Shown piece by piece: positions 1 to 64,000 of a stretch of 64,000 bases of DNA. The notes beneath the pieces are model-generated. The model had not been told where the DNA came from. It did no database searches and saw only the letters and a list, made by a program, of their open reading frames with translations. Every line of letters begins with the position of its first letter. Within the stretch, counting starts at the first letter, position 1. The stretch covers positions 1-64,000 of the IMG/VR virus record IMGVR_UViG_3300027763_000037; one strand, given 5' to 3'. The position numbers and the translations under genes are program-made. Source of the stretch: a virus.

Positions 1-279
1 TGGTGTTCTTAATGCACCAAATTTTTGACCGTTTAGATTTGAGTAGCCACCTGTAAGTCCAGATACTGTTAGCAATCTTGCTTCTCCTACTGGCCAATGA
101 TTAGTGACATTGGCTGGTGCTTGATCATACCACTCCATTGTGGAATATGTAAAATATGCACCAGCAAAAGTTCCTCCAGTTGCTGTTAGATCTACTGAAT
201 ATACTGTTCCTGCGCTGCCATTAATGTTACCTGAGCCTGTTACTGTTCCTGCTCCGAATATTCCTCTTGGTGCTACCAT
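1..279 (-). CDS. Gly/Thr-rich hypothetical protein, 3' part outside window
   Basis: Open frame from ATG 279 to the window edge (MVAPRGIFGAGTVTGSG...); TGATATAAT -10 element 6 nt upstream. Confidence 0.6.
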   Translation of the reverse strand, partial: MVAPRGIFGAGTVTGSGNINGSAGTVYSVDLTATGGTFAGAYFTYSTMEWYDQAPANVTNHWPVGEARLLTVSGLTGGYSNLNGQKFGALRTP

Positions 280-337
280 AAGATTATTATATCACGGTAT
301 TTGACATTGAAGGGTGTGTGGGAGTATACTTAGTATA
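279..337. promoter_or_regulatory. Divergent promoter pair, both leaderless
   Basis: Minus: TGATATAAT (286-294), 6 nt before ATG 279. Plus: TTGACA(301)-18 nt-TATACT(325-330), 6 nt before ATG 337. Confidence 0.65.
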
Positions 338-459
338 TGAAAGAACCTAAGATTGCACAGATGGACTGGCGGAGCCTTGGTTATTGGCCTGTCTGGAAAA
401 ATGGAAAGAAAGTGTGGGTCCCTAAAGATGAACAACTTGACAACAATTCAGAAGACTAA
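337..459 (+). CDS. Small Trp-rich hypothetical protein (40 aa)
   Basis: MKEPKIAQMDWRSLGYWPVWKNGKKVWVPK...; starts 6 nt after a consensus -10; not in ORF track. Confidence 0.5.
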   Translation: MKEPKIAQMDWRSLGYWPVWKNGKKVWVPKDEQLDNNSED

Positions 460-730
460 TATCCTTCCATTACGATGGATAGGAAATTTCTGTGGGGAAT
501 ATGCTGGTAATCACCTTATTAAGGCTATTGATTTAGATGAGGAATTAGATAGTAACTTAGGTTTTCGTTATAAGTACCACGCAAAAATGTGGGTACTGCT
601 TAATAAACCTTATGAGTGGTGGGGCACATACTATCAACTTGATATAGAACAAATGAAAAAAGACTTAGAGGGTTCAGGGTGGGATGACTATGACGAGTTT
701 GGCAAAGCCTATTGGGATAAAGATGAGTAG
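428..730 (+). CDS. Hypothetical protein
   Basis: ORF track 353..730; ATG 428 is the more plausible start. Confidence 0.55.
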   Translation: MNNLTTIQKTNILPLRWIGNFCGEYAGNHLIKAIDLDEELDSNLGFRYKYHAKMWVLLNKPYEWWGTYYQLDIEQMKKDLEGSGWDDYDEFGKAYWDKDE

Positions 731-827
731 AATAATTATATGTCCAGTGTGTAAAAAAGAATGGGATTTGCGATGGGGAATTATGGCAAATGAATCATTA
801 TCAAACCACATGAAGGCTCACAAATGA
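723..827 (+). CDS. Small C2H2-like zinc-finger protein (34 aa)
   Basis: CPVC...HMKAH; ATGA overlap with the next gene. Confidence 0.55.
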   Translation: MSRIIICPVCKKEWDLRWGIMANESLSNHMKAHK

Positions 828-1273
828 AACCAATAGCACATATCTACGATGTAGATGGAACTCTTGCTAACGTTGATCCTTTCTTGCATCATGTTCGTGG
901 TGAAAAAAGAGATTACGATGCGTTTCATTCTGCCTCCATTGATGCATTGCCTAACATAGAAGTTTTAGAGATGTTGAATAATTCTGTTAGTGATGGCTAT
1001 TCAGTTTTAATTGTTACATCCCGCAAAGAAAAGTACCGTGGACTAACATCCATGTGGCTTGCCAAGAACAATATTAGATCGCATGGCCTATTCATGAGAG
1101 CAGATGATGATAACAGGCCAGATTATGAAGTCAAGAAAGATATACTTGATAAGGTATCAGAACTTTGGAGTGTTGAGCATGCGGTAGATGATAATCCAAA
1201 CGTAATAAGACTTTGGGAAAATCACAATATCCCTACAACAAAGATAGGTACTTGGGATGGACAAAAGGGATAG
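824..1273 (+). CDS. HAD-superfamily phosphatase (PNK/PseT 3'-phosphatase-like)
   Basis: DVDGT motif I, VTSR motif II, MR..DD.RPD..K, VDD motif IV. Confidence 0.85.
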   Translation: MKPIAHIYDVDGTLANVDPFLHHVRGEKRDYDAFHSASIDALPNIEVLEMLNNSVSDGYSVLIVTSRKEKYRGLTSMWLAKNNIRSHGLFMRADDDNRPDYEVKKDILDKVSELWSVEHAVDDNPNVIRLWENHNIPTTKIGTWDGQKG

Positions 1274-1461
1274 TGAAACAAACAAACGACAAAGACTCTT
1301 TACATAAACAAAACAGGGCTGAAAGAAATACTCAAAGAATTAAAGCAAAACCTAAAATGTCAAAGCAAGAAAGAATAGAGCAACGTATTCGTGAAGATAT
1401 AATTAGAACATCTCTAAATGAAATGGTTAAAGAAATTAATAACAAAGAGGCTAAGCAATAA
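1273..1461 (+). CDS. Small basic hypothetical protein
   Basis: ORF track; GTG overlapping the previous stop. Confidence 0.45.
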   Translation: MKQTNDKDSLHKQNRAERNTQRIKAKPKMSKQERIEQRIREDIIRTSLNEMVKEINNKEAKQ

Positions 1462-2071
1462 ATTTGTAATACTTACTGTATGTTTCTTGTATATCTTTGT
1501 GTGATTTAAGATACTTAACAATAGACTCGTAAGCGTCTGTTTTTGTGTGTGATTCAATTTGATTATGTATGTGAGAAGTCTTTATGTTTTCTTCTGCTAC
1601 CCCAGATTTTTTAAGAATATTTTTACAGAACAAGACAGGGTTATTTTCTAAATCAGAATATTTAACTTTAATAATTTTATTATTCAACTCAAGGCAATTA
1701 AGATAAGAATTGTATATCATTATTTGGTTATCTATAAAATTATTTTCACGAATACTTAGATTACTACCACTTTTAATCTGATCTTCATTTACTATAGACT
1801 TTCCTTCAATAACTCTTCCAACATGTCCAGAGAACCATCTATCAACATTATGAGAGATAGAGTCTATAGGATCTCTCAAAATGAAGTATGAATCTACATC
1901 TAAACCAAAGTCAGATAAAAGCATTATTGCTTCATGCTTCCATATTATCCATGAGTTGCCTTCTGGCATGTGATGATAATTCTCAGTTTGAGAATCTTTT
2001 ACCATACGAACACACATATCTGCTACAGACCATGCCCCAGAATTTGGGTAAGAATTAATTAATATTTTCAT
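1451..2071 (-). CDS. Sulfotransferase-like protein (paralogue 1)
   Basis: SYPNSG (5'-PSB-like loop), LRDPIDSIS (3'-PB motif), YSDLENNP. Confidence 0.65.
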   Translation of the reverse strand: MKILINSYPNSGAWSVADMCVRMVKDSQTENYHHMPEGNSWIIWKHEAIMLLSDFGLDVDSYFILRDPIDSISHNVDRWFSGHVGRVIEGKSIVNEDQIKSGSNLSIRENNFIDNQIMIYNSYLNCLELNNKIIKVKYSDLENNPVLFCKNILKKSGVAEENIKTSHIHNQIESHTKTDAYESIVKYLKSHKDIQETYSKYYKFIA

Positions 2072-2108
2072 ATATACATTGTATCAGTAGTAGTGTATAC
2101 TAATTATA
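2071..2108. promoter_or_regulatory. Back-to-back leaderless promoters for two sulfotransferases
   Basis: Minus TGATACAAT 2078-2086, 6 nt to ATG 2071; plus TATACT 2096-2101, 6 nt to ATG 2108. Confidence 0.65.
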
Positions 2109-2635
2109 TGCCTGTCGATTCAATTTATTTTTCAAACTATACAAGGTCTGGCCTTGCTTTTATGCAATATTTAATAACTCTTTGCCCAAATCTTCCTATG
2201 GGTCATGCCAGTCACGGAATTCAAACACGTCGGAGAACAATGACTGTTATAAGAAACCCTATGGATGTATGTGCATCATCAATTATAAATAATTATGATA
2301 ATTGTCAGGATATTAATCAAACTATTAAAGAAGAAGAACGCAAATATATAAAATTTTACAAAGAATTATTAAAACAAGATGATCTTATTGTTATAGATTT
2401 TAATGATCTTGTAGGCAGGCCAGAAGAAACTATGAAGTCTATTCACAAACTTTTAGATTTGCCGTTTTTAATGTATGATCGTGATAAAGATATGACATTT
2501 AATGAAGATGGTCACCTTCATACATCTAAAACACATCCTGAATATGATAGAATTAAGGATGCAGTTTATCAGATTACTCATACAAAGTCTTTAGAAATAT
2601 ATAAACAAACATTAGAAAGAGGGTTAAGAGTATGA
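2108..2635 (+). CDS. Sulfotransferase-like protein (paralogue 2)
   Basis: NYTRSG, IRNPMDVCAS, FNDLVGRPEETMKSIHKLLDL. Confidence 0.65.
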   Translation: MPVDSIYFSNYTRSGLAFMQYLITLCPNLPMGHASHGIQTRRRTMTVIRNPMDVCASSIINNYDNCQDINQTIKEEERKYIKFYKELLKQDDLIVIDFNDLVGRPEETMKSIHKLLDLPFLMYDRDKDMTFNEDGHLHTSKTHPEYDRIKDAVYQITHTKSLEIYKQTLERGLRV

Positions 2636-2727
2636 TAGTAGCACTAATAACATTTGCAGTAGGTTATATAGCCTGCTATTTTGTTATGACTTTTGGAATA
2701 AATAATGATAAGGAGAAAGATCAATGA
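2632..2727 (+). CDS. Small single-TM protein (31 aa)
   Basis: MIVALITFAVGYIACYFVMTFG...; ATGA overlaps at both ends. Confidence 0.5.
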   Translation: MIVALITFAVGYIACYFVMTFGINNDKEKDQ

Positions 2728-2909
2728 GTCTATGTACATGTGGATACTCCACTGACTACCCAGATTGTAATGGAACACACAGAGCAGTAAGAAGGCTAAG
2801 AGAAGAGATTGCCCAGGCTATTGAGGCTATAGACATAGAGTCTTCAGTAACAAACGCCGTGGGCACAAAAATCTTAGCAGCAAAGATAGCAAGAAATCAA
2901 AATGATTAA
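2724..2909 (+). CDS. CDGSH-type iron-sulfur domain protein
   Basis: CTCGYSTDYPDCNGTH matches C-x-C-x2-S-x3-P-x-C-D/N-G-S/T-H. Confidence 0.8.
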   Translation: MSLCTCGYSTDYPDCNGTHRAVRRLREEIAQAIEAIDIESSVTNAVGTKILAAKIARNQND

Positions 2910-2979
2910 TAGGATTATTTTTATAATAAAACAAAAGATTAAAAATAAAAAAATAAAAAAGGCAAAAAGAATATACTAA
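2902..2979 (+). CDS. Lys-rich micropeptide ending -RIY (25 aa)
   Basis: MINRIIFIIKQKIKNKKIKKAKRIY*; stop overlaps the ATG of the SGNH-like gene (TAATG). Confidence 0.6.
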   Translation: MINRIIFIIKQKIKNKKIKKAKRIY

Positions 2980-3881
2980 TGTCTTATGATGCTTTTAATG
3001 TAGAACTTAATCCATCAAAATTAATATATGGGCTTATGCAGCCACCCCATGACTATGTAAGTGATAAGTATAGTTATACTGTTAACAAAGATGGTTTTAG
3101 ATCTGTAGACTTTTTAACTAAGCCCCCGATAATTACCCTGGGATGCTCTATTACGTTCGGCACAGGGCTACCAGAAGGCTTTAATTGGCCATCACAGTTG
3201 CAGTCTTTGCTGGGCAAAGACAAGATGATTGGTAATCTTGGAGATCATGGATCATCAATAATGAAAAATATATCTCAGTTCTTTTCATTTGTAAAAAAAT
3301 ATAATTATCTTCCAGAATATCTTTTGTGTAACTTTCCAGACTTTCAAAGATTTTATTTTATTAATAAAAACTTAAATAATATGGAAAATCTTTTCTGGTT
3401 AAAAGAAAGCATAAAGACTAAGGGCACAGCGCCATTTGAATGGGATAAGATAGTTCCTTCTCAGTGGATTAATTGGTCTAACCTTGATCACATTAAAATG
3501 TTAGAGCAGTTTTGTTATTTTAATAACATAAAACTAATATGGACGACATGGTCTGATAATATTCCTGACGAACTTGAAGACTGTTTTGCTAAAGATTTTA
3601 TCTTTTATAAAAAAGATCCAACCAGAGAACTGTTTCCAAATGATTTTGAGTTTAACTTTGCAGTTGACAAGATAGATAATTTAAGAACTCATTACGCAAT
3701 TATAGATTCTAAATTAGATTGTCATAGTCAGGTTAGGGACAAAAATCAAGATGTATTTGATTTTGGATATGATCATGGAAATATTAATCCTCCATTTCAT
3801 CCACACCCTGGGTCGCATAGGCATGCACATTGGGCAGACTTTTTTTACAAAGAAATGGAGGGTATGACTAATGGCAATTAA
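2979..3881 (+). CDS. SGNH/GDSL-like acyltransferase/esterase (paralogue 1)
   Basis: NKDGFRS..F, LGCSITFG (block I Ser), NLG..G.S, C-terminal PHPG...H..WA. Confidence 0.7.
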   Translation: MSYDAFNVELNPSKLIYGLMQPPHDYVSDKYSYTVNKDGFRSVDFLTKPPIITLGCSITFGTGLPEGFNWPSQLQSLLGKDKMIGNLGDHGSSIMKNISQFFSFVKKYNYLPEYLLCNFPDFQRFYFINKNLNNMENLFWLKESIKTKGTAPFEWDKIVPSQWINWSNLDHIKMLEQFCYFNNIKLIWTTWSDNIPDELEDCFAKDFIFYKKDPTRELFPNDFEFNFAVDKIDNLRTHYAIIDSKLDCHSQVRDKNQDVFDFGYDHGNINPPFHPHPGSHRHAHWADFFYKEMEGMTNGN

Positions 3882-4614
3882 AGAAGAATATATTCCTGAT
3901 GGTATTGGGGCACAGTTATTTAGAAAGATTGTTGTAAAGTCTTATGCCGATGCCATTGGAGAAGAGTATTACAATGATCCTATTAAAGATTTTTTAATAC
4001 ATGAATCTGATAACATAAAAACAGAAGATGAAAAAAATAAAATTATAGAACAGTTTAACAATCTTATATCACACACAAATTCTAAAGATATGAATTATGA
4101 TATTAAAGAAATTAGTACAAATGAAATTAATTCTTCAATGCTTACTAACTTTAATTTTTTAAATATTGAAACAATTAAAGAAAATAGAATTGTCATACAT
4201 ATTAGAAGAGGAAATGTCATACCAACGAACCCTCGCTGGATAGATGAAGAAAGATATGTAGAACTTATAGAGAACATAGATAATATTTCAAAACTTTTTT
4301 CATTAGAAAACCCAGACATATTTATTTTGACAGATTCTCCAGTTAATACAAATAAGTTTAAGCCATATGAAAAACAAGATGATTACTGGAAACAAGAACA
4401 TCTTGTTGCTGATAGCAATGGAGAATATCCCTTAACATCAATTAATCCTGATAACTTTCCTAATGTTAAGATAATAAATAACATGGGTACGTATGAGTCA
4501 TTTCTTTTTATGCTTAACTCAGCAGTTATAGTTCCATCTTGGTCAGCATTTAGTAAAGCAGCATCATTGTTAACAAAGAATTCTTATGTTGACATCTTTG
4601 GCGTATTAGGATAG
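3871..4614 (+). CDS. GT11-like (alpha-1,2-fucosyltransferase-like) glycosyltransferase
   Basis: DGIGAQL, HIRRG GDP-sugar motif, C-terminal S.FS. Confidence 0.65.
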   Translation: MAIKEEYIPDGIGAQLFRKIVVKSYADAIGEEYYNDPIKDFLIHESDNIKTEDEKNKIIEQFNNLISHTNSKDMNYDIKEISTNEINSSMLTNFNFLNIETIKENRIVIHIRRGNVIPTNPRWIDEERYVELIENIDNISKLFSLENPDIFILTDSPVNTNKFKPYEKQDDYWKQEHLVADSNGEYPLTSINPDNFPNVKIINNMGTYESFLFMLNSAVIVPSWSAFSKAASLLTKNSYVDIFGVLG

Positions 4615-4617
4615 ACT
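4589..4617 (+). promoter_or_regulatory. Sigma70-type promoter for the tRNA cluster
   Basis: TTGACA(4589)-17 nt-TAGACT(4612). Confidence 0.55.
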
Positions 4618-4627
4618 TAGTCTATAA

Positions 4628-4702
4628 GCACCAGTAGCCAAGTTGGTTAAGGCACCGAACTCATAATTCGGCTATTCGTAGGTTCAAGTCCTACCTGGTG
4701 TA
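4628..4702 (+). tRNA. tRNA with CAT anticodon (Ile2 or elongator Met)
   Basis: Acceptor GCACCAG/CTGGTGT, anticodon arm CCGAA-CTCATAA-TTCGG, T-loop GTTCAAG. Confidence 0.9.
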
Positions 4703-4706
4703 CAAA

Positions 4707-4780
4707 GCGAGTGTTGCATAATGGTAGTGCATCATCCTTCCAAGTTGATTGTGCCAGTTCGATTCTGGTCACTCGCTCCA
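4707..4780 (+). tRNA. tRNA-Gly(TCC)
   Basis: Acceptor GCGAGTG/CACTCGC, loop CTTCCAA, GTTCGA T-loop, encoded CCA. Confidence 0.9.
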
Positions 4781-4781
4781 T

Positions 4782-4857
4782 ACCTCTGTAGTTCAGTGGA
4801 CAGAACGATGGACTTCTAAGCCATGCGTCGCAAGTTCGATTCTTGCCAGGGGTACCA
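4782..4857 (+). tRNA. tRNA-Arg(TCT)
   Basis: Acceptor ACCTCTG/CAGGGGT, loop CTTCTAA, GTTCGA, encoded CCA. Confidence 0.9.
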
Positions 4858-4875
4858 GTGGTATAATTAAATTAT

Positions 4876-5424
4876 ATGAAACTTTTGCTTGCTACCTATC
4901 CAAGAACTGGACAACATTTATTGCGTGATCATATATCACAAAAATTAAATGTTGAACTTGACCATACTCATGACTGCAGAATTAACACCTATGACAAAAT
5001 GATAACAATTGCCAGAGATCCAAAAGAGGCTATAGCGTCTTGGATGGCAATGGAACTACATCATGAAGATATTGAACCAACAAGAAAACCTCAGCCATTA
5101 GAGTTTTATGCTAAATCTGCTTCTGTTGAACATATTATTTTTCATAAATATGCAATAAGAAGTGCTTCAGAAGTCTTTGATTACACTCTTTTGAATAGCC
5201 ACATGGACAGTATCATTGATAAAATAAGTAAAAAGTTTAACATAGAAAAAACAAATGCAGAGTATGTAAATAGAATATCAGATACAAAAGGTAAGAAACA
5301 TATAGTAAGCAGTCAAAAAACAAAACATTACGAAGAAATTAAAAATTTTTTAAACTCATATGATTTATCAGAAAATTATAAGTTATATCAAGAATTATAT
5401 TCAATGTGTGCTGACTTAGGTTAA
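4876..5424 (+). CDS. Sulfotransferase-like protein (paralogue 3)
   Basis: TYPRTG, ARDPKEAIAS; own TGGTATAAT promoter at 4859-4867. Confidence 0.7.
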   Translation: MKLLLATYPRTGQHLLRDHISQKLNVELDHTHDCRINTYDKMITIARDPKEAIASWMAMELHHEDIEPTRKPQPLEFYAKSASVEHIIFHKYAIRSASEVFDYTLLNSHMDSIIDKISKKFNIEKTNAEYVNRISDTKGKKHIVSSQKTKHYEEIKNFLNSYDLSENYKLYQELYSMCADLG

Positions 5425-6528
5425 CTCTTTCCAATTAAAATCATAATTGTTTTTGTCTAAAATTGGGTAAGATTCATTATTGTTAATTCTTTTTTCATAC
5501 CAATCCTTTGCTTTTTTAAATAGTTCTGCCATATCAAACTCATTAAAATACTCTTCTGCAGATCTTGTTGCATGAGGCATAGAGTATCTATTCTTTTCAT
5601 CTAAACAAAAAAACCTATCAGCATGCTGTCTTTCAATAGTATCGTTGCCACAAAACTTTCCTCTAAAATATTTTACTGGGTACTTGCTATTATAAACTGT
5701 TTGATTATAATCAAAGTTATCATGACCAAGGTAGTGCTCAACTATGTTTGCATAGACATCCCATCCTGACATATAAGTGTATAAACTATCTATCATTTCT
5801 TCAGAAACAAATTGAGATCGAGAATCAAAGAGTGTATCTTCTATATATTCTTTTCTTGCAAATATGAAATTGCCTCCAACAAAACCAGTTCTTATGTATC
5901 TGTCATCAATTAGTTTTGCATCAGACAAAGGGTATTCTTTTGCTACCTGATTCATATTATCAAGCAATTCCCATCTTCTGTCTTCATCTAAAAGTATTGA
6001 TTTCTTTTCTGTAAACCTTGCATTCCATGCAAAACTTACACCATCCCTGTCTATCAAAGCATCTCCAGGATATTGATTTGTTTGTTGTGATATTATGACT
6101 TTCCCAGACTTAGATGCTTTGCTTAGTATTCTCAAGTCATTTTTTAATTTTGTGTCCCATCCCTCACAGAAGTGTGTATGAGAGTCTATTTGTAAAAAGT
6201 ATTCTTGAAATGTCATTAACTTTCTTAATACGTGCCTTATTCTAACAGTTCCAGGACGATTTTCTGCTGCACAATAAATTTTTATTATTTTTTGTGGATC
6301 TATAAACGATACATCTGGTATTTCTATTTTTTCATACTGCAGAGCAATACCAAAATATATCTTATCTGGGTTATCTGCATTGTCGATGATAGATTTAATA
6401 GTTCTAATAAGATATTGGTCATCATAAGAGGCTACGGATATATATATTGTGTCAGGTATTACAGACAAAGATTCTAAGATAGGAACTTCTCTTGTGTCTA
6501 TAATGTATGGATCTTCTACATATTCCAT
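5416..6528 (-). CDS. Skp1/Gnt1-type (GT60-like) GlcNAc transferase
   Basis: TIYISVASYDD, G..RIRH, YFLQIDSH..F...WD, GGNFIF, F.SEE, SGWDVY. Confidence 0.75.
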   Translation of the reverse strand: MEYVEDPYIIDTREVPILESLSVIPDTIYISVASYDDQYLIRTIKSIIDNADNPDKIYFGIALQYEKIEIPDVSFIDPQKIIKIYCAAENRPGTVRIRHVLRKLMTFQEYFLQIDSHTHFCEGWDTKLKNDLRILSKASKSGKVIISQQTNQYPGDALIDRDGVSFAWNARFTEKKSILLDEDRRWELLDNMNQVAKEYPLSDAKLIDDRYIRTGFVGGNFIFARKEYIEDTLFDSRSQFVSEEMIDSLYTYMSGWDVYANIVEHYLGHDNFDYNQTVYNSKYPVKYFRGKFCGNDTIERQHADRFFCLDEKNRYSMPHATRSAEEYFNEFDMAELFKKAKDWYEKRINNNESYPILDKNNYDFNWKELT

Positions 6529-6531
6529 AAT

Positions 6532-7296
6532 TTAGTTTTGTTTGCCTTTAGACACAACCGTAACGACTGCATGTTCATCAAAAAGATGCTCTACAAGATC
6601 TTCTTCAAGTTGTCTAATTACTTGACTATACTTTCCATGAACAATATTTTGGTTTTGCAATCCGCCGTTTATTACTAAGCAAACCTCTCTATCCTCATTA
6701 AAAATTTCTAACATTTCTTTTAATAGTTCTAATATATTATATCTATAGTGAAGCAAAACAAGAAGTTCTTTAATATCTTTTATTCTTTCCAGAGTTTCAA
6801 TTTCTTTTTGTGCTGCATCATTTTCAATAACGATTCCTTCTTCAATAGATGCACGAGTTGCATCATTTGCAAAAAATTCTTTTAGCATGTAGCCAGCCTC
6901 TCCAGACTCCATAGCAGAAAGAGCAATTGCTAATGGCGCTGCAGATGGGCCAGCAACAATAGAAACTTCATATCCTTCTGACCTGACTTTTCTTATAAGA
7001 GATGATCCTGGGTCTGCAATTCCTGGATAGCCCATATGCAATAACAGCATTGTATTCTTACCAGAATCAAGAATTTCTTTTGTTTTTGAGAATTGTTCCT
7101 CAAGTGTATAATCAAGAAAAACATCATAGTTTATTTTGTTTTGTATGTTTAGATTGGTCATATCTTTTAGCAATTGGTCTTCATGCTCTACCCATACAAA
7201 CTCTCCAGACTTTAGATAGTCCAGCACCTTTTGTGGTGTATCTGTTGGGTCTGTTAGATGATTGCAACCTATTATAAAAGTGCCGTTTTTATTCAT
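6532..7296 (-). CDS. RsmI-like tetrapyrrole-methylase-fold methyltransferase
   Basis: GYPGIADPG, VSIVAGPSA..LA..LS, DREVCLV. Confidence 0.7.
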   Translation of the reverse strand: MNKNGTFIIGCNHLTDPTDTPQKVLDYLKSGEFVWVEHEDQLLKDMTNLNIQNKINYDVFLDYTLEEQFSKTKEILDSGKNTMLLLHMGYPGIADPGSSLIRKVRSEGYEVSIVAGPSAAPLAIALSAMESGEAGYMLKEFFANDATRASIEEGIVIENDAAQKEIETLERIKDIKELLVLLHYRYNILELLKEMLEIFNEDREVCLVINGGLQNQNIVHGKYSQVIRQLEEDLVEHLFDEHAVVTVVSKGKQN

Positions 7297-7324
7297 AAGA
7301 TAATTGTAGCATATGGTGTATAAT
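7296..7324. promoter_or_regulatory. Divergent promoter pair
   Basis: Minus TGCTACAAT 7303-7311, 6 nt to ATG 7296; plus TATAAT 7319-7324. Confidence 0.6.
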
Positions 7325-7347
7325 TATAGTCTACAGATAGGGTCTAA

Positions 7348-8043
7348 ATGGCAAGAGAAATAGTTCCATCATTCATTGATTCATTCCCAGAACTACCGCT
7401 TAATCAAATTGAAGATGGTCATAAATTAGATCAAGATCAACTAAACAATACAAAACTTTATGCTTCAAGAGAAGAATACACAAAGCATCTTCCAAAAAAT
7501 ATGAGGTATATGGAGATAGGTGTTGCTTGGGGATATTACTCTGAGTTAGTTGCAGAAAATGCCAGCCCGAAAAGTATAGACTTGTTAGATTTTTATGATC
7601 TTGATCTTAAGTGTTGGTCATGGAGAAAGTTTGGAGAGTGTAAATGCGAGCCTGTTAAGCATGAAATGAAGTATACTCCAGAAACCCATGAGCCTTACAT
7701 AAAGGAATTGTTTAGTAAGTATAATAATGTTTCAACATTAAAAGGAAATGCAGTCGACATTCTTCCAGGCATAAACAAGGAATATGATTATATCTATATA
7801 GACATTTCAAATAAAAGGGATCAAACAAGAAAAGTTCTGAACTTATCTGCTGGACTTGTTCCCATTGGAGGAATAATTGGAATGAACGATTACTTGATCT
7901 TTGATGGTATTATAGAAGAGGCTCCTTACGGAACCTATCAAACTGTAAATGAATTTTTACACAAAAATAAAAATTGGTCAGTTACTGCGTTAGCACTGCA
8001 CAATCTTGGGTTTTACGATATATATATAAAAAGGGAGCAATAG
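7348..8043 (+). CDS. Class I SAM methyltransferase (Methyltransf_24-like)
   Basis: MEIGVAWG, YDYIYID, GGIIGMNDY. Confidence 0.8.
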   Translation: MAREIVPSFIDSFPELPLNQIEDGHKLDQDQLNNTKLYASREEYTKHLPKNMRYMEIGVAWGYYSELVAENASPKSIDLLDFYDLDLKCWSWRKFGECKCEPVKHEMKYTPETHEPYIKELFSKYNNVSTLKGNAVDILPGINKEYDYIYIDISNKRDQTRKVLNLSAGLVPIGGIIGMNDYLIFDGIIEEAPYGTYQTVNEFLHKNKNWSVTALALHNLGFYDIYIKREQ

Positions 8044-8044
8044 C

Positions 8045-8983
8045 ATGGCTGGAAAATATGACATAAAGTTAAATGATGATGCAAATATTTCTGATGTATT
8101 CTTTAATGAGTTCGATCTGACATGGATGCATGGTATGCCAAAAGACAAAAGAACGTTTACAAAACTTCCAATTGAAAATATTTTCAGGGGTGGAGATGAT
8201 GGATCCGTTATATACAACTACAATCAAGACGGATTTAGATCTGACGAGTTTTCTAATCAGCATGGCAAATATCATATTTTGTTTAGTGGCTGCTCACAGA
8301 CTGAGGGTGTCGGTGGATCTATAGAAACAGTATGGACAAACATTCTTCACAAAGAACTTAAAGATCGTGGACTTGATGTTGGTGGTTTTTATACTTTAGC
8401 AAGGTCTGGCTATGGATGGCAAAAAATTATTTCACAATTTATGCTATACACAAAAAAATACGGAATGCCAACACATTTCTTTGTACTTATGCCAAACATA
8501 GGAAGGTTCTACCTATGGTCTGAAGAAAGAAATAATTGGGTATATGTGCAAAGATACCCAGTAAATACTGACTATGATGCAATCAATGATTGGCGTAAAA
8601 AGCATGAATCTGAAGAAGTTCCTGAGCCTTCGAGGTTTGAAGAGCAAAAGTTGTCAGTTAAAGAACATAGAGAAAAGTTTTTAGATTTTGTTATAGGATG
8701 GAAACTTTTTTCAGAATACTGCAAAGCCAATAACGTTAAATTAGTTTGGTCTTCTTGGGACTATGCAGAATCAGATAACTATTCATTGATTAAAAGCAAT
8801 GAGTTCTTTCCGTTAAATGAAAGTAATGAGATCGAATCTTTCATATCAAAGAAAAGACCAGACCTAAAACTTGAAAAATATGACTTAATAAGAAGAGATG
8901 GGCACGATGGAGTTCTTTGGAATGAGTATTGGGCTGAAAAGTTTTTAGAAAAAATAGATGAAAGGGAGTTATTCAATGATTAA
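8045..8983 (+). CDS. SGNH/GDSL-like protein (paralogue 2)
   Basis: NQDGFRSDEF, ILFSGCSQTEG, C-terminal RDGHDG...N..WA. Confidence 0.7.
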   Translation: MAGKYDIKLNDDANISDVFFNEFDLTWMHGMPKDKRTFTKLPIENIFRGGDDGSVIYNYNQDGFRSDEFSNQHGKYHILFSGCSQTEGVGGSIETVWTNILHKELKDRGLDVGGFYTLARSGYGWQKIISQFMLYTKKYGMPTHFFVLMPNIGRFYLWSEERNNWVYVQRYPVNTDYDAINDWRKKHESEEVPEPSRFEEQKLSVKEHREKFLDFVIGWKLFSEYCKANNVKLVWSSWDYAESDNYSLIKSNEFFPLNESNEIESFISKKRPDLKLEKYDLIRRDGHDGVLWNEYWAEKFLEKIDERELFND

Positions 8984-9056
8984 AAAGATTAAGATGTGGT
9001 TCAGAATAAGAAAGATTAAAAAGCAGATCAATAGAAAAAGAGATTTTATTTATTAA
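8976..9056 (+). CDS. Lys/Arg-rich micropeptide ending -DFIY (26 aa)
   Basis: MIKKIKMWFRIRKIKKQINRKRDFIY*; SD-like AAGGGAG upstream; start overlaps the end of the SGNH gene. Confidence 0.65.
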   Translation: MIKKIKMWFRIRKIKKQINRKRDFIY

Positions 9057-9537
9057 TAAGTTGTATTTTTACTATGTACCTATGAGTTGTATATCTTGAT
9101 TCATCGACTTCATCTTTTTCTGAAATTAACTCAAACTCGTTTGTTTGAGGAAGGAAAATAAGCAAAGGTTCGTTCTCTTCTTTTAAAGAAGAAACAAGAA
9201 ATTCATCATTTGTTTGTACTATTACTATAGACTCAATATTTTTTTGTTCTTTTATATGGGACCAAAAAGCCATACACTTTGCTAAGCCAAACCACATATT
9301 GTTATTAATTTTTCTTGAATGTTTTTCAAACTCAGTAATTCCTTCATCATATGGACTTGGTTTATCTTCTGTTCTTAATATATAGATATGTCTAAACGGT
9401 TCTTCTGTCCATAAAAACCCTTCACTTTCAAATCCTTGTTGTAATATAATAAAAAACTTCTCTGGCTCTTCAAGTGCAAGCGGAAAAAAGTTTCTATTAA
9501 GATTTGATTGGGTTTGCTTTGTCATTTTTAATTTCAT
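9046..9537 (-). CDS. Hypothetical protein
   Basis: ORF track 163 aa. Confidence 0.55.
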   Translation of the reverse strand: MKLKMTKQTQSNLNRNFFPLALEEPEKFFIILQQGFESEGFLWTEEPFRHIYILRTEDKPSPYDEGITEFEKHSRKINNNMWFGLAKCMAFWSHIKEQKNIESIVIVQTNDEFLVSSLKEENEPLLIFLPQTNEFELISEKDEVDESRYTTHRYIVKIQLINK

Positions 9538-9640
9538 ATGGGCCTAAGTCTGCTTTAACAGTACCATCTTTTCTTAGTCTAACTATTCTTCCATTTTTAA
9601 TCTGTGTTGGATTGAACGCATGAGATTTCTTTTTTGGCAT
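9497..9640 (-). CDS. Small basic hypothetical protein (47 aa)
   Basis: MPKKKSHAFNPTQIKNGRIVRLRKDGTVKADLG...; TAATG coupling to the upstream gene. Confidence 0.55.
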   Translation of the reverse strand: MPKKKSHAFNPTQIKNGRIVRLRKDGTVKADLGPYEIKNDKANPIKS

Positions 9641-10188
9641 TACTTTGATATCCTAAATGGAGAGTCTATCCAACTATCTGATTTAGCAACTGGGATGCAG
9701 TTTGGTACTGGCTTTCCATCTGCACCAGGCTTCATGCCTCTTTGTACATAACCATCCCAGCAAGGTGCTTGTTTATTTACATTACCGCAGCAGTCTGATT
9801 TCATTTCCCCAGCCTGACACTGTGGGCATTCATCACAAGTAACGTTTAATTCTTTACACATTGGGCAACCACAGCCTTCATATGCTTTACCAATTGATGA
9901 GTCGTACATCGCCATAGCAACTTCTGAATCCATAGTGTGTGCTTCCATATCTATAACTTCAGCATCCTTATACATCATTCCAATACTATATGCAGTTGGT
10001 TTCCATGATCCGTTTTCTTCTTTGTAAACTCTAACAGCCATTGCTGGATTTTCTGGTGGCATTGACTGTATTGCGTACTCTGTTCCAGGAACTCCATACA
10101 CTCCACCTTCGCTCATAATATGCTCCACCATTCCATGAACCATGCCTTCTGATGTCATGCCCATTACAAAACTACCTTCAGTTATCAT
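9640..10188 (-). CDS. Met/Cys-rich hypothetical protein with CWDGY...VPNC motif
   Basis: Start reassigned to ATG 10188, 6 nt after TGGTATACT; Cys cluster CGCPMC...CDECPQC. Confidence 0.7.
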   Translation of the reverse strand: MITEGSFVMGMTSEGMVHGMVEHIMSEGGVYGVPGTEYAIQSMPPENPAMAVRVYKEENGSWKPTAYSIGMMYKDAEVIDMEAHTMDSEVAMAMYDSSIGKAYEGCGCPMCKELNVTCDECPQCQAGEMKSDCCGNVNKQAPCWDGYVQRGMKPGADGKPVPNCIPVAKSDSWIDSPFRISK

Positions 10189-10223
10189 TTTACAAGTATA
10201 CCATATTATGCTATAATTAATAA

Positions 10224-10273
10224 GCCTGCCCAAACGGGGGGCAAATTAACTTATTCGCTTGAAAGGGGAATAA
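10224..10273 (+). promoter_or_regulatory. ROSE-like RNA thermometer leader of hsp20
   Basis: Promoter TGCTATAAT 10209-10217; hairpin 10224-10242; hairpin TTATTCGCTT-GAA-AGGGGAATAA pairs UCGCU with the SD. Confidence 0.55.
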
Positions 10274-10274
10274 T

Positions 10275-10679
10275 ATGGTAGTAGAAACAATGCTGGGTCT
10301 TTTAGATGACCCATTCTTTAATCGATTCAATCAAACAGTTAGAACAACAAATAACAACTATCCACCTTATAATGTAATTAGGGTTGGAGAAGATCTGTTT
10401 ATTTTGGAGTTTGCTCTAGCAGGTTTTGATAAGAGCGAGGTATCAATCATAGTAGAAAATAATCAACTAAAGGTCACTGGACAGAGGTCTGAGGTTGAGG
10501 AGGATGACTCTGTAGTATTTTTACATAAGGGTATTGCAGCAAGAAAGTTCTCAACAGTATTTAACTTGCCAGAATATATGGAAGTTGGATCAGCCCTATT
10601 CTCGAACGGTATCCTAGAGGTAACTCTAGAAAAGCATGTACCTGAAGAGAAGAAGCCTAAAACTATTGAAATTCAGTAG
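10275..10679 (+). CDS. hsp20: Small heat-shock protein Hsp20 (IbpA-like)
   Basis: YPPYNV, LEFALAGF, FLHKGIAARKF...F.L, A...NGIL. Confidence 0.95.
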   Translation: MVVETMLGLLDDPFFNRFNQTVRTTNNNYPPYNVIRVGEDLFILEFALAGFDKSEVSIIVENNQLKVTGQRSEVEEDDSVVFLHKGIAARKFSTVFNLPEYMEVGSALFSNGILEVTLEKHVPEEKKPKTIEIQ

Positions 10680-10690
10680 TATAATGTAAA

Positions 10691-10800
10691 CATTCCGCTT
10701 AAGACTTTAATAGGTTTTACAACGGATGGTCGATGAAAAGACAGTTAGCAGGCTGAAACCCGTGGCTAATAGACCTGAGCAGTAGTCTATAAACTGCTCA
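10691..10800 (+). ncRNA. Putative structured small RNA with 3' H-type pseudoknot
   Basis: Own -10 (TATAAT 10680-10685); three hairpins, then ATAGAC/GTCTAT plus TGAGCAGT/ACTGCTCA interleaved stems; the next gene has a separate promoter at 10805. Confidence 0.55.
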
Positions 10801-10837
10801 TTTATGGTATAATTTAGTTAACGAAAGGCTATACAAA

Positions 10838-11557
10838 ATGGATCAAGGAAAATTAGCAGACAAAGAAAATAGTGTAACGTCAAGCAGAAAAGGCAATAAG
10901 TTTAAGTATGAAAGCCCTTTTCCAGGAATGCATATCTATAATGATGTGTGGCCCGACTCAATGGATTTCTTTAGGAAAGTTGAAGAAGATACATTTTGGG
11001 AAAATAATGATAGAAATAAAGTTAAATGGCAAAGAGAGGACTATCTTGATGCTGAGGTAGGCAAAAAAGCCTACACATGTTGGGTATGGCATGATGAAGA
11101 TGTTCAAAAAAATCTTGAAGAAGTTATAGATTCTTATCTTTGGCATTGGGACCTTGATCCACATAGTCGTGAGTCTTTGAGAATCACAAAGTATTCTCCA
11201 ACTGGAGAGTTTTTTGGTATGCATCCTGATGACTCTTTTGCTACACCAAGAACTACTGCTTTAGTGTATTACCCAAACGATGACTATGAAGGTGGAGAAC
11301 TTGAATTTTTACATTTTGGTGTTAAGATAAAGCCAAAGGCTGGGCAGTTATTTTTATTTCCTGCTGCCTATAGTTATGAGCATAAAATTCATCCTGTTAC
11401 TGGTGGAAATCATAGATATACTCTCGTTACCTTTTTTAATCAAGGAACAGAGAAAGAAAGACAAACAAGAAGCAACATGATAAGTAAAAATAAATTTTAT
11501 ACTGCAAACCTTAAATATGTTCTTTCTCCAGAATTTGGAACTGTTGAAGAAAACTAA
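10838..11557 (+). CDS. 2OG-Fe(II) oxygenase, prolyl-4-hydroxylase-like
   Basis: HPD, YYPNDDYEGGELEF, distal H, RYT. Confidence 0.85.
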   Translation: MDQGKLADKENSVTSSRKGNKFKYESPFPGMHIYNDVWPDSMDFFRKVEEDTFWENNDRNKVKWQREDYLDAEVGKKAYTCWVWHDEDVQKNLEEVIDSYLWHWDLDPHSRESLRITKYSPTGEFFGMHPDDSFATPRTTALVYYPNDDYEGGELEFLHFGVKIKPKAGQLFLFPAAYSYEHKIHPVTGGNHRYTLVTFFNQGTEKERQTRSNMISKNKFYTANLKYVLSPEFGTVEEN

Positions 11558-11596
11558 AAAGAGGGCAGAAATTAATCTGCCCCCTAAATAGTTTTA
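11556..11596. terminator. Bidirectional intrinsic terminator
   Basis: GGGCAGA-loop-TCTGCCC hairpin flanked by A and T runs between convergent genes. Confidence 0.7.
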
Positions 11597-11866
11597 TTAC
11601 TTCTTTGCTGCTGACTTCTTTGCAGGAGCCTTCTTAACTACCTTTGCAGTCTTAACTGCTCTCTCTACTTCTTCAACAGATGGCAACTTGCCAAATGCCG
11701 AATCGTTAGGGTTGACTGCTCTCAATGCCACGGGCACAATGGCTCCAAGCAATGAGTAAGCAAGTGTCTTTGGATCTGTTACGCCTGAAGCGTATAGTGC
11801 AATTGCAGCGCCAAGGACTGATCGTCCGTAAGATGCAAGCATTGCCTTTAGTTGTGTTGTATTCAT
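11597..11866 (-). CDS. Small membrane protein, holin-like
   Basis: Two hydrophobic segments, NP.D.AFG motif, basic KKAPAKK tail. Confidence 0.6.
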   Translation of the reverse strand: MNTTQLKAMLASYGRSVLGAAIALYASGVTDPKTLAYSLLGAIVPVALRAVNPNDSAFGKLPSVEEVERAVKTAKVVKKAPAKKSAAKK

Positions 11867-11876
11867 TTTATTCCTC

Positions 11877-12035
11877 CTAGGATATGAATTTAGTTAGTAC
11901 TGTAAAACCAATCCATAAACCAATAATTCCTGCGACTCCCGCAAAAACTGGTGGTGCTGGGACTGGCAATTTGAATGCAGCAAATACTACACCACATCCA
12001 AAACCTGTTAGTATTGATAAGAAAACATCTTTCAT
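11877..12035 (-). CDS. XapX/DUF1427-like small membrane protein
   Basis: LPVPAPP..AG..GI.G...G; this minus frame is missing from the ORF track. Confidence 0.75.
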   Translation of the reverse strand: MKDVFLSILTGFGCGVVFAAFKLPVPAPPVFAGVAGIIGLWIGFTVLTKFIS

Positions 12036-12192
12036 TGATAATCCTTTTCCGTTAATTCTTTGTGGTGATCAAAGCATACATCTATGATGTTTGACTGTGT
12101 TGCATATATCTTTGCTGCTTCCAGTTCACAACCCAAAACATGACAGGAATAGAAAGCATCATAGGCTAGGTCTTCTCGTGACTTGAATCTTA

Positions 12193-12600
12193 TCATGTGT
12201 CTATTTTACCATAGTCCTCTGGTATCAAACCCTTTATTTTTTTATACCCAGCAATCAATCTTTCTGTGACATCATCAGATATAACTGGTGGACGGTATGT
12301 CTCCAAGTATTCTATGTCTGGCCCAACAATAGTTATAAAACTACTTATTTCTTCTTGCACTGATTCTATATAGGCATAGGCCCAATCTCTTGAGTCTGAA
12401 ACAAATTTTAAAAAACCATCATTTTGTTCTATTTTTTCAGACTCTTGAGAAATTCCTTTTTCTAATATAATATTATAATTAACAAAAGATTTTAGTAGGT
12501 CTTCTGTAAGTCTCATATTAGCAAATCGTAAACTTATATTATTAAGCATTAAAGAAAAAAATGATACAGATACAATTGAAAAAATTATAAACTTTAACAT
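12193..12600 (-). CDS. Hypothetical membrane-anchored protein
   Basis: N-terminal TM; FLKFVSDSRDWAY. Confidence 0.65.
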   Translation of the reverse strand: MLKFIIFSIVSVSFFSLMLNNISLRFANMRLTEDLLKSFVNYNIILEKGISQESEKIEQNDGFLKFVSDSRDWAYAYIESVQEEISSFITIVGPDIEYLETYRPPVISDDVTERLIAGYKKIKGLIPEDYGKIDT

Positions 12601-12830
12601 TACTTCATTACCTCTCTGACTAATAATACAATTGCTCCATTGTCTTCAAGTGCTTTCTTAACTTTAACCATGTACTCTACTGCTGTTCTTTTATCTGCGT
12701 CAGGTAGTCTAAAGAATTCAACTTCGTCTGCCTGAACAGCAATATAGTGTTCATGGTCAACAATTTTTAATTTAAAATCAATTGGACATGTAACAGATCT
12801 AAATGCACGTTTCATTTCATTTGTATACAT
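12600..12830 (-). CDS. Hypothetical protein
   Basis: ORF track; translational coupling. Confidence 0.65.
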   Translation of the reverse strand: MYTNEMKRAFRSVTCPIDFKLKIVDHEHYIAVQADEVEFFRLPDADKRTAVEYMVKVKKALEDNGAIVLLVREVMK

Positions 12831-13459
12831 TATTCTTTAACTCCAAAATTTCCCCACTTAGAATATCTTATCACACGATACTCTTCAATATCTGGTAATA
12901 TTGTTAAATGATCCCATGAATGTTTTGGAAGAGCCTTTGCTTTATCAATTGCCTCTTCTTTTGTTTTTGCTGCTACATCTACAGAGTACTCATCAATACA
13001 TTGTGCAGTTACAGTAAATATTTTTTCTCCTTCAGATAAAATAATATTTTTTTTAGAGAAACCAAATAAATACTCTTTTGTAAGCCCTTTATGATTACTT
13101 AAAATTCTATGATTTCTGTCATTTGGAAATATAATAAAATCCCCTGGAAAAATATCAACTGGCCCATTGGAAAAATCTACCATGGCTTTTGAGCCATCTG
13201 GACCATAATACACAACACACTTAACATTACTATCTGGATTATCAGATGCTGTTTGTGCCAACGTTAGGCTATTAGGATTTGCATATTTTGCATTTGCCGA
13301 TCCAAATATAATTCCACTATGAACTAAGAACAGCATGTCTAAATCTTCAGGATTTATCTTATCTAAATCATAGCCATGTTGGCTTGGCAATACGCCAACG
13401 CAATGTATAACTGCTCCACTGTTTAGTTTGTCGTTAGTCCAGCCCATAACTCTCCCCAA
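12830..13459 (-). CDS. Hypothetical protein, possibly degenerate DSBH/2OG-like fold
   Basis: VVYY...PGDFIIFP....H pattern but no clear HxD. Confidence 0.5.
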   Translation of the reverse strand: MGRVMGWTNDKLNSGAVIHCVGVLPSQHGYDLDKINPEDLDMLFLVHSGIIFGSANAKYANPNSLTLAQTASDNPDSNVKCVVYYGPDGSKAMVDFSNGPVDIFPGDFIIFPNDRNHRILSNHKGLTKEYLFGFSKKNIILSEGEKIFTVTAQCIDEYSVDVAAKTKEEAIDKAKALPKHSWDHLTILPDIEEYRVIRYSKWGNFGVKE

Positions 13460-13704
13460 CTCTTTTTATCTTTATGGTTATTAAATTCACGTGATATCTT
13501 ACCTTCTTCAAGGAATACTCCACCCCAAAGACCGTACTCTTTACCACCAATTCCTGCAGCAAAACATTCTCTCCTAACAGGACAAGCAAAGCATATTTTG
13601 TCTACTGCAGGTCTAAGAACAACATCCTCTTCATATTTGTCAAAGAATATGTTTGTATCATAATCAAGACATGCAGCATCATCTTTCCAATAAAACTTTG
13701 GCAT
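13423..13704 (-). CDS. whiB: WhiB-family Fe-S transcription factor
   Basis: W...AAC, C..CPV...C, YGLWGG. Confidence 0.92.
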   Translation of the reverse strand: MPKFYWKDDAACLDYDTNIFFDKYEEDVVLRPAVDKICFACPVRRECFAAGIGGKEYGLWGGVFLEEGKISREFNNHKDKKSWGELWAGLTTN

Positions 13705-13707
13705 ATT

Positions 13708-13917
13708 TTACCTCACATACTTGTCAGGTATATCCCATCCATTTTCTGAAACGCTAAAGACTTTTTTAAGATTCCACTTATCATTCTGATAAGCGCCAAA
13801 CTTTGATGTTGCTCCTTTTTCTGAAGGATATAGTTCAACTACATTCCATCCATCCCATGACAAGACTTTGTTTTTATTTACAATGTCTTCCATTTTTTCT
13901 AATGATTTTATATTCAT
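13708..13917 (-). CDS. Hypothetical protein
   Basis: ORF track; LSWDGW. Confidence 0.65.
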   Translation of the reverse strand: MNIKSLEKMEDIVNKNKVLSWDGWNVVELYPSEKGATSKFGAYQNDKWNLKKVFSVSENGWDIPDKYVR

Positions 13918-15047
13918 TTCTTACTCCATCCTTTAGGACATACAGGACTATAACCATATATAGTTCTCTGATACTTTCCTTTAGTACATACAATCTTAAC
14001 ACGTTTCTGTGTAGTTTGCAATACAGGTTTTACATTTACAACTTCTGGTACTACAATTAAATCTGGCTTTGCTGAAGGTGTTGGCGTTGGAGTTACCACA
14101 ATAACAGGTTTTTGCTCAAATAAAATTTTTTGAGATAAATACTTTTCTGCATCACTAAAAATATTTTGATGTCCAGCAATAGTAAAATATGTTGCACCAA
14201 CAACACTGAGTTCAAATGGATCTGTCCATCTTGGTGAAGAAGGGTCCACATTGCCTGCTACAGGCCCTTGTGCAGCCCCTGCAGCCCCTACGTAGACCCA
14301 CTCTGTGCCAATCTTTATCCATAGTGGAGACCCAGAGTCTCCGCCACCGTGAAAGACTCCTCTTAGTAGAACTGTTTGAACAAGTCCATAGGGATTATCT
14401 TTTGACCATTGCTCTACCTTTTTACCTGCACAACAAAAATTAGTTCTTGTTACCGCTTCTGATTTTGTTGGTTTACCGTCAAATCCTTTACCATTCTTGG
14501 CATTTTGCCAGTCTTGTTCACTCTTAATTCCATATGCAATTGAAAGTACAGGGGTTGATACACTTTTCATCAAAAGAATTTCTTCTTTGGTTGCAAATCT
14601 AAATGACTTATTACTAAGTTCTTTATCCAAAATCAATATTGCAACATCACTCATTCCAGCATTACAGTCAGTACCCTCACACATAGAATCTGTATACGAT
14701 TCTGGTACAAACTGAGCAATAACTTTGGCTTTGTTTGAAGTTCCACCAAATGGAATATCTACCCCTGGCGCTGATACATAGAGGTCTGAGTTTGAAGGAA
14801 GTTCTCCATAGAAATGTTTTTGCTTGGAGTAGACTCCACCATCAATTCTTAGTACACAATGACCAGAAGTAGCAACAATTCTTGGTGCAATCAGTGCGCC
14901 TGAGCAGTGTCGCTGATTATTCTGTCCAAGGATGATCCCGACTACTTTGTCATCTCCTAAAGCATCCTGACCATTCTGCATGGCATAAGCATTTGGCAAT
15001 ATAGTAAAAGAAAATGCAACGACTAATCCTAAAATAATTTTTTTCAT
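13914..15047 (-). CDS. Secreted trypsin-like serine protease
   Basis: Signal peptide; CSGALI..R.V.TSGHC, SDVAIL, GDSGSP triad; PT linker; C-terminal KIVCTKGK...CPKGW. Confidence 0.9.
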   Translation of the reverse strand: MKKIILGLVVAFSFTILPNAYAMQNGQDALGDDKVVGIILGQNNQRHCSGALIAPRIVATSGHCVLRIDGGVYSKQKHFYGELPSNSDLYVSAPGVDIPFGGTSNKAKVIAQFVPESYTDSMCEGTDCNAGMSDVAILILDKELSNKSFRFATKEEILLMKSVSTPVLSIAYGIKSEQDWQNAKNGKGFDGKPTKSEAVTRTNFCCAGKKVEQWSKDNPYGLVQTVLLRGVFHGGGDSGSPLWIKIGTEWVYVGAAGAAQGPVAGNVDPSSPRWTDPFELSVVGATYFTIAGHQNIFSDAEKYLSQKILFEQKPVIVVTPTPTPSAKPDLIVVPEVVNVKPVLQTTQKRVKIVCTKGKYQRTIYGYSPVCPKGWSKK

Positions 15048-15058
15048 ATCTACCTTAA

Positions 15059-15421
15059 TTAATAACTAAATAAATCAGACTCAATATTTTTGAGTTTTGC
15101 TGTTGTTAAAAGTTTTGGTGCTGGTTCAGATCCAGAAGAAAGGAAAGCGCAGTAGTCTACTTGCTCTATGTTTTCTTCTATCCAAGATGGTGCAACTTTA
15201 AAAAATTTAATCTTTCTTTTTCTTGCTTTCATTCCACGCTCTGATAGGTTAACAAACTCAGAAACCATATCGTTTACTTTTCCAGGCCCAGCAGAGTAGA
15301 TGTAAAACTCTCTATCTGTGTCTGGTAAATTTGACATAGCAACTGCCATTGAACGTAAGAATACCTGATAGTCATGAAACGTATTAGTTCCTTGGACCGC
15401 CACTATCATCTGTTTTCCCAT
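15059..15421 (-). CDS. Hypothetical protein (possible SLOG/YspA-like fold)
   Basis: IVAVQGTNTF.DY pattern. Confidence 0.6.
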   Translation of the reverse strand: MGKQMIVAVQGTNTFHDYQVFLRSMAVAMSNLPDTDREFYIYSAGPGKVNDMVSEFVNLSERGMKARKRKIKFFKVAPSWIEENIEQVDYCAFLSSGSEPAPKLLTTAKLKNIESDLFSY

Positions 15422-15803
15422 CTCTTAATTTGTCCATTATGAACAACATCTTATCTAATTGTACCTTATTCATACTCATGGTGTCAACTATCTTTGCTGA
15501 CTCACGATCTATGTTTGCCCCGTTTATATCAGCAACATAAAAAGCGCCATCTCTAATAAAATAAGCCTTGTTTTCTAATATGATTACTTTTATATTTGTT
15601 CTTTCTTCATGAATACTGGACTGAGTAGGCTTTCTTTTTTTAAAAATATCATGTGCTGGAAGAAGTGGTTTTACTATTGAATAGATATGTGATTGACTAT
15701 ATCTAAAAGGATTACTTCTCTTACCAACATGTCTATCTTTAACCATCTGAGTAGTTAAAAACATGAGAATAAATGTAGTAATTGATCCAATAAAATATTC
15801 CAT
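15384..15803 (-). CDS. Hypothetical protein with N-terminal TM
   Basis: ORF track. Confidence 0.65.
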   Translation of the reverse strand: MEYFIGSITTFILMFLTTQMVKDRHVGKRSNPFRYSQSHIYSIVKPLLPAHDIFKKRKPTQSSIHEERTNIKVIILENKAYFIRDGAFYVADINGANIDRESAKIVDTMSMNKVQLDKMLFIMDKLRDGKTDDSGGPRN

Positions 15804-15815
15804 TATTCTCCCAAA

Positions 15816-16157
15816 TTATTCTTTATCTAAGGCAAAGATTCTTATTAATTCTTTTAATGTGTACTGTCTATCTTTACTTAACTTTGCAATAGCATTTTGA
15901 TCTAAGGCTTTTTGAGTTAGTCTTATAATAGGATTTTTTTCTGTAACATCCATCTCCAAAAAACCTTCTTCCCAAAGAGCCATAGTCTCTTGTGAAAAAT
16001 ATGTAGAAATTTCTGTGTGTAGTTCTGGACTAACATCAATAAGTTTCTCTGTAAAATTATACAGAGGCTCTCCAGTTTCCATATCTATACCAGCAACCTC
16101 TAAGGCTCCATTGAGAATTAGTTGCTCAATAGCATCATCTTCATCTTTAAAGTTCAC
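15816..16157 (-). CDS. Hypothetical protein (paralogue of the adjacent gene)
   Basis: LIL.GA.E..GID..TGE.LY..T.KL shared with 16154..16378. Confidence 0.65.
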   Translation of the reverse strand: MNFKDEDDAIEQLILNGALEVAGIDMETGEPLYNFTEKLIDVSPELHTEISTYFSQETMALWEEGFLEMDVTEKNPIIRLTQKALDQNAIAKLSKDRQYTLKELIRIFALDKE

Positions 16158-16378
16158 GCTCTAAGTCTCCAAGTCATTCGTGTTGGCCCTTGATCTATAA
16201 GTTTAAACATATGATGTTCATACTGATCTTTTAATTGTTCATATACACCAGGACTTACCTCTTTTAACTTATCGGTTATTGTGTACAACATTTCTCCAGT
16301 TTGCTCATCTATGCCCTGAAACTCTACGGCACCTTGAAGAAGCAAATGCTCAAGCATTGCATCTGTTTGTAAACTCAT
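16154..16378 (-). CDS. Hypothetical protein (paralogue of the adjacent gene)
   Basis: Same motif as above. Confidence 0.65.
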   Translation of the reverse strand: MSLQTDAMLEHLLLQGAVEFQGIDEQTGEMLYTITDKLKEVSPGVYEQLKDQYEHHMFKLIDQGPTRMTWRLRA

Positions 16379-16785
16379 TATTTTCCTGACTTGGCTCTTG
16401 CCTTAGCAAGTGCCTTAAAGTCCTTAACCTTGGTATCTCCAAGGTATCCCCATGCATAACCATCATTAATCATCATATCGTTAAGAGATACTGTGTTTCC
16501 ATCTACATATACCCAGCCTAAAATACGACCATACTTTTCAGATGAGTCCATCTTCTCAGTCTTAATTACAACAGACTTAGCATCCTTTAGAGACTTCTTT
16601 AGGTACTCTTTGGCTTCAAGTCCAAGAGCCTTCTCCGCAAGATCCTTTGTGCGTGACTCAGGGGTATCAATACCAGCCAGTCTTACACGGGATGCAAATA
16701 ATATATCAAACCCTAAATCAATAAGAACATCAATGGTATCTCCATCTACGACATTCTCTACTTTTCTTACATAGTATTCATACAT
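16378..16785 (-). CDS. Thermonuclease (SNase-like)
   Basis: VVDGDT, VRLAGIDTPE, KYGRILG. Confidence 0.92.
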   Translation of the reverse strand: MYEYYVRKVENVVDGDTIDVLIDLGFDILFASRVRLAGIDTPESRTKDLAEKALGLEAKEYLKKSLKDAKSVVIKTEKMDSSEKYGRILGWVYVDGNTVSLNDMMINDGYAWGYLGDTKVKDFKALAKARAKSGK

Positions 16786-16794
16786 AGCATTCTC

Positions 16795-17370
16795 CTAGTT
16801 TATATATTTGTTTGGCATAATATCAAATAATAGATGAATTCTATCTGTTGTACCATTATTTGTTACGCCGTGGAATCTTCCATTGTTAATCTCCCAGCAA
16901 TCTCCAGCCTTCATGTGCTTTTCTTCTTTATCAATTAAGAATATAGCATCTTCATTTGTTTGAATTGCTATGTGGTGTCTATGGACAAGCCCTAAATAGT
17001 CACCTTCATCATGGTGCTGATAAACAATTTTATTTCCAGGCAATCTTAAAAATGCTGCCTTTCCCATTTTCCCATCATGTTTTTTTTCATAGTGACCAAT
17101 TATTGGCTCTATCATTTTCCAAAGTTCTTGATCTTTAAGCCTAAATGTTGGTTCAAATGGTTGTCCTAGTTGCCATCCCATAATCTCCGAAACAAAAAGA
17201 GTTGTTGTCTCTCTATGAACAAAGGGAGGCATCTGTTGTCTTGTTCTGTCAATCCACCATTCTTCTTCTGGATAAGATAAAAGTTTATTTAAAATATCAT
17301 CTACATTATGATTTTCATAATATATATATCTCCAGTCTGCTTTTCTTTTTTGGTCAATGATTGATAACAT
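16795..17370 (-). CDS. Aspartyl/asparaginyl beta-hydroxylase-like 2OG-Fe(II) oxygenase
   Basis: HHD, HIAIQTN, WEINN..FHGV.N.G..DRIHLLFD. Confidence 0.85.
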   Translation of the reverse strand: MLSIIDQKRKADWRYIYYENHNVDDILNKLLSYPEEEWWIDRTRQQMPPFVHRETTTLFVSEIMGWQLGQPFEPTFRLKDQELWKMIEPIIGHYEKKHDGKMGKAAFLRLPGNKIVYQHHDEGDYLGLVHRHHIAIQTNEDAIFLIDKEEKHMKAGDCWEINNGRFHGVTNNGTTDRIHLLFDIMPNKYIN

Positions 17371-17573
17371 TATTTTCTTCCCCATTTAACTTTATTCCAA
17401 CCACGCTCATGGAAGTAATAAAGAACTGTTTTTGTAAATACCTCAAAACTTGCTATTGCCCCTGCTGTAACTGGCTCTTTAGTTATTGCCCAAGATATTA
17501 CAAAGGTATCTGCTGTGCCAATGACACGCCAAGTAATTGCTTTTAGGGCTGATCTTTGTTTGGTTACATTCAT
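17370..17573 (-). CDS. DUF2061-like small membrane protein
   Basis: RS..KAITWR..GT.DT...YYFHER.W..V.WG. Confidence 0.85.
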   Translation of the reverse strand: MNVTKQRSALKAITWRVIGTADTFVISWAITKEPVTAGAIASFEVFTKTVLYYFHERGWNKVKWGRK

Positions 17574-17618
17574 GATGGCCACTCAATTTTGCTTGGCTTA
17601 GTGATGAAGTTCCAGACT

Positions 17619-18386
17619 TTAGATACCCAGTTCTTTACGTTTTTGCGTAGCCGATATAGCATGAATGTCTGCCCCCAAATCTACTTGTTCAATTTTATAT
17701 CCTACATCACGACCATACACAATGTTGGTAATGTTAGGAACCTTTATTACATTTGCCGTTGGCATGTCTTTCTGAATAAAATTTTTGACTTCGTGGAAAT
17801 GCAAAGGATCTTTTTCACTCATTCCAACTGTGTGGCGAACACCAATTACAACCTGAGTATTACGCTTTGCTGCTTCATCAAAAAGAGCACGATGCCCCTC
17901 ATGCCAAGGTTGGTAACGACCAAGAAGCAATACGGTATTTTCTTTCCAATCAAACATTCCAAATTTTCTAACAACAGTTATTGCTCTTGTTGCAACTGCA
18001 TCTGTGTGCTCATCGCCAGTGACAACAATGCGATGATCATAATGTTCTGGATCTTCCCATAGTTTATTTGTGTCATCAAAACGACCTTCTTTAATTGTAT
18101 CAACCCATACGACTACATCTGCTTCTCCAAATGCTTTGCGTGTTTCTTCAGTTGGACATATAAAATCTACAAGGACTGGCTTGTCCTGAATCTCCTCAAG
18201 TAGTCTTGCAAGTTCTCCCATTCGTCGTGCCTGCTCTACACGATCTTCTGGAGTAAACCCCAGGTCCTTATTGAGACCAGAACGAACCTGATCAGCATTT
18301 AAATGTATGGCATTAGTTCTGTCTCTAACCGCATCGGCAATTGTTGTTTTACCAGAACCTGGAAGACCCATAAATTGTATAATCAT
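17619..18386 (-). CDS. cysC: Adenylylsulfate kinase fused to an HxGH nucleotidyltransferase domain
   Basis: GLPGSGKTT, NAD.VR..LN.DLGFT.EDR....RR; C-terminal GRYQPWHEGH and ISAT..R. Confidence 0.85.
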   Translation of the reverse strand: MIIQFMGLPGSGKTTIADAVRDRTNAIHLNADQVRSGLNKDLGFTPEDRVEQARRMGELARLLEEIQDKPVLVDFICPTEETRKAFGEADVVVWVDTIKEGRFDDTNKLWEDPEHYDHRIVVTGDEHTDAVATRAITVVRKFGMFDWKENTVLLLGRYQPWHEGHRALFDEAAKRNTQVVIGVRHTVGMSEKDPLHFHEVKNFIQKDMPTANVIKVPNITNIVYGRDVGYKIEQVDLGADIHAISATQKRKELGI

Positions 18387-18403
18387 TTGTTACTCTTTTC
18401 TGT

Positions 18404-18631
18404 TTATTGTAGTTTTAATCGTTCATCTAATATAGTTATTGCAAATTCCATCATTTTTTTGTAGCCGACAGAATTATCCATAATCTTATTATAATGATGT
18501 CCGCAAAACATTAAATCGCCTAGTAGGCCAGTGACTTGTACAAGGGCCTCAGCATTACATCTATCGCATCTGTCAAGAGGAGATAAAGTCCACTGCTTTG
18601 CTTCTACTACTTCATCAATCATCGTATTCAT
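18404..18631 (-). CDS. Small Zn-binding actinobacterial-type protein
   Basis: DRCDRC...LMFCGHH. Confidence 0.7.
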   Translation of the reverse strand: MNTMIDEVVEAKQWTLSPLDRCDRCNAEALVQVTGLLGDLMFCGHHYNKIMDNSVGYKKMMEFAITILDERLKLQ

Positions 18632-18632
18632 A

Positions 18633-18818
18633 TTATACCCTTCGATTATCAGTGGAATAAAATCCACTACCGTTGAAAACTGCTCCTACATTAGAGTATA
18701 CACGAACTAAAGAAGTATTGCAAGTATCACACTTGTAGCCTGGATCATCCTCTGAAATTGATCGCTGTTTAATAAAATTATCATTGCAAGTACTGCAATT
18801 ATACTCATAAATAGCCAT
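18633..18818 (-). CDS. FmdB-family zinc-ribbon protein
   Basis: IYEY.C..C...C..C...L.R......F.GSGFY.TD. Confidence 0.85.
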   Translation of the reverse strand: MAIYEYNCSTCNDNFIKQRSISEDDPGYKCDTCNTSLVRVYSNVGAVFNGSGFYSTDNRRV

Positions 18819-18821
18819 AGG

Positions 18822-18929
18822 TTATTTCTTCTTTTTTGCTTTTACAGTCCAAATTGGTGCATTGAGATTATCTCCGCCCCATTCATAACCTAAAGCCTTT
18901 ACAACAAATCTAATAATTTTGATACGCAT
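18822..18929 (-). CDS. Small hypothetical protein (35 aa)
   Basis: MRIKIIRFVVKALGYEWGG...; TAATG coupling. Confidence 0.45.
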   Translation of the reverse strand: MRIKIIRFVVKALGYEWGGDNLNAPIWTVKAKKKK

Positions 18930-19129
18930 TACTTTACCTTACTTCCAAACTTAGCCCAGACTCTTTCATGTAAGAAATATCCAAGTGCTTCCCAACCAAT
19001 GTAAAGAAGAGCACCAAGACTTGCATACTCCCATTCACCAGTAAATAAATAAATTACTCCAGCAACTCCAACTAAATGAAAAGTTTCCCAACTTGCTGTC
19101 TTTAATAGCGTTCTCTTTGTTGATTCCAT
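18929..19129 (-). CDS. Second DUF2061-like membrane protein
   Basis: ES.KR.L.KT.SW...YFLHERVW. Confidence 0.75.
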   Translation of the reverse strand: MESTKRTLLKTASWETFHLVGVAGVIYLFTGEWEYASLGALLYIGWEALGYFLHERVWAKFGSKVK

Positions 19130-19744
19130 TTATTTAGCCTTCTTAACTACTGGCTTCTTTACTACTGGCTTAGCAACTGGCTTAGCAGGTGCTTGTACAG
19201 ACTCTGCTAGTTTGTTTAGTAATGGAGCATTCTCTTCTCCAGCATAAACTGGGCGACCCCAACCAACTACAGCATTAACCAACTTTTTCTTGTTATTCTT
19301 TACATAACCACGAGTCTTCTCTACGCACATTCCTCCGTTGCGTTGATCTCCCTTGGCGGTTCCTGAAGTGTTTCCTTCAATAACCTGAATAGTTCCATCA
19401 CCATTGTTTTTAATGCAAAGACCAACATGTGAAATACGATTTACACCATCTTCTGGGAAATCAAAATAGATCCAGTCTCCTGCTTGTGGGTCATCATTAC
19501 GAGCATCTGCCCAACGACCCTCTTTCTTAAACTGATCTGATGCTGCTACTGTTGAAGCAGACTTTGGAAACTTGGCTACTCCTGCTGTATGAGCACACCA
19601 CGAAACAAAAGACTGGCACCATGGTTGGAAGTTAACCTTCATCCATGCACCGTACTTTGTTTCGTTATCCTTTGGGCCTTCAATTGTGCCCACTTCTTTC
19701 TTTGCAACTTCAATGATTGCTTCTAAACTACCTTTTACTGCCAT
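19130..19744 (-). CDS. CHAP-domain endolysin/amidase
   Basis: PWCQSFVSWC, SHVG, IEGNT; SD AGGAGG before ATG 19744. Confidence 0.88.
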   Translation of the reverse strand: MAVKGSLEAIIEVAKKEVGTIEGPKDNETKYGAWMKVNFQPWCQSFVSWCAHTAGVAKFPKSASTVAASDQFKKEGRWADARNDDPQAGDWIYFDFPEDGVNRISHVGLCIKNNGDGTIQVIEGNTSGTAKGDQRNGGMCVEKTRGYVKNNKKKLVNAVVGWGRPVYAGEENAPLLNKLAESVQAPAKPVAKPVVKKPVVKKAK

Positions 19745-19780
19745 GGTTGCCTCCTTTAAAGACATATCTATTATACCAGT

Positions 19781-21211
19781 TTACCTACATATTGTAAAAT
19801 TGTACTCTTTTTCCCATTTAACAATATCATTTTCATCATTTAGTAATGGTTGCCCTTTAATATTTAAACTTGTATTAAGAAGTATAGGCACCCCAGTTTG
19901 TAAATAGAATTTATTTAAAACCCTATAAATCCCTGGGTTTTGATCTCTTGTAACTGTTTGTACTCTCGATGTACCATCTGCATGTACGACTGAAGGTATC
20001 TTATCAGGCTGCAAACATTTAACTGTATACTGCATATATGGGCTTTCAAAGTCCATATCAAACCACTTTGATGCATGCTCTGCCATCACTACTGGAGCAA
20101 AAGGTCTAAAGAGTTCTCTCTGTTTAATTAGATTAACTTTGTCTTTGATTAGTGGATCTCTTGGATCTGCAAGGATGCTTCTGTTTCCTAATGCTCTTGG
20201 ACCATACTCTGCTCTTCCTGATGCTACTGCTACGATTCCATCTTTTAGTATGCCGTCCAAAATTTTCTGAACAGGGTACTCTCCACCAAGGTCATAGCCA
20301 AGATAAGGAGTCTTCCAATCAAGATGCTTTCCATATAGGGCTGCTGCTGCACCCAAAGAACTTCCAGCATCTCCTGGGTTGGGCATAATCCAAATCATAT
20401 CAAATATTTTCCACAGCAGTGTATTTGCGGATGAGTTTAGTGCACATCCACCCATGAATACTAAATTATTTTTGCCAGTTAAACTTTTTGCCATACGCAT
20501 GAATTGATTTAGCCTTTGCTCGTATACCATTTGTGCTGCTGCTGCTATATCAAACTTATCTTGTTCTGAAACCCATCCCCAGTCAGTAATTCCCTTATGA
20601 AAATTATATTTTTGCTCATCGTAATTTGGAAAATATTCGTCAACTTTTTTATAATATTTTGTCCAATCTCCGTAAGCAGCCATACCCATCATAATATATT
20701 CTTCTTGGTTTGGCATAAGGCCTATGAGTTGAGTAAATGCAGAGTAGAACAATCCAAAACTAACTGGATAGTTCTGCTTATACTTAAGTTTAATCTTGTC
20801 GCCTTCACCAACCCAAATTGTTGATGTATTAAATTCTCCAATAGCATCAAGGACTACAATACATGCATCATTAAATGCGCTTGTATAATATCCTGCTGCT
20901 GCATGTGAGTAATGATGACCAAAGTTTTTTCTTGGTAAATCTCCAAGTTCTGTAGATTCAAACCATGGCTTTCCACCACCAAAGCCACCCTTAGTCTTTA
21001 CTCTAAGTTTTTTAAGCAAAGGTTTCTCGTAGTATGCAATCTGATCTGGATAGCCATACTGCAATGCATCTTTGATTAATTCTTTATTTGTAAACCAATC
21101 ATTTTTTTGCTTGCTATATCTTTCTGCATGTCCTGCAAAAAGTATTTTTCCATCTTCTATTAAAGAAATAGAAGCATCATGCGTAGTCTCATTTATACCT
21201 AATATTATCAT
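19781..21211 (-). CDS. NodU/CmcH-family O-carbamoyltransferase
   Basis: HDAS, ERYSK.KND, HHYSHAA, DAIGE, GGCALN, GPRALGNRS, FRPFAP, VHADGTSRVQTV, NTSLN. Confidence 0.95.
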   Translation of the reverse strand: MIILGINETTHDASISLIEDGKILFAGHAERYSKQKNDWFTNKELIKDALQYGYPDQIAYYEKPLLKKLRVKTKGGFGGGKPWFESTELGDLPRKNFGHHYSHAAAGYYTSAFNDACIVVLDAIGEFNTSTIWVGEGDKIKLKYKQNYPVSFGLFYSAFTQLIGLMPNQEEYIMMGMAAYGDWTKYYKKVDEYFPNYDEQKYNFHKGITDWGWVSEQDKFDIAAAAQMVYEQRLNQFMRMAKSLTGKNNLVFMGGCALNSSANTLLWKIFDMIWIMPNPGDAGSSLGAAAALYGKHLDWKTPYLGYDLGGEYPVQKILDGILKDGIVAVASGRAEYGPRALGNRSILADPRDPLIKDKVNLIKQRELFRPFAPVVMAEHASKWFDMDFESPYMQYTVKCLQPDKIPSVVHADGTSRVQTVTRDQNPGIYRVLNKFYLQTGVPILLNTSLNIKGQPLLNDENDIVKWEKEYNFTICR

Positions 21212-22182
21212 TTTTTTCCAAACAACTCTATGTACCAAGAATACATTCTATTAGCAAAATATCTTTGAACTGCATACCCATCGTGACGCAAATCTCTAGC
21301 CTTGTTTTCATATTTAGACTTTGGTAAATTAATCATTTTTTCTTCTAAATCATAAAACATTTTTTCAGATAATTCTGTATCAGACCTAAACTTTTTAAAA
21401 TCAATCATCCTGTATAGTGCATCTTCTGGACCCCATGTATTCCAAATTAATTCTATATTATTTGCAATACAAAAAATTTCAAGCATTCTTAGGGTATATA
21501 CCGATCTTAATATAGATGCTTCTGCAGACATGACCTGCTCAACTTTTCCAGATCCAATCTCTTCTTTAGTTACTGTTCTCATATTGACATGATCAACAAA
21601 GTTTACATCATTTCTTTCTTTTGCTCCAGGGTACTCCAATAATCCATAACCAATTTGTCGATCAATATCTGGTGCTAAAAAATATATAATATTTGGATTA
21701 CCAAAAAGATGACAATACTTAAAGATATTTTGAACTATTTTTTCTATAGAGCCACCAGTAAAAGAAAGTGCTTGGTAAGGACCAAAACTTACTTCAGGAT
21801 TATCTGTCTTCATCCATTGATATAAAATTGATGGCCAAGTCTCCTCTACTGGCAAACCTGAGCCAAATGTTTGGGAACATCCAGCAAATAAAACATTTGT
21901 TTTATCTTTATTTAGTCTACTAAATTCATCAGACCTGTGCCCAAAAGAATTGCTTATATATGAAATTTTTTCATCATAAACAATTGAACTTTCCATGTCT
22001 GGACTGTCATCTAAATGAAATGACAAAGGATTTTTGTTATATGAATCCAACATTGGCAAACTACAGTGATCAAGATTATACGTCATTGGATTTAAAGATA
22101 AAATATTTAAATCTATTTGATCTAGCCTAAACCTATCATTAGCATATTCTGGACCATCATAATTAAAAAACCTACTAGTCAT
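21208..22182 (-). CDS. SGNH/GDSL-like protein (paralogue 3)
   Basis: NSFGHRSDEF, LFAGCSQTFG, RDLRHDG; ATGA overlap with the carbamoyltransferase. Confidence 0.7.
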   Translation of the reverse strand: MTSRFFNYDGPEYANDRFRLDQIDLNILSLNPMTYNLDHCSLPMLDSYNKNPLSFHLDDSPDMESSIVYDEKISYISNSFGHRSDEFSRLNKDKTNVLFAGCSQTFGSGLPVEETWPSILYQWMKTDNPEVSFGPYQALSFTGGSIEKIVQNIFKYCHLFGNPNIIYFLAPDIDRQIGYGLLEYPGAKERNDVNFVDHVNMRTVTKEEIGSGKVEQVMSAEASILRSVYTLRMLEIFCIANNIELIWNTWGPEDALYRMIDFKKFRSDTELSEKMFYDLEEKMINLPKSKYENKARDLRHDGYAVQRYFANRMYSWYIELFGKK

Positions 22183-22185
22183 AGA

Positions 22186-22857
22186 CTATTCTCTTCCGTC
22201 AGAAAGTATTGGCTTCTCCATATTGTGATACCAGTGTGGCAAAGAGTATCTTGTCCCTGATGTTATTTCTTGTACTTCATGAACGTACAAAAAGTTTGAT
22301 GGGAAAAATACAATACTGCCAGGGTCTGGCTCAAGAATAATATCTGAATTTACAAATTCAATCTCTCCACCTTCGTAGTCATCATTAAAGTATGAAACTA
22401 CAGATAGAACACGGCTACTAATTCCATGATCTTGGTGTGCTGGAAGGAATCCTCCTGGCTCATACCTAAGCATATTTACGCCAAACTCTCTTGACTTTAT
22501 GTTTGCATGAGCAAATGGATATAACTCTTTTGCATAATGATTGTAAGCAACCTCAAGTGGATCATAAATTCTTTTTGATAGACTTGACAACTCTTTGTAA
22601 TAATAGTCTTGTTCTGTAACCGTACCAGGTTTGGGAATAAATTTTTGCCAACAAAATGTTTCTAGAGTTCCAGCACTTTCATTTTGCCATGGCATCCAAT
22701 CTGTTTGAATTGTATGGGCATTTCCATGCTCTTTGTTAATAAATCTTTCGTGCATTTCTTTTATATCATCAATAATTAATTGAGGATCTTTAATAATGTT
22801 AGTATAGTATACTAATCCAAGGTCTGCAATTTCAAAATCAAATGGAAGTGAGTTCAT
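22186..22857 (-). CDS. 2OG-Fe(II) oxygenase, P4H-like
   Basis: HQD, YFNDDYEGGEIEF, HEV, RYS. Confidence 0.85.
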   Translation of the reverse strand: MNSLPFDFEIADLGLVYYTNIIKDPQLIIDDIKEMHERFINKEHGNAHTIQTDWMPWQNESAGTLETFCWQKFIPKPGTVTEQDYYYKELSSLSKRIYDPLEVAYNHYAKELYPFAHANIKSREFGVNMLRYEPGGFLPAHQDHGISSRVLSVVSYFNDDYEGGEIEFVNSDIILEPDPGSIVFFPSNFLYVHEVQEITSGTRYSLPHWYHNMEKPILSDGRE

Positions 22858-23443
22858 GGAACTGAGCCTCCCATCTTAGGTTAGATTTTGGAACATCGAT
22901 AAAGTCTGGATCAACATGCTCTGGCAAACTTGTATGCATGTATAGTGCAGTATATCTGTTACCCCTTGTTACTGTTGTTATTCCATGGATGTATTCGCTT
23001 CCAGCCCCTGGAAAAAATACAGCAGAGTATTGCTTGGGTTGATATGTAAAGTTTTGATTAGGGAAATATATCATTCCTCCATCATATTCTGATTCATTGT
23101 TTAGATACATAATTGTGCTCCACTCAATAAATGGCTCAGGATCTTGAGCATCTATATGAAGTCCGCCCTTTGTTCCTTCTGTCCAGTGTGATCCAAAACC
23201 TTTAAAAACATAAATAGGATTTACAAACCCATTAAGTTGTTTATGAACATCATTTGCTTTGTGTCCGTACTTTACCATTATGTCCATTACTGTTGGGTTA
23301 TATGGCAAAGAGGTTCCACCATATCGTTCCTTATAGTACTCTGGGTATGGAAGTTTGACACCATTTGGATCTTGCTGCTCACGTATCAGTGTTGCTGCAT
23401 CCTCTGGGGATATAAAGTTTTCTATAATTTTTATTCTATGCAT
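22838..23443 (-). CDS. 2OG-Fe(II) oxygenase, P4H-like
   Basis: HID, MYLN...YDGG.IYF, HGI, RYT. Confidence 0.85.
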   Translation of the reverse strand: MHRIKIIENFISPEDAATLIREQQDPNGVKLPYPEYYKERYGGTSLPYNPTVMDIMVKYGHKANDVHKQLNGFVNPIYVFKGFGSHWTEGTKGGLHIDAQDPEPFIEWSTIMYLNNESEYDGGMIYFPNQNFTYQPKQYSAVFFPGAGSEYIHGITTVTRGNRYTALYMHTSLPEHVDPDFIDVPKSNLRWEAQFHELTSI

Positions 23444-23468
23444 GTTTTCCTCCTTATTAATTATACCA

Positions 23469-24329
23469 CTAACGAATAGACCTTGTTATTCCAATAAATC
23501 TCTCGCCTTGTACTGCCTGAAAGTCTAACTGATCATGGTTATATTTTGGGTCATTTTTTTCAAATGGCAACTCATATATTCTATCTATCTGTATACCGTG
23601 AAAATTAATAAAATCTTTTACTGTTCTTTGATTATGTTTTTCTATATTTATAAATCTTGAATTACCATGTTTAATTAATCTAACAAACTCATTATAATTG
23701 TGCACCAAAGAAAATGGGGTATATATTGTTTCAATAATATTTTCTGAAATTTTAGAATATAGATTTGAGCAATAAGAATATATATCTATTCCACTGCAAT
23801 AAAGCAAAATGCTTACAGTTTCATTTTCTCCATAGTACTTTAAATGTCTTGGGTATTCAAACTGTTTTAATATATCTCCTTTACCAAATGCAAAATCTCT
23901 TGTAAAGACATTAGAAATTTGTGTAGACATTAAATCTTCAGATACAATTTCAAAAGAAAAGTCATCTTTTAACTTAAAATAAGTATTTCCTTTGCCAGAT
24001 ACAATCGCTTTTTTGTTATCTAAAAATCCAATTAGTTCTGTGTCCCAAGATTTTTTTACCATAACATTATCACCAACTAGCAGGACATAGTCTGAATTAG
24101 AAGACTGTATTGCATTTAGTTTCATATCACAAGGACTTTCGTGTGAGTCCCATATGACATGTCTATATTTTATATTTTTATAATCTTTGAATATATAATC
24201 TTTTATTAAAGGACTTTGATCAATAATTGTAATAAAAATTTCATTATCTGTGTTATTAATTAAATTTTCAACAACATCCTTTAATTGCTTTCCTTTATAA
24301 GAATAAATTATGGCTTCTATACTATTCAT
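23469..24329 (-). CDS. GT-A glycosyltransferase, divergent GT60-like
   Basis: DYVLLVGDN....WDTELI, YYGE....S...Y.SG.DIY parallel to 5416..6528. Confidence 0.55.
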   Translation of the reverse strand: MNSIEAIIYSYKGKQLKDVVENLINNTDNEIFITIIDQSPLIKDYIFKDYKNIKYRHVIWDSHESPCDMKLNAIQSSNSDYVLLVGDNVMVKKSWDTELIGFLDNKKAIVSGKGNTYFKLKDDFSFEIVSEDLMSTQISNVFTRDFAFGKGDILKQFEYPRHLKYYGENETVSILLYCSGIDIYSYCSNLYSKISENIIETIYTPFSLVHNYNEFVRLIKHGNSRFINIEKHNQRTVKDFINFHGIQIDRIYELPFEKNDPKYNHDQLDFQAVQGERFIGITRSIR

Positions 24330-25089
24330 CTAAATACTCTTCTTTTGTGTTGGTTTTAGATCCAAACAATTTCTTTCTCCAAGCAGTTTTTTTGTAATAC
24401 CCGTAAAGCATAGAACGTCTATTTTCTGCACGGAACTCATGCTTATCTAATTCCTCTGGTGTTTCTATTACCTCAAGTTCCCAATTATCTCTTTTAAATG
24501 GAATAATTTGAAATATGGGGGTTCCTTTTTTAATTGTTCCTCTAAAGTCTTTTTGTAAAAAGAAAGCAGTAAAAACTGGAAGGCCCCAAATATCTGACTC
24601 AACTATACCAGACTGTGTATAGAAAGGAAGATCAAACCTGTTCATTGGGTGAGTAATTAATACTGAATACCCTGGAGGAGTTTCATAATACCAATTCATT
24701 CTCCATCCGTAGTGCACTGGATGACAGTTATTTGGTATTGGCATATCTATGATTGGTCTTTTGTCAACAAGCATTACGTCTCCATCCCACCAAAGAATTG
24801 GCTTGCCAGTACCTGGTTCAACATCTACATGAAGATCATCTTCTAAAACATACTGATAGCCAGCAGTTAGCGAATCTAAAAAAGGCATACACATCTTTGT
24901 AGAGACTTGAGCACCATCAGTTCCAATATGGTTAACTGGGTTTAAGTGTTCATCGCTATTCCAAAAATCATGTCTTGATAAAGATTTATACCATTCTGGA
25001 ACATGCTTTGCTGATGGTTCTGGTGGAGACAATCTTTGTCCGTGATTTAAAAAGGCTGGAGTAAATGTAATCTTAAGAGGATCACTCAC
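24322..25089 (-). CDS. DUF6065-like protein (paralogue 1)
   Basis: PEWYK, K.CMPFLD.LTAGY, PPGYS...HP.NR, GIVESD, KGTP..QIIPFKRD. Confidence 0.6.
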   Translation of the reverse strand: MSDPLKITFTPAFLNHGQRLSPPEPSAKHVPEWYKSLSRHDFWNSDEHLNPVNHIGTDGAQVSTKMCMPFLDSLTAGYQYVLEDDLHVDVEPGTGKPILWWDGDVMLVDKRPIIDMPIPNNCHPVHYGWRMNWYYETPPGYSVLITHPMNRFDLPFYTQSGIVESDIWGLPVFTAFFLQKDFRGTIKKGTPIFQIIPFKRDNWELEVIETPEELDKHEFRAENRRSMLYGYYKKTAWRKKLFGSKTNTKEEYLDE

Positions 25090-25808
25090 TTGTAATCCTT
25101 TTTTGACCTCATCTTATTCTTGTATCCAAACTTAAATGTACTGCGTAAAAACATTCTTTGTTTAGTTATAAGTTTATTTGCAACTACTGGATCAACTAGT
25201 TCCATCTCATAGTCATCTCTCTTAAAAGGAATAACTTGCACTAATGGCATTCCTTGCTTTAGCACACCCTTAAAATCTTTTTCAACCAAGAATGAAAAAT
25301 GTCCATCAACAATAAACTTATCACTATCAACAACTCCACTAATTGCCTGGAGCGGTGAAGGATCCCTGTGTATTGGGTTTGTAACTAAAACACTATGGCC
25401 CTCTTCTGTCTCTAATGCCCAAAATGGCATGATTCTAAATAAATCACGATGATATCTTGTTTCATCTATTGGATATGTACTATATTGTTCTCTTGAATGA
25501 CTAGAAACAAGATCATTCTTAATCATGTTCAATGGATTTGGAATACTCCATGTTATCTTTGCTGGGTTGGTTGCATCAACATAAATATCACAAGGAAGGC
25601 TTAAGATATACCCTGCAGTTATAGCATCAAAAATTGGCATACATCTTTTAACAGTACTTGTTGAAGTTCCCTGTGGCAAGGCCATCTCTTCATTTATATC
25701 AGATGGCATTTTTTTATACCAATCAGGCATGCTTTTGGATGCTGGAATTGGCTCAGGTGTAAATGCTGGGGTTCTATCGTTAAATGGATAGAATTTAATC
25801 TTGCTCAT
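25086..25808 (-). CDS. DUF6065-like protein (paralogue 2)
   Basis: PDWYK, KRCMP.FDA.TAGY, SGVVDSD, G.PLVQVIPFKRD. Confidence 0.6.
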   Translation of the reverse strand: MSKIKFYPFNDRTPAFTPEPIPASKSMPDWYKKMPSDINEEMALPQGTSTSTVKRCMPIFDAITAGYILSLPCDIYVDATNPAKITWSIPNPLNMIKNDLVSSHSREQYSTYPIDETRYHRDLFRIMPFWALETEEGHSVLVTNPIHRDPSPLQAISGVVDSDKFIVDGHFSFLVEKDFKGVLKQGMPLVQVIPFKRDDYEMELVDPVVANKLITKQRMFLRSTFKFGYKNKMRSKKDYK

Positions 25809-26466
25809 AGAAGTTCCTCACTCTCTCTACTATTATACCACTAGGACGAATTACCATATTAAACATAGGTGACTGTCTCAGAATCTTTCCAAACCCATCC
25901 TTAATCATATGACTTCCAGTATTCTTAAAATGAAAGTTAACAAAAGGTGGCTCAATATATTGAGTTCTTGGATCAATTCTTTTTGACTCAAATGATACTG
26001 GATAGATATAAAATGGTGAATTTTCTGGTTGCTCTATTGAAATACTGACATTCTCATCTATTATCCAAGGTATATAAAATTTGTATGTGCCTGGAAAACA
26101 GCCCTCTGGTAAAAAATTGCTTTCTTTTGATTTATAGTACTGCCTCATCCAAGGCCTATCGACATTATAGAACTCTTCTTCTTTTTGCTGCACAAGCATC
26201 TCAGCATGGTTGCCTTGTTGCAATACAATTTTTTCATCATCAAAAGAAATAAGTTTTGGTTTTATATAAAGATTTTCAACATAACGATTGATAGGCTTTA
26301 TGACACTATGCATATATTTTCCAGATAAGACATGCTGATAGTTTAACCACTTGTCTGGAAGCCTTGATCCTTTAGATATTTCAATAAAGGATGGATCAAT
26401 TGAATCATACCAGACTTCATAGTTAAAGTCTGACTTGGCATTAATCTCTGGCAAATCTTTATTCAT
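25795..26466 (-). CDS. Hypothetical protein
   Basis: ORF track 223 aa. Confidence 0.6.
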   Translation of the reverse strand: MNKDLPEINAKSDFNYEVWYDSIDPSFIEISKGSRLPDKWLNYQHVLSGKYMHSVIKPINRYVENLYIKPKLISFDDEKIVLQQGNHAEMLVQQKEEEFYNVDRPWMRQYYKSKESNFLPEGCFPGTYKFYIPWIIDENVSISIEQPENSPFYIYPVSFESKRIDPRTQYIEPPFVNFHFKNTGSHMIKDGFGKILRQSPMFNMVIRPSGIIVERVRNFYEQD

Positions 26467-26467
26467 T

Positions 26468-26650
26468 TTATTCCTTTATTTTTAAAACATACATACACGG
26501 ATCTCCGCCATCTTCCCACTCTTGTGCTTCTTCTTCAGTCATGTATGGATCACCTGTATGCGTATTACAAAATGGCTCTGTTACCCATCCTCTTTCTATA
26601 CCATTACCTAGCCAGATGTTAAACTCTAGTTCGTCATTATCATCTATCAT
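26468..26650 (-). CDS. Small acidic hypothetical protein
   Basis: W...GI.RGW...FC.TH.G......E...W..G.DPC. Confidence 0.7.
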   Translation of the reverse strand: MIDDNDELEFNIWLGNGIERGWVTEPFCNTHTGDPYMTEEEAQEWEDGGDPCMYVLKIKE

Positions 26651-27509
26651 TATTTATCCATTCTATAAAAAAGTCAGAAAACATAATATTTGGAACAATA
26701 CCTGGATGAGAGTTATCTGTTCCAATTCCAAAGATATCTTGATGCTCAGAATACTCTGGATCATCATATATTTTTTTAATTATTTCTTCTGGCTTAACTG
26801 TTTTTATTTTTTTAAATGTTTTTAGTCCTAGACTTTCTCCAAAATTTCCTGTGTGTATATCCCAAGATGTTGAGTAAAGTTTTATTTCATGAGAATTGCA
26901 GTATGCTTCAAGAAGTGAATAGAACTGTTTAAATTTTACAAATAATCTATATGCAATCTCTTTTGAATCTACTGTTAACTTCCAGTAATCTTCGTCTCCA
27001 TATTTTGCATGATTCTTAAGTCTAAAGATATCGGTATCATAATCATAAAATGTTTCTCTTGTAAAATCTGCAAAAGAAACACATATGATGTCTGGATTTC
27101 CAAACTCAACACAATATTTTATTATGTTTGTAACAAGTATTTCAACGCTTGCACCCATAATGCCAAGACAATGGAAATCTCCTTTATTTTCAAAATCTAA
27201 AGAATTGTACACTCTCCTAGACCATCTAAACTTATCAGGAAGACCTTGTCCAAAAGTTGCCGAACATCCAGCAAAAAGAATATTTGTCTTGTTTGTATCT
27301 AAAGTATCAAAATCATCACATCTATGCCCATAGTTATTTATTTTATAATAAACTCTTTTGTCAATATTTTCTTCTGGATATGACAAAGTTTGTACCTCAC
27401 TATTTTCAAATAATGATCTATCTGCCTTGTCTATTTTATAAGACATTTCTGAATGAGCATACAGGTTTTCATTTGAAAGTATTTCTACAATCATTGGTCT
27501 TTCACTCAT
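26640..27509 (-). CDS. SGNH/GDSL-like protein (paralogue 4)
   Basis: NNYGHRCDDF, LFAGCSATFG, DNSHPG. Confidence 0.7.
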   Translation of the reverse strand: MSERPMIVEILSNENLYAHSEMSYKIDKADRSLFENSEVQTLSYPEENIDKRVYYKINNYGHRCDDFDTLDTNKTNILFAGCSATFGQGLPDKFRWSRRVYNSLDFENKGDFHCLGIMGASVEILVTNIIKYCVEFGNPDIICVSFADFTRETFYDYDTDIFRLKNHAKYGDEDYWKLTVDSKEIAYRLFVKFKQFYSLLEAYCNSHEIKLYSTSWDIHTGNFGESLGLKTFKKIKTVKPEEIIKKIYDDPEYSEHQDIFGIGTDNSHPGIVPNIMFSDFFIEWINNDR

Positions 27510-27510
27510 G

Positions 27511-28035
27511 CTACATGCTCACTATGTCAACTGGTCCCATACATGATGGGTTAAACTTGATAGCAGCATTAACTGCTTGCATTACTCTGTTCCTTGCATT
27601 TTTTTGTTTGTCTGTTGCATACAGAACGCCGTAAGCATATTCTGCTCCTGAACCCATAGCAAGGTAAGGGAGAACATACTTTGACAAAGACATGTCAGCA
27701 GAACTGTGCTCATAGATTTGTCCACGAACTGCAATAATCAAACCAAGATCTCCGTCTTTAGATGTGTCTACCCAAAACTCATTATAGAATTCACGAAGTT
27801 CTTTAACAAACCTTGTCTGCATAAACTTGTCTGTATCTTTAATATTTGGAGCAGTTGGCCTAAAGTTGTATCGGATTCTTTCTCCGTCCATTGCGCCAGC
27901 ATACCCAATAAGGTATGGACCTATCTTCCAAACCTTTGGTGCTTCAAGTGCTAAAATGGTACCATCATCTGATGCTCCACGATCTCCAGCCATATAGATC
28001 TTGTCTTCATGTTTTACAACGGCAATGCAAGTCAC
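27511..28035 (-). CDS. Ntn-hydrolase, HslV/proteasome-beta-like protease
   Basis: GTG start gives N-terminal Thr (MTCIA); AGD, K, AMGSG; SD GGAGGGG. Confidence 0.8.
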   Translation of the reverse strand: MTCIAVVKHEDKIYMAGDRGASDDGTILALEAPKVWKIGPYLIGYAGAMDGERIRYNFRPTAPNIKDTDKFMQTRFVKELREFYNEFWVDTSKDGDLGLIIAVRGQIYEHSSADMSLSKYVLPYLAMGSGAEYAYGVLYATDKQKNARNRVMQAVNAAIKFNPSCMGPVDIVSM

Positions 28036-28066
28036 AGGTAGAAGCCCCTCCAGATAGGTATAATTA

Positions 28067-28095
28067 AGTATACCATTGCCTAGAGGGGCTGTCAA
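28067..28095 (-). promoter_or_regulatory. Consensus promoter embedded in an inverted repeat
   Basis: TTGACA-17 nt-TATACT with extended TG. Confidence 0.7.
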
Positions 28096-28111
28096 CTAGG
28101 GGTAATAATGA

Positions 28112-28396
28112 CTAATTAGCCTTTTTATCTACCGTTTTAAAGGCATCATTTATCTCTGTTAATGATAGCCTTCCATCGTCCAAAAAAGCCCTTGCCAGTC
28201 TTTCAATAACTGTTGCTACTCCTAAGAGTCCTGCAAGCATGACTGCCTGAACTGTGTCAATTCCTACTACGGCTCCTGCTCCCAAGACTGATAGTCCTGA
28301 TGCTGCAAATACCGCAAGAATTCTCATCAGAATATTTGTTATTGCTTTCTGTGGGTGCTCCTGCTTTGGGGGTTCTACTATTTTTTTAGTTGCCAT
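28112..28396 (-). CDS. Small 2-TM membrane protein
   Basis: Hydrophobic segments; DDG.LS..EIN.AF. Confidence 0.7.
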   Translation of the reverse strand: MATKKIVEPPKQEHPQKAITNILMRILAVFAASGLSVLGAGAVVGIDTVQAVMLAGLLGVATVIERLARAFLDDGRLSLTEINDAFKTVDKKAN

Positions 28397-28398
28397 GG

Positions 28399-28623
28399 TT
28401 AGTCCTCCTTGTCCTTATTTCCCTTTGATCCAAAATATCCACCAAGGATACCTATAACACCACCAAGTGCTGTTTGTACAAGGGTCATAACATCTGAAGA
28501 AACCTCTACGGCCTCTCCTGTGGTTTGTGTTTCTATTCCTGCAACAACATAGTCTCCTATGATTGCTGCAAGTATTGCTGCTCCAACCATTGCTGCGAGT
28601 AAGTACATAGTTTTATCTTTCAT
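28399..28623 (-). CDS. Small 2-TM membrane protein
   Basis: Hydrophobic segments; GYFGS. Confidence 0.65.
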   Translation of the reverse strand: MKDKTMYLLAAMVGAAILAAIIGDYVVAGIETQTTGEAVEVSSDVMTLVQTALGGVIGILGGYFGSKGNKDKED

Positions 28624-28850
28624 TATTTATCCTTTCTTAGCGGGATTGTGATTAACCAGATAACTGTTGTTGCCATTACAGCAATACCAACAATGTCTCT
28701 TGCTGATCCCGTCAAAGTTAGCCATGCGATAAAGAAGCCCAGGAGGGTAAATGCTTGTGCAATTAATTCCATACCTGCGTCTTTAAACCATTTAGTTAAT
28801 CCCTTTAGCATTTTGCCTACCAGGTTTATGGCCTTATTGATTATTTTCAT
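28623..28850 (-). CDS. Small 2-TM membrane protein
   Basis: Q.FTLLG.FIAW..L.GSA. Confidence 0.65.
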   Translation of the reverse strand: MKIINKAINLVGKMLKGLTKWFKDAGMELIAQAFTLLGFFIAWLTLTGSARDIVGIAVMATTVIWLITIPLRKDK

Positions 28851-30982
28851 TTGTTCCTCCTTATCATTGCCCCTGCAATTTGTGATACGATGATTACTGG
28901 GACAATTACTTCTTGCGCTTTCTCTCTCTGATCGTCTGTCATATCCATACCTAATTCAGAGAAATTAGATAGGAGTTCTACTGGGTCCACTGCGAAGACT
29001 GCTCCAAGTGGGTCTGCTAAAAATGCTTCTGTTTGTACTTCTGTTACTGCATCTGCCAATGTAAAGGGCATTGCAGTTTCTCCTGCCTCTGCTTCTCTAT
29101 CATTAAACTCAACAAATGCTTCAGCAAGTGCTGGGTTAGACTTCATCTGCTCAGCAATCTGTGCAACTTCTGAAGGCTTAATACCAAGGTCTTGTGCAAC
29201 CTCAGCCTTTGCTTCTTGAGTCAAGGCTCTGAGTGTTTGGCTAACTGCTGTTATTTGTTCAGCAGAAAGAGTAACTAACTTATTATCCTTGCTTGTAAGG
29301 TTAGCAATAACATTAGATAGATCTTCTTCTGTTCCAGTTCCCTTTTCAGGAATCAGTGCTGCTAAAACTGCATCAGTAATTTCTACATCTGGTTCATTCC
29401 AAGGGTTCTCTTCTGGCTCTGGCTCTGGCCCAGGTTCTGGTGAAGGTTCTGGAGCAGGCTCTTCAGTTGTCTCTGGAGTTGGTTCTGGAGAAGGCTCAGG
29501 GGTTGGTGGTTCCTCTGGGGTAGGCTCAGGAGTAGGTTGGTCTGTAGGGTCCACTGTAGGCTCTGGAGAAGGCTCTGGTGTAGGAGGCTCTTCTGCTGTA
29601 GGTTCAGGGCTTGGTTCTGGTGTTGGTGGTTCCTCAGCAGTTGGTTCTGGACTTGGCTCAGGAGTAGGTGGCTCTTCAGCAGTTGGCTCTGGGCTTGGTT
29701 CTGGTGTAGGCTGATTGGCTGCAGCATTTGCTGCTGCTTGAGCAATAGCAGATTGAATTTCTCTTTGTGACTGCTCGTCATAGTAACGCCATGCGTTATC
29801 AATTGCACTATTGAGATTATTAATTGCTTGCTCGTATCCATCTTCAGCATTATTTTTATTTTGCAATGCCGTTGCAACATTTAAAACTGAGTTATTATAT
29901 TCGTTTGTTTTATTAGTTAAGGTTTGATTGTAACCATTTAATGTTGAAACTGCTTGGTTATAAACATTTAGTTTATCATTGTATACATCTTGGGCTGCGT
30001 TCTTTGCAGCGAGTGCATTGTTGTAGTCGTTGGTCTGTTCTTGTGTTGCTCCAGATCCAGAAGAAAATGTGTTTAGATTACAACTAAAGTTTTGTCCCCA
30101 CACTCTTGGGTTTCCAGCATAGTCGCAACCTGCACCAGTCCAACCTAAACTTCCAGATGAATCATATGGTATTCCCCATCCAAGATGATAAGATCCTGGT
30201 CCCCCACCGTTATACCACCAAATTTCTACATCAAATGTTTTATCTGTGGTTACATTATATATTGGAGAATATTGACTCCATGTTGTTCCCTGTTCCTTCC
30301 AGTTATTAATGGCAAGGTTTCCATCAATATACATCCTAAAACCATCATCTGTGTAACCTGCAAATTTTGTTGATGTGAACCATTCTGGAACTGTTATCTG
30401 TCCAGTAAATTTAACTATAAAGTTTTCATATCTATTACCACAAACTGGACGAGTCATGTAGTTTCCATTTAGTGTTCCACTACATAAGAATTGATCTGTG
30501 GCTGCAAGGCCATCAACCCTGATTAAACTATAAACATTGTATGATAAACCAGCACCACCAGTATTATTTAATGCTTGCTGAGCAGTTGATAAATTAATAT
30601 TTGCTACACCAAGAGCATCGTAGGCATTGTTCTTATTAGTTAGTGCAGTTGCTACTGTCACTGTTTGTCCGTCTACTGCTGATTGGGCTAAGTCTTTTTC
30701 TTCAAGTGCCGTTGCTTTTAGGTCAAGGGAGTTGTCATACAGGTCAGAGGTTTGAGACTGAGTTGATTGTGCAGATACTGCAAGGTCATACTTGTCTTCT
30801 GCCTCTTCAATTAAGGATATGAATTCATCCTTGTAGCCAAGGTCGTCAATGCTATCGTTAAGATCTTGGATTTCTTGGGCTGCAACTGTGAGGGGATCAT
30901 CAGAGTGTGCACCTTCTGGGGACATAAGAAGCCAGCCAAATGCTAATAGTGTGGCTGCTAGTATGCGTATTAGTCTTTTAAT
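28847..30982 (-). CDS. Surface-exposed PA14-domain protein with coiled coils, Pro/Glu/Thr stalk and C-terminal anchor
   Basis: PA14 F.V.FTG.I...TDDG.R..IDG; signal peptide only if translation starts at ATT 30982; C-terminal hydrophobic segment then RRNK. Confidence 0.8.
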   Translation of the reverse strand: MKRLIRILAATLLAFGWLLMSPEGAHSDDPLTVAAQEIQDLNDSIDDLGYKDEFISLIEEAEDKYDLAVSAQSTQSQTSDLYDNSLDLKATALEEKDLAQSAVDGQTVTVATALTNKNNAYDALGVANINLSTAQQALNNTGGAGLSYNVYSLIRVDGLAATDQFLCSGTLNGNYMTRPVCGNRYENFIVKFTGQITVPEWFTSTKFAGYTDDGFRMYIDGNLAINNWKEQGTTWSQYSPIYNVTTDKTFDVEIWWYNGGGPGSYHLGWGIPYDSSGSLGWTGAGCDYAGNPRVWGQNFSCNLNTFSSGSGATQEQTNDYNNALAAKNAAQDVYNDKLNVYNQAVSTLNGYNQTLTNKTNEYNNSVLNVATALQNKNNAEDGYEQAINNLNSAIDNAWRYYDEQSQREIQSAIAQAAANAAANQPTPEPSPEPTAEEPPTPEPSPEPTAEEPPTPEPSPEPTAEEPPTPEPSPEPTVDPTDQPTPEPTPEEPPTPEPSPEPTPETTEEPAPEPSPEPGPEPEPEENPWNEPDVEITDAVLAALIPEKGTGTEEDLSNVIANLTSKDNKLVTLSAEQITAVSQTLRALTQEAKAEVAQDLGIKPSEVAQIAEQMKSNPALAEAFVEFNDREAEAGETAMPFTLADAVTEVQTEAFLADPLGAVFAVDPVELLSNFSELGMDMTDDQREKAQEVIVPVIIVSQIAGAMIRRNK
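29400..29712 (-). repeat. Degenerate 42-bp coding tandem repeat (PTPEPSPEPTAEEP)
   Basis: Three identical 14-aa units plus degenerate copies, with synonymous DNA variation. Confidence 0.9.
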
Positions 30983-31040
30983 TTACCTTTCCCCCTTACA
31001 GACTGATGTCTGATAGGATGATTATACCATTTTATTGCAC

Positions 31041-31072
31041 AAAAAAGGGGCTACCGTAATTGGTAACCCCTT
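31041..31072 (-). terminator. Intrinsic terminator
   Basis: Minus strand GGGGTTACCA-loop-GGTAGCCCC followed by T6. Confidence 0.75.
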
Positions 31073-31086
31073 AAATGTTGGACTAA

Positions 31087-32280
31087 TTACTTAACGTAAG
31101 TAACCTTTGCCTTTGGATTCTTTGCATTCCACTTCTTTGCAAGTGCATTGAAAGCATCCTTAATTGACTTAAGTGCAGCAGCATTGTCTGCTGTTAACTT
31201 AGCGATAGTTGCATCCTTAGCAAGGACAACTGCATCTGAAGCAGTCTTTGCATCAGCAAGTGCCTTAGCAAGAGCAGCATCTGAAGCAGTCTTTGCATCT
31301 GCAAGTGCCTTATCTGAAGCAACCTTAGCAGCAACTGCATCTGCAGTAGCCTTTGCAAGGGCAGCATCTGAAGCAGCCTTAGCAGCAACAGCATCTGAAG
31401 CAGCCTTTACGACTGCAGCATCTGAGATTGCTTTAGCAGCAAGGGCTGCATCCTTAGCAGCAGTTTGTGCTGCAAGTTCTGATACTAGATCACGAACTGT
31501 GATTTCTGCAAACGGTGCTAGTGCACGAGCAGGAAGACCAACTACATCAGCAGTTGTTGCATCTCCAGCAGTTGTAGGTGAGAATGTGATTAGTGATCGT
31601 GTTCCAGTTGCTGGAAGTGTTGCAACAAACTTTGCAACTCCAAAATCTGAAAGTGTAGCACCAGTTGTTACTGTTGCTGTATCCATAACTGCTGTTGAAG
31701 CAAACACTGTTGCAGTGATTGACTTAGCAGATACCTTGTTGCCAAATGTATCTGTTGCAGTTACTGAGATGTCTTGCTTTGTACCAGCAGCACCAGCAGA
31801 AGGAGCAGATACTGTAAGAGTATTAATCTTACCAGCAGTTCCCTGTACGTAGTATGTAAGTGTTGTACCCTGATTTGTGATTACAACTGTACCAATTGCT
31901 GTTGTCTTTGTGTAGACATAAAATGTTGCTGTTGTTCCTGTACCAGTTGCAATTGTCAAAGATGATGATCCTGATGTTGCTCCTACTGGTGCAGCAGTTG
32001 TGTGTAGTGCAGACACGATTGTTGCATTTGTTGCTACGACTGAAACGCTTGTTCCAACATCAACTGTTGCAATAAACTTTAGTGCGTCAGCAGCATCTAC
32101 TGAGTTGTCTGCAGGGACTGGTAGTGATGCAGGCGTTGCGATTGCTGATGCTGTAGTGTTTGCTACAGTGTCAAGCGATACAGCGACTGTCATTACAGCA
32201 GCGTTTGCAGGCGTTGCTACGATTGTGCCAATCGTCATGGCTGCAACCATGGCTAGGGCGATTTTCTTAAATGAATTCAT
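31087..32280 (-). CDS. Secreted Ala/Thr-rich surface (S-layer-like) protein
   Basis: Signal peptide MNSFKKIALA...ANA; Ig-like TDTFGN; C-terminal KAASDA repeats; SD AAGGAG. Confidence 0.8.
   Translation of the reverse strand: MNSFKKIALAMVAAMTIGTIVATPANAAVMTVAVSLDTVANTTASAIATPASLPVPADNSVDAADALKFIATVDVGTSVSVVATNATIVSALHTTAAPVGATSGSSSLTIATGTGTTATFYVYTKTTAIGTVVITNQGTTLTYYVQGTAGKINTLTVSAPSAGAAGTKQDISVTATDTFGNKVSAKSITATVFASTAVMDTATVTTGATLSDFGVAKFVATLPATGTRSLITFSPTTAGDATTADVVGLPARALAPFAEITVRDLVSELAAQTAAKDAALAAKAISDAAVVKAASDAVAAKAASDAALAKATADAVAAKVASDKALADAKTASDAALAKALADAKTASDAVVLAKDATIAKLTADNAAALKSIKDAFNALAKKWNAKNPKAKVTYVK
31215..31465 (-). repeat. Coding repeats K(A/T/V)ASD(A/K)xxA
   Basis: Recurring gcatctgaagcag units on the plus strand. 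Confidence 0.75.
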
Positions 32281-32297
32281 TCGGTATTTCTCCTTGT

Positions 32298-34082
32298 TTA
32301 TAGTGTTTTTAGTCTGTCCAAATAGTCTTTTATATCTTCTATTTGGCTAGGCTTATATTGTATCACGTTCTCAGGTAGAGTGTCAAACTGATTAGGTCTA
32401 TCCCTAAATGTATGAATATCTATCTCTGCATTATTATCTTTTGGGGTATGTGATATTGCCCCAAATATTGCTCCACACACAGCATCAGCCAAGTCCTTTG
32501 ACTTTTTGCGTGGGTGGTCAACTCTATCATTTTTCATGATTTTTAACTGTGTCAATTCATCGAACAAAAGTTCAATTGCTGGCATGACTAATCTTTCCTC
32601 ATACACAAGCATTGCCATATCCTCATAATGTTTTTTAGCAACAGAAACAGTATCAGTTCTCATTCCTACTTGCTTTAACTCATTTTGAATATCAAAAGAT
32701 TGCCAACGGTCAAATGAAACCATTCCAATATCAAACCCAAGCCTTCTGAGGTTTTGTATCCACTGCTTTACCTCTGAGAGATTTACTGGGCCTTCCACCT
32801 TTGGCTCCCACCAAACAACGGCATCTACTATGACAATTGGAGCAACCTGTTCGTAATTATTGATAACTTGTATGTTTACCCATTTTTCTACATGAGCAAT
32901 AGCAACAGCACATTTATCGTGTTTCTGTGCAAGGTCAGCATGTACATAATATTTCTTAGTTGGATCTGGCTTAAATGATTCATCAAACCTTTTGAATGTA
33001 TCTATTGGGTTTCTTGATGTCATGCAGGCTCTAACTTTTTCATGCTGTTTAAAGAATGCATCGGATGCAAATGTTGGAACACATGCAAAACGCATCATCG
33101 CATCTCCAAGGTCGGTATAAAAAGCAATCTTAAAATCATCAATTTGTCTTGTTGGGTTTACTTCCCATGTAGGTCTTTTTAGTGCAAACACTCCTGGGTA
33201 TTTGTATGAGATGATATGATCTTCATCCCAGGAAATTTCCAAAGAATTGTTTGGGTCATCATCTGGAAGATCTGGATTAAGAACAAACTTGTGAGTTCTT
33301 TCAATTAATTCTTTTTCAAGAATTACGTCATCATACTTTTCTGAAATAAAGTCACCTGGATATCTTGGAAATGAAAGCAAAACAACCTTACCAAGATCAG
33401 GGAAACGAGAGTCTACTGATCCACGGAAAGCCTTATAAATATTCTCAGCAGTCTTTCCTTGTTCATTACCTGTTCCCACTTCAGATGCAAAACCAGAAAT
33501 CTCGTCAAGCACTGCAAGTAAAAGGTTTAAACCTTCATGAGATTCTCTTTCTGAGTGACCAGAATAAACAGTAATAGATTTATTAAACTCAACTGAGTCT
33601 GCTTTAGCATAATACTTTCCAGCAAACCAAGGGGACTTCTCAATCTTACTTTTAAAACCTTTAAAGAAAACATTCTTTGCTTGCTGTGCGTTAATAGCCA
33701 CATTGATAAGGTCAATAGCATCGCCAGATGGCTTACCAAAGTACTTTGCTGGGTCTTTAAGGCATAGAAGTTTGTATACGATATATGAGCATGCTACGGT
33801 TGATGTAAAGTCTTTTCCAGATCCCTTGCCGAGTTGCAGGATGATTTCATTTTTTGTGTACTTATCAAAGTATCTTGCTCCTTCTTCTTCGCCCATAATC
33901 TCCATAAGATCTTCTTTACGATATATCTGGCTCATGGCCTCGACAATGTCGTATTGAATATCAGAAAGTCCAGGTTGTCCAAGATACGCCTCGCCCTCAA
34001 CAAATGTCTTAGCATCTACTGGCATCTCTTCAAAATGATTATCCTTTAGTACCTCAAGAAACTCATTGAACATCGTGGACAA
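32298..34082 (-). CDS. terL: Terminase large subunit
   Basis: Walker A GKGSGKD, Walker B AVLDE, nuclease HADLA..D, FDRWQS, DHP...SKDLADA. Confidence 0.92.
   Translation of the reverse strand: MSTMFNEFLEVLKDNHFEEMPVDAKTFVEGEAYLGQPGLSDIQYDIVEAMSQIYRKEDLMEIMGEEEGARYFDKYTKNEIILQLGKGSGKDFTSTVACSYIVYKLLCLKDPAKYFGKPSGDAIDLINVAINAQQAKNVFFKGFKSKIEKSPWFAGKYYAKADSVEFNKSITVYSGHSERESHEGLNLLLAVLDEISGFASEVGTGNEQGKTAENIYKAFRGSVDSRFPDLGKVVLLSFPRYPGDFISEKYDDVILEKELIERTHKFVLNPDLPDDDPNNSLEISWDEDHIISYKYPGVFALKRPTWEVNPTRQIDDFKIAFYTDLGDAMMRFACVPTFASDAFFKQHEKVRACMTSRNPIDTFKRFDESFKPDPTKKYYVHADLAQKHDKCAVAIAHVEKWVNIQVINNYEQVAPIVIVDAVVWWEPKVEGPVNLSEVKQWIQNLRRLGFDIGMVSFDRWQSFDIQNELKQVGMRTDTVSVAKKHYEDMAMLVYEERLVMPAIELLFDELTQLKIMKNDRVDHPRKKSKDLADAVCGAIFGAISHTPKDNNAEIDIHTFRDRPNQFDTLPENVIQYKPSQIEDIKDYLDRLKTL
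32357..32386 (-). promoter_or_regulatory. Promoter inside the terminase 3' end, driving the Ala-rich surface protein
   Basis: TTGACA-18 nt-TACAAT with extended TG. Confidence 0.6.
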
Positions 34083-34599
34083 CTGTAATCACCTCATTGT
34101 CTTTTGCAAATGAAGATAGTCTACGCATAATCTCATCACGAACCTGTGGATACTCAGAAGCAATATCTTTTAATATTGAAACAAGAACTTCTTGACGGCG
34201 CTCAATCTCCATCATTTCTTCTGCTAACTCTTTATTCTCAAGAAGACCAGCCTTTTGTAGCATGTCTATACGCTTAGACTCAATGTCCATAACAAGTTTA
34301 ATTGCTGCGGTCTTTGCACTAAGATTATTAGTCATTGATGCCTCATCAATAACCTCATATGTACGAGATACTAACTTACTATAGTGAGTATCTGCTGCTG
34401 CCAAGGCTTCTTTAGCACGAGCACGGATAGCATCATTTGCAGATGCCATAACTTTCCACTCATTAATAAGTGTAACAACTTTTGTTCTTGGTATGTCCAA
34501 CTGCTTTGAAATTACTGTAGGATCATTTCCTTTTAGGTATTCTTCTACAACAAGATTGACTTGATCAAGGTGCTTAACTAGGTCATCTTCAGTTGACAT
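34063..34599 (-). CDS. Probable terminase small subunit (HTH plus coiled coil)
   Basis: HTH-like N-terminus; immediately upstream of terL. Confidence 0.65.
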   Translation of the reverse strand: MSTEDDLVKHLDQVNLVVEEYLKGNDPTVISKQLDIPRTKVVTLINEWKVMASANDAIRARAKEALAAADTHYSKLVSRTYEVIDEASMTNNLSAKTAAIKLVMDIESKRIDMLQKAGLLENKELAEEMMEIERRQEVLVSILKDIASEYPQVRDEIMRRLSSFAKDNEVITVVHDVQ

Positions 34600-34861
34600 T
34601 ATTTAACTCCCGTGCAATTTTTAGCAAGATTAAATAGCCAATCAGGTCATCAATATCGTTGTCACCAATAAAGGATCCACCTCTTGAAATCCTAGAAAGT
34701 TTATCATCAATGCGAACATGTAGTTGTTCAACATTGTCAGAGGTAGCAAAAATTCTAACGGGGTTAAGCGCTGAATCTCCATAAGACTTGTTTTTTGCAA
34801 TAAGCATTGACTTTATCTCATCACAGACCTGGCCAATAGTAAACTGTGTTTCTTCACTCAT
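34589..34861 (-). CDS. Nucleotide-modification-associated (DUF1599/Nmad1-like) protein
   Basis: KN.SYG.S, RI.DKL.R, D..DL.GY.IL. Confidence 0.7.
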   Translation of the reverse strand: MSEETQFTIGQVCDEIKSMLIAKNKSYGDSALNPVRIFATSDNVEQLHVRIDDKLSRISRGGSFIGDNDIDDLIGYLILLKIARELNNVN

Positions 34862-34984
34862 AGTTTTCCTCTTCATCAAGTTCCCAATCAAACGTTTCTG
34901 GAATTCCTTTTAGTAAAGCAAATGCAAAACTAAAACCAACTGCACCTGCTACAGCAAGTGCAATAAGAGTCTTTTCAATTCTTT

Positions 34985-35140
34985 TCATCGCTTTGACTTC
35001 CTTAATCCAAATTTAGCAAGGTATACATAAATAGTTTCCACGCTTACTCCACACTCCTTAGCGATATCTTCTGGAGTTTTCTTATCCATATGATATCTTT
35101 TCTTAAGCCATAGTTCACTTGTATATAGTTTAGCAGTCAT
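34985..35140 (-). CDS. Small HTH DNA-binding protein (51 aa)
   Basis: WL.KRY..DKKT.EDIAKECGVS.ETI...L..FGL; absent from ORF track. Confidence 0.7.
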   Translation of the reverse strand: MTAKLYTSELWLKKRYHMDKKTPEDIAKECGVSVETIYVYLAKFGLRKSKR

Positions 35141-35144
35141 AAGG

Positions 35145-35741
35145 TTATTTGTCAACCCCTATCGCCTTGTTCCAGTTTGATAACGCCCAGTGGCCAATTC
35201 CACAAGCATCTGCTACATCGTTATCAGTAATAGTTCTATCATATATAGTGTTGATGTATCTTATTGTTCTTTGCTTTCTTAATTCTCTTTCGTGTGTTTT
35301 AATCCATGATTCTGACTTACCTGGATTTTGTGCTTTAATTATTAATTTTTCTTCTTTACTTATTTTTTTATTACCAATAAAATTCTGCCAAGTAATGGGA
35401 GCAACCTTGCCAATAACTTTTGTACCAACCTGACCAGCCGATCCAAGGATTGCTCCCTGGACTAAAGCAAGATCAGCAGCAGTTTTTGGACTATTCATAA
35501 ACACAGTATGTTCAATTATAATTGCTTCAAAGCCACCATAGTAATCAAAAAAGGCTCGTACCTTTTGCCCAGCATCCATAACCTTCTCGTATGTATCCTT
35601 ACCCTGAAAATTAATCTTTCCAACAGCGCCCAATGTTTTTTGTTGTGTATCAAACAAAGCAAAGGCAAAATTATTTGTACTAGCATCAATAGCACATATT
35701 GTCTTTGGCATAACCTCAAACCCCCATTTATTTTTCATCAA
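35145..35741 (-). CDS. RuvC-like Holliday junction resolvase
   Basis: CAIDAS, IIIE, D.DVADACGI. Confidence 0.75.
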   Translation of the reverse strand: MMKNKWGFEVMPKTICAIDASTNNFAFALFDTQQKTLGAVGKINFQGKDTYEKVMDAGQKVRAFFDYYGGFEAIIIEHTVFMNSPKTAADLALVQGAILGSAGQVGTKVIGKVAPITWQNFIGNKKISKEEKLIIKAQNPGKSESWIKTHERELRKQRTIRYINTIYDRTITDNDVADACGIGHWALSNWNKAIGVDK

Positions 35742-36012
35742 ACATTGCCTTTATTTCTTTTAGTGTAAGATTAACTTCTTTTGGACTGACAATGCAAAAA
35801 CCGCAAAGTGGGTCGTCATTATATATTGACAACTGTACTTGGCAGTTTGAGCAAAGTCTTACCTTACCAATTCTTTTTTTACGCTTTGTGTAAACGTATC
35901 TTTGTGCAATATTTTCTTTTGTTGCAGAGTTTCTACATTCTGCAGAACAATATATCTGATAAGATATTTTTGTTTCAAAGTTTACATCACACCATTTGCA
36001 ATTCTTCACCAA
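35728..36012 (-). CDS. Cys-rich zinc-binding protein
   Basis: C..C...QIYCS.EC...C..C...C..C. Confidence 0.65.
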   Translation of the reverse strand: MVKNCKWCDVNFETKISYQIYCSAECRNSATKENIAQRYVYTKRKKRIGKVRLCSNCQVQLSIYNDDPLCGFCIVSPKEVNLTLKEIKAMFDEK

Positions 36013-36811
36013 GAACCTCCAAGGATTTGAGTTTTACAACCCCTGTCCCTGCAGACTCACATGCCTTTTTAATTGGGCATGACTTGCAAATTTTTGAATT
36101 AGATCGATAATTTTTTGTTGGCAAAGTTTGATTTTCCCAATTTTTTCTTACCTCTCTCATCCAATCAAATGCCTGGTCTACCCACCGACGGTAATGATCG
36201 TTTACTTCTACAGGCAAAATAAGAAGTTCATGATTGTTTTTATTTTCATAAATCAATACTCCCTTTGCCTTTTTAAAAATTTTCATATAAATTAACAACT
36301 GCATAAGGTGACCGCTCTTTGCCTTATTTTTTGTTTTTCTATACTCAAATCCTTCATTCATCATTGTCTTAATTTCACCAATGAGTTCTTCTCCTTGCCA
36401 GTCAAGCATCACATCGCCATATCCAAAGATAGGAGGATCATCATATCTAACCTTAAACTCTGTAGTATCTTCGCCTTCATCATCTTTATAGATTTTTGCA
36501 ATTTTAGAATTCATCATTGCTGCCTGAATTCTTGCATGAGAAAGACTTCCAGCAGTCATATTTGCTGCGCTGTAGGCATCTGCATTATCTTCAAACATTT
36601 GACCATCAAAAGCCAGATACCAATACCTTGGGCACTCTCCATGACCAAAGGCAATAGTTGATGGCGCAAAAGTTTTCTTTGTTGTATGCTTATCAACTCT
36701 TTTTATAGTATATCCTTCTTGAATTTTTTGAATTAGCCCAGCAACATCCATAGGATGGATTGGCTGCTCTTCTGGCTTTATCATAATCGTGTGCAATAAA
36801 TTTTTTGTCAT
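35987..36811 (-). CDS. Cas4-like PD-(D/E)XK exonuclease
   Basis: PS...CPR, G.GD, EIKT, QL.IY, C-terminal C..CP...C. Confidence 0.85.
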   Translation of the reverse strand: MTKNLLHTIMIKPEEQPIHPMDVAGLIQKIQEGYTIKRVDKHTTKKTFAPSTIAFGHGECPRYWYLAFDGQMFEDNADAYSAANMTAGSLSHARIQAAMMNSKIAKIYKDDEGEDTTEFKVRYDDPPIFGYGDVMLDWQGEELIGEIKTMMNEGFEYRKTKNKAKSGHLMQLLIYMKIFKKAKGVLIYENKNNHELLILPVEVNDHYRRWVDQAFDWMREVRKNWENQTLPTKNYRSNSKICKSCPIKKACESAGTGVVKLKSLEVLGEELQMV

Positions 36812-36853
36812 TGTTATTATTCTCGTTTCTGTTAATCTAAGTATAGCAGAGAA

Positions 36854-37159
36854 TTACTTTGTTGTGTACTTTAATGCAGAAACAAGATTGTTAATTGCTT
36901 CGGCTGCGGTGTAGTATAAGTTCTTCTTTCCACGATCAGACTTATCTACATTTGCCATCCAGGTAGCCTTTAAGGCCATTTTTGCTGCAATTGCCTGAAG
37001 TCTAACTATCTCAACTGTTACAACATTTAAAGGAATATCTGGCTTTAAGATAACCTTGGCAATAAATGTAAGAGCAGTAGTAAGTTCTTCATCTTCCATG
37101 TAGTCTGCAATTTCAGACAGACCATTAATCATACTAATAGTGGTTGTATTTTCTGACAC
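36854..37159 (-). CDS. Hypothetical protein
   Basis: ORF track; helical, ends LVSALKY. Confidence 0.65.
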   Translation of the reverse strand: MSENTTTISMINGLSEIADYMEDEELTTALTFIAKVILKPDIPLNVVTVEIVRLQAIAAKMALKATWMANVDKSDRGKKNLYYTAAEAINNLVSALKYTTK

Positions 37160-37168
37160 GCTGTACTC

Positions 37169-37954
37169 CTAGTAACCAGTTGTTGGAGGGACAACATTAT
37201 CACGAATTGCGTCTTCATTATACTGTTGCCATGCTTTTTTAAAATCTTCTCGTTCATTTAATGTCTTTGAGTAGTTTGCCCTTGCTTCACCATTTTTAAC
37301 TGGATCAATTGGATTAGTTAGTCCAGTAAATCTGTAGTTGCTGGTTGGGCAATAGTCAAGACTTAAAATTTCCAGAAACTCTCCTTCTTTCCAATTTCTT
37401 TGTGGTCTCCAGTGAATCTGATTTACAGCAGAAAAAATAATTGTTTGTCCAGGAGCAAGTGAGTATGTTTTGCCATCAATGATTAGGTCCCACACAATGT
37501 TGGAACCAAAATTGGTGTTTACTGTAATGAGGTTTTCATCTGCGTCAATGTGTGGCGGTAGCATTGGGTTATTTTTGCCCTCAGAAAAATCTAAGTTGTA
37601 TTCAATATAATTATAGTGGCAAAGAGCAATGTCTCCATTATAGAGTGGCTTAACAACATTATCAACTTTTTCTTCAATATGTTTTGGCATTATAAATTCA
37701 ATAAGTTGTCTAGACATATGAGTAATATTTTTTGGTCTAAATCTTCCTGCAGGAGTTGGATCTTCTTCATGCTGCTCATTTGGTCTATAAAATACTGGCT
37801 CAAGAGATTTTCCGTGATCAAAAATTGCACGAAGTTCTTCTGCATCTTCTAAAGTATAAATATCATCTGCATAAAATGGAAGTTCTTTGTTATATTTTTC
37901 CATTGTTGTTAGATATTGGTGCATTGGAGCGTTTTCTCTTTGTTGATTTTCCAT
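37169..37954 (-). CDS. 2OG-Fe(II) oxygenase-like (HWRP type, copy 1)
   Basis: LPPHID, W.L..D, FS..NQIHWRP. Confidence 0.75.
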   Translation of the reverse strand: MENQQRENAPMHQYLTTMEKYNKELPFYADDIYTLEDAEELRAIFDHGKSLEPVFYRPNEQHEEDPTPAGRFRPKNITHMSRQLIEFIMPKHIEEKVDNVVKPLYNGDIALCHYNYIEYNLDFSEGKNNPMLPPHIDADENLITVNTNFGSNIVWDLIIDGKTYSLAPGQTIIFSAVNQIHWRPQRNWKEGEFLEILSLDYCPTSNYRFTGLTNPIDPVKNGEARANYSKTLNEREDFKKAWQQYNEDAIRDNVVPPTTGY

Positions 37955-37957
37955 TTT

Positions 37958-38698
37958 TTATCCTCTTGTCTCGTTTTGTTTAATGCTTTGCTCTGCTTCA
38001 ATTCTGTTTCTTTCTTGCTCAAAACTATTATTACTTTCTTTATTTTGATATCTCATGGTGTCTGTAGATCTTATATCAGAATTAGAAGTCCATGGCTCAT
38101 CATTTTTTGACCACTCAGTCCATCTTTCTAATCCTATACGTCTCATATTATTGATATGTTCTACTGTTAAAGGATCTTCCATTCCTACAACTTTAAAATG
38201 ACAGAATATCATTTCCATATATTCTCCATCAATAAACTCTCTAACTGGTCTCCAATGAACTTGATGTGTGCCAGAAAATGTTAGAGCCTGATTATCTTTT
38301 AATGTGTAGGTTGACTCGCTACCAGAATTATCTACAGTTACGCCCCAGTCCATATTTGCCTTTAATTGTATGTCTAGTGTTATTCTTGGTGAATCAAATG
38401 CTTCGTCTGTATGAGGAAACAGCAAAGGCCAGTATGTATATTTTTGACAATTTGATTTTGTCTTTTCATATCTAGAAAAGTTGTACTCTGATAAAACTAC
38501 TTGTCTTCCATACATGTTACTAACTAGGTCTTCAAGTTTCTTTTCAATTTCTTTAGGAAGTTCTATATGCCACGTATTATATCCAAGGCTTTTTACAAAG
38601 TCTGTTTCTTTTGTTGATGAAACTATATTGTATATATCAGAAATTTCTTTTTCTGTAAATACTGTTTTTACTACTACATTTGCCAATTTATTTAACAT
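37958..38698 (-). CDS. 2OG-Fe(II) oxygenase-like (HWRP type, copy 2)
   Basis: LFPHTD, TLD.QL..N.DW, FSGTHQVHWRP; start ATG 38698. Confidence 0.75.
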   Translation of the reverse strand: MLNKLANVVVKTVFTEKEISDIYNIVSSTKETDFVKSLGYNTWHIELPKEIEKKLEDLVSNMYGRQVVLSEYNFSRYEKTKSNCQKYTYWPLLFPHTDEAFDSPRITLDIQLKANMDWGVTVDNSGSESTYTLKDNQALTFSGTHQVHWRPVREFIDGEYMEMIFCHFKVVGMEDPLTVEHINNMRRIGLERWTEWSKNDEPWTSNSDIRSTDTMRYQNKESNNSFEQERNRIEAEQSIKQNETRG

Positions 38699-39305
38699 GG
38701 TGTTCCCCATTTCTATTCTGTATTCCATTATAAATATTATTAATCTTTTTCCTATGACTTTCTTTTGTGTCAAGTCGTAAATCAAAATATAGCATTTTTA
38801 CATACTCTCCATCATTCCAAATCCTCTTTGGCCTATAGTGGCTATATTCTAAAGGCTTTAAAAATAATGCAGAATTATCTTTAATAAAATGTAGTTCATC
38901 GTCAACTCCTATTGCCCAGTCTACTGTAGATTCTAACTGATAGTCTAGTATTAGAGAAGCCTTTCCTCCATCATAATGTGGGGCTAAGTCTGGAGTTCCA
39001 AATTTTGGATTATACTCTCCGTAAGTAACTGTATCATTCATTAAAACATATTCATTATTAGATTCTTTATCATTAACAATTGCATATATTTTTTCAATAA
39101 TATTTATAGGTATTTGAATTCCAGAGCATGTGGATCTTCCAAGTTGCTCTTGAATTTTTACTATTGTATCTACATAGGTATATTGACCATGGACTTCATC
39201 TATCCATTCAACATGCTCTCTCTTTGAGAGTTGCTCACTTATTGCCTGCTTCAGTTGGGCAACCTCTTCTTTAGAAAATACATTTTCAATGACTAATGAG
39301 TTCAT
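38688..39305 (-). CDS. 2OG-Fe(II) oxygenase-like (copy 3)
   Basis: LAPHYD, LDYQL.S..DW, HYRP; leaderless promoter 6 nt upstream. Confidence 0.75.
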   Translation of the reverse strand: MNSLVIENVFSKEEVAQLKQAISEQLSKREHVEWIDEVHGQYTYVDTIVKIQEQLGRSTCSGIQIPINIIEKIYAIVNDKESNNEYVLMNDTVTYGEYNPKFGTPDLAPHYDGGKASLILDYQLESTVDWAIGVDDELHFIKDNSALFLKPLEYSHYRPKRIWNDGEYVKMLYFDLRLDTKESHRKKINNIYNGIQNRNGEHHVK

Positions 39306-39312
39306 AGTTCTA

Positions 39313-39597
39313 TTATACCTTATCCACTAATTGTTCTAAAATAGACATTTCTATGACAGCAAGCCTCACCTTTGAGTTCCCCTCGCCAAGGGCAATAACA
39401 ATGGCTGGATCATTGCCATTTCTAATAGCATCAGTAGTGGCCTTTGCCCAAACCTCTTTATTTAAAGTAAAGGACTTTCCAACTTCTTTAAAGTCAACTG
39501 TAAAGTTTCCCCAGGTGGCATCTCCTTTATGTGTGCCACGGCCAGAGTTCTTATGCTGTTTAGCACCTATTCTCTTGGACTCACTCTTCTCTGTCAT
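39313..39597 (-). CDS. Small PD-(D/E)XK nuclease/Holliday junction resolvase
   Basis: E...K.NSG....KGD...VDFKE...SF.L. Confidence 0.7.
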   Translation of the reverse strand: MTEKSESKRIGAKQHKNSGRGTHKGDATWGNFTVDFKEVGKSFTLNKEVWAKATTDAIRNGNDPAIVIALGEGNSKVRLAVIEMSILEQLVDKV

Positions 39598-39749
39598 TGC
39601 CCTTCCATTTCTGCTTACCAAATTTAACGGTACTTAGATGCTTATCTTTACACATCCAAGTCATCTCTTTAGTTTCTGCATAAAGCCTTAATGTTTTTAC
39701 TTCTATCTTACATGTATGGCAAACAAATTTACCTTGATAAATTGTATAG

Positions 39750-40766
39750 TTAGGCACTTAGTTTAGCCTTGATTGATTCTTGCAAATCAAGATCCTCTCT
39801 TACACGATTAACAAATGCTTCTTTGCCCTGGACTTTTGAGCCGTCAGGAAGGATATACCAAGCACCTGTGCGTTCTACAATGCCATTTAGTTCAGCAGTA
39901 GTAACAAGATCACCGATGGTGTCAAGACCAATATCGTCACCTCTAAAATAAAAATCATACTCGCCAGATTGAAACCCTGGGGAGGTTTTTGAGAACTGGA
40001 GTTCCCACTTAATAGTTCTACCAATTTTTTCTTCAATTAGTTTATCTCCTACCTTGATCTTGCCCTTAATTGCTTGATTGTCTGACTCTGAAGAAAAGAG
40101 TTTAACAATACATGAGGAATAAAACTTAGTAGCCTGACCACCAGAAGGCTGCTGGCTAGTATACATAGCATTAATATTGTTACGAGACTGAGAAATAAGA
40201 ACAAGCAGAGTTGGCTTAACCTTATTGTTTGCATAGTTAAGCATTTTCCATGCGTTACTAAAGTCACGGGATTCGGCTCCAATCTGTTTAGTGTTTTCTA
40301 ATGCCTTCATTTCATCTGTATCTTTTTCAAAATAGATTGCAGGAAGCATTGATGTAATAGAGTCTACCACAATTAGGTCTACTCCAGCATTCATTAGTCC
40401 AACGCCAACATCTACCATGTCACTAATAGTTCTTGCTTGTGAGTAGATTAGTTTTTCTGGATCTACCCCAAGAGTTCTAGCCCAGTCTTCTGAGTATGAC
40501 ATTTCTGAATCAATCCACGCACACAGTTTACCTTCGGCTTGTGCTAGAGCAATCATCTGAAGGCACATAGAAGACTTTGCAGAGGACTTAGAGCCCCAGA
40601 TAAGAACTTGTCTACCATAAGGAAGACCTCCACCTAGTGCACGGTTTAGGCCATAACTAGGTGTTGGCTGATACTCATAGTTAACACCTACCCCGCTACC
40701 TAATTTCTTTCTTAATTTAGGATCAAGTTGTGCTAACGCTTCTTCTATACTAACTGACATGTACAT
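39750..40766 (-). CDS. recA: RecA recombinase
   Basis: LGGGLPYGR, Walker A GSKSSAKS, WIDSE, VVDS, ISQ.R, SGG.A.KFYSS, GAWY. Confidence 0.95.
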   Translation of the reverse strand: MYMSVSIEEALAQLDPKLRKKLGSGVGVNYEYQPTPSYGLNRALGGGLPYGRQVLIWGSKSSAKSSMCLQMIALAQAEGKLCAWIDSEMSYSEDWARTLGVDPEKLIYSQARTISDMVDVGVGLMNAGVDLIVVDSITSMLPAIYFEKDTDEMKALENTKQIGAESRDFSNAWKMLNYANNKVKPTLLVLISQSRNNINAMYTSQQPSGGQATKFYSSCIVKLFSSESDNQAIKGKIKVGDKLIEEKIGRTIKWELQFSKTSPGFQSGEYDFYFRGDDIGLDTIGDLVTTAELNGIVERTGAWYILPDGSKVQGKEAFVNRVREDLDLQESIKAKLSA

Positions 40767-43700
40767 CCTCCAATGTTACTGTTCCGTCTTTAGTCTTGCC
40801 AAAATCAAACTTGTATGACTTTCCTTCTTCGATGTGCATATACGCCTTTGCAAAAGATGTAGGGAAAACTGTAATAGAGTGTAGGTCTCTGCTTGTGTCT
40901 GCAAGTGTAAGAGATGCCATCTTCTTTCCAGCCTTTGTGATCCTTGGTTTAAAAGATACAACAAACATTTCTTCATCAGTGTATGGTAGTTGCTTATAGC
41001 CTAAGAACTTAACAAGAGCGTTAGTTGATCCCTTTATCTCATCAGAAGGAACTGCAGAAACAATCCTATTGTCATTAACAAGAATGAGGTAAGTACGACC
41101 AGTCTCAATAGTGGTATTTTCATCATCAAATATGCCGACACTGCCAGTTTTGTCCAAAACTTCAACTCGTGACCATCCTGTTCCTCGTTTAATTGATTTT
41201 ACCATACCCATAAATATGTATGATCCCTTTTCTTCAAAGTCAACAATGTCCTGAATGAATGCATAGTAATGAGAAGGAATCGTAATATTAAACTCTGGAA
41301 GGTTTAAATATTCATACAGGTTTTCTTTAATTTCTGCATCATTTCTTGGATTATCATTAAATGTTGCTGCGCCTATGGCATTCAGTGCTTGTAGTGCACG
41401 GCTGTTTACTCCGTTACCTTTAGTAAAGGTGAATTCTTCAAGTTCTTTGTACGAACCAAATGGTCGTGATTCAATATATCTTTGACCAATCTTGTCAGAT
41501 ATGAACTTGATAGCACTGAGCCCGAACCGAATGCCCTTACCCTCAATCTTAAAATCAATATCCGAATCGTTAATATGAGGTAGTTTGATGCTAATCCCCA
41601 TTCTTTTTGCTTCAATAAGATATTCAGTTCTTGCATCTTTATCCTTTTCATTTTTTAATATTGAGTACATGAACTCTAGTGGGTAATGATACTTTAACCA
41701 CGCCGTCCAATACGAGAGCGTAGAGTAAGCAACCGCATGAGACTTGTTGAACGAGTATCCCGCATGCGCTTCAAAGTCATGCCATAGATCACGAGCCGTA
41801 TTGGGACTAATATAGGCAGAAGCACCATTGACAAATTTGTCTTTGAATACATCAAACTCTTTAGCATCCTTCTTCTTTCCAATGATCTTTCTAACTTTAT
41901 CTGCTTCCGACATGGACATTTGTCCAAGGTGTACGCATGCTTGCATAACTTGTTCCTGGTAAAGAATACAGCCATAAGTGTCCTCCGTAAATTCTTTTAG
42001 TATTTGATGGATATATGATATGTTTTTGCGACCATGCTTTCTGTCAACATATTCTTTTCCAATAGTATTCATTGCTCCTGGGCGAACAAGAGCATTAGAT
42101 GCTGCCAGTTCATCAAGGTTTTTTACGCCCATCTTAACAAGAAGGTTTGTGTATGGTGCTGCTTCACACTGAAACACACCCTTTGTATATCCATCAGATA
42201 ACATCTGATAAACATTTGCATCGTCCATCTTAATCTTAAGAAGATCTATTTTCTTTCCATCTCGTTCTTTAATGATATCAATAGTGTCTTTTAATACAGA
42301 TAATGTTTTTAATCCTAATGCATCAATCTTTATAAGCCCGATGCGTTCAGCCTCTTCCATGTCGACGCCAACAACAGGTATACGTTCATCAGACCCAGTA
42401 GAAGATCTCGTTTCCAACGGAGCAAACCTAAAAATCGGATCTTTGCTAGTGACCACACCAGCAGCGTGTATGCCAGTACCACGAATACGACCACGTAATT
42501 GTTCACCATAGACCTCCACCTCTGGATATTTTTCTCTAAACTCTCTTGTTGATTTTGATGTGCAATAATCATCCCAAGAATCAACTGTCTTTAAAACCTT
42601 GTTAACATCTGATAACGGAATATTTAAAACTCGTGAAACATCTCTAACAATGCCTTTACCAGTAAACTGTAAGAATGTTGCAATTGATGCAACATGTCGA
42701 TACTGTCTAACTAGATAGTCTTTTACTTCTTCACGACGAGTATCTTGAATATCAGTATCAATATCTGGAAAGTCATTACGTTCTGGGTTAATAAATCGGA
42801 AGAAAAGAAGTTTATGCTGTATAGGATCGATATCAGTAATTCTTAGAGCATAGCAAACCAAAGATCCAGCAGCAGAGCCACGGCCTGGGCCAACCATGAT
42901 CTCTTCTTTCTTAGCCCAGTTGATCATGTTACTTACAACAAGGAAGTATGGAGCAAACTTTTTATCCTTAATAATCTGCAACTCTTCTTCAAGTCTATCA
43001 AGGTACTCTTGGTTCTCTGACAAACCTCGTTCTGCCAAACCTTCCATAGCAATCTTTGCAAGTTCTTTGTCAGGACTCTTATACTGTACTGGTAGTAAGT
43101 TTAATCCTTCTTGAATATCATAGTCTTCTACTGTATCTGCTAATAGGAGTGTGTTTGAGTATATGTCTTCTCTGTCAATACCCTGCAATACCATCGCTGC
43201 TTTCATTTCTTCATAAGACAAAAGATGAATATCAAACTTGTTAAATGTAATCTGACGATCTTCACCATATAGATAGTCAAGTCGCTTCATCATATCTGGC
43301 TGTTTCTTGGACTTATCATATGTTGTATCTTTTTGAATCTTTGCATGAGTATTCATAAGAAGTTTAAACTCTTGAATCTCTATCTGAGACTTATCTGCAT
43401 GGTGACAGTCTGGAGTTACGATAGCCTTAATTCCAAACTCATCTGCTAAATCAAGAAGATGCTTGTTAATATGAGGTTCGTTATGTGGCATTACTTCAAT
43501 ATAATAGTCTTTACCAAATTTTTCTTGGAACCAGGATATATATTTCTTTGCAAGTGCAAACTCTTCTTCTTCAAGTGCTTTAACCAAAACACTGCTTGGA
43601 CAAGCAGAAGAAACAATAATACCTTCTTTATACTTATCCAATATTTCAAAATCGAATCTTGGCTTCTTAAAGAAACCATCTGTCCAAGATAGTTCGCTAA

Positions 43701-44025
43701 TCTTGTTTAAATTTTCTAAACCAATTTTATTCTTGGCTAGAAGGATAATGTGATTATAGACAAGATCTTGCTGACCTTCTCTTTCAGACTTATCTCTTGT
43801 ATCAGATATGTCTGCACACATGTATCCTTCTAGACCGAGAATCGGCTTAATGCCCTTTGCTTTTGCAACTCGGTACAGTTCCCGATGCCCAGACAATGTT
43901 CCGTGATCAGTGATAGCCAATGCTGGCATATCAAGACCAACTGCTCGGTCTACTAATTCTTCTGGAGTAGCAATCCCATCAAACAAACTAAAATGGGTAT
44001 GGACATGTAAGCCTACGTAGTTCAT
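40750..44025 (-). CDS. dnaE: DNA polymerase III alpha subunit
   Basis: PHP HVHTHFS.LDG/TDHG, GPGRGSAAGS, PDIDTD, HAAG, YSFNKSHA. Confidence 0.97.
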   Translation of the reverse strand: MNYVGLHVHTHFSLFDGIATPEELVDRAVGLDMPALAITDHGTLSGHRELYRVAKAKGIKPILGLEGYMCADISDTRDKSEREGQQDLVYNHIILLAKNKIGLENLNKISELSWTDGFFKKPRFDFEILDKYKEGIIVSSACPSSVLVKALEEEEFALAKKYISWFQEKFGKDYYIEVMPHNEPHINKHLLDLADEFGIKAIVTPDCHHADKSQIEIQEFKLLMNTHAKIQKDTTYDKSKKQPDMMKRLDYLYGEDRQITFNKFDIHLLSYEEMKAAMVLQGIDREDIYSNTLLLADTVEDYDIQEGLNLLPVQYKSPDKELAKIAMEGLAERGLSENQEYLDRLEEELQIIKDKKFAPYFLVVSNMINWAKKEEIMVGPGRGSAAGSLVCYALRITDIDPIQHKLLFFRFINPERNDFPDIDTDIQDTRREEVKDYLVRQYRHVASIATFLQFTGKGIVRDVSRVLNIPLSDVNKVLKTVDSWDDYCTSKSTREFREKYPEVEVYGEQLRGRIRGTGIHAAGVVTSKDPIFRFAPLETRSSTGSDERIPVVGVDMEEAERIGLIKIDALGLKTLSVLKDTIDIIKERDGKKIDLLKIKMDDANVYQMLSDGYTKGVFQCEAAPYTNLLVKMGVKNLDELAASNALVRPGAMNTIGKEYVDRKHGRKNISYIHQILKEFTEDTYGCILYQEQVMQACVHLGQMSMSEADKVRKIIGKKKDAKEFDVFKDKFVNGASAYISPNTARDLWHDFEAHAGYSFNKSHAVAYSTLSYWTAWLKYHYPLEFMYSILKNEKDKDARTEYLIEAKRMGISIKLPHINDSDIDFKIEGKGIRFGLSAIKFISDKIGQRYIESRPFGSYKELEEFTFTKGNGVNSRALQALNAIGAATFNDNPRNDAEIKENLYEYLNLPEFNITIPSHYYAFIQDIVDFEEKGSYIFMGMVKSIKRGTGWSRVEVLDKTGSVGIFDDENTTIETGRTYLILVNDNRIVSAVPSDEIKGSTNALVKFLGYKQLPYTDEEMFVVSFKPRITKAGKKMASLTLADTSRDLHSITVFPTSFAKAYMHIEEGKSYKFDFGKTKDGTVTLEDVHVS

Positions 44026-44026
44026 A

Positions 44027-44683
44027 TTACCAATCAGCGTTGGTTGATGAAGTTACAGATGGACTGTCAAAGCCCAAATAAAATGCTTCCTGCTCAGCAT
44101 AAGGAATCTTCTTTAGTGCTGACTCAAGAGGATAAGGCTCAACTGTTCCCCAGTTAAATGGTTCCTTATCTGGTGCTGATGGAATCAATGTGTAATTTGT
44201 TTCAGTTCCCTGACCATTACGCTTTAACTTCCATAGTACATTTGAGATGCTTCCTGTTTCAAGAGCATACTCACGAATTGTATTAAATGATGACTGCTTG
44301 CTGATACCCATTGACCAGATTGCAACATATGGTGCTTCGATACCGTCATCTACAAGAACGTTACAATAGAAACGAAGACGACCTCTCCAGCCAGCCTTTG
44401 GATCTTTACGGTGCATTTCTTCTGCCCAGTCACGTCCTTCTGTGTCCATAGTGTCTACAGCCTTGCGCTTATAGTCCTTTGGATTAACGTGCTCCTTAAC
44501 AACTAGTGCAAGTCCACGCTTTTCATTATAGTTTGCAGAGTCCTCATCAAGTTCTTCAATGAATCGGATCTTTACTGATTGGCCATCGGCAAGTTTAAGC
44601 CACTTTACCTTTGGTCCTGACTCGTCATACTTTGGCTTGTCGAGCAGGGCATTGATTGCTTTTAGTCCCTTTACTACGCTCAT
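44027..44683 (-). CDS. ssDNA-binding protein (phage type)
   Basis: KL.DGQSVKIRF, K.KRNG.GT.T.Y, acidic/aromatic tail; lies between primase and polymerase. Confidence 0.7.
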   Translation of the reverse strand: MSVVKGLKAINALLDKPKYDESGPKVKWLKLADGQSVKIRFIEELDEDSANYNEKRGLALVVKEHVNPKDYKRKAVDTMDTEGRDWAEEMHRKDPKAGWRGRLRFYCNVLVDDGIEAPYVAIWSMGISKQSSFNTIREYALETGSISNVLWKLKRNGQGTETNYTLIPSAPDKEPFNWGTVEPYPLESALKKIPYAEQEAFYLGFDSPSVTSSTNADW

Positions 44684-44707
44684 ATTATTCTCCTTTGTGT
44701 TGTTGTA

Positions 44708-45652
44708 TTAGTTTAGCATAAGTGATATGGAGTTGTCAAATCGAAACTCTAAGTTTTTTATTGATTCATCATCCATATCACCTATGTCTTTATATTTGCT
44801 ATTAAGTTGTATAACGGAAACACGAGATCCAAGTTTTTCAATTATCCTGTCTTTCATATTTCCTCCTGCTTCATCGTTATCAGCAACAACAATAATGTTA
44901 TTGAAATACTTCTGAAGCAATTCTATTTGTGAGTTTGATACGTTAGCGCCAAGGGTAGCAACGGCTGGTAGACCAACTTGGTCAAGCCTCATAACATCAA
45001 AAGATGATTCTACCACATAGACTCTATCTGCTGTCTTGACTCTGTGTAGATTAAATAATGTTTTTGATTTTGGAAGTCCTGGAGTATTCTTAAATTCTTT
45101 GCCTTCGATTGATCTGCCAACAAAACCTAAAGGAATTCCATCTGGGCTATGTACTGGAACAGTTACCATGTCTTGCTTTTCTGAATATCCTAATGAGAAC
45201 TTTATGCAAGAAGGCTTTTCAATTTTTCTATATGTGAAATAGTTCCTTGCTCTTTCTGAGGCAACAAGATTATTGTGCAGTCTTTTAATAATTAACTCAT
45301 CAAATGTTTTGTACTGCTCTTCTTTTATAAGAGCCTTGTCGATCTCTGTAGTAATATTTGTTAATTTTTCTTTGCTCTTAATAAATCTAGCAGACTCAAA
45401 ATAAGTTCTACCAGAGGTATGCATTACAAGTTCAATCAGGTCTGCAGATTTTTGGCAAGAAAAACAAAAAAACATTCCGCTATCTTTTTGAACCTCTCCT
45501 GCTGGTGTTCTATGGTTATTATGAAATGGACAAAATATTATAAAGTCTGCATCAAGTTCTGACTCAACGTCTATACCAGATCCTGCGAGAACTCTTCTAA
45601 CTTGTTCTTTACTGTATAAATCGCCTTTGATCCGTCTATTCCTTCTATCCAT
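44708..45652 (-). CDS. dnaG: DNA primase (DnaG-like)
   Basis: CPFH...CFSC Zn finger, F.GR, TOPRIM VVES..D, DNDEAG. Confidence 0.92.
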   Translation of the reverse strand: MDRRNRRIKGDLYSKEQVRRVLAGSGIDVESELDADFIIFCPFHNNHRTPAGEVQKDSGMFFCFSCQKSADLIELVMHTSGRTYFESARFIKSKEKLTNITTEIDKALIKEEQYKTFDELIIKRLHNNLVASERARNYFTYRKIEKPSCIKFSLGYSEKQDMVTVPVHSPDGIPLGFVGRSIEGKEFKNTPGLPKSKTLFNLHRVKTADRVYVVESSFDVMRLDQVGLPAVATLGANVSNSQIELLQKYFNNIIVVADNDEAGGNMKDRIIEKLGSRVSVIQLNSKYKDIGDMDDESIKNLEFRFDNSISLMLN

Positions 45653-45897
45653 TCGCTTTGTCTTCTTCCCGTATATACTCCGTGTATTGATATCTCAAAT
45701 TCAAAATACTTCTTGTTCTCATTATAGTCTATCGTAAAATCTATGTCTATGTCAAGTCTTGGCACATATCCACTAAGTCTCATTTCTGAGATGATTAGTC
45801 TTTTGTACTCAGCCCTAAGTCTTCCTATGGCTGATTCATCATGGATGATTCCACTAAGGTTAAACCTTTTAATCGCCTTGTGATGATAATTTGACAT
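45571..45897 (-). CDS. Hypothetical protein
   Basis: ORF track; MR..GYVP.LDID. Confidence 0.65.
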   Translation of the reverse strand: MSNYHHKAIKRFNLSGIIHDESAIGRLRAEYKRLIISEMRLSGYVPRLDIDIDFTIDYNENKKYFEFEISIHGVYTGRRQSEWIEGIDGSKAIYTVKNKLEEFSQDLV

Positions 45898-45909
45898 ATC
45901 ATATTATAA

Positions 45910-47130
45910 CTACTTATCTTCAAAATCTTTATACCTATAATATCCTTTGTCAAAATCACACTGTACAAGGAAGTCTCCCATAAAGCCGTTACGATTCTTT
46001 CTAAAAGCGCATTCAATAATATCACTATTATTACCACGGCCAAGAGCAAGGACCCAGTCAGCATCATAAGCAATCTGTCTAGACCAAGCAGTCTGTCCAA
46101 GAGTAGGGACTGTTGAAAGATCATTTACGTCATCTGGGGTTGCAGAAGAGATAGCAATGATAGGTACCTCTTCACCAATAGCCATAAGTTTAAGTTCTCT
46201 TGAAAGGTTTTTCATTCGTACCGTTTCATTATCTGACTTCTGATTGGGGGCCATCAACTGAAGGTAGTCAACGATTACAAAGTCTGGTTTGTATTGATCA
46301 ATTTTTCCACGAAGAACGGAAGGGTTGATTTCTCCACCTTGGTCATTAGAGATAATGTGAAATTCTGGTTTGCCCTGGAGGTGCTTTGCATGCCATTCTT
46401 TCAGCATATCCATTTCAATCTCGCCATTACTTAATTTTCTATGAGACCAACGGCCCTCACCCATAATAGTAAAGACACGATTGCGGACTTCTGTTTCGCT
46501 CATTTCAAGGCTTATGACCAGTGGGCTACGACCCTGTTTCCAGGCCTGTACAGCGAAATAGAGAGCCAACCAAGACTTTCCGATACCTGGGTATGCCAAG
46601 AAGACTCCTAACTGCCCTGGCATGATTCCAGAGGGGAGGTAGTTATCAAATCCTGGTAGGCCAGTCTTGATACCAATGTGACCTAGTTCTTGCTGCTTCT
46701 TGACATTTTCAAAATAGGCAATCGCAGACTCTAAGTCTGTTACATCAATATCACGAATAGCAGAAGTATTTTTCTTTAACTCTGATGTCTGTGTAATTAG
46801 ATCATTAAGAGCAACTGTACCTTGACCATTTTGAACATTTCCTGCTGCTGATCTTAAAATATCTTTTAGGCTATCTGTTAAGTACTCTCCTTGCAACTCT
46901 TCAAGATGGTGCTTAGTTGCTCCAATGTTTGCTACAGGTGAAAAGTCTCTAAACTTTTCTGTAACAAGTTCTGCTGGTGGCAGGGTTGAGTTATTTTCAA
47001 AATAAAGTCGTATGAAATTCCAAATGTCTCCGTGAGTTCTTAGAAGGTTATCCACGTTTGCTTGTAGAAGTACATGGATTTGTTTATCCTGAAGAACTGC
47101 TGTTATAAGTTTAGCCTCTGTATTATTCAC
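45910..47130 (-). CDS. dnaB: Replicative helicase (DnaB-like)
   Basis: PGIGKS, SLEM, IVDYLQLM, SRELK, DAD, KNR.G. Confidence 0.93.
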   Translation of the reverse strand: MNNTEAKLITAVLQDKQIHVLLQANVDNLLRTHGDIWNFIRLYFENNSTLPPAELVTEKFRDFSPVANIGATKHHLEELQGEYLTDSLKDILRSAAGNVQNGQGTVALNDLITQTSELKKNTSAIRDIDVTDLESAIAYFENVKKQQELGHIGIKTGLPGFDNYLPSGIMPGQLGVFLAYPGIGKSWLALYFAVQAWKQGRSPLVISLEMSETEVRNRVFTIMGEGRWSHRKLSNGEIEMDMLKEWHAKHLQGKPEFHIISNDQGGEINPSVLRGKIDQYKPDFVIVDYLQLMAPNQKSDNETVRMKNLSRELKLMAIGEEVPIIAISSATPDDVNDLSTVPTLGQTAWSRQIAYDADWVLALGRGNNSDIIECAFRKNRNGFMGDFLVQCDFDKGYYRYKDFEDK

Positions 47131-47431
47131 TTAGCCACTCCTTTGCCATTCTTCTACGCTCTGCTCTCTCGTTGTCGTCTCTACTTTTATCTTTTTGTGC
47201 TTGTAAAATCTTTTCTGCGTTATATGCAAAGTAATTCCAAGAAGGATTCTCTGCAACTTTAAAGTAATACTCAAGTATATCGTAACATCCTGAAATTCCA
47301 TAGGATTCAACTAAGGCATCTGAAGCCCATTGTTCTACGTTTAGATTAAGAGATGGCTTTGATTCGTACCTTGCGGTATGATACTTGCTGTATCTTGAAA
47401 GCAAAGCCATGCGGTCTTTGCGTTCTGCCAT
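47123..47431 (-). CDS. Hypothetical protein (possible helicase loader)
   Basis: Directly upstream of dnaB. Confidence 0.6.
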   Translation of the reverse strand: MAERKDRMALLSRYSKYHTARYESKPSLNLNVEQWASDALVESYGISGCYDILEYYFKVAENPSWNYFAYNAEKILQAQKDKSRDDNERAERRRMAKEWLSE

Positions 47432-47637
47432 TACTTTTCGTCAGCCTCCGCTTGGGCTTCAACAATCTTTGCAGTTAGTTTGTCTTCAACAAACTTGTAA
47501 ACTCTTTCAAAAGCCTGATCTGTATTTTCTCCATCACGCTTGCTATCGATGATTCCAAGATCCAGCCTTAAAGACTGAAAATTTCCAAGATTTAATGTAT
47601 ACCCCAGCGTTACTGATACTTTCGTTTCTTCTGCCAT
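47431..47637 (-). CDS. Small conserved-looking phage protein
   Basis: V.VTLGYTLNLGNFQSLRLD; SD GGAGGG before ATG 47637. Confidence 0.7.
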   Translation of the reverse strand: MAEETKVSVTLGYTLNLGNFQSLRLDLGIIDSKRDGENTDQAFERVYKFVEDKLTAKIVEAQAEADEK

Positions 47638-47653
47638 TACCCCTCCAAGGGAC

Positions 47654-48199
47654 TTAGTTAATAGATTCATTCCAAATTGGAATGTATCGTCCATCTTCTG
47701 TTCTCGTATATGTAAGTATACCATCGCCCATTCTACGTGTCAACTCTGCTTTTGTAGGCGTAATATCATTTGTTATTAAATTATCTTTTCTTGGTCTTCC
47801 AATATGATGTGTAGCAAGTATATCACGTATCTCTCTTACTTGCGATTCTGAATAGTATGATCTTACTTGCCACCCTCTATCCCCGCCCTTTTGAGATCCC
47901 GTTGGAAATGGAATGACTCCTCGTTTCATTAATGATGGCATATATTTTTTATGACGATTAACTAAATCAGCAGTCTGCCCTACTGTATATGCTCTTTCTC
48001 TTTTATTTTTAAAATCACTAATTAAACAACTTTCAATTTGATCTTTAGTAATATTATAAACAGACATAATGCCATTAGATTGATTATAATGATGTACCCG
48101 AACAAGGCATTTGTTTAAAAACCATACCTTTTTACTTCCAGGTATTACAGGGAGGAGATTGTACCCTTCGCTCTGAGTTGTTCCTTTTTTAGTAGCCAT
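47654..48199 (-). CDS. MerR-like HTH DNA-binding protein
   Basis: YTVGQTADLVNRH...G.IP.P...R.YYSE. Confidence 0.65.
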   Translation of the reverse strand: MATKKGTTQSEGYNLLPVIPGSKKVWFLNKCLVRVHHYNQSNGIMSVYNITKDQIESCLISDFKNKRERAYTVGQTADLVNRHKKYMPSLMKRGVIPFPTGSQKGGDRGWQVRSYYSESQVREIRDILATHHIGRPRKDNLITNDITPTKAELTRRMGDGILTYTRTEDGRYIPIWNESIN

Positions 48200-48336
48200 T
48201 GCCCCTCTTTAGAATTTTGTGGAGGATTAAAAAACTTTCTATTACCACATAGAACGCAATATACCTCAAGATGATTAATTGCACTATATATCCTATCAAT
48301 AAACATTCTTCCAGAACATTTGTTACATTTGATCAT
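48145..48336 (-). CDS. Zinc-ribbon protein
   Basis: C.KC.GRM..D...C..CG. Confidence 0.7.
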   Translation of the reverse strand: MIKCNKCSGRMFIDRIYSAINHLEVYCVLCGNRKFFNPPQNSKEGQWLLKKEQLRAKGTISSL

Positions 48337-48773
48337 TATGACGGAATGCCAACTGCTATTATATTAATTCCAACCGATACTTCTCCTGCTGAGTTAAACT
48401 TTACAACACCCTCTACGCCTGTAGTAGTTATTGCTTTAATTACAACCGTAACATTTTTGCCAGCGGTTGTATCTTTAATTGTTACTGGTGTTGCAGTTAC
48501 AATTGGTGCATAAGCAAAACCAACTCCAAATGGATATGTCCATGACTTTTCTTCGCCTGCAATGATTGAAGTAGAACTAACGATTTCTTTATACCCTCCA
48601 ACAATACGGGCTTCTGAGGTTTTTCTACTTTGAGGCCCCGCTGTTGTTGTATCTACAGTGACATATTTGTTTGCTGATGTTGAGGCACTTTTTTGCAACT
48701 GAATAATTGCCTGAGCCATATCATAAATATATGCAACGTCTAATGGCTGTCCTTTATCTGGAACTGATATCAT
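48336..48773 (-). CDS. Putative tail/fibre-associated protein (H-type lectin-like)
   Basis: F...F.YAPIVTAT...IIAVG; end of tail block. Confidence 0.55.
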   Translation of the reverse strand: MISVPDKGQPLDVAYIYDMAQAIIQLQKSASTSANKYVTVDTTTAGPQSRKTSEARIVGGYKEIVSSTSIIAGEEKSWTYPFGVGFAYAPIVTATPVTIKDTTAGKNVTVVIKAITTTGVEGVVKFNSAGEVSVGINIIAVGIPS

Positions 48774-48780
48774 AATATAA

Positions 48781-49257
48781 TTATACCAGACTCAAAGGAG
48801 TTGTGGACTCAAAGAGAGTTGCTGAAGGATATCTTGTTTTTGGAAAACTTGATGCCTGGATTGCAAGCATTACGCTTGTTTTTCCAGTATCTGGTATTGC
48901 TCTAAATTCATTCCCAAAAACAGATCTTACAAATTTCCATCCAGTCTCTCCATTATATTTTAAATATATGTCAAATGTTTCAATTCCATTAATATCTTTT
49001 GACCAAACTGCAGATATTGTTTTTTGTTGAACAGGGTCTGATGGAATTTGCGCTGTAAAAGAAACATTAAGACCAATCACTGTATTAGTAATAGGATCTT
49101 TTTTTAGATTTACTGGAATATTGTATACTGGAGACCAGTGAGAAACTCTATTATTATCATCAGTAATTATTCTATATTTTACTTTGTAGGATCCTGATGC
49201 TCCTGCAAAATTTGTTAATTGGGCTTTTGGAATTATAACTTTTTTAATTTCTGCCAT
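48781..49257 (-). CDS. Putative minor tail protein
   Basis: YRI..DD.NR.SHWSP; in tail operon. Confidence 0.6.
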   Translation of the reverse strand: MAEIKKVIIPKAQLTNFAGASGSYKVKYRIITDDNNRVSHWSPVYNIPVNLKKDPITNTVIGLNVSFTAQIPSDPVQQKTISAVWSKDINGIETFDIYLKYNGETGWKFVRSVFGNEFRAIPDTGKTSVMLAIQASSFPKTRYPSATLFESTTPLSLV

Positions 49258-50369
49258 TATTGTATTCCAAGTCCAAATCTAAACTCAATATAATTAGTTG
49301 TATTTGGTGATTTTATTATCGGAAGAGATCCTGCATTTTTAATTACAGAGTACCCTGTCATTCCGTATATAGGATTTGCTGTACTTGTATTTTCAATTCT
49401 AACACCATCAAGACAGACATAATGGTTTGCGCTCACACTGGTATTTTTAAGAACAGATGCATACACTCTGACAGTATCAGCCATAGACCAAGACCACCCA
49501 GCGCTTCTTATTGCTGAGGAAAGCGAACCAGTAAATACTCTATATCTACTTCCAGAAAAAGAGGCATTGTCTAGAATCTGAACTTGAGCAGATTTACCAG
49601 AGTTAACGCCAGTTGTACATAAAAACTCTACAATTATTTTTACTGATGTAGGATTATCCTCAGTATCATCTCCAACTTTATTTATGACAGAATACGCAAC
49701 TTTAATAAGATCGGATTGAGAATAATTGTCAAGGTTTAGAGATGTATTAGATAGTTTAACATAGTCTGATGTATTAGATGTACCCCATTTTGTTTGAGCA
49801 GTAGATATCTCAGAAGAGTCTCCACGAAGTGCAATAAAAGAATTTAAATATCTACATGTTTCTTTTCTTGCAACACGTTTCTCAGTAACAAACACTTTGT
49901 TATCTGCATTTGTTCTAAAAACTTTGGAAGTTGTTGATATTATATTGTCTCCATCGTCTCCATCTAAAGGTTCTGGAATGTAAGGAATTGCAGAAGTGTT
50001 TCCAGAGTATTCCCAGTTTTCAGAGAATGTATAGAGAATCTTACTATCGTATGCTCCTGCAGTTGTATTTGCTCCAGCAGAGAATACTCCAACCTCTGTT
50101 ATTTCATATCTTTCTTCTGTTGGGAGTTCTGCTGTAAACACAATTTTTGAAACTCCGTTTTCAGAGACATACCCTCTTGACGTTATGGGAACACGAAGCA
50201 TTTCAAAATCTAGTCTTTCTTTTGCAGCAAAGGCTGTTGCATAGTCAGACAAATTAGCAGAAGCGCCTAATGGTGTTGGGCCACATCCAATAGCAATGTG
50301 TGATGCATAGGCAGAAGCCTGGCCAATCAAATACTTGGCTATAATGTTTTTACCGTTTGTAGTTATCAT
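49257..50369 (-). CDS. Minor tail/baseplate protein
   Basis: MIT..GK..IAKYL.G...IAIG.G...EITEVGVF tail-collar-like N-terminus. Confidence 0.7.
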   Translation of the reverse strand: MITTNGKNIIAKYLIGQASAYASHIAIGCGPTPLGASANLSDYATAFAAKERLDFEMLRVPITSRGYVSENGVSKIVFTAELPTEERYEITEVGVFSAGANTTAGAYDSKILYTFSENWEYSGNTSAIPYIPEPLDGDDGDNIISTTSKVFRTNADNKVFVTEKRVARKETCRYLNSFIALRGDSSEISTAQTKWGTSNTSDYVKLSNTSLNLDNYSQSDLIKVAYSVINKVGDDTEDNPTSVKIIVEFLCTTGVNSGKSAQVQILDNASFSGSRYRVFTGSLSSAIRSAGWSWSMADTVRVYASVLKNTSVSANHYVCLDGVRIENTSTANPIYGMTGYSVIKNAGSLPIIKSPNTTNYIEFRFGLGIQ

Positions 50370-50863
50370 ATTTCATCCACCTTATATATTGTACCATTAT
50401 ACTGACTTCCTTTTGTCTGAATATTAACCTGTACTAACTCGTTTGGTTCCATGTTTATTACGTTGATTACCAAGTCTCCTGTTTCTGGATCAAGGTAAAC
50501 TATTTCTTTATTAGGCCCTGTTCCCTCAGAAGGAACATGAGCATCTAATTTAATAGGAAAGTTATCAAAAAACTCTTTTGAAGTATCTTGTAGTCCTAAG
50601 ATTCTTTGTGGACTGTACTGATAAGCAAGCATTGTAATATTTTTTATTGGTCTATACAAAACGTCTTGACCATTAATAATGTCAGATCTTGTAATAGTTA
50701 TTATTTCTTGTCCACCAATGTCTTCAAAGATTAGGTCTGTCATTATCTCAATTGGAACAAGTTCAGAACTTTGAATAATTAAATTAGGAGTCGCAACCTT
50801 GATGTTTTCTTTGGCAGCAACAGTAGACACTGATGCTGGTATGGATGCTACTGGATCTACCAT
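50366..50863 (-). CDS. Putative minor tail protein
   Basis: Position in tail operon. Confidence 0.6.
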   Translation of the reverse strand: MVDPVASIPASVSTVAAKENIKVATPNLIIQSSELVPIEIMTDLIFEDIGGQEIITITRSDIINGQDVLYRPIKNITMLAYQYSPQRILGLQDTSKEFFDNFPIKLDAHVPSEGTGPNKEIVYLDPETGDLVINVINMEPNELVQVNIQTKGSQYNGTIYKVDEI

Positions 50864-53800
50864 TACACTACCTCACTTAGATAAATTTCCATACTCGGTC
50901 CTTCTGCAGACTTTGAATATGAAATACTATATACAACAAATTTTTTACCATTAGTTCCAGAATAATCCAAATCTCCCTCATAATAATCAACCTCAGCAAT
51001 GTCTCCTAATTGAATTGTAGGATTAGCAAAAATCTTTAGACCGATAGACTTTCTTGGTTTAATAATCTTTTGTGTTAACCAAGACATAAGATAGTTTGCT
51101 TCATCTTTTGATTGAATATATGGAGTGTCAAGGCTAAAATCTTTTTTACCATGAGTCATTCTACTAATCTTAATTTCTTCATACTCTCTTAAAACTTTAT
51201 TTGGATATGAAACTAGGGTATCTCCAGAATATTGTGGCTTAGAAAAATCACTATTCTTTGAATAATATTCATCAACACTTATAGACTCATCTGTTTCTTG
51301 GGTAAATGTAACGCCCTGAATTCTTAAATAGTTTCCAGATGCCGCATCAAGAGTGATTGCCTTATCTGTTGCATTAAAGATTATAAACTCTGCACCATAT
51401 GCACCTGCTCTAAACCCAGATACTGCGTATCCCTTTATAGAGTTAAATGTTGGAGATAACTGTGCATAGATTGCTGGATATGCTTTTTCGTATTTAATCT
51501 TAAATACTGATGCCTCTCTCATTATTGTGCCAAACTCTTCAAAATATAAATTGCTTTGAGGCGGTTCATAAGAACTTATACCAGTTAGATATGTAGACTG
51601 TATGATTCCACTCATTGCATACTTTCTCATAGACTCGCTGGCATTGACTTCGCTATCTTCATCAAATACCGTCGCTGTTGGAGTGTTTAAGATATACTTA
51701 CTATTTTGCCCATAGTTAGCACCAATAGCATAAATATTTTCAAACATAACACGAGAAGATCCTCTGGTAAAAAGAGCCATATTATTAAACACTGGCAAAG
51801 GATCTTTGTCTATTACACTTGCAACAAATTGATTGTTTAGATAAATATAAAATTTTCTTTCATTTCCAATATTTTCGTATTCTATAGATATGTCATATAC
51901 TGTTGGAGTTTTTTCTGCTGCCATGCGGTATTGACCAGTAAACTTGCCATCATCAACAACAATGTTTGCAAGTCCAGCATATAGTTTTTCTGGAATTGCT
52001 GCTGAAGATGCTGAGTCTTTCTTAACCTTATAAAAAATAACATTGTTAACATCTTGAGACTTTGTTTTATCAATTGTAGTTTTTCCAAGTGCTATAAGTT
52101 CCAGAAAATATCCATTGTTTGTTTCTGGATTAACCATTATGCCAAGTCCACCTGATCCACCCACAATATTAACATCTTTGTCTGGAGTTGTTCCAGGAAT
52201 TAAATAATAAGATGTTGCTCCAACTGCTGTTTGTCCACGATCAGCATTGTTCTCTATCTTTCCAACTATTCTCATTCTAGTTCCAAAATGCGTAAACTTA
52301 TTTGTCATTGGCTTATAAACATAAGATATGAAATCAAGAGGTGCTTCTGATGTTTTAAATGATGGTCCAGCCATGATCAATGCTGAAGACTGAATTGTTC
52401 CAGTGCTTGTTGATTGCATGTTTGCAACATCTGCTTCTTTGTAATACTGTGTTGAAAGAAAGTTTTTTATTACACCATTTCTTGTTGTATTTTTTGCTAA
52501 ATCAGGTGTGACACCTGCTGCGCCTACTTCTGTTTCTGGTGCTGTTAGACCTGATTGAAACAGATACTTGGATTGCATAGTGCATCCTCTTACATTGTTA
52601 TTATCTGACCAATAAGGAGATAGGCCTGCAAAGTGTGAAGTAATTGTTGTATTGAACTGTCCTCTTCCATGCTTTGCTACAGGACCATTTTGTAAATATT
52701 CTTTTCCATTTAACTCAATATAGTTTGGCTCTGCATATATTCTAACTAATCCTGTTGGGAATATTGATCCACCAAACTTAAGTTTAGAAAAATAATTTTG
52801 ATATTCCTGAACATTAGTTATCCAAACATTTCCATATCCAGATACGGAAAATTCAACAGCATCAAACTTGATGACTTCTCCATTTGAATAAAAATATCCA
52901 TTATATCTTGCAAGCCAATATATTCCTTCGCCAAAGTTCATTGTGTTATTAACAACTTTATTTCCAGCAACATATGGAATAGCATCTGTTAAATTTGAGT
53001 TTAACGGAATTGCGCTTAGAACATAATCAGACATTTCTGAAACTTGATTGTTTACAGACTTTGTTGTCTCTGTTCCAGAAACCTCCCAGAGAAGTACTGG
53101 TTTATAAACCCAGGTCTTTTCATTATCAACAAGGCTTGCTTGTTTAATACTTCCAAATGTTTTTTGAATATATCTAGATGTAAAGTTAATCTTTCCATCA
53201 TTATAGACCTGATTATCTTCTGATGTTATCTCAATAATATTTGATAGTGCAGTAGAAGTAGACATATTCTTAATTCCATTATTTTCAATAAGATCATTTG
53301 TTCCTAAGAACTTTACATCTGTTGCTCTTTCATTATTAGAAGGCATAAAATAATTTTTGCTCATCATTACAAAGTTGTTATATTCATCAAAGAACATTGC
53401 TGTTTGTGTTGATATTGCTATGTCTTGCAAAACTTCTGCAATTGTCTTGTTCGAGTTAGAAAAGAAAAATGGAATAACTGACTCAGTCTCGCCAGGTAGC
53501 CTTTTAAATACGTAGTTTGAAAAACCAGCATAGTCTAATAGCATGCACACGGCAGTGCTGACTGATACATTTGGAAGAAGAAGTTCTGGTGCTGTAACTG
53601 ATTCAAAATAAAAAAACATATCTCTTAACGATAAAGAAACAGTTCTTTCGGAAATATTGTTTGTTGGGAATCCCTCAGAGTACATTGTCTTTAATGGAAC
53701 AAAATAATCGTATCCATCAACATCAACAGTAATGTCATAAAATTTAATCTGTATATTCCTTGTTATATATTTACTAATAATACTCTTAAGATTGTTTGGG

Positions 53801-55176
53801 TTAAATGCAGAATCATGGTCAAACATATTTAGAGTTCCAGTTGAAGCAAGCAGTTGGCCCACTGGTAAACCACTTATGCCTAAATCTGATGCTGACTTTG
53901 CAATAGAAAAATCTAATGTTTTGTCTGAAAGATTTACACAAAGTCTTGGAGATATTTCAATTAAGTCAAAAGATGCTTGCGGAGTATTCATAGACTCGAT
54001 GACTATTCTTATTCCTTTAATATAGTCAAACTCACGATACCTATTTCTAAGATTTACTTGATCATAAAATTTTACTGGGTCTGTAAGGTCTGTCACAAAG
54101 TTAGTCACACGGTCAATAGTTTCTTCTTCTAACTGCCAAGCGTACTCTGGTTTGAAGGTTGCATATTGCCCACCATTAAGCCCTCCCTGTTGCCATATAT
54201 AAAATGTTCCTACTTCTGTACTTGATGGCTGGATCAAGTAAGCATATCCATGTATATTTTTTTCTGGTAAAAATGATGCGTCTGAATAAGTCTCTGCAAA
54301 GATAAAGGATGATCTGTATGAGTCTGGAATCTTAAGGCCGTAGGACAGTTCTACATATCCATCATGTTTTATTACTGCTGTTCCATCTCTTCTTGTTGTT
54401 CCTTCATTAAATGAATACAAGTCTGTCCAGGTTCCATTTTGAAGCCCCTGAATTTTCCATCTTTTTGGAGTCTTGCTTTTTGAATCTCCGTAAAATGGAT
54501 CTGAAAATGTTGAGTCATTTGAAGAAAAAGTTCCAAGATCAACATTTCCAACATGTGTTTGCATTTTTACTACAACTCTATTTGCTGGCACATCTTCTTT
54601 ATATACAATAAATGGGCAAGCATCTTCAATAGGATAGGCTGAGTCTATTGTAGAAGATGATATTCCATATTCTACACCATCTTCTGTTCTGTATGAAGAC
54701 CAGTATTTAAATAGGTCATCTTTGTGGCCCATATAGTATCTTGGTCTTCTTGCCATATCTATATTAGAATGATGTAAATATTTGCCACGAAGAAATAAAG
54801 ATTTGTTAATTCCAGACCTAGGTCTAAATTTTGAGAAACAATCTTCTAATGAATAAAGCATTCCAATTTTTTCTTTTTTTGTAGAAAGGGTAAAAGGATT
54901 TTCTGAATCATCAAACCCTCCGTCAATTACAACATCTGCATCAGTTGCATTTGTATAATATTTTACTGCAGAAGAAGAGGTTCCAGAATCGTATGGATCA
55001 TAAGATCCTGGTAAATTTTTATATGGAGAATTTTCTTGCTTTGGTCTATATCGATAATTTCCAATTCTTGAAATATTTTCTGGAATATTCATATTCCATT
55101 CAGCAATGATTGCAGACTGTGTTCTTATTACAGAAGACTCTTGAAGATGTTTCTGCAGTTCTGGATTTTCAAACAT
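50863..55176 (-). CDS. Large minor tail/baseplate hub protein
   Basis: 1437 aa, second gene after TMP; C-terminal NP.IQLGD hub-like motif. Confidence 0.75.
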   Translation of the reverse strand: MFENPELQKHLQESSVIRTQSAIIAEWNMNIPENISRIGNYRYRPKQENSPYKNLPGSYDPYDSGTSSSAVKYYTNATDADVVIDGGFDDSENPFTLSTKKEKIGMLYSLEDCFSKFRPRSGINKSLFLRGKYLHHSNIDMARRPRYYMGHKDDLFKYWSSYRTEDGVEYGISSSTIDSAYPIEDACPFIVYKEDVPANRVVVKMQTHVGNVDLGTFSSNDSTFSDPFYGDSKSKTPKRWKIQGLQNGTWTDLYSFNEGTTRRDGTAVIKHDGYVELSYGLKIPDSYRSSFIFAETYSDASFLPEKNIHGYAYLIQPSSTEVGTFYIWQQGGLNGGQYATFKPEYAWQLEEETIDRVTNFVTDLTDPVKFYDQVNLRNRYREFDYIKGIRIVIESMNTPQASFDLIEISPRLCVNLSDKTLDFSIAKSASDLGISGLPVGQLLASTGTLNMFDHDSAFNPNNLKSIISKYITRNIQIKFYDITVDVDGYDYFVPLKTMYSEGFPTNNISERTVSLSLRDMFFYFESVTAPELLLPNVSVSTAVCMLLDYAGFSNYVFKRLPGETESVIPFFFSNSNKTIAEVLQDIAISTQTAMFFDEYNNFVMMSKNYFMPSNNERATDVKFLGTNDLIENNGIKNMSTSTALSNIIEITSEDNQVYNDGKINFTSRYIQKTFGSIKQASLVDNEKTWVYKPVLLWEVSGTETTKSVNNQVSEMSDYVLSAIPLNSNLTDAIPYVAGNKVVNNTMNFGEGIYWLARYNGYFYSNGEVIKFDAVEFSVSGYGNVWITNVQEYQNYFSKLKFGGSIFPTGLVRIYAEPNYIELNGKEYLQNGPVAKHGRGQFNTTITSHFAGLSPYWSDNNNVRGCTMQSKYLFQSGLTAPETEVGAAGVTPDLAKNTTRNGVIKNFLSTQYYKEADVANMQSTSTGTIQSSALIMAGPSFKTSEAPLDFISYVYKPMTNKFTHFGTRMRIVGKIENNADRGQTAVGATSYYLIPGTTPDKDVNIVGGSGGLGIMVNPETNNGYFLELIALGKTTIDKTKSQDVNNVIFYKVKKDSASSAAIPEKLYAGLANIVVDDGKFTGQYRMAAEKTPTVYDISIEYENIGNERKFYIYLNNQFVASVIDKDPLPVFNNMALFTRGSSRVMFENIYAIGANYGQNSKYILNTPTATVFDEDSEVNASESMRKYAMSGIIQSTYLTGISSYEPPQSNLYFEEFGTIMREASVFKIKYEKAYPAIYAQLSPTFNSIKGYAVSGFRAGAYGAEFIIFNATDKAITLDAASGNYLRIQGVTFTQETDESISVDEYYSKNSDFSKPQYSGDTLVSYPNKVLREYEEIKISRMTHGKKDFSLDTPYIQSKDEANYLMSWLTQKIIKPRKSIGLKIFANPTIQLGDIAEVDYYEGDLDYSGTNGKKFVVYSISYSKSAEGPSMEIYLSEVV

Positions 55177-55838
55177 TATACTTCTTCCAATGTAACAGAT
55201 ACATTCCAGTAGTCAAAGTTTTTTCCACGCTTTTCTACTGTGTAAGAAAAATCTGAAAAAAACATTTCAACTAGTTGGCTATATTGTGGTAAGTGTGCAT
55301 ATTTATTTATGCTTGGCTGACCAACATTGTTAAAGTTAGAGTACTTGTCATATGCTAAGAATACCCAGAAAGATCCTTTATGGTTATCATACCAATCAAG
55401 CATTTCAACTCCACCTGCACCAGCATCAGTTGTAAACTGTAGTGGCTGATCTTTATTTCCAACTAGATCAGTAGTAGCCAAACCAGTAGTTATATTAAAG
55501 TCTGGAGAATCTAAGAATGATCTTGAAGGTATCATGTTCCAAGATGTAGATATAGTTAATTTGTCTGCAATATGATAAGACCTTGTTCTTCCATTTATCA
55601 TTCTTTCTTTCTTTTCAATTCTTGTTGTTTTAAAATCTATTGGGCCTCTATTATCATCTGTCAATATTAAAAAGTTATCATACTGGCGTGAGTCTGTTAC
55701 ATCTCCATGCAAGGAGTCTACCTCTAGGCCATTTGGAATATAAACTCCATTGCTTAGGGTTCCAGAATTCTCTGACCATAGCATAGCCTGTGGTCTGTTG
55801 TAGTACTTTCTGCCTAGCATATAGGATGATGATGCCAT
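55176..55838 (-). CDS. Distal tail-like protein
   Basis: Immediately after TMP; RMING..RSYHIADK, ends LEEV. Confidence 0.7.
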   Translation of the reverse strand: MASSSYMLGRKYYNRPQAMLWSENSGTLSNGVYIPNGLEVDSLHGDVTDSRQYDNFLILTDDNRGPIDFKTTRIEKKERMINGRTRSYHIADKLTISTSWNMIPSRSFLDSPDFNITTGLATTDLVGNKDQPLQFTTDAGAGGVEMLDWYDNHKGSFWVFLAYDKYSNFNNVGQPSINKYAHLPQYSQLVEMFFSDFSYTVEKRGKNFDYWNVSVTLEEV

Positions 55839-58800
55839 TATAATCTATTCCCCCGAATTTTCTGTGCATCAATGCCCTTTATCTGAGCAATGACTGTCTT
55901 TGCAATTTCATCTGGATTTGAGTCAGATTTAACATTTACATTGATGCTATAATTATACACTGAATCCCCAATAGAATCTCCATTATTTATTGCCTTCATT
56001 CTATCAACTCCATAAGAATCAACGGCATATTTACTCATTACAAACTCTCCTGGGGTTAGCATTGCTGGGACAGTGTCTGTTCCTACTGAGAATCCACCAT
56101 TTAGGAATCTTGCAACATCAATAAATCCACCACTTGAGAGTTTTACTGGTCTACCTTTTGGATACTTTGCAGTAATTCTATTCATTGCTGCATTTGCTAG
56201 GCCATTATCTCCATCGGCACGGAGTCTTGCTACTCCTGCCATAAGAGCATCGTAATCCGCTTGGGCTGCTGCAAGAGCATTTGCTGCTGCTTCTGCATTT
56301 GCTGCTGAAGTTGCTGCAACTGCATTTGCTCTCATGTTTGCTTCTGCTGCAGAATCTGTGCTGCCATTTGTGTCTTCCCCAGCATATCCCTTAACCCAAC
56401 CATTGGTATCGCTCCAGCCATAATCTCCTACAGGCTTGGTTGGCTTCTTCCATCCACCTTTACCGTCAGAAATCCATGCTTTGCCAGGCTGTGGTGTTGG
56501 CGTGTCAGTTGGTGTTGGTGTAGGGGCTGTAACAGTTGTTGTAGTAGCCACTGTGTTAACATAAACAGTCTTATATTCTTTTGTAAATATTTCAATAGTT
56601 TTCGAAGATGGTAAAAGATTAATGTCTCTAAGAATATCTGCCATAGACTTTGCGCCCTTTGCAGTAGACTCTGCAATTGCTGCGATAGCGTCCTTCATTC
56701 TCTTTTCCATAGCCTCAGCAGTTGCTTCTGCTGCTAATTGAATTCTTTCCCAATCATCTGCTGTAAGTCCAGCAAAAGTTTCTACATCATCAAGTTCTGC
56801 ATTGATGGCAATAAGCGCTGCTTCTTGTATAGCAAGAGATGCATCTTGTTCTGCCAATGCTGTTACAATTGCTTGCTGTGCATCCATTTCTGCCTGGACT
56901 GCTTTAAGTTCCGCTTCTTTTGCTAACTTTGCTGCTGCGATTGCTGCCTGACGGGCAGGTTCAAGGTCATCTTGCTCTTTTCTTAGTTTGGCAAGTCCAT
57001 TTTCAAGATCTAATTTTTCTTTTGCTATTGCCTGTTCTAGTATAAGTCTTTGTGGATTATTTTCTAATGCATAAATTTGTTCTGAAATAACGTATTGCTC
57101 TTCAAGAATTTGGCTTCTTGTTTTTCCATCTTTGTTTGTTAGAGCATTAACATCATTTTCTCTTGACTGATTAAGTCCGTCCATCTGTGCATTACCAAAG
57201 TCTGCAGCATTAGCAGAACGAATATCTTGAACGGCTGCTGCTGCAGCAGAAATATCTCCAGATGATAAAGCGTCTGCCAAACCTAGTTGTTGTTGCTGCT
57301 CTCTTGATATTCTTTCGTTAATAGATAATACATTTTGTAATGCTTCTGCTTGAAGGTCGTACTTTTTATTTATGTCTTCTGCTGCTTTATCGATTAAAGA
57401 TAGGTCATGGCTAAGAACATTTGACTGATCTTGATATTTTTTAATTGGGTCATCAAAGTCTTTCTTTATTTGATCTTCTTTATCAGAGATAGACTTGTCA
57501 GCGTCTTTCTGAAGTTTGTTAATTCTGTCTTGCACATCTTTTTCTTTATCATCATATTCTTTATTAACTGCATCAACAGCATCATTCATAGACTTACTAA
57601 TGTTATCAAACTTTGTTTGGATCTGTGCCATATTTGCATTAGCAACATTCATTTGTGAGGCAACTAAAGATCTTTCTTTTCCAACACTTGCCTGTGTTTT
57701 ATTTCCAAGCAATTTAGTTAACGATTCTGATGTATAAGCCTTTTTTGTTGCAGGGTCAATCATCTTTGCTGCTACATTTGCTATAGCCTTTGCTCCAACG
57801 TTTTCTCCACCGTATGTAGTTCCATCTGGCCTTGTACCCTTTTCACTTACGTAGGCTCCAAGTTCTGATCCAGTCATTCGTGATCTTAGTCTTGATTTTA
57901 TTCCAAGGGCTTCTTGAGCAGCAGATGCACCACCCATAATAATTTCTGATACTGTTTTTGTAATGTTTACCTTAATATCTGAATTCTTTTTAATTTCATT
58001 TAAAGAATCAACTACATCTTGTAGTGATGCATTTGCACCAGCAGTCTTATTTTTAACTGCATCCATTGCTGCAAGTAGGGTGCTGAGTTGTTCTGGATCT
58101 CCAAGGGCATCTGTCATTGCTCCTTCTGATATTCCACGAGACAAACCAGATGATGCAAGAAATGCCTGAAGTTCTTGTCTTCTTGCCATATCTGCATTTT
58201 CTTGTCTTGCTCTTGCTCCTTGAGAAACTATGTTGTTAATCTTGTCTCTTGTGTCTGCTTGAACAGCAAGAGCATTGTTAATCTTGAGTTCTTCGTCTGT
58301 AATTTGACCTGTTGCAATTGCAGTTGTGTATGCCTCATCACTTAATACTCTTTGGATTTGAGTATTAGTCATTCCCAGTGCCGCTAATTTCTTCATAACA
58401 ATTGACTGCTGATCAAAGTTTCTGATTGTCTGAATTTGTGCTACATTGAAGTCACCAATAATTGCTTTGTTAAATCCAGCCGCAACTTCTTTTCCAGCCT
58501 TATTTAGGACAAGATCTCCAACCTTAGCGCCATCCTTTAATAATTTTTTACCTTTAGGATCGTTTGGATCAATTACTCTGCCTTTATTCTTGCCACTCTT
58601 AACCTTTTTAGTTGCAACCTTGCCATATTTAGCCTGCTCTGTTTTGTCAAGACCAGTAAACCAGTCAATGAACTGTCCATTATAACCTTTAGTAGGATCT
58701 GTTGCCTGAGTAGGCTTGCCAGATTTCATACCCATTAGTTGTTGTTGTATACCGTTAAATTTATTACCAATTTGTCCACCAGACACAGCCTTAAACAAAG

Positions 58801-61800
58801 CCTTAATTCCACCTTCAGCATCAATTGCTGCAAGTCGAACATTCTTAAGTCTTGTCATCAAGTCATCAATTGGGGTTGCTGCTCGTTCTGCTTTTTCTTT
58901 TAGTGGATCAACACCAGGAATTTTTGGACCAGCATTTGCTCCCTTAGCATTTCCTACGTTCCAGGCTTGTGCTGCTACGCCATAAGTTTTATTAATAAAT
59001 TCTCTTGGCATTCCTGCAGTGTTTATGCCTTTTGCAGCAAGATATGCATCAATAACATTTGAATCTCCAGAAGCAACAAAGTCCATCATCATAGTTGTTG
59101 TTATTTGTGTTCCATCTGCTCCAACAAGCATATTCCATTGAGCAAGAATATCTTTCATTGTTTGATCGCCTGCATCTGCTTTTTGCTGAACCTCAAGTTT
59201 TGTTAAAATTGTTTTTGGCTTTCCATTTGGACCAGTTATTTTATCAAGTGTCTTTTTAAATGCTGCAACTTTTTTAATTTTGTTGATACCATCAACGTTC
59301 ATATCAACAGTAGTTCCGTACTTAGCCTTCATGTTAGAAAGAATATTTATTGCTTCTGTATTTTCTTTAATATTTGCTTTATTTTCTGGAGCAGAAATGT
59401 ACGCAACAGTTGTTTCTATTGTCGTATCTGTTGCTCCACCCTTCATAAGCATTTGCATAACAACATTTGCTTCTGCTGAACTTCCAGTAACTCCAACCAA
59501 TAGTTCAAAATTTGTAACAAATGTTTCACTATTTTCAGCAAGATCAGCCAACCTTATAGCAACAAATGGATCTATAGATCCTGCTCCAAGTTCTAGTTGA
59601 AGAACACTCTTAAAGGTACTATCTTTCATTCCTTCAAGTCTTGTTACAGAGTTATCAGCAAAAGTTTTCATAGCACTTGAAGAGTCTTTATATCTTTCTC
59701 CAACAGAAACCTTTACTGCATCATTAAAAGCAGTTGCACCTATAACATCTTTTTGTGCAACAAGTGTTTCTAGATTTGTTTTATTTTGAGCAGTTAAAAG
59801 TGCAAGATCTCTTGCTCTATCTTTTTCAATGATTGCTCTTTCTTTATCTGTTTTTGCCATTGATAACTTAATATCGTATTGCTTATTAAGAGCATCAATA
59901 GAATTATTTCCACTTTCAAGATTTGCGATAGCCATTTGAACTGCTGCTGAATCTAGTTTTGCTTTTTCTTGGCTTGCTTTGTTTGCATCCCACATGCCTT
60001 TAGCAAAAAGTCCAATAGATGCTACTGCTAATCCCCAGCCGACTGGGTTCCAGATATTTGCTGCAGCAAGTGCTGCTATTGATGTTGCTGCGACAACTGG
60101 TGCTGCTTTTAGTGCATTATTTGATGATAACTTTTCAGCAGAAAATCCACCTTTTGTTGCAACTGCGTTATCAAATGCAACCTTTTGCTGATCCATTGCA
60201 TTTTGTTGCAACTTTGCAATTACTATAAGAGGATCTTTAAGCAAATCTTGACCATTAGGACCAAGTAGTTCTGAAAGTTCTCCAGTAATTACTGCTGGAA
60301 TTGTATAACTTCCCAACTGCTCTCCAAGTGCTGAAGCAATACTTCTTGCCTGATCCATAGTAATAACGCCTTGAGTTATTGCAACTCCAAGTTGTGTTGC
60401 TATATTTTTTCCTATATCTTGTTGAGATGATCCATTTTTTGCTTGAACATTAATGTCTTCTAGAAGTGCTTTTCCTGGTGCAGAGGTTAAGTAAGTTTGT
60501 CCAGACTTTCTTGTTTCTGCATCAACACCAGACGCCATGTCTGCTCTTCGTTTATTTGCAGACTCAGTAGCACTTACTGTTTTTGTTATTTTAGAAATTT
60601 CTATAAGTTTATCTGTTGTCATGGACATAGAGTTACCTAAAGCAACACCTTCTTTTCTTGCATTGTCCATAGATTTTTTATAAAGCCATACTGCTCCAAC
60701 AACTGCCGTTAGGGCTACTGCTGCAGCCTGCCAAGGATTCATAAGCATTGGAAGCATTCCTGCTACTGCAGAGGCTGCAAACAATCCTGTTGTAACTTTT
60801 GCGTCTGCTCCTCCCATCATCGCACCCATTGCTACAGCACCAAGAGCACCAGCAGCAGGTCCTGCAACTTTGCCAACTCTTTCTTGTCTTGCTGCTAGAT
60901 TTAATTTACGGGTTTGCTTATTCTCTGCCTTTTGCTTTCTTGCTGCTGCTTCTTCTTCACGCTGTTTAGTTAGTTCAGCACGACGCTCACGATCTGCCCT
61001 ATTTTTTTCTTCATTGGCTCGCATCTCTGCAGTTCTTGCTGCTTTTGCTTCTGCTGCTGCTTTGTCTTGTGCTGCTTTAAGACTTGCTGCTCTTGCTTTT
61101 TCTTGTAATTTTTCATGGTCACGAAGAGCCTGTGCTAACTGTGCTTCTGTTGCACCAGCCTTTTGTAGTGCAACTCTTTTTTCAATCCAAGTATCGCCCT
61201 TAGCCTTACCACGAACACGCATTGTTTGTCTTGGCATATCTTTTTTAGGAACAACTGTTGTCCCTGCTGGCTGCTTAATAACTCTTGTATCATCTGCTGT
61301 TCCTCCAACTCTTTTTACCGTACCAGTTTTTGCTTTTCCAGAAGTTGGTTTTATTTCTTTTATTTTACCAGTTTTATTATCTCGAAGTCCTTCTCCAGGA
61401 GTAGCAAGAATAAATTCACCAGTTCTTTTGTTTAAACGTAAATCAATAAGTTGCTTATATTTTTTTATGTCATCGTAAAAAGTCTTGCCTTTTCCAGTTC
61501 TTTCATCTAGAATAAACTTTGCTGCTTCGGCTGCATACTTTGTTTCTGGGTTGATCATTCCAGACAATCCTGGTGGTGCTTTTTTAGTTTCTAGAAGTGC
61601 ATGGGCTTTTAATTCTAACTCTGCTGCTTTAGAAACCAGCATTGCTTCTTGTGCTGTAACTGGATGTCTTCCAGTAGCAAGGAATCTTGCAGCAGCGTTA
61701 TACTCTCCACTATTTGTACCTAAAAGATTTCCATATTTCTTGTCCCAGGCTATTAAATTTGATGTTCTTTTTTCGGTTAAATAGTTGTTTACTGCACCTA

Positions 61801-64000
61801 AATCACCAAAAGCGTAACCCTTATTCCATTTCTCTGCAGCCCTTGCAATTGAACTTTGTCCCTTTTCTGCTTTTCCTGGTTCTACGTGTGCTGCTTCCAT
61901 TTGAACAAGTCTTGCTATTTTTCCAGAATCTAGGTTTGGATACTTCTCTTGCATATAAGCCTTTAACTTAGAAACTTCTCCTTGTGCTCCAAGGGCTTTG
62001 TTCTTTGCTTCTGTCTCTGCTAATACTGCCTTATACTCTTTGTACCCTTCAATATTATTAGATTTAAATCCACCAGCAGCCTTTGTTGGTCCACCAATTG
62101 TTAATCGCTCTTTTAATTTACTCCAGTTAGCAAACGATCCATCTGATACTCTCTTACCCTTTTGAGAATCAATATCAAAAAGATACCTCATACTTTGTTT
62201 TAGATGATCAACAGTTGCGCCTTTTTCTCCTTTACGACCAGTAAAGATTAGTCCATCTGGGCCTTGAACTGTTTGGGCTGCCAAGTTCTTAAGGAATAGT
62301 GGTTTCTTTTTTCTCCAGGCTTCTCTTGTTTTTTCTGTAATTTCTGGGCTACGAACAAGGTCGTCCATATATCTTTCAATGTCAACAACGTGTGGAGGCA
62401 TAGCCTTTGCTTGTGTTGGGCCATCTGGAATAACTCCAGCCATGCGACCACTTACCCAAAAATCTTGATTAGCGTGTCCTGACTGTCTCTTTTTTAATTG
62501 TTGCTCTTCAAACTTTTTAATAATCTGTGCTGCTGTTGCTTGCTTTGGTGTTGAAGGTTTGACTGCAGAATGAACTGCGTGATATTGTGACCAATCAACC
62601 TTTAGACCCTCTTCAAGTCTTTTGATCATTCCATTGTAGACAACTTTTTCATCTTTATTTAATGAGAACCCCTTTACGGTTTGTCTTAGTTTTGGAAGAA
62701 CTGTTTCAATCTCTTTTCGCATTGCAGTGTTATATTCTGCTGCGGTCATACCCTTTGGAATTGGTAATGTTGATTCAGCAAAGAACCTTCTTGCCCCACC
62801 CTTTTCTCCCAACAGATTAATATTGGCCATCTTTTCCATTGAAAGCATATCTTTTGGTTTTGCATAATCTCTTAAACCAGAAGCCATCTTAAATACTCCA
62901 GCAGTTCCTACATCTGCAAGTTTGTTACCAGATAGGTTTCCTCCGTGTAAATCTTTGTCTCCTCTTAGATTTGCTGCTACTAACTGTTTAAAATATTCAT
63001 CCTTGCTAAACTTACCACCCATATTCTTTTCAGCAAATTTAGGATCAAATGGGGATTCAAGAACAATAATTTTTCTTTTTCCAGAAGGATCTAAGGGATC
63101 ACGCATTGTTCTGACAGTTTGTACTGGTGTATCAAGACCGTGTGCTTGTCTTGCTATTATGGTTGCTCTTTGTTCTGCAAGGGCAGCCTTTTCGTCCATC
63201 ATTGGTTTTACAAATACTTTATCTCCATTTGGCTTTTGATACATACCGCCAATACCAGGAACTGGGAAACTTCTTCCAGATGAGTCTGCAATTTTTCTAC
63301 CAAAGTCAGTTGGGGCCATTGATCCAAATCTACTATTTTTTGCTGCTTCTGCAACTTGCTTTAGTGTTAACTCTTGCTGCATTCTCTTTGTTACTGCATC
63401 AAAAGACTTTGGCATTCCTAAAAATAGTGGTTGAGAAGAAGATTGAGATTTTCTATATGCATCAATTTGTGGTTTAATCCAAGGGTACCTTGCTAAATTT
63501 CTTTCATGTTGTGCTTGGCGTCTTGCATCTTGTGCTTTTCTCAGTGACTCTAGTTGAGGAGATAGCGGTTTTACTTGAGGCCCTAGTTTTGCTGCTGGCA
63601 ACTTTCCAGCCATATGTCCTGGAACACTATCGGTAAATATTGCCTTAAGAAGTCCATGATGCTTTTCAGTTAACTTTGCTGGAATAACTGCTTCACCTGG
63701 AGCAAGCATTGCTGGTTGAATATCTCCAGCACCCTTTGGTCCTGGAACTGTTAGAACTCCGTCTTTATACTTTCTTATTTTTAGTCCAGCCTTGGCTGCA
63801 TTTGCTCCTGCTTTGCCACCTGTAAAAAGTCCAGGGCTTGATGCTGCAAGAGTTCTTGCTTGGGATGCTGCTGTCTGATAAGCCCTTCCAAGTGATTCTA
63901 CAGATGCTCTTTCTACTCCAAATACCTGAATAAGTTTTTGGTGAGCACCGTGAAGTGCGTTAGACTGTACTGTATTTTCAAGTTGATCTTGAGTTAAATA
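55838..64000 (-). CDS. Tape measure protein with embedded cargo domains (5'-truncated, >2700 aa)
   Basis: Frame stays open to 64000; Ala-rich helices, two TM clusters, GTDTVPAMLTPGEFV motif near the C-terminus, position before tail genes. Confidence 0.88.
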   Translation of the reverse strand, partial: YLTQDQLENTVQSNALHGAHQKLIQVFGVERASVESLGRAYQTAASQARTLAASSPGLFTGGKAGANAAKAGLKIRKYKDGVLTVPGPKGAGDIQPAMLAPGEAVIPAKLTEKHHGLLKAIFTDSVPGHMAGKLPAAKLGPQVKPLSPQLESLRKAQDARRQAQHERNLARYPWIKPQIDAYRKSQSSSQPLFLGMPKSFDAVTKRMQQELTLKQVAEAAKNSRFGSMAPTDFGRKIADSSGRSFPVPGIGGMYQKPNGDKVFVKPMMDEKAALAEQRATIIARQAHGLDTPVQTVRTMRDPLDPSGKRKIIVLESPFDPKFAEKNMGGKFSKDEYFKQLVAANLRGDKDLHGGNLSGNKLADVGTAGVFKMASGLRDYAKPKDMLSMEKMANINLLGEKGGARRFFAESTLPIPKGMTAAEYNTAMRKEIETVLPKLRQTVKGFSLNKDEKVVYNGMIKRLEEGLKVDWSQYHAVHSAVKPSTPKQATAAQIIKKFEEQQLKKRQSGHANQDFWVSGRMAGVIPDGPTQAKAMPPHVVDIERYMDDLVRSPEITEKTREAWRKKKPLFLKNLAAQTVQGPDGLIFTGRKGEKGATVDHLKQSMRYLFDIDSQKGKRVSDGSFANWSKLKERLTIGGPTKAAGGFKSNNIEGYKEYKAVLAETEAKNKALGAQGEVSKLKAYMQEKYPNLDSGKIARLVQMEAAHVEPGKAEKGQSSIARAAEKWNKGYAFGDLGAVNNYLTEKRTSNLIAWDKKYGNLLGTNSGEYNAAARFLATGRHPVTAQEAMLVSKAAELELKAHALLETKKAPPGLSGMINPETKYAAEAAKFILDERTGKGKTFYDDIKKYKQLIDLRLNKRTGEFILATPGEGLRDNKTGKIKEIKPTSGKAKTGTVKRVGGTADDTRVIKQPAGTTVVPKKDMPRQTMRVRGKAKGDTWIEKRVALQKAGATEAQLAQALRDHEKLQEKARAASLKAAQDKAAAEAKAARTAEMRANEEKNRADRERRAELTKQREEEAAARKQKAENKQTRKLNLAARQERVGKVAGPAAGALGAVAMGAMMGGADAKVTTGLFAASAVAGMLPMLMNPWQAAAVALTAVVGAVWLYKKSMDNARKEGVALGNSMSMTTDKLIEISKITKTVSATESANKRRADMASGVDAETRKSGQTYLTSAPGKALLEDINVQAKNGSSQQDIGKNIATQLGVAITQGVITMDQARSIASALGEQLGSYTIPAVITGELSELLGPNGQDLLKDPLIVIAKLQQNAMDQQKVAFDNAVATKGGFSAEKLSSNNALKAAPVVAATSIAALAAANIWNPVGWGLAVASIGLFAKGMWDANKASQEKAKLDSAAVQMAIANLESGNNSIDALNKQYDIKLSMAKTDKERAIIEKDRARDLALLTAQNKTNLETLVAQKDVIGATAFNDAVKVSVGERYKDSSSAMKTFADNSVTRLEGMKDSTFKSVLQLELGAGSIDPFVAIRLADLAENSETFVTNFELLVGVTGSSAEANVVMQMLMKGGATDTTIETTVAYISAPENKANIKENTEAINILSNMKAKYGTTVDMNVDGINKIKKVAAFKKTLDKITGPNGKPKTILTKLEVQQKADAGDQTMKDILAQWNMLVGADGTQITTTMMMDFVASGDSNVIDAYLAAKGINTAGMPREFINKTYGVAAQAWNVGNAKGANAGPKIPGVDPLKEKAERAATPIDDLMTRLKNVRLAAIDAEGGIKALFKAVSGGQIGNKFNGIQQQLMGMKSGKPTQATDPTKGYNGQFIDWFTGLDKTEQAKYGKVATKKVKSGKNKGRVIDPNDPKGKKLLKDGAKVGDLVLNKAGKEVAAGFNKAIIGDFNVAQIQTIRNFDQQSIVMKKLAALGMTNTQIQRVLSDEAYTTAIATGQITDEELKINNALAVQADTRDKINNIVSQGARARQENADMARRQELQAFLASSGLSRGISEGAMTDALGDPEQLSTLLAAMDAVKNKTAGANASLQDVVDSLNEIKKNSDIKVNITKTVSEIIMGGASAAQEALGIKSRLRSRMTGSELGAYVSEKGTRPDGTTYGGENVGAKAIANVAAKMIDPATKKAYTSESLTKLLGNKTQASVGKERSLVASQMNVANANMAQIQTKFDNISKSMNDAVDAVNKEYDDKEKDVQDRINKLQKDADKSISDKEDQIKKDFDDPIKKYQDQSNVLSHDLSLIDKAAEDINKKYDLQAEALQNVLSINERISREQQQQLGLADALSSGDISAAAAAVQDIRSANAADFGNAQMDGLNQSRENDVNALTNKDGKTRSQILEEQYVISEQIYALENNPQRLILEQAIAKEKLDLENGLAKLRKEQDDLEPARQAAIAAAKLAKEAELKAVQAEMDAQQAIVTALAEQDASLAIQEAALIAINAELDDVETFAGLTADDWERIQLAAEATAEAMEKRMKDAIAAIAESTAKGAKSMADILRDINLLPSSKTIEIFTKEYKTVYVNTVATTTTVTAPTPTPTDTPTPQPGKAWISDGKGGWKKPTKPVGDYGWSDTNGWVKGYAGEDTNGSTDSAAEANMRANAVAATSAANAEAAANALAAAQADYDALMAGVARLRADGDNGLANAAMNRITAKYPKGRPVKLSSGGFIDVARFLNGGFSVGTDTVPAMLTPGEFVMSKYAVDSYGVDRMKAINNGDSIGDSVYNYSINVNVKSDSNPDEIAKTVIAQIKGIDAQKIRGNRL

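Follow-up and report, generated by a model that had tools for sequence, protein, structure and literature searches.

Tailoring genes in the window

The window analysed here is the first 64 kb of the 111,921-bp IMG/VR phage record IMGVR_UViG_3300027763_000037 (36.7% GC, CheckV completeness 100%), the genome of an uncultured, WhiB-encoding lake-type phage of actinobacteria. Between positions 1451 and 39305, among roughly 52 genes, we identified 24 tailoring genes supported family by family, a density far above chance that bears out the toolkit of about 20 enzymes proposed in the initial annotation. The family assignments likewise support the mixed chemistry proposed there, with predicted addition of hydroxyl, sugar, sulfate, carbamoyl, methyl, and acyl groups. 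All of the toolkit enzymes were checked and none has a transmembrane-like or signal-like hydrophobic stretch, in agreement with the earlier remark that obvious signal peptides are absent; these predicted soluble enzymes make up about one-fifth of the phage gene content. The genes form several semi-independent mobile modules rather than a single fixed pathway.

One such module is the variable island at the left end (1451-9537), with three sulfotransferase-like genes, a GT60 glycosyltransferase, a fucosyltransferase-like gene, two methyltransferases, and two SGNH-like genes. Pfam matches at or above cut-off support two of the three sulfotransferases called initially, at 2093-2635 (plus strand; Sulfotransfer_3 PF13469, E = 1.6e-6, 29 bits against a cut-off of 27) and, as a borderline case, at 4876-5424 (plus; Sulfotransfer_1 PF00685, 22 bits, equal to the cut-off of 22), and these two are mutually related (hhalign probability 85%, E = 6e-6). 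The third, at 1451-2071 (minus), is called from the motifs YPNSG and RDPIDSIS, which resemble PAPS-binding motifs; it has no Pfam or PHROG match and a single homologue, in relative G005. The glycosyltransferase GT60a (5416-6528, minus) matches PF11397 (E = 4e-25, 89 bits). Of the two methyltransferases in the initial annotation, that at 6532-7296 (minus) is a tetrapyrrole-methylase-fold, RsmI-like enzyme (TP_methylase PF00590, E = 6e-14, 53 bits; E = 3e-10 to TIGR00096, under that model's cut-off), whereas that at 7348-8043 (plus) is class I methyltransferase-like with a score under cut-off (Methyltransf_24 PF13578, 20.9 bits against 26.3); the latter gene is kept in G004 to G006. The gene at 3871-4614 (plus) had been called a GT11-like transferase, an assignment that we withdraw, as PF01531 gives no match and the residual signal is a weak likeness to NodZ and the fucosyltransferase superfamily (PF05830, E = 1.6e-4, 21 bits, under the cut-off of 28.3).

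The APS-kinase fusion at 17619-18386 (minus) was confirmed, with an APS-kinase-like P-loop domain in residues 2-85 (PF01583, 61 bits) and a small nucleotidyltransferase domain in residues 150-231, where NMNAT/cytidylyltransferase-like matches coincide with an H-x-G-H signature. Its motifs are GLPGSGKTT, LNAD, FICP, and RYQPWHEGH, and it scores under the NCBIfam equivalog cut-offs. Together with the neighbouring Asp/Asn beta-hydroxylase-type oxygenase (16795-17385, minus; Asp_Arg_Hydrox PF05118, E = 2.9e-11), this near-core fusion, which could supply PAPS, makes up a further module.

The carbamoyltransferase (19781-21238, minus) is a NodU/TobZ-family O-carbamoyltransferase, as first annotated (Carbam_trans_C PF16861, 182 bits; Carbam_trans_N PF02543, 115 bits), with 583 related viral contigs, and forms another module with SGNH-like esterase/acyltransferase partners. 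The four SGNH-like proteins (2979-3881 and 8045-8983, plus; 21208-22182, directly downstream of the carbamoyltransferase, and 26640-27509, both minus) are true paralogues (BLASTP 1e-9 to 3e-26) in which G-C-S-x-T-x-G and D-x-x-H-x-G are invariant, but the SGNH profile PF13472 matched none of them. Profile matches in the PDB were two GDSL esterases only (E = 0.18 and 0.37), hhalign aligned blocks I and II to E. coli TesA (E = 0.015), and the nearest Pfam-carrying ESM Atlas clusters are GDSL/SGNH (0.93 to 0.87). Based on motifs and weak profile matches, the SGNH assignment is a weak one. The Nod-factor likeness noted initially holds for the chemistry, but we saw no synthase of the NodC type, and matches to NodU and NodZ lie far under family cut-offs.

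All seven 2OG-Fe(II) oxygenases of the initial annotation were retained, four through Pfam, PHROG, or profile matches and a tandem trio through motifs and weak relatedness. In addition to the Asp/Asn hydroxylase, the first group includes three prolyl-hydroxylase-type enzymes: 2OG-c (10838-11557, plus; PF13640, E = 2.5e-12), 2OG-a (22186-22857, minus; PF13640, 60 to 62 bits), which is of prolyl/lysyl-hydroxylase type with the collagen lysyl and prolyl hydroxylases LH3 and P4H as its best PDB matches, and 2OG-b (22838-23443, minus; PHROG 61). The family profile of 2OG-b matched P3H1 at 5e-14, Bacillus anthracis P4H at 4e-13 over its full length, the chlorovirus-type P4H at 2e-8, PHD2 at 4e-5, and Tet at 0.05, so that peptidyl prolyl hydroxylases score some 11 orders of magnitude better than Tet. 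The tandem trio of divergent DSBH oxygenase-like genes (37169-37954, 37958-38785, and 38688-39305, all minus) beside recA is a separate module. The first member carries H-x-D...H-W-R and is related to 2OG-b (hhalign E = 4e-4); the second, with H-x-D...H-x-R and BLASTP and hhalign relatedness, probably starts downstream of its TTG; the third carries HYDGG...HYRP and is related to the second at 1e-9 and to the first at 6e-7 (BLASTP). The three share H-x-D...H-x-R and show weak kinship to the remaining oxygenases.

Upstream of 2OG-b on the minus strand lie GT60b (23469-24329), which matches PF11397 weakly and the GT60a family well (hhalign probability 97.8%, E = 1e-12), so that both GT60-like enzymes of the initial annotation stand, and two DUF6065-like proteins, D6065a (24322-25089) and D6065b (25086-25808; 32% identity to D6065a, PHROG 7084, E = 3e-43). 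The initial DUF6065 label is supported for both, but is here corrected to a dUTPase/dCTP-deaminase-like fold: for an AF2 model of D6065a (pLDDT 78), the Foldseek and VIA matches were all dUTPases or Dcd (Z 9.0 to 4.8; next match 3.1), E. coli Dut aligns with D6065a at motifs III and IV, and the nucleotide-binding motifs are kept in these proteins. The adjoining gene, U257 (25795-26466, minus), had no match in any library searched and is an obligate cassette member by its co-occurrence with GT60b. These genes and the two adjoining prolyl-hydroxylase-type oxygenases form a module that also includes two oxygenases of a second family sited elsewhere in the genome. The structure model of U824 is a DSBH oxygenase; two uncharacterised proteins rank first among its matches, followed by matches including the Dictyostelium Skp1 prolyl hydroxylase and Pseudomonas putida P4H, with PDB 4iw3 also among the fold matches.

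Modules among related phages

We examined 16 near-complete relatives, 9 of which were reached through the carbamoyltransferase itself. Since the relatives are mutually akin, their counts overstate independence, including the joint occurrence of GT60b and U257 (7/7 versus 0/9 genomes; Fisher 8.7e-5), the 6/1/1/8 distributions of GT60b against U824 and against D6065b, and the pairing of carbamoyltransferase and SGNH-like genes (13/13 versus 0/3). The prolyl-hydroxylase-type oxygenases, GT60, the dUTPase-fold proteins, U257, and the second oxygenase family move as a block. The co-occurrence expected from the initial annotation is far beyond chance for parts of the set, but several families behave independently, with gains and losses of their own (sulfotransferases, methyltransferases, GT60a, and the fucosyltransferase-like gene), which speaks against one combinatorial pathway. 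Paralogues have been swapped between relatives, as that annotation had suggested.

Such independent gain and loss could mean that the genes have no common substrate and are unrelated accessory genes in insertion hot spots, e.g. an APS kinase serving sulfur assimilation and oxygenases serving repair or stress response. The left-end island is almost private to the present genome among the first seven genomes compared, the APS-kinase fusion occurs in 13 of 16 genomes with or without sulfotransferases, and phage cysC has been interpreted as a sulfate-assimilation gene (PMC10914622). We nevertheless consider this reading improbable, given the tight co-occurrence and conserved gene order within modules, the relocation of the cassette en bloc between two genome sites (G005 versus G000, G004, and G006), and the recurrence of the carbamoyltransferase/SGNH pair in the unrelated jumbo phage RsoM2USA of Ralstonia. 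Moreover, intermingling of oxygenases with GT60 and sulfotransferase genes is a repeated pattern: a DSBH oxygenase adjoins GT60b in 7/7 genomes and GT60a in G002 and G026, and sulfotransferase genes alternate with oxygenases in G023, G025, G027, and G028.

Putative substrates and role

Family assignments, joint occurrence within modules, and synteny are observed, whereas the substrate, reaction order, and biological role are a matter of inference. The named members of PF11397/GT60 are cytoplasmic enzymes that transfer O-GlcNAc to hydroxyproline or threonine of proteins. The Skp1 pathway is an example (PMC3515798). Protein substrates are favoured because a peptidyl-prolyl-hydroxylase-type oxygenase adjoins such a protein glycosyltransferase.

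The dUTPase-fold proteins, with their nucleotide motifs and haloarchaeal-virus neighbourhoods, hint at nucleotides instead. On a nucleotide reading, an oxygenase would hydroxylate thymine, another base, or a precursor handled by the dUTPase-fold proteins, and GT60-like, carbamoyl-, methyl-, sulfo-, and acyl-transferases would decorate the new hydroxyl and so shield phage DNA from host nucleases. D6065b has homologues in haloarchaeal viruses, where DUF6065-like genes adjoin thymidylate synthase and DNA polymerase; no canonical dUTPase was found in the phage; a phage carbamoyltransferase of the same NodU/TobZ type is proven on 5hmC in DNA, yielding 5-carbamoyloxymethylcytosine (PMC8670742); and neighbourhoods of dioxygenase, glycosyltransferase, O-methyltransferase, and epimerase genes typify post-replicative hypermodification (10.1101/2023.12.21.572611; PMC13229309). 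Ribonucleotide reductase is also a neighbour of the oxygenase arrays, and recA of one trio. We rate DNA hypermodification as quite unlikely, however, and prefer protein decoration, because of the prolyl-hydroxylase-type profile, the low Tet_JBP score (15 bits, where the cut-off is 34.9 and PF13640 gives 62), and the lack of a ThyA or ThyX homologue or C5-methyltransferase in our searches, the proven carbamoyl-C enzyme co-occurring with a ThyA homologue. GT60 also differs from the JGT-like and T4-like glycosyltransferase classes reported for DNA, and 10 to 20 oxygenases would be superfluous for one base hydroxylation.

The oxygenase and dUTPase-fold core is homologous to the tandem dioxygenase array of Synechococcus phage Syn9 (Iyer et al. 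2010), with counterparts in gp43 (dUTPase-fold protein) and in gp47, gp50/51, and gp54 (oxygenase families; tandem member 1 family HMM to gp54, 1.7e-7). The Syn9 array has been read as secondary-metabolite or peptide modification (PMC2938197), and small-molecule or peptide tailoring, or host targets such as envelope glycans or proteins like translation factors, could likewise be proposed here. The many distinct oxygenase families in tandem and the carbamoyl-, sulfo-, methyl-, and acyl-transferases typical of natural-product tailoring fit this proposal, as does a P4H relative known to hydroxylate EF-Tu (PDB 4iw3). It seems unlikely to us, as a scan of about 70 proteins revealed no enzyme that would form a scaffold (NRPS, PKS, ATP-grasp, halogenase, or GT2 polymerase), there is no exporter or membrane-bound transferase for envelope work, and GT60 members act on proteins.

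Decoration of proteins, probably of virion appendages, is the role that we tentatively favour, at somewhat less than even confidence. The oxygenases would hydroxylate residues, proline foremost, of proteins synthesised within infected cells, and neighbour-encoded transferases would then cap the new hydroxyls or a first sugar on them. The likeliest acceptors would be the phage's own appendage proteins, with an fn3/Phe-Pro repeat protein and an Mtd-type fibre outside the window, a collagen-like protein, and a PA14 protein with PTPEPSPEP-type proline repeats (28847-30925, minus; PF07691) as candidates. In 15/16 genomes, an oxygenase/D6065 array is found at most three genes away from the fn3/FxFxP appendage gene, the entire cassette directly adjoins that gene in G005, and the homologous Syn9 array follows tail-fibre genes; this position may mark a plain insertion hot spot, since ribonucleotide reductase is also a neighbour. 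Against protein decoration, each genome carries one to twenty oxygenase genes, a number for which a few virion proteins hardly account, and FxFxP-repeat proteins are only loosely linked to the GT60b cassette (both in 5 genomes, cassette alone in 2, repeats alone in 3).

Precedents exist in bacterial neighbourhoods of hydroxylase, sulfotransferase, and PAPS-synthetase genes with tail-collar or collagen-like proteins, for which hydroxylation followed by sulfation was predicted (PMC2938197), in giant viruses, whose own collagen-like proteins are hydroxylated and glycosylated (PMC9546862), and in mycobacteriophages, whose capsid and tail proteins are glycosylated according to work cited in PMC12619734. 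If the modules do decorate phage proteins, the likely outcome would be a variable virion surface chemistry.

An abundant actinophage lineage

The full IMG/VR record, of which the window is the first 64 kb, is 111,921 bp long with a GC content of 36.7% and is 100% complete according to CheckV. Its DnaE-type polymerase is 54% identical to those of Streptomyces phages (e.g. BillNye), and it also encodes RecA, a DnaB-like helicase, a primase, a class of ribonucleotide reductase, and portal, protease and capsid proteins. We read the record as an uncultured actinophage because it carries the mark of one, a WhiB-family protein (13423-13704, E 3e-12), and its GC content suggests a low-GC freshwater host. 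While a megablast search found no close DNA relative among cultured phages, the lineage abounds in metagenomes, where it has over 580 related contigs: a DnaE search gave at least 599 confirmed related stretches, and a related carbamoyltransferase is present on 583 contigs.

Genes of other kinds lie between the tailoring modules, including an HSP20 small heat-shock protein (10275-10679), a staphylococcal-nuclease homologue (16378-16785) and a CHAP-domain lysin (19130-19765). Small transmembrane proteins at 28112-28623 may be holins, and three tRNA genes (Met-CAT, Gly-TCC and Arg-TCT; 4628-4857) sit within the variable left-end tailoring island.

Enzyme inventory

That aquatic phages encode numerous 2OG/Fe(II) oxygenases, carbamoyltransferases and sulfotransferases without an established use is a long-standing observation. 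About 60 proteins of the window were scanned against Pfam, PHROG and NCBIfam and compared for paralogy, which supported nearly every enzyme listed in the initial annotation. Across the whole genome, about 29 of 139 genes are tailoring genes. Secure assignments include the carbamoyltransferase (19781-21238, minus strand; 182 and 115 bits in Pfam), the transferase GT60a (5416-6528, minus strand; PF11397 at 89 bits), a TP_methylase-fold enzyme (53 bits), two PF13640 oxygenases and one Asp/Asn hydroxylase. A second GT60 gene, GT60b (23469-24329, minus strand), was confirmed by profile-profile comparison (hhalign, 97.8% probability). Two sulfotransferases score at or slightly above Pfam cut-offs and are related to one another by hhalign. 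The third sulfotransferase-like gene (1451-2071), recognised by two PAPS-type motifs, is a weak assignment, as are the fucosyltransferase-like and Methyltransf_24 genes. A GT11 identity for the gene at 3871-4614, proposed earlier to be GT11-like, was rejected: it has no GT11 match, and its NodZ match is below threshold (PF05830, 21 bits against 28.3).

The kinase fusion (17619-18386, minus strand) has an N-terminal APS-kinase-like domain that scores 61 bits (Pfam cut-off 21) and aligns to profile positions 4-91 of 152; against the NCBIfam adenylyl-sulfate kinase model it reaches 62 bits, with a cut-off of 163. It retains the P-loop, with LNAD and FICP at the positions of LDGD and FISP in APS kinases. 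At present, phage cysC is interpreted as serving sulfur assimilation.

Four SGNH-like genes (2979-3881 and 8045-8983, plus strand; 21208-22182 and 26640-27509, minus strand) form one paralogue family in which G-C-S-x-T-x-G and D-x-x-H-x-G are invariant. The SGNH label itself is weak: the family has no match to PF13472, its profile matches are faint (PDB, E 0.18; TesA by hhalign, E 0.015), and the ESM Atlas gave leads at 0.87 to 0.93.

Oxygenases of the double-stranded beta-helix (DSBH) type fall into at least five distinct families, namely P4H-like a to d, AspH, U824/U818 (a second oxygenase family, encoded outside the window here) and the U371-type. A supposed identity of U824/U818 with PF13759 was not confirmed by HMM. 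H-x-D...H...R is invariant in the prolyl-4-hydroxylase-type oxygenases, which include 2OG-b (22838-23443, minus strand), and H-x-D...H-x-R occurs in the tandem oxygenase-like trio at 37169-39305 (minus strand). The divergent family to which this trio belongs lies beside recA in tandem arrays of 3 to at least 5 copies in many relatives (e.g. L069, L071 and L040), which suggests rapid paralogue turnover at this site.

Beyond the window, the genome encodes one more PF13640 oxygenase, two more oxygenases, a GDP-sugar epimerase and a possible fucosyltransferase; an O-FucT identity for a gene in this region was rejected (E 0.03 at best). All toolkit enzymes lack a hydrophobic segment, in keeping with the earlier claim that none has an obvious signal peptide.

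Predicted structures

PDB sequence-profile searches gave nothing useful for U257 (the family of 25795-26466, minus strand), DUF6065, U824 or a deeper SGNH-like alignment, and U257 had no usable match in the ESM Atlas. An AlphaFold model of D6065a, one of the two DUF6065-like proteins (24322-25089, minus strand; pLDDT 78), matches only dUTPases and dCTP deaminases, and Foldseek concurs. Against representative structures, the best 22 chains have Z scores of 9.0 to 4.8, with the next match at 3.1; the best fold match (Z 9.0) has an rmsd of 2.7 over 122 residues. In a profile comparison with E. coli Dut, the D6065 motifs G-I-V-[DE]-S-D and I-x-Q-x-I align with dUTPase motifs III and IV; the family has no match to PF00692, and a long helix takes the place of the C-terminal motif V arm in the model. 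C67 is invariant. DUF6065 (PF19541), for which a homologous-protein search retrieved 5,862 relatives, appears from the model to be a family with the dUTPase/dCTP-deaminase fold and a conserved cysteine. About 50 haloarchaeal tailed viruses have homologues, adjoining thymidylate synthase and DNA polymerase, and gp43 of phage Syn9 is another.

The U824 model (genome positions 82485-83147; pLDDT 85) is predicted to be a double-stranded beta-helix oxygenase, nearest to two uncharacterised marine proteins (2rg4 and 3bvc; TM 0.63) and then to prolyl hydroxylases.

Module behaviour across relatives

Fifteen further near-complete relatives were fetched, and HMMs derived from an alignment of each family were used to score the resulting 16 genomes. 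Each genome carries between 1 and 20 oxygenase-like genes, and the toolkit accounts for 2 to 19% of its genes. The clearest unit is a cassette of 2OG-a (22186-22857, minus strand), 2OG-b, GT60b, D6065a with or without D6065b (25086-25808, minus strand) and U257, together with one to three U824-type oxygenases. U257 accompanies GT60b in 7 of 7 genomes and occurs in none of the 9 genomes without the cassette (Fisher 8.7e-5; Fisher values for these genomes overstate independence because the genomes are mutually related and nine were reached via the carbamoyltransferase). GT60b adjoins an oxygenase in all seven, and cassette gene order is conserved among relatives. The block as a whole relocates between genome sites: it is split in this genome, G004 and G006 between the late/lysis region and a site between ribonucleotide reductase and an fn3/Phe-Pro repeat protein, lies entirely at the latter site in G005, and in G025 and G027 has U824 genes inside it.

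A second unit pairs the carbamoyltransferase with SGNH-like genes, which co-occur in 13 of 13 genomes against 0 of 3 and are adjacent as a rule. An unrelated Ralstonia jumbo phage, RsoM2USA, repeats this adjacency with two SGNH-like paralogues; there, genes 199-201, all annotated as hypothetical, comprise two SGNH-like HMM matches followed by a carbamoyltransferase 43% identical to that of the window.

In four relatives, sulfotransferase genes are interleaved with P4H-type oxygenases. Linkage is looser elsewhere: the left-end island (1451-9537) is almost confined to this genome. The comparison does not support coupling of the APS kinase to the sulfotransferases, as the kinase fusion is near-core with or without sulfotransferase genes. 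The dispersed toolkit proposed in the initial annotation is therefore real as a set of modules and does not behave as one pathway. That its members are simply unlinked accessory genes, as the near-uniqueness of the left-end island might invite, seems quite improbable beside the unit behaviour of the cassette.

Protein or DNA as the candidate substrate

Several lines of evidence favour peptidyl substrates, and protein decoration by the toolkit enzymes has, in our estimate, nearly an even chance of being correct. Searched against PDB, the 2OG-b family profile finds P3H1 (5e-14) and P4H (4e-13), with values ranging to 2e-8, ahead of PHD2 (4e-5) and Tet-like proteins (0.05); PF13640 scores 62 bits (60 to 62), whereas the best Tet_JBP (PF12851) score is 15.3 bits, with a cut-off of 34.9. 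GT60 is a family known for transferring O-GlcNAc onto hydroxyproline or threonine of cytoplasmic proteins. Moreover, oxygenase/D6065 arrays lie at most 3 genes from an fn3/FxFxP appendage gene and an Mtd-type fibre in 15 of the 16 genomes. Candidate acceptors include the FxFxP proteins, with [ST]-P and A-P dipeptides at eight-residue spacing, a collagen-like run and, within the window, a PA14 protein with PTPEPSPEP repeats (28847-30925). In the latter (692 aa), the N-terminal part is coiled and the C-terminus hydrophobic; besides the PA14 domain it has PTPEPSPEPTAEEP-type repeats spanning about 110 residues. It lies within a local 42% GC patch and is conserved close to the cassette in the majority of relatives. 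That FxFxP-repeat proteins are strictly tied to the GT60b cassette was rejected as a rule because their co-occurrence is loose. Close by, at 31087-32280, is a 397-aa protein rich in Ser, Thr and Ala, whose N-terminus resembles a signal peptide and whose tail is an alanine-rich repeat; it is possibly a secreted or phage-made surface protein. Small-molecule or host-directed chemistry is a further use to which such enzymes could be put, and we consider it unlikely here.

Modification of DNA or nucleotides is the main rival to protein decoration. It would account for dUTPase-fold proteins within the cassette of a phage in which a canonical dUTPase is absent, for the thymidylate synthase and DNA polymerase genes that adjoin D6065 homologues in haloarchaeal viruses, and it has precedents in phage DNA hypermodified by dioxygenase/glycosyltransferase neighbourhoods (10.1101/2023.12.21.572611; PMC13229309) and in 5-carbamoyloxymethylcytosine made by a phage carbamoyltransferase (Yang et al. 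2021, PMC8670742). That environmental phage enzyme belongs to the same Carbam_trans_N/C family as the one described here, yet it co-occurs with thymidylate-synthase homologue, MazG-like and deaminase genes, none of which was found in this phage, where the constant partner is an SGNH-like gene. Searches of the whole genome for C5-methyltransferase, thymidylate synthase and ThyX (PF00145, PF00303 and PF02511) returned nothing at E values up to 10, HMMs do not place the oxygenases in the Tet/JBP family, and modifying a single base does not call for ten or more oxygenases. We therefore hold the DNA reading to be improbable.

Comparison with known systems

The nearest precedent is an array in cyanophage Syn9 (gp43 to gp54; Iyer, Abhiman, de Souza and Aravind 2010, PMC2938197), which likewise contains tandem, distinct 2OG/DSBH oxygenase families and a dUTPase-fold protein with a conserved cysteine, directly after tail-fibre genes. 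Family HMMs from the present lineage match gp43 (D6065, 2e-14), gp47 (U824, 2e-7) and gp54 (U371, 2e-7), and a P4H-like family HMM matches gp50/51. The core of oxygenases and dUTPase-fold protein is therefore a known, uncharacterised phage system. The two phages differ in host and type, Syn9 being T4-like with a cyanobacterial host and the present phage a DnaE-encoding actinophage. Only Syn9 has tryptophan halogenases (no Pfam match among the scanned ORFs of this phage) and a JmjC-type member, whereas its array lacks GT60, carbamoyltransferase, SGNH-like and sulfotransferase genes. What is new here is the presence and expansion of the core in an abundant actinophage lineage, its fixed association with GT60 and U257, the carbamoyltransferase/SGNH-like pair, and the optional sulfo, methyl and fucosyl modules. 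In the Syn9 record (L259), DSBH oxygenase matches among gp46-gp54 are labelled "DNA endonuclease V", "ferrochelatase" and "minor coat protein" in GenBank and PHROG, probably as propagated misannotations.

In the Skp1 pathway of Dictyostelium and Toxoplasma, the P4H PhyA is followed by the GT60 transferase Gnt1 and further glycosyltransferases, including a fucosyltransferase (PMC3515798, PMC11570480). The phage hydroxylase/GT60 pair, known here from its genes, mirrors this arrangement by analogy: a cytoplasmic P4H-type oxygenase, a GT60 transferase and a fucosyltransferase-like gene, with all enzymes soluble. Unlike that pathway, the phage has no Skp1 and no oxygen-sensing context, and it has many paralogues along with sulfo, carbamoyl, methyl and acyl chemistry. 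Among viruses, Mimivirus encodes its own collagen hydroxylase and glycosyltransferases (PMC9546862, PMC9614988), and mycobacteriophages glycosylate their virions (Freeman et al. 2023, as cited in PMC12619734). In such systems, the virus encodes cytoplasmic hydroxylases and/or glycosyltransferases that act on its own structural proteins, with gene sets that vary between relatives; the families differ from the GT60 and small P4H-like enzymes seen here at the gene level.

The initial comparison with Nod-factor synthesis holds for the chemistry only: among 50 window ORFs, the core NodC-type GT2, NodA and NodB have no Pfam match, the carbamoyltransferase reaches 163 bits against NodU NF041651 (cut-off 1000) over its C-terminal half only, and the NodZ match is likewise below cut-off.

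Implications

For bacterial neighbourhoods that contain PAPS synthetases, it has been proposed that tail-collar or collagen-like proteins are hydroxylated by dioxygenases encoded nearby and then sulfated (PMC2938197). We tentatively hypothesize a bacteriophage with complete cytoplasmic hydroxyproline-O-glycosylation, a scheme that is possible and no better than that. A P4H-type hydroxylase, a GT60 transferase and helpers, including a repurposed dUTPase-fold protein, would carry out the glycosylation; swappable modules would then sulfate, carbamoylate, methylate or acylate the glycans, which would coat repeat-rich tail appendages.

More generally, the lineage offers compact, co-inherited modules, pairing a prolyl-hydroxylase-type enzyme with a protein glycosyltransferase and a carbamoyltransferase with an SGNH-like partner. 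In place of a vague problem of "auxiliary genes", this leaves a small number of defined enzyme pairs and candidate acceptors open to expression and assay. If the target were DNA, the modules would represent a hypermodification route in which family models detect no Tet/JBP-family or thymidylate-synthase-type enzyme; with either target, DUF6065 gains context as a dUTPase-fold family. If the target were the virion, the range of virus-encoded protein glycosylation would come to include, in phages, glycans that are hydroxyproline-linked, sulfated or carbamoylated. The complete scheme, if true, would place extensin/Skp1-like protein chemistry in a virus of bacteria, where it would vary the surface properties of the virion.

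Follow-up and report, generated by a model that had tools for sequence, protein, structure and literature searches.

What does a phage gain from a 26-codon ORF that begins inside the last codons of an SGNH-like gene, and is the ORF a gene at all? It lies in the 64,000-nt stretch of DNA analysed here (the window), which belongs to a phage genome of 111.9 kb and 36.7% GC. An earlier note had proposed that the peptide relays a carbamoyl or acyl group on its C-terminal Tyr, from a NodU-type carbamoyltransferase to the SGNH Ser and on to a glycan, with no MBOAT involved. We find that 8976..9056 is a real gene, strongly conserved among uncultured freshwater phages, and that its product, microprotein 1, is probably a carrier arm or a peptide substrate of the SGNH enzyme. 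The proposed mechanism as a whole is partly supported.

The basic ORF with its own Shine-Dalgarno sequence across the end of the SGNH gene is as it had been described: the translation, the GGGAG and an 8-nt overlap with the TAA stop of SGNH1 are all present, and the ATG lies within ...AATGATTAA (Table 1). The second, similar peptide reported at 2902..2979 is there too, Tyr-ended and paired with SGNH2. Its start shows the same ATGATTAA overlap, here on the stop of an ORF at 2724..2909, and its end forms TAATG on the SGNH2 start.

Table 1. Coordinates of the genes and signals discussed in the text (positions in the window).
Feature	Position	Strand	Description
Microprotein 2 (P0002)	2902..2979	+	25 aa, ends R-I-Y; stop/start overlaps with both neighbours
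SGNH2	2979..3881	+	SGNH1 paralogue (28% identity, E 1e-13); a Tyr-ended peptide always lies 5' of it
NodZ-like (fucosyltransferase-like) glycosyltransferase	3871..4614	+	Overlaps SGNH2 end; weak NodZ-family Pfam match
Class I SAM methyltransferase (MT)	7348..8043	+	Invariant Cys89/Cys98/Cys100/His105; first gene of the MT-SGNH1-peptide operon
SGNH1	8045..8983	+	Cytoplasmic CgnD-like SGNH-fold enzyme; Ser84 in G-C-S, Gly122, Asp285, His287 invariant
Shine-Dalgarno GGGAG of microprotein 1	8964..8968	+	7 nt 5' of ATG; read directly
Microprotein 1 (P0001)	8976..9056	+	26 aa, hydrophobic-then-basic N-terminal segment, short linker, F-I-Y-COOH
NodU/CmcH-type carbamoyltransferase	19781..21211	-	Candidate Tyr loader or tailoring enzyme
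SGNH3	21208..22182	-	Third paralogue, without its own peptide; TGA overlaps carbamoyltransferase ATG (ATGA)
SGNH4	26640..27509	-	Fourth paralogue, without an adjacent peptide

The pairing of peptide and enzyme was followed in two sets of loci, 80 viral loci encoding relatives of the SGNH1 protein at 36-96% identity (subfamily 1) and 80 loci encoding relatives of its paralogue SGNH2 (subfamily 2). An ATG-started basic ORF of 22-35 aa with a Y-stop ending lies at or just after the enzyme stop in 68/80 subfamily-1 loci; of the other twelve, ten start with TTG or GTG, one lacks a clear start codon and one is truncated where its contig ends. Counted over complete loci, the peptide directly follows the enzyme gene in 79/79. 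Gene order is reversed in subfamily 2, with the peptide 5' rather than 3' of the SGNH gene, and a Tyr-ended basic peptide is found directly upstream of the SGNH2 relative in 80/80 loci (four without a canonical start codon). Stop and start codons of the pairs nearly always overlap or abut. The partnership between peptide and SGNH enzyme is obligate.

Both the ORF and the residue cast as the carrier are conserved across these 79/79 and 80/80 loci. The loci yield 46 distinct peptides in subfamily 1 and 38 in subfamily 2, and Tyr is invariant at the very C-terminus in 84/84. It is preceded by F/Y and then I in subfamily 1 (endings FIY 38, YIY 5, FTY 2, FLY 1) and by a hydrophobic residue and then I in subfamily 2. 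The 4-6 residues before this ending are variable and Pro/Gly/Asn-rich, as would be expected of a flexible tether. A longer subfamily-2 peptide, with a conserved upstream K-N-V-V-E-R... stretch, was considered and discarded; this stretch is the C-terminus of the upstream fucosyltransferase-like gene, in another frame.

When the genome was filtered for ORFs of 20-40 aa with K+R of at least 30% and a hydrophobic-[ILT]-Y ending, one ORF passed, microprotein 1, and first-order Markov simulations put the chance expectation at 0.03 such ORFs per genome. AT-rich DNA does favour Lys/Ile/Asn-rich open frames, and RNA-library contigs did not extend to the ORF, but that it is a chance Lys-rich frame, or a terminator, RNA structure or other nucleotide element conserved as such, is extremely improbable given this expectation, a frame open to its Tyr-stop across 159 loci with enzyme partners as little as 36% identical, largely synonymous or conservative changes (median dN/dS 0.29 in subfamily 1 and 0.24 in subfamily 2) and closure of the other two forward frames in nearly all copies. 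Present in 159/159 complete loci examined and overlooked by gene callers, the peptides are a missed gene class. The peptide-SGNH pair was not found in Pfam, PHROGs or the searchable literature, and in PHROGs neither the four SGNH paralogues nor the peptides have a family. The SGNH family comprises 3,441 cluster representatives (E <= 0.001). Searches of cultured-phage records by blastn and tblastn found nothing, and a scan of 185,579 cellular species genomes matched one MAG contig of 2 kb, where the peptide is present as well; by these searches, SGNH family 1 appears essentially viral.

The description of 8045..8983 as SGNH-like is borne out by its fold and by its Ser/Asp/His set. No Pfam model matches SGNH1, but its AF2 model (pLDDT 87) retrieves structural match lists full of SGNH hydrolases. 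Ser84, Gly122, Asp285 and His287 do not vary in 28 sequences. They form block I (G-C-S, not G-D-S), block II (Gly122) and block V (Asp285-x-His287); for block III, Asn151 follows the invariant Pro150 in most aligned rows. These block residues, with the flavodoxin-like fold of the model, place SGNH1 in the SGNH/GDSL superfamily. Among the matches listed, the closest solved structure is CgnD (8a2n_A; Z 16.1, rmsd 3.6, 214 residues aligned), which ranks first in both a Foldseek-based search and a Foldseek-independent search of 48,161 representatives. The next chain scores Z 13.7 in the former and 12.6 in the latter, and PatB scores 11.9-12.0, so that CgnD leads every other listed SGNH chain by 2.4-3.5 Z units. 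The alignment spans model residues 12-304, the N-terminal extension included. A profile search of PDB sequences found no sequence-level similarity between CgnD and SGNH1. DltD is not among the best 50 matches listed in either structural search, which is not evidence of a different fold. SGNH1 and microprotein 1 both look cytoplasmic, with neither a signal peptide nor a TM segment.

Two known systems invite comparison, since in each an SGNH enzyme goes with a C-terminal Tyr-containing peptide: the envelope acyl-Tyr shuttles and the crocagin-type natural products. Our tentative reading, which we hold to be plausible if short of probable, follows the first and takes the peptide Tyr as a covalent 'swinging arm' for the SGNH enzyme. 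Microprotein 1, made in translational coupling with SGNH1, would bind its acidic SGNH partner and act as a covalent carrier, its terminal Tyr offered to the Ser84/His287/Asp285 site. The Tyr hydroxyl would be loaded with a carbamoyl (or acyl) group, the NodU-type carbamoyltransferase being the best candidate loader, and the SGNH Ser may then take the group and pass it to a hydroxyl of a glycan, a direction and an acceptor that we infer. The same glycan could also be decorated by the neighbouring methyl-, fucosyl- and sulfotransferases, and the four SGNH paralogues may serve different acceptors. This reading is supported by a pairing that is obligate in both paralogous subfamilies, whose gene orders are opposite, by the invariant C-terminal Tyr and an F-I-Y that equals the first half of FXYXXF, by the SGNH fold and invariant catalytic residues of the partner, by a candidate loader that is genomically linked in relatives and by glycan-tailoring surroundings. 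Moreover, the genome encodes four SGNH paralogues, two peptides and one carbamoyltransferase, as would be expected of several transferases with a common carrier more than of multiple leader peptidases.

FXYXXF is the experimentally proven acyl-Tyr shuttle motif (FIYANF in PatA, for example), acyl groups passing from it to SGNH partners, and F-I-Y is the commonest form of its first half (PMC12148441). The likeness of the peptide to FIYxxF holds for that first half, but the x-x-F is absent and Tyr comes last in all 84 peptides. As in the DltX-DltB-DltD and PatA-PatB systems, a tiny protein (DltX) or tail (PatA) with F-x-Y near its C-terminus accompanies an SGNH partner with a catalytic Ser. Fused-tail and separate-peptide versions also both exist here, as they do among acyl-Tyr shuttles. 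One SGNH relative, P0144, is fused to its tail: it continues for about 20 residues at the C-terminus, with a Gly-rich linker, and ends Y-I-Y, and the tail can therefore work in cis; longer fused relatives of SGNH1 were sought and none was found, which is weak evidence. Unlike DltX and PatA, the phage peptide has no MBOAT or AT3 donor, no TM helix and no xxF after its Tyr, and both partners look cytoplasmic, so that no membrane crossing would be needed. In addition, the phage Tyr is suspected to carry carbamoyl instead of acetyl or D-alanyl, and the structural searches rank CgnD above PatB and do not have DltD among the matches listed.

The earlier note was right that the system is MBOAT-free as far as the phage genome goes: PF03062 and PF01757 (AT3) found no match in its 111.9 kb at E <= 1, controls were matched, and a host enzyme is possible. 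The amphipathic helix that it envisaged is not supported. The peptides are very basic (K+R 38-39%, D+E 1-3%), their longest uncharged stretch is about 5-8 residues and the mean hydrophobicity of residues 1-18 is negative, which leaves them without a membrane helix; the hydrophobic moment of the same residues is not above that of shuffles (median z -1.2 and -0.1). Kinship with the SxtK/DUF5989 peptides, which are said to end in PFIY-type motifs, is likewise not supported, since PF19451 matched none of 33 peptides even at E <= 10 and had no match in the six frames of the genome at E <= 1. The saxitoxin genes themselves encode the carbamoyltransferase SxtI, SxtJ, SxtK (55 aa, function unknown; Pfam DUF5989) and the GDSL-type SxtL (PMC2679770). 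The phage set is like them in joining a NodU-type carbamoyltransferase with a very small protein and a GDSL/SGNH protein, but its peptides are half the size of SxtK and unmatched by the DUF5989 model.

The suggested link to the NodU-type enzyme is seen in relatives but not in the window, where the carbamoyltransferase gene lies 11 kb from microprotein 1 and is coupled to the peptide-less SGNH3. Such a gene occurs within 3 kb in 1/80 subfamily-1 loci; an MT gene is directly upstream of the SGNH1 relative in at least 72/80. Of 80 close relatives of the carbamoyltransferase, 30 directly follow a Tyr-ended basic peptide and 47 adjoin an SGNH gene (41 directly upstream, 16 directly downstream). At 17 + 4 loci the Tyr-peptide adjoins the carbamoyltransferase with no intervening SGNH gene. 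A carbamoyltransferase is encoded in 16/16 near-complete genomes that carry the peptide-SGNH pair, although these genomes are related phages and not independent evidence. Glycan-tailoring genes of the window include the NodZ-like glycosyltransferase (GT), three sulfotransferase-like genes, GlcNAc-type GTs and the MT, and subfamily-2 loci encode an O-fucosyltransferase-like GT and an NAD-dependent sugar epimerase/dehydratase in 63-67/80. In one lake metatranscriptome no contig lay over microprotein 1, which is not informative on translation, and two short identical contigs covered 7936..8086 and 8157..8357, for which DNA carry-over is possible.

The swinging-arm reading is weakened on several counts. 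CgnD, the closest solved structure, cleaves a peptide and takes no acyl group from it; the x-x-F is missing, there is no membrane helix and both proteins look cytoplasmic. A cytoplasmic carbamoyltransferase could modify the acceptor directly, which would leave a shuttle without obvious purpose. The constant third gene of subfamily 1 is a methyltransferase and not a loader, and the carbamoyl-Ser intermediates of serine hydrolases are usually long-lived, which also counts against a shuttle. In its fullest form, a soluble, MBOAT-free Tyr relay in freshwater phages that runs from the carbamoyltransferase to the Tyr of a 25-35-aa basic microprotein and through CgnD-like SGNHs to different acceptors, the proposal is one we regard as rather doubtful. 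A shuttle of this kind would show that Tyr relays need neither a membrane nor an MBOAT and that carbamoyl groups can be their cargo. The relay, if true, would also cast in a new light the small proteins that accompany carbamoyltransferases without explanation (SxtJ/SxtK with SxtL) and perhaps CgnD, a sluggish 'protease'.

Because CgnD is the closest structure, a peptide-substrate reading rivals the Tyr shuttle. In Chondromyces crocatus, crocagin is made from the 21-aa precursor CgnA, in which a positively charged leader precedes the three C-terminal core residues I-Y-W, and CgnD is the hydrolase (PMC10070186). The pathway also employs the 2OG dioxygenase CgnC, the methyltransferase CgnL, which acts after cleavage, and the carbamoyltransferase CgnI; Tyr and Trp are the conserved core positions of crocagin-like precursors (PMC10070186). 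Two peptide-binding proteins, CgnB and CgnE, also belong to a pathway of this type. By analogy, the microprotein could be a RiPP-like precursor with a basic leader and a Tyr-ended core, which the CgnD-like SGNH would cleave off or process, a reading that is possible but on the unlikely side. Tailoring of the Tyr product by the MT (subfamily 1) or GT (subfamily 2), the carbamoyltransferase and 2OG-Fe(II) oxygenases would complete it, and this part too we think unlikely on present evidence. The clear margin by which CgnD heads both structural searches speaks for the reading, as does its substrate, CgnA, which is likewise short, with a basic leader and a Tyr-containing C-terminal core (PMC10070186). 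A dioxygenase, an MT and a carbamoyltransferase are encoded near the phage pairs, a likeness to CgnC, CgnL and CgnI that is at the level of enzyme class. Besides the MT (at least 72/80 loci) and carbamoyltransferase (16/16 genomes) counts given above, a 2OG oxygenase gene is found no more than 3 kb away in 49/80 subfamily-1 and 30/80 subfamily-2 loci, and many 2OG-Fe(II) oxygenases are encoded. The best PDB sequence matches of the MT profile are O-methyltransferases of aromatic hydroxyls, namely TrmR (1e-5) and cation-dependent phenolic/catechol OMTs, which also counts in favour of the reading.

Other features sit poorly with a crocagin-like pathway. The phage ending is x-I-Y, not x-Y-W; Trp is absent, no position but the Tyr is fixed, and the position two before it is highly variable in subfamily 2. 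A leader peptidase would hardly be expected in four paralogous copies per genome, the stop/start coupling points to enzyme and peptide being made at roughly 1:1, and the fused form P0144 exists. The sugar epimerase/dehydratase and fucosyltransferase-like GT beside subfamily 2 point to glycans, and SGNH1 has no detectable sequence similarity to CgnD. Nor does the MT fold search single out CgnL, which is not among the best 50 matches listed: class I methyltransferases tie at Z 14-16 (sugar OMT MeT1, COMT, NodS, TrmR, MycF), many of them near 15, and these ties therefore give no choice between glycan and peptide substrates. Should the peptide nonetheless be a substrate, phages would encode a widespread peptide-modification pathway.

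A non-covalent role is less likely again. Here the peptide would be a regulatory plug or adaptor whose hydrophobic-Ile-Tyr-COOH end fits into the SGNH active site or a pocket of the enzyme and serves as an inhibitor (immunity) or activating tail; we consider this unlikely, and equally so the accompanying idea that the basic segment holds the acidic enzyme or recruits it to a polyanion (membrane, nucleic acid or cell-wall polymer). Strict pairing with stop/start coupling is typical of enzyme-inhibitor or enzyme-subunit pairs, no loader enzyme is needed, and P0144 could be an autoinhibited enzyme. Charge appears to agree, with extremely basic peptides (38-39% K+R) facing acidic SGNH partners (median net charge -7, SGNH1 -11), but SGNH3 and SGNH4, which have no peptide, equal SGNH1 and SGNH2 in acidity, and net charge was dropped as a discriminator of peptide-bearing SGNHs for this reason. 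The N-terminal segment is not amphipathic by hydrophobic moment, and a subunit role does not account for why Tyr, and not any hydrophobic residue, ends 84 distinct peptides, or for the Tyr-peptides that adjoin a carbamoyltransferase with no SGNH gene between them (17 + 4 loci).

Whether the swinging-arm or the substrate reading holds, the pairs offer a way to learn what uncultured freshwater phages modify with their large 'decoration' gene sets. The surroundings also recall the Nod-factor set. No Nod enzyme is known to need a microprotein or an SGNH partner, and the phage genes, unlike Nod genes, have no chitin-oligosaccharide synthase context, so that the resemblance is one of toolkit only. 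It is based on the NodU-family carbamoyltransferase, the weak NodZ Pfam match, the sulfotransferase-like genes and the presence of NodS among the MT fold ties. By these assignments, the NodU carbamoyl, NodS methyl, NodZ fucosyl and NodH sulfo chemistries all fall in the first 28 kb of the window.

Two short basic peptides ending in tyrosine are encoded directly against SGNH-like enzyme genes. A GGGAG stands 7 nt 5' of the microprotein 1 ATG, which lies within AATGATTAA, giving the ORF an 8-nt overlap with the TAA stop of the enzyme gene SGNH1. Microprotein 2 starts in the same kind of overlap, ATGATTAA, here on the stop of a 61-aa ORF, and runs, through TAATG, into the start of the paralogous enzyme gene SGNH2. 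Both ORFs described in an earlier note, a 26-aa -DFIY peptide with its own Shine-Dalgarno sequence at the end of an SGNH-like gene and a second, similar peptide, were thus read directly from the DNA. The N-terminus of the 61-aa ORF weakly matches the CDGSH iron-sulfur zinc-finger (PF09360, E 1.7e-4, below cut-off), and this ORF is present in only 3/80 subfamily-2 loci. Between it and a sulfotransferase-like gene sits a 31-aa ORF that shares stop/start overlaps with both neighbors; its N-terminal two thirds are hydrophobic and membrane-helix-like.

Features of the microprotein loci and related genes in the window
Feature	Coordinates	Strand	Remarks
Microprotein 1 (P0001)	8976..9056	+	26 codons, ATG start, ends Asp-Phe-Ile-Tyr-stop
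Microprotein 2 (P0002)	2902..2979	+	25 aa, ends Arg-Ile-Tyr
SGNH1	8045..8983		followed by microprotein 1
SGNH2	2979..3881		preceded by microprotein 2
SGNH3 paralogue	21208..22182	-	no peptide of its own
SGNH4 paralogue	26640..27509	-	no peptide of its own
Class I methyltransferase	7348..8043	+	231 aa, directly upstream of SGNH1
NodU-type carbamoyltransferase	19781..21211	-	11 kb from microprotein 1
CDGSH-like ORF	2724..2909	+	61 aa
Hydrophobic ORF	2632..2727	+	31 aa
Tetrapyrrole-methylase-family gene	6532..7296	-	divergent from methyltransferase gene
P4H-type 2OG-Fe(II) oxygenases	22186..23443; 10838..11557	-; +	three genes
Proteasome/HslV-like Ntn-hydrolase	27511..28095	-	directly upstream of SGNH4 (PF00227, E 1.4e-4)

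The micro-ORF is beyond chance, and the comparative evidence is decisive. When the whole genome was screened for basic ORFs of 20-40 aa with a hydrophobic-[ILT]-Tyr ending, microprotein 1 alone passed; Markov simulations of the genome predict 0.03 such ORFs per genome. Among 80 viral loci retrieved with the SGNH1 family alignment (36-96% identity to the SGNH1 protein; subfamily 1), 68 have, at the enzyme stop or shortly beyond it, a basic ORF of 22-35 codons that opens with ATG and closes with Tyr-stop; in ten others the start codon is TTG or GTG, one ORF lacks an evident start, and the last is cut off where the contig ends. In subfamily 2, drawn from the SGNH2 family alignment, all 80 loci have a basic Tyr-stop ORF of 25-35 codons directly upstream of the enzyme gene, mirroring the gene order of subfamily 1. 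Each of the 46 distinct peptides of subfamily 1 and the 38 of subfamily 2 ends in Tyr, with Ile before it in about 80-90%. The ORF and its terminal Tyr are thus kept in homologous loci, as the earlier note's proposal needed. Differences between close relatives are mostly synonymous (median dN/dS 0.29 and 0.24 in subfamilies 1 and 2), the other two forward frames hold stops in nearly every copy, and profiles of both peptide sets match only microproteins 1 and 2 in the genome. That the micro-ORF is an artefact is vanishingly improbable. Four of the 80 subfamily-2 peptides (L096, L101, L103 and L118) lack an ATG, GTG or TTG start; each has an upstream in-frame ATG followed two codons later by TGA, leaving an ATT start or bypass of this stop as the options.

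The peptides of the two subfamilies follow a common layout. Met and a hydrophobic residue are followed by Lys-Lys/Arg and a short hydrophobic patch often containing Trp or Tyr; next come a strongly basic stretch around R-K-I-K-K and a variable segment of 4-6 residues in which Pro, Gly, Asn or Ser abound, and the end is hydrophobic-Ile-Tyr with a free carboxylate. Lys and Arg make up 38-39% of residues, Asp and Glu 1-3%. The suggested amphipathic basic helix, acting as a membrane or polyanion tether, is not supported, since the helical hydrophobic moment of the N-terminal 18 residues does not exceed that of shuffled controls; nor do the peptides contain a membrane-spanning segment. The peptides do not match DUF5989, the family of the SxtK peptides with which the earlier note compared them.

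The ~300-aa products of SGNH1 and SGNH2 are paralogous, with 28% identity across 186 residues (E 1e-13), and Pfam assigns neither to a family. The description of SGNH1 as SGNH-like holds: a confident AF2 model (pLDDT 87, pTM 0.88) finds SGNH hydrolases with Foldseek, including TesA, acetyl-xylan esterases and PatB, and the invariant residues Ser84 (in G-C-S), Gly122, Asp285 and His287 fit the SGNH blocks. SGNH1 has no signal peptide or membrane segment and therefore looks cytoplasmic. Its top VIA-align chain is CgnD (8a2n; Z 16.1, 214 residues aligned, model residues 12-304), followed at Z 13.7 in a second-look list and Z 12.6 in a Foldseek-independent scan of 48,161 representatives; PatB scores Z 11.9-12.0. 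With E <= 0.001 as the threshold, 3,441 of 1.84 billion cluster representatives belong to the family. The family appears viral, because its ESM Atlas neighbours are all viral and the only match in a scan of 185,579 species genomes was one 2-kb MAG contig, on which the peptide is likewise encoded. Among the cluster representatives, P0144 bears a fused C-terminal extension of ~20 residues ending G-G-K-G-D-Y-I-Y, and in P0116 (610 aa) the SGNH domain is duplicated in tandem. Homologues of the Ntn-hydrolase beside SGNH4 occur near 11/80 subfamily-1 loci.

The NodU link drawn in the earlier note is not one of proximity here: the carbamoyltransferase, whose ATG overlaps the TGA of SGNH3, is distant from microprotein 1, and such an enzyme lies within 3 kb in only 1/80 subfamily-1 and 13/80 subfamily-2 loci. 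A clear link emerges, however, once the carbamoyltransferase is taken as the starting point. Across 80 close relatives of the phage enzyme, a Tyr-ended basic peptide, representing a third peptide subfamily, lies directly upstream in 30; an SGNH gene is directly upstream in 41 and directly downstream in 16, and neither adjoins it in 16. This phage's genome has no Tyr-ended peptide at that upstream position. One such carbamoyltransferase is found in each of the 16 near-complete genomes that carry a peptide-SGNH pair, though these phages are related and the count is therefore not independent evidence. Third-subfamily peptides, found in 30 of the loci L177-L256 and at L174:5074-5169 (-) and L175:4388-4549 (+), end for example in D-Y-I-Y, R-Y-I-Y or R-F-I-Y.

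In at least 72/80 subfamily-1 loci the methyltransferase gene immediately precedes the enzyme gene, usually with overlapping stop and start codons, and the subfamily-1 unit is therefore methyltransferase-SGNH-peptide. This methyltransferase family is well conserved (59% mean column identity) and has invariant Cys89, Cys98, Cys100 and His105, a Cys-x8-Cys-x-Cys-x4-His cluster inserted in the Rossmann fold that is probably a zinc site, unusual for small-molecule O-methyltransferases. Matches of its profile to TrmR and to cation-dependent phenolic O-methyltransferases are weak, and many class I enzymes tie in a fold search. A single 544-aa ORF at L067:2236-3870 (+) spans methyltransferase and SGNH, which are separate genes in the near-identical L068; the joined form is a natural fusion or stems from misassembly. 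Subfamily-2 loci have an O-fucosyltransferase-like glycosyltransferase upstream (67/80) and an NAD-dependent sugar epimerase/dehydratase downstream (63/80). A 2OG-Fe(II) oxygenase lies within 3 kb in 49/80 subfamily-1 and 30/80 subfamily-2 loci, and the window also encodes three sulfotransferase-like genes, a NodZ-like glycosyltransferase, GlcNAc-type glycosyltransferases and a tetrapyrrole-methylase-family gene. The last (RsmI/diphthine-synthase-like) recurs beside the methyltransferase-SGNH-peptide unit; in L042 and L170 it follows the peptide immediately. Two of the three oxygenase genes form a tandem immediately upstream of the SGNH3 and carbamoyltransferase genes, as in several relatives (L171, L173, L176).

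We tentatively favor a generalized form of the earlier proposal, a relay from carbamoyltransferase through peptide Tyr and SGNH Ser to a glycan, in which the terminal Tyr may act as a carrier that the carbamoyltransferase could load. F-I-Y is the core of FXYXXF, an experimentally proven acyl-Tyr shuttle motif feeding SGNH partners (PMC12148441). The peptide-SGNH pairing is obligate and translationally coupled, the peptide linker is variable and looks flexible, the SGNH genes have expanded to four paralogues, and glycan-tailoring genes surround them; the fused tail of P0144 and the recurrent adjacency to a candidate Tyr loader also favor a carrier. The pair would resemble the DltX/PatA shuttle in its working without being a member: the motif core and SGNH partner of the proposed likeness stand, but the three family-defining features, xxF, a membrane helix and an MBOAT, are missing. 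The phage genome encodes no MBOAT and no AT3 acyltransferase, which bears out the MBOAT-free part of the claim. The missing DUF5989 match, the lack of an evident purpose for a shuttle between cytoplasmic enzymes, and a methyltransferase as the constant third gene of subfamily 1 also count against a carrier. Neither DUF5989, nor a carbamoyl 'acyl shuttle', nor phage microproteins like these are mentioned in the literature that could be searched.

Only slightly less likely is that the peptide is instead a crocagin-like substrate. CgnD, the only studied close structural relative, cuts the basic leader off a 21-aa precursor with the C-terminal core I-Y-W, in a pathway that likewise includes a 2OG dioxygenase and a carbamoyltransferase, along with a methyltransferase that acts once cleavage has occurred (PMC10070186). 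The phage pair resembles this scheme but departs from it in having no Trp after the Tyr; four SGNH paralogues per genome, the 1:1 coupling of enzyme and peptide, and sugar-nucleotide genes in the context also argue against it. A role as a non-covalent plug or adaptor subunit of the SGNH enzyme is unlikely.

The IMG/VR virus record runs to 111.9 kb, of which the window is the first 64 kb, and DNA of this phage is found in freshwater metagenomes. In a lake metatranscriptome library, two short contigs are identical to the window, at 7936..8086 (methyltransferase/SGNH1 junction) and 8157..8357 (inside SGNH1), and none covers the peptide; the junction contig is compatible with co-transcription of the two genes or with DNA carry-over. 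An actinobacterial host is tentatively suggested by a WhiB-like protein, which is common among the neighbors of relatives' loci.
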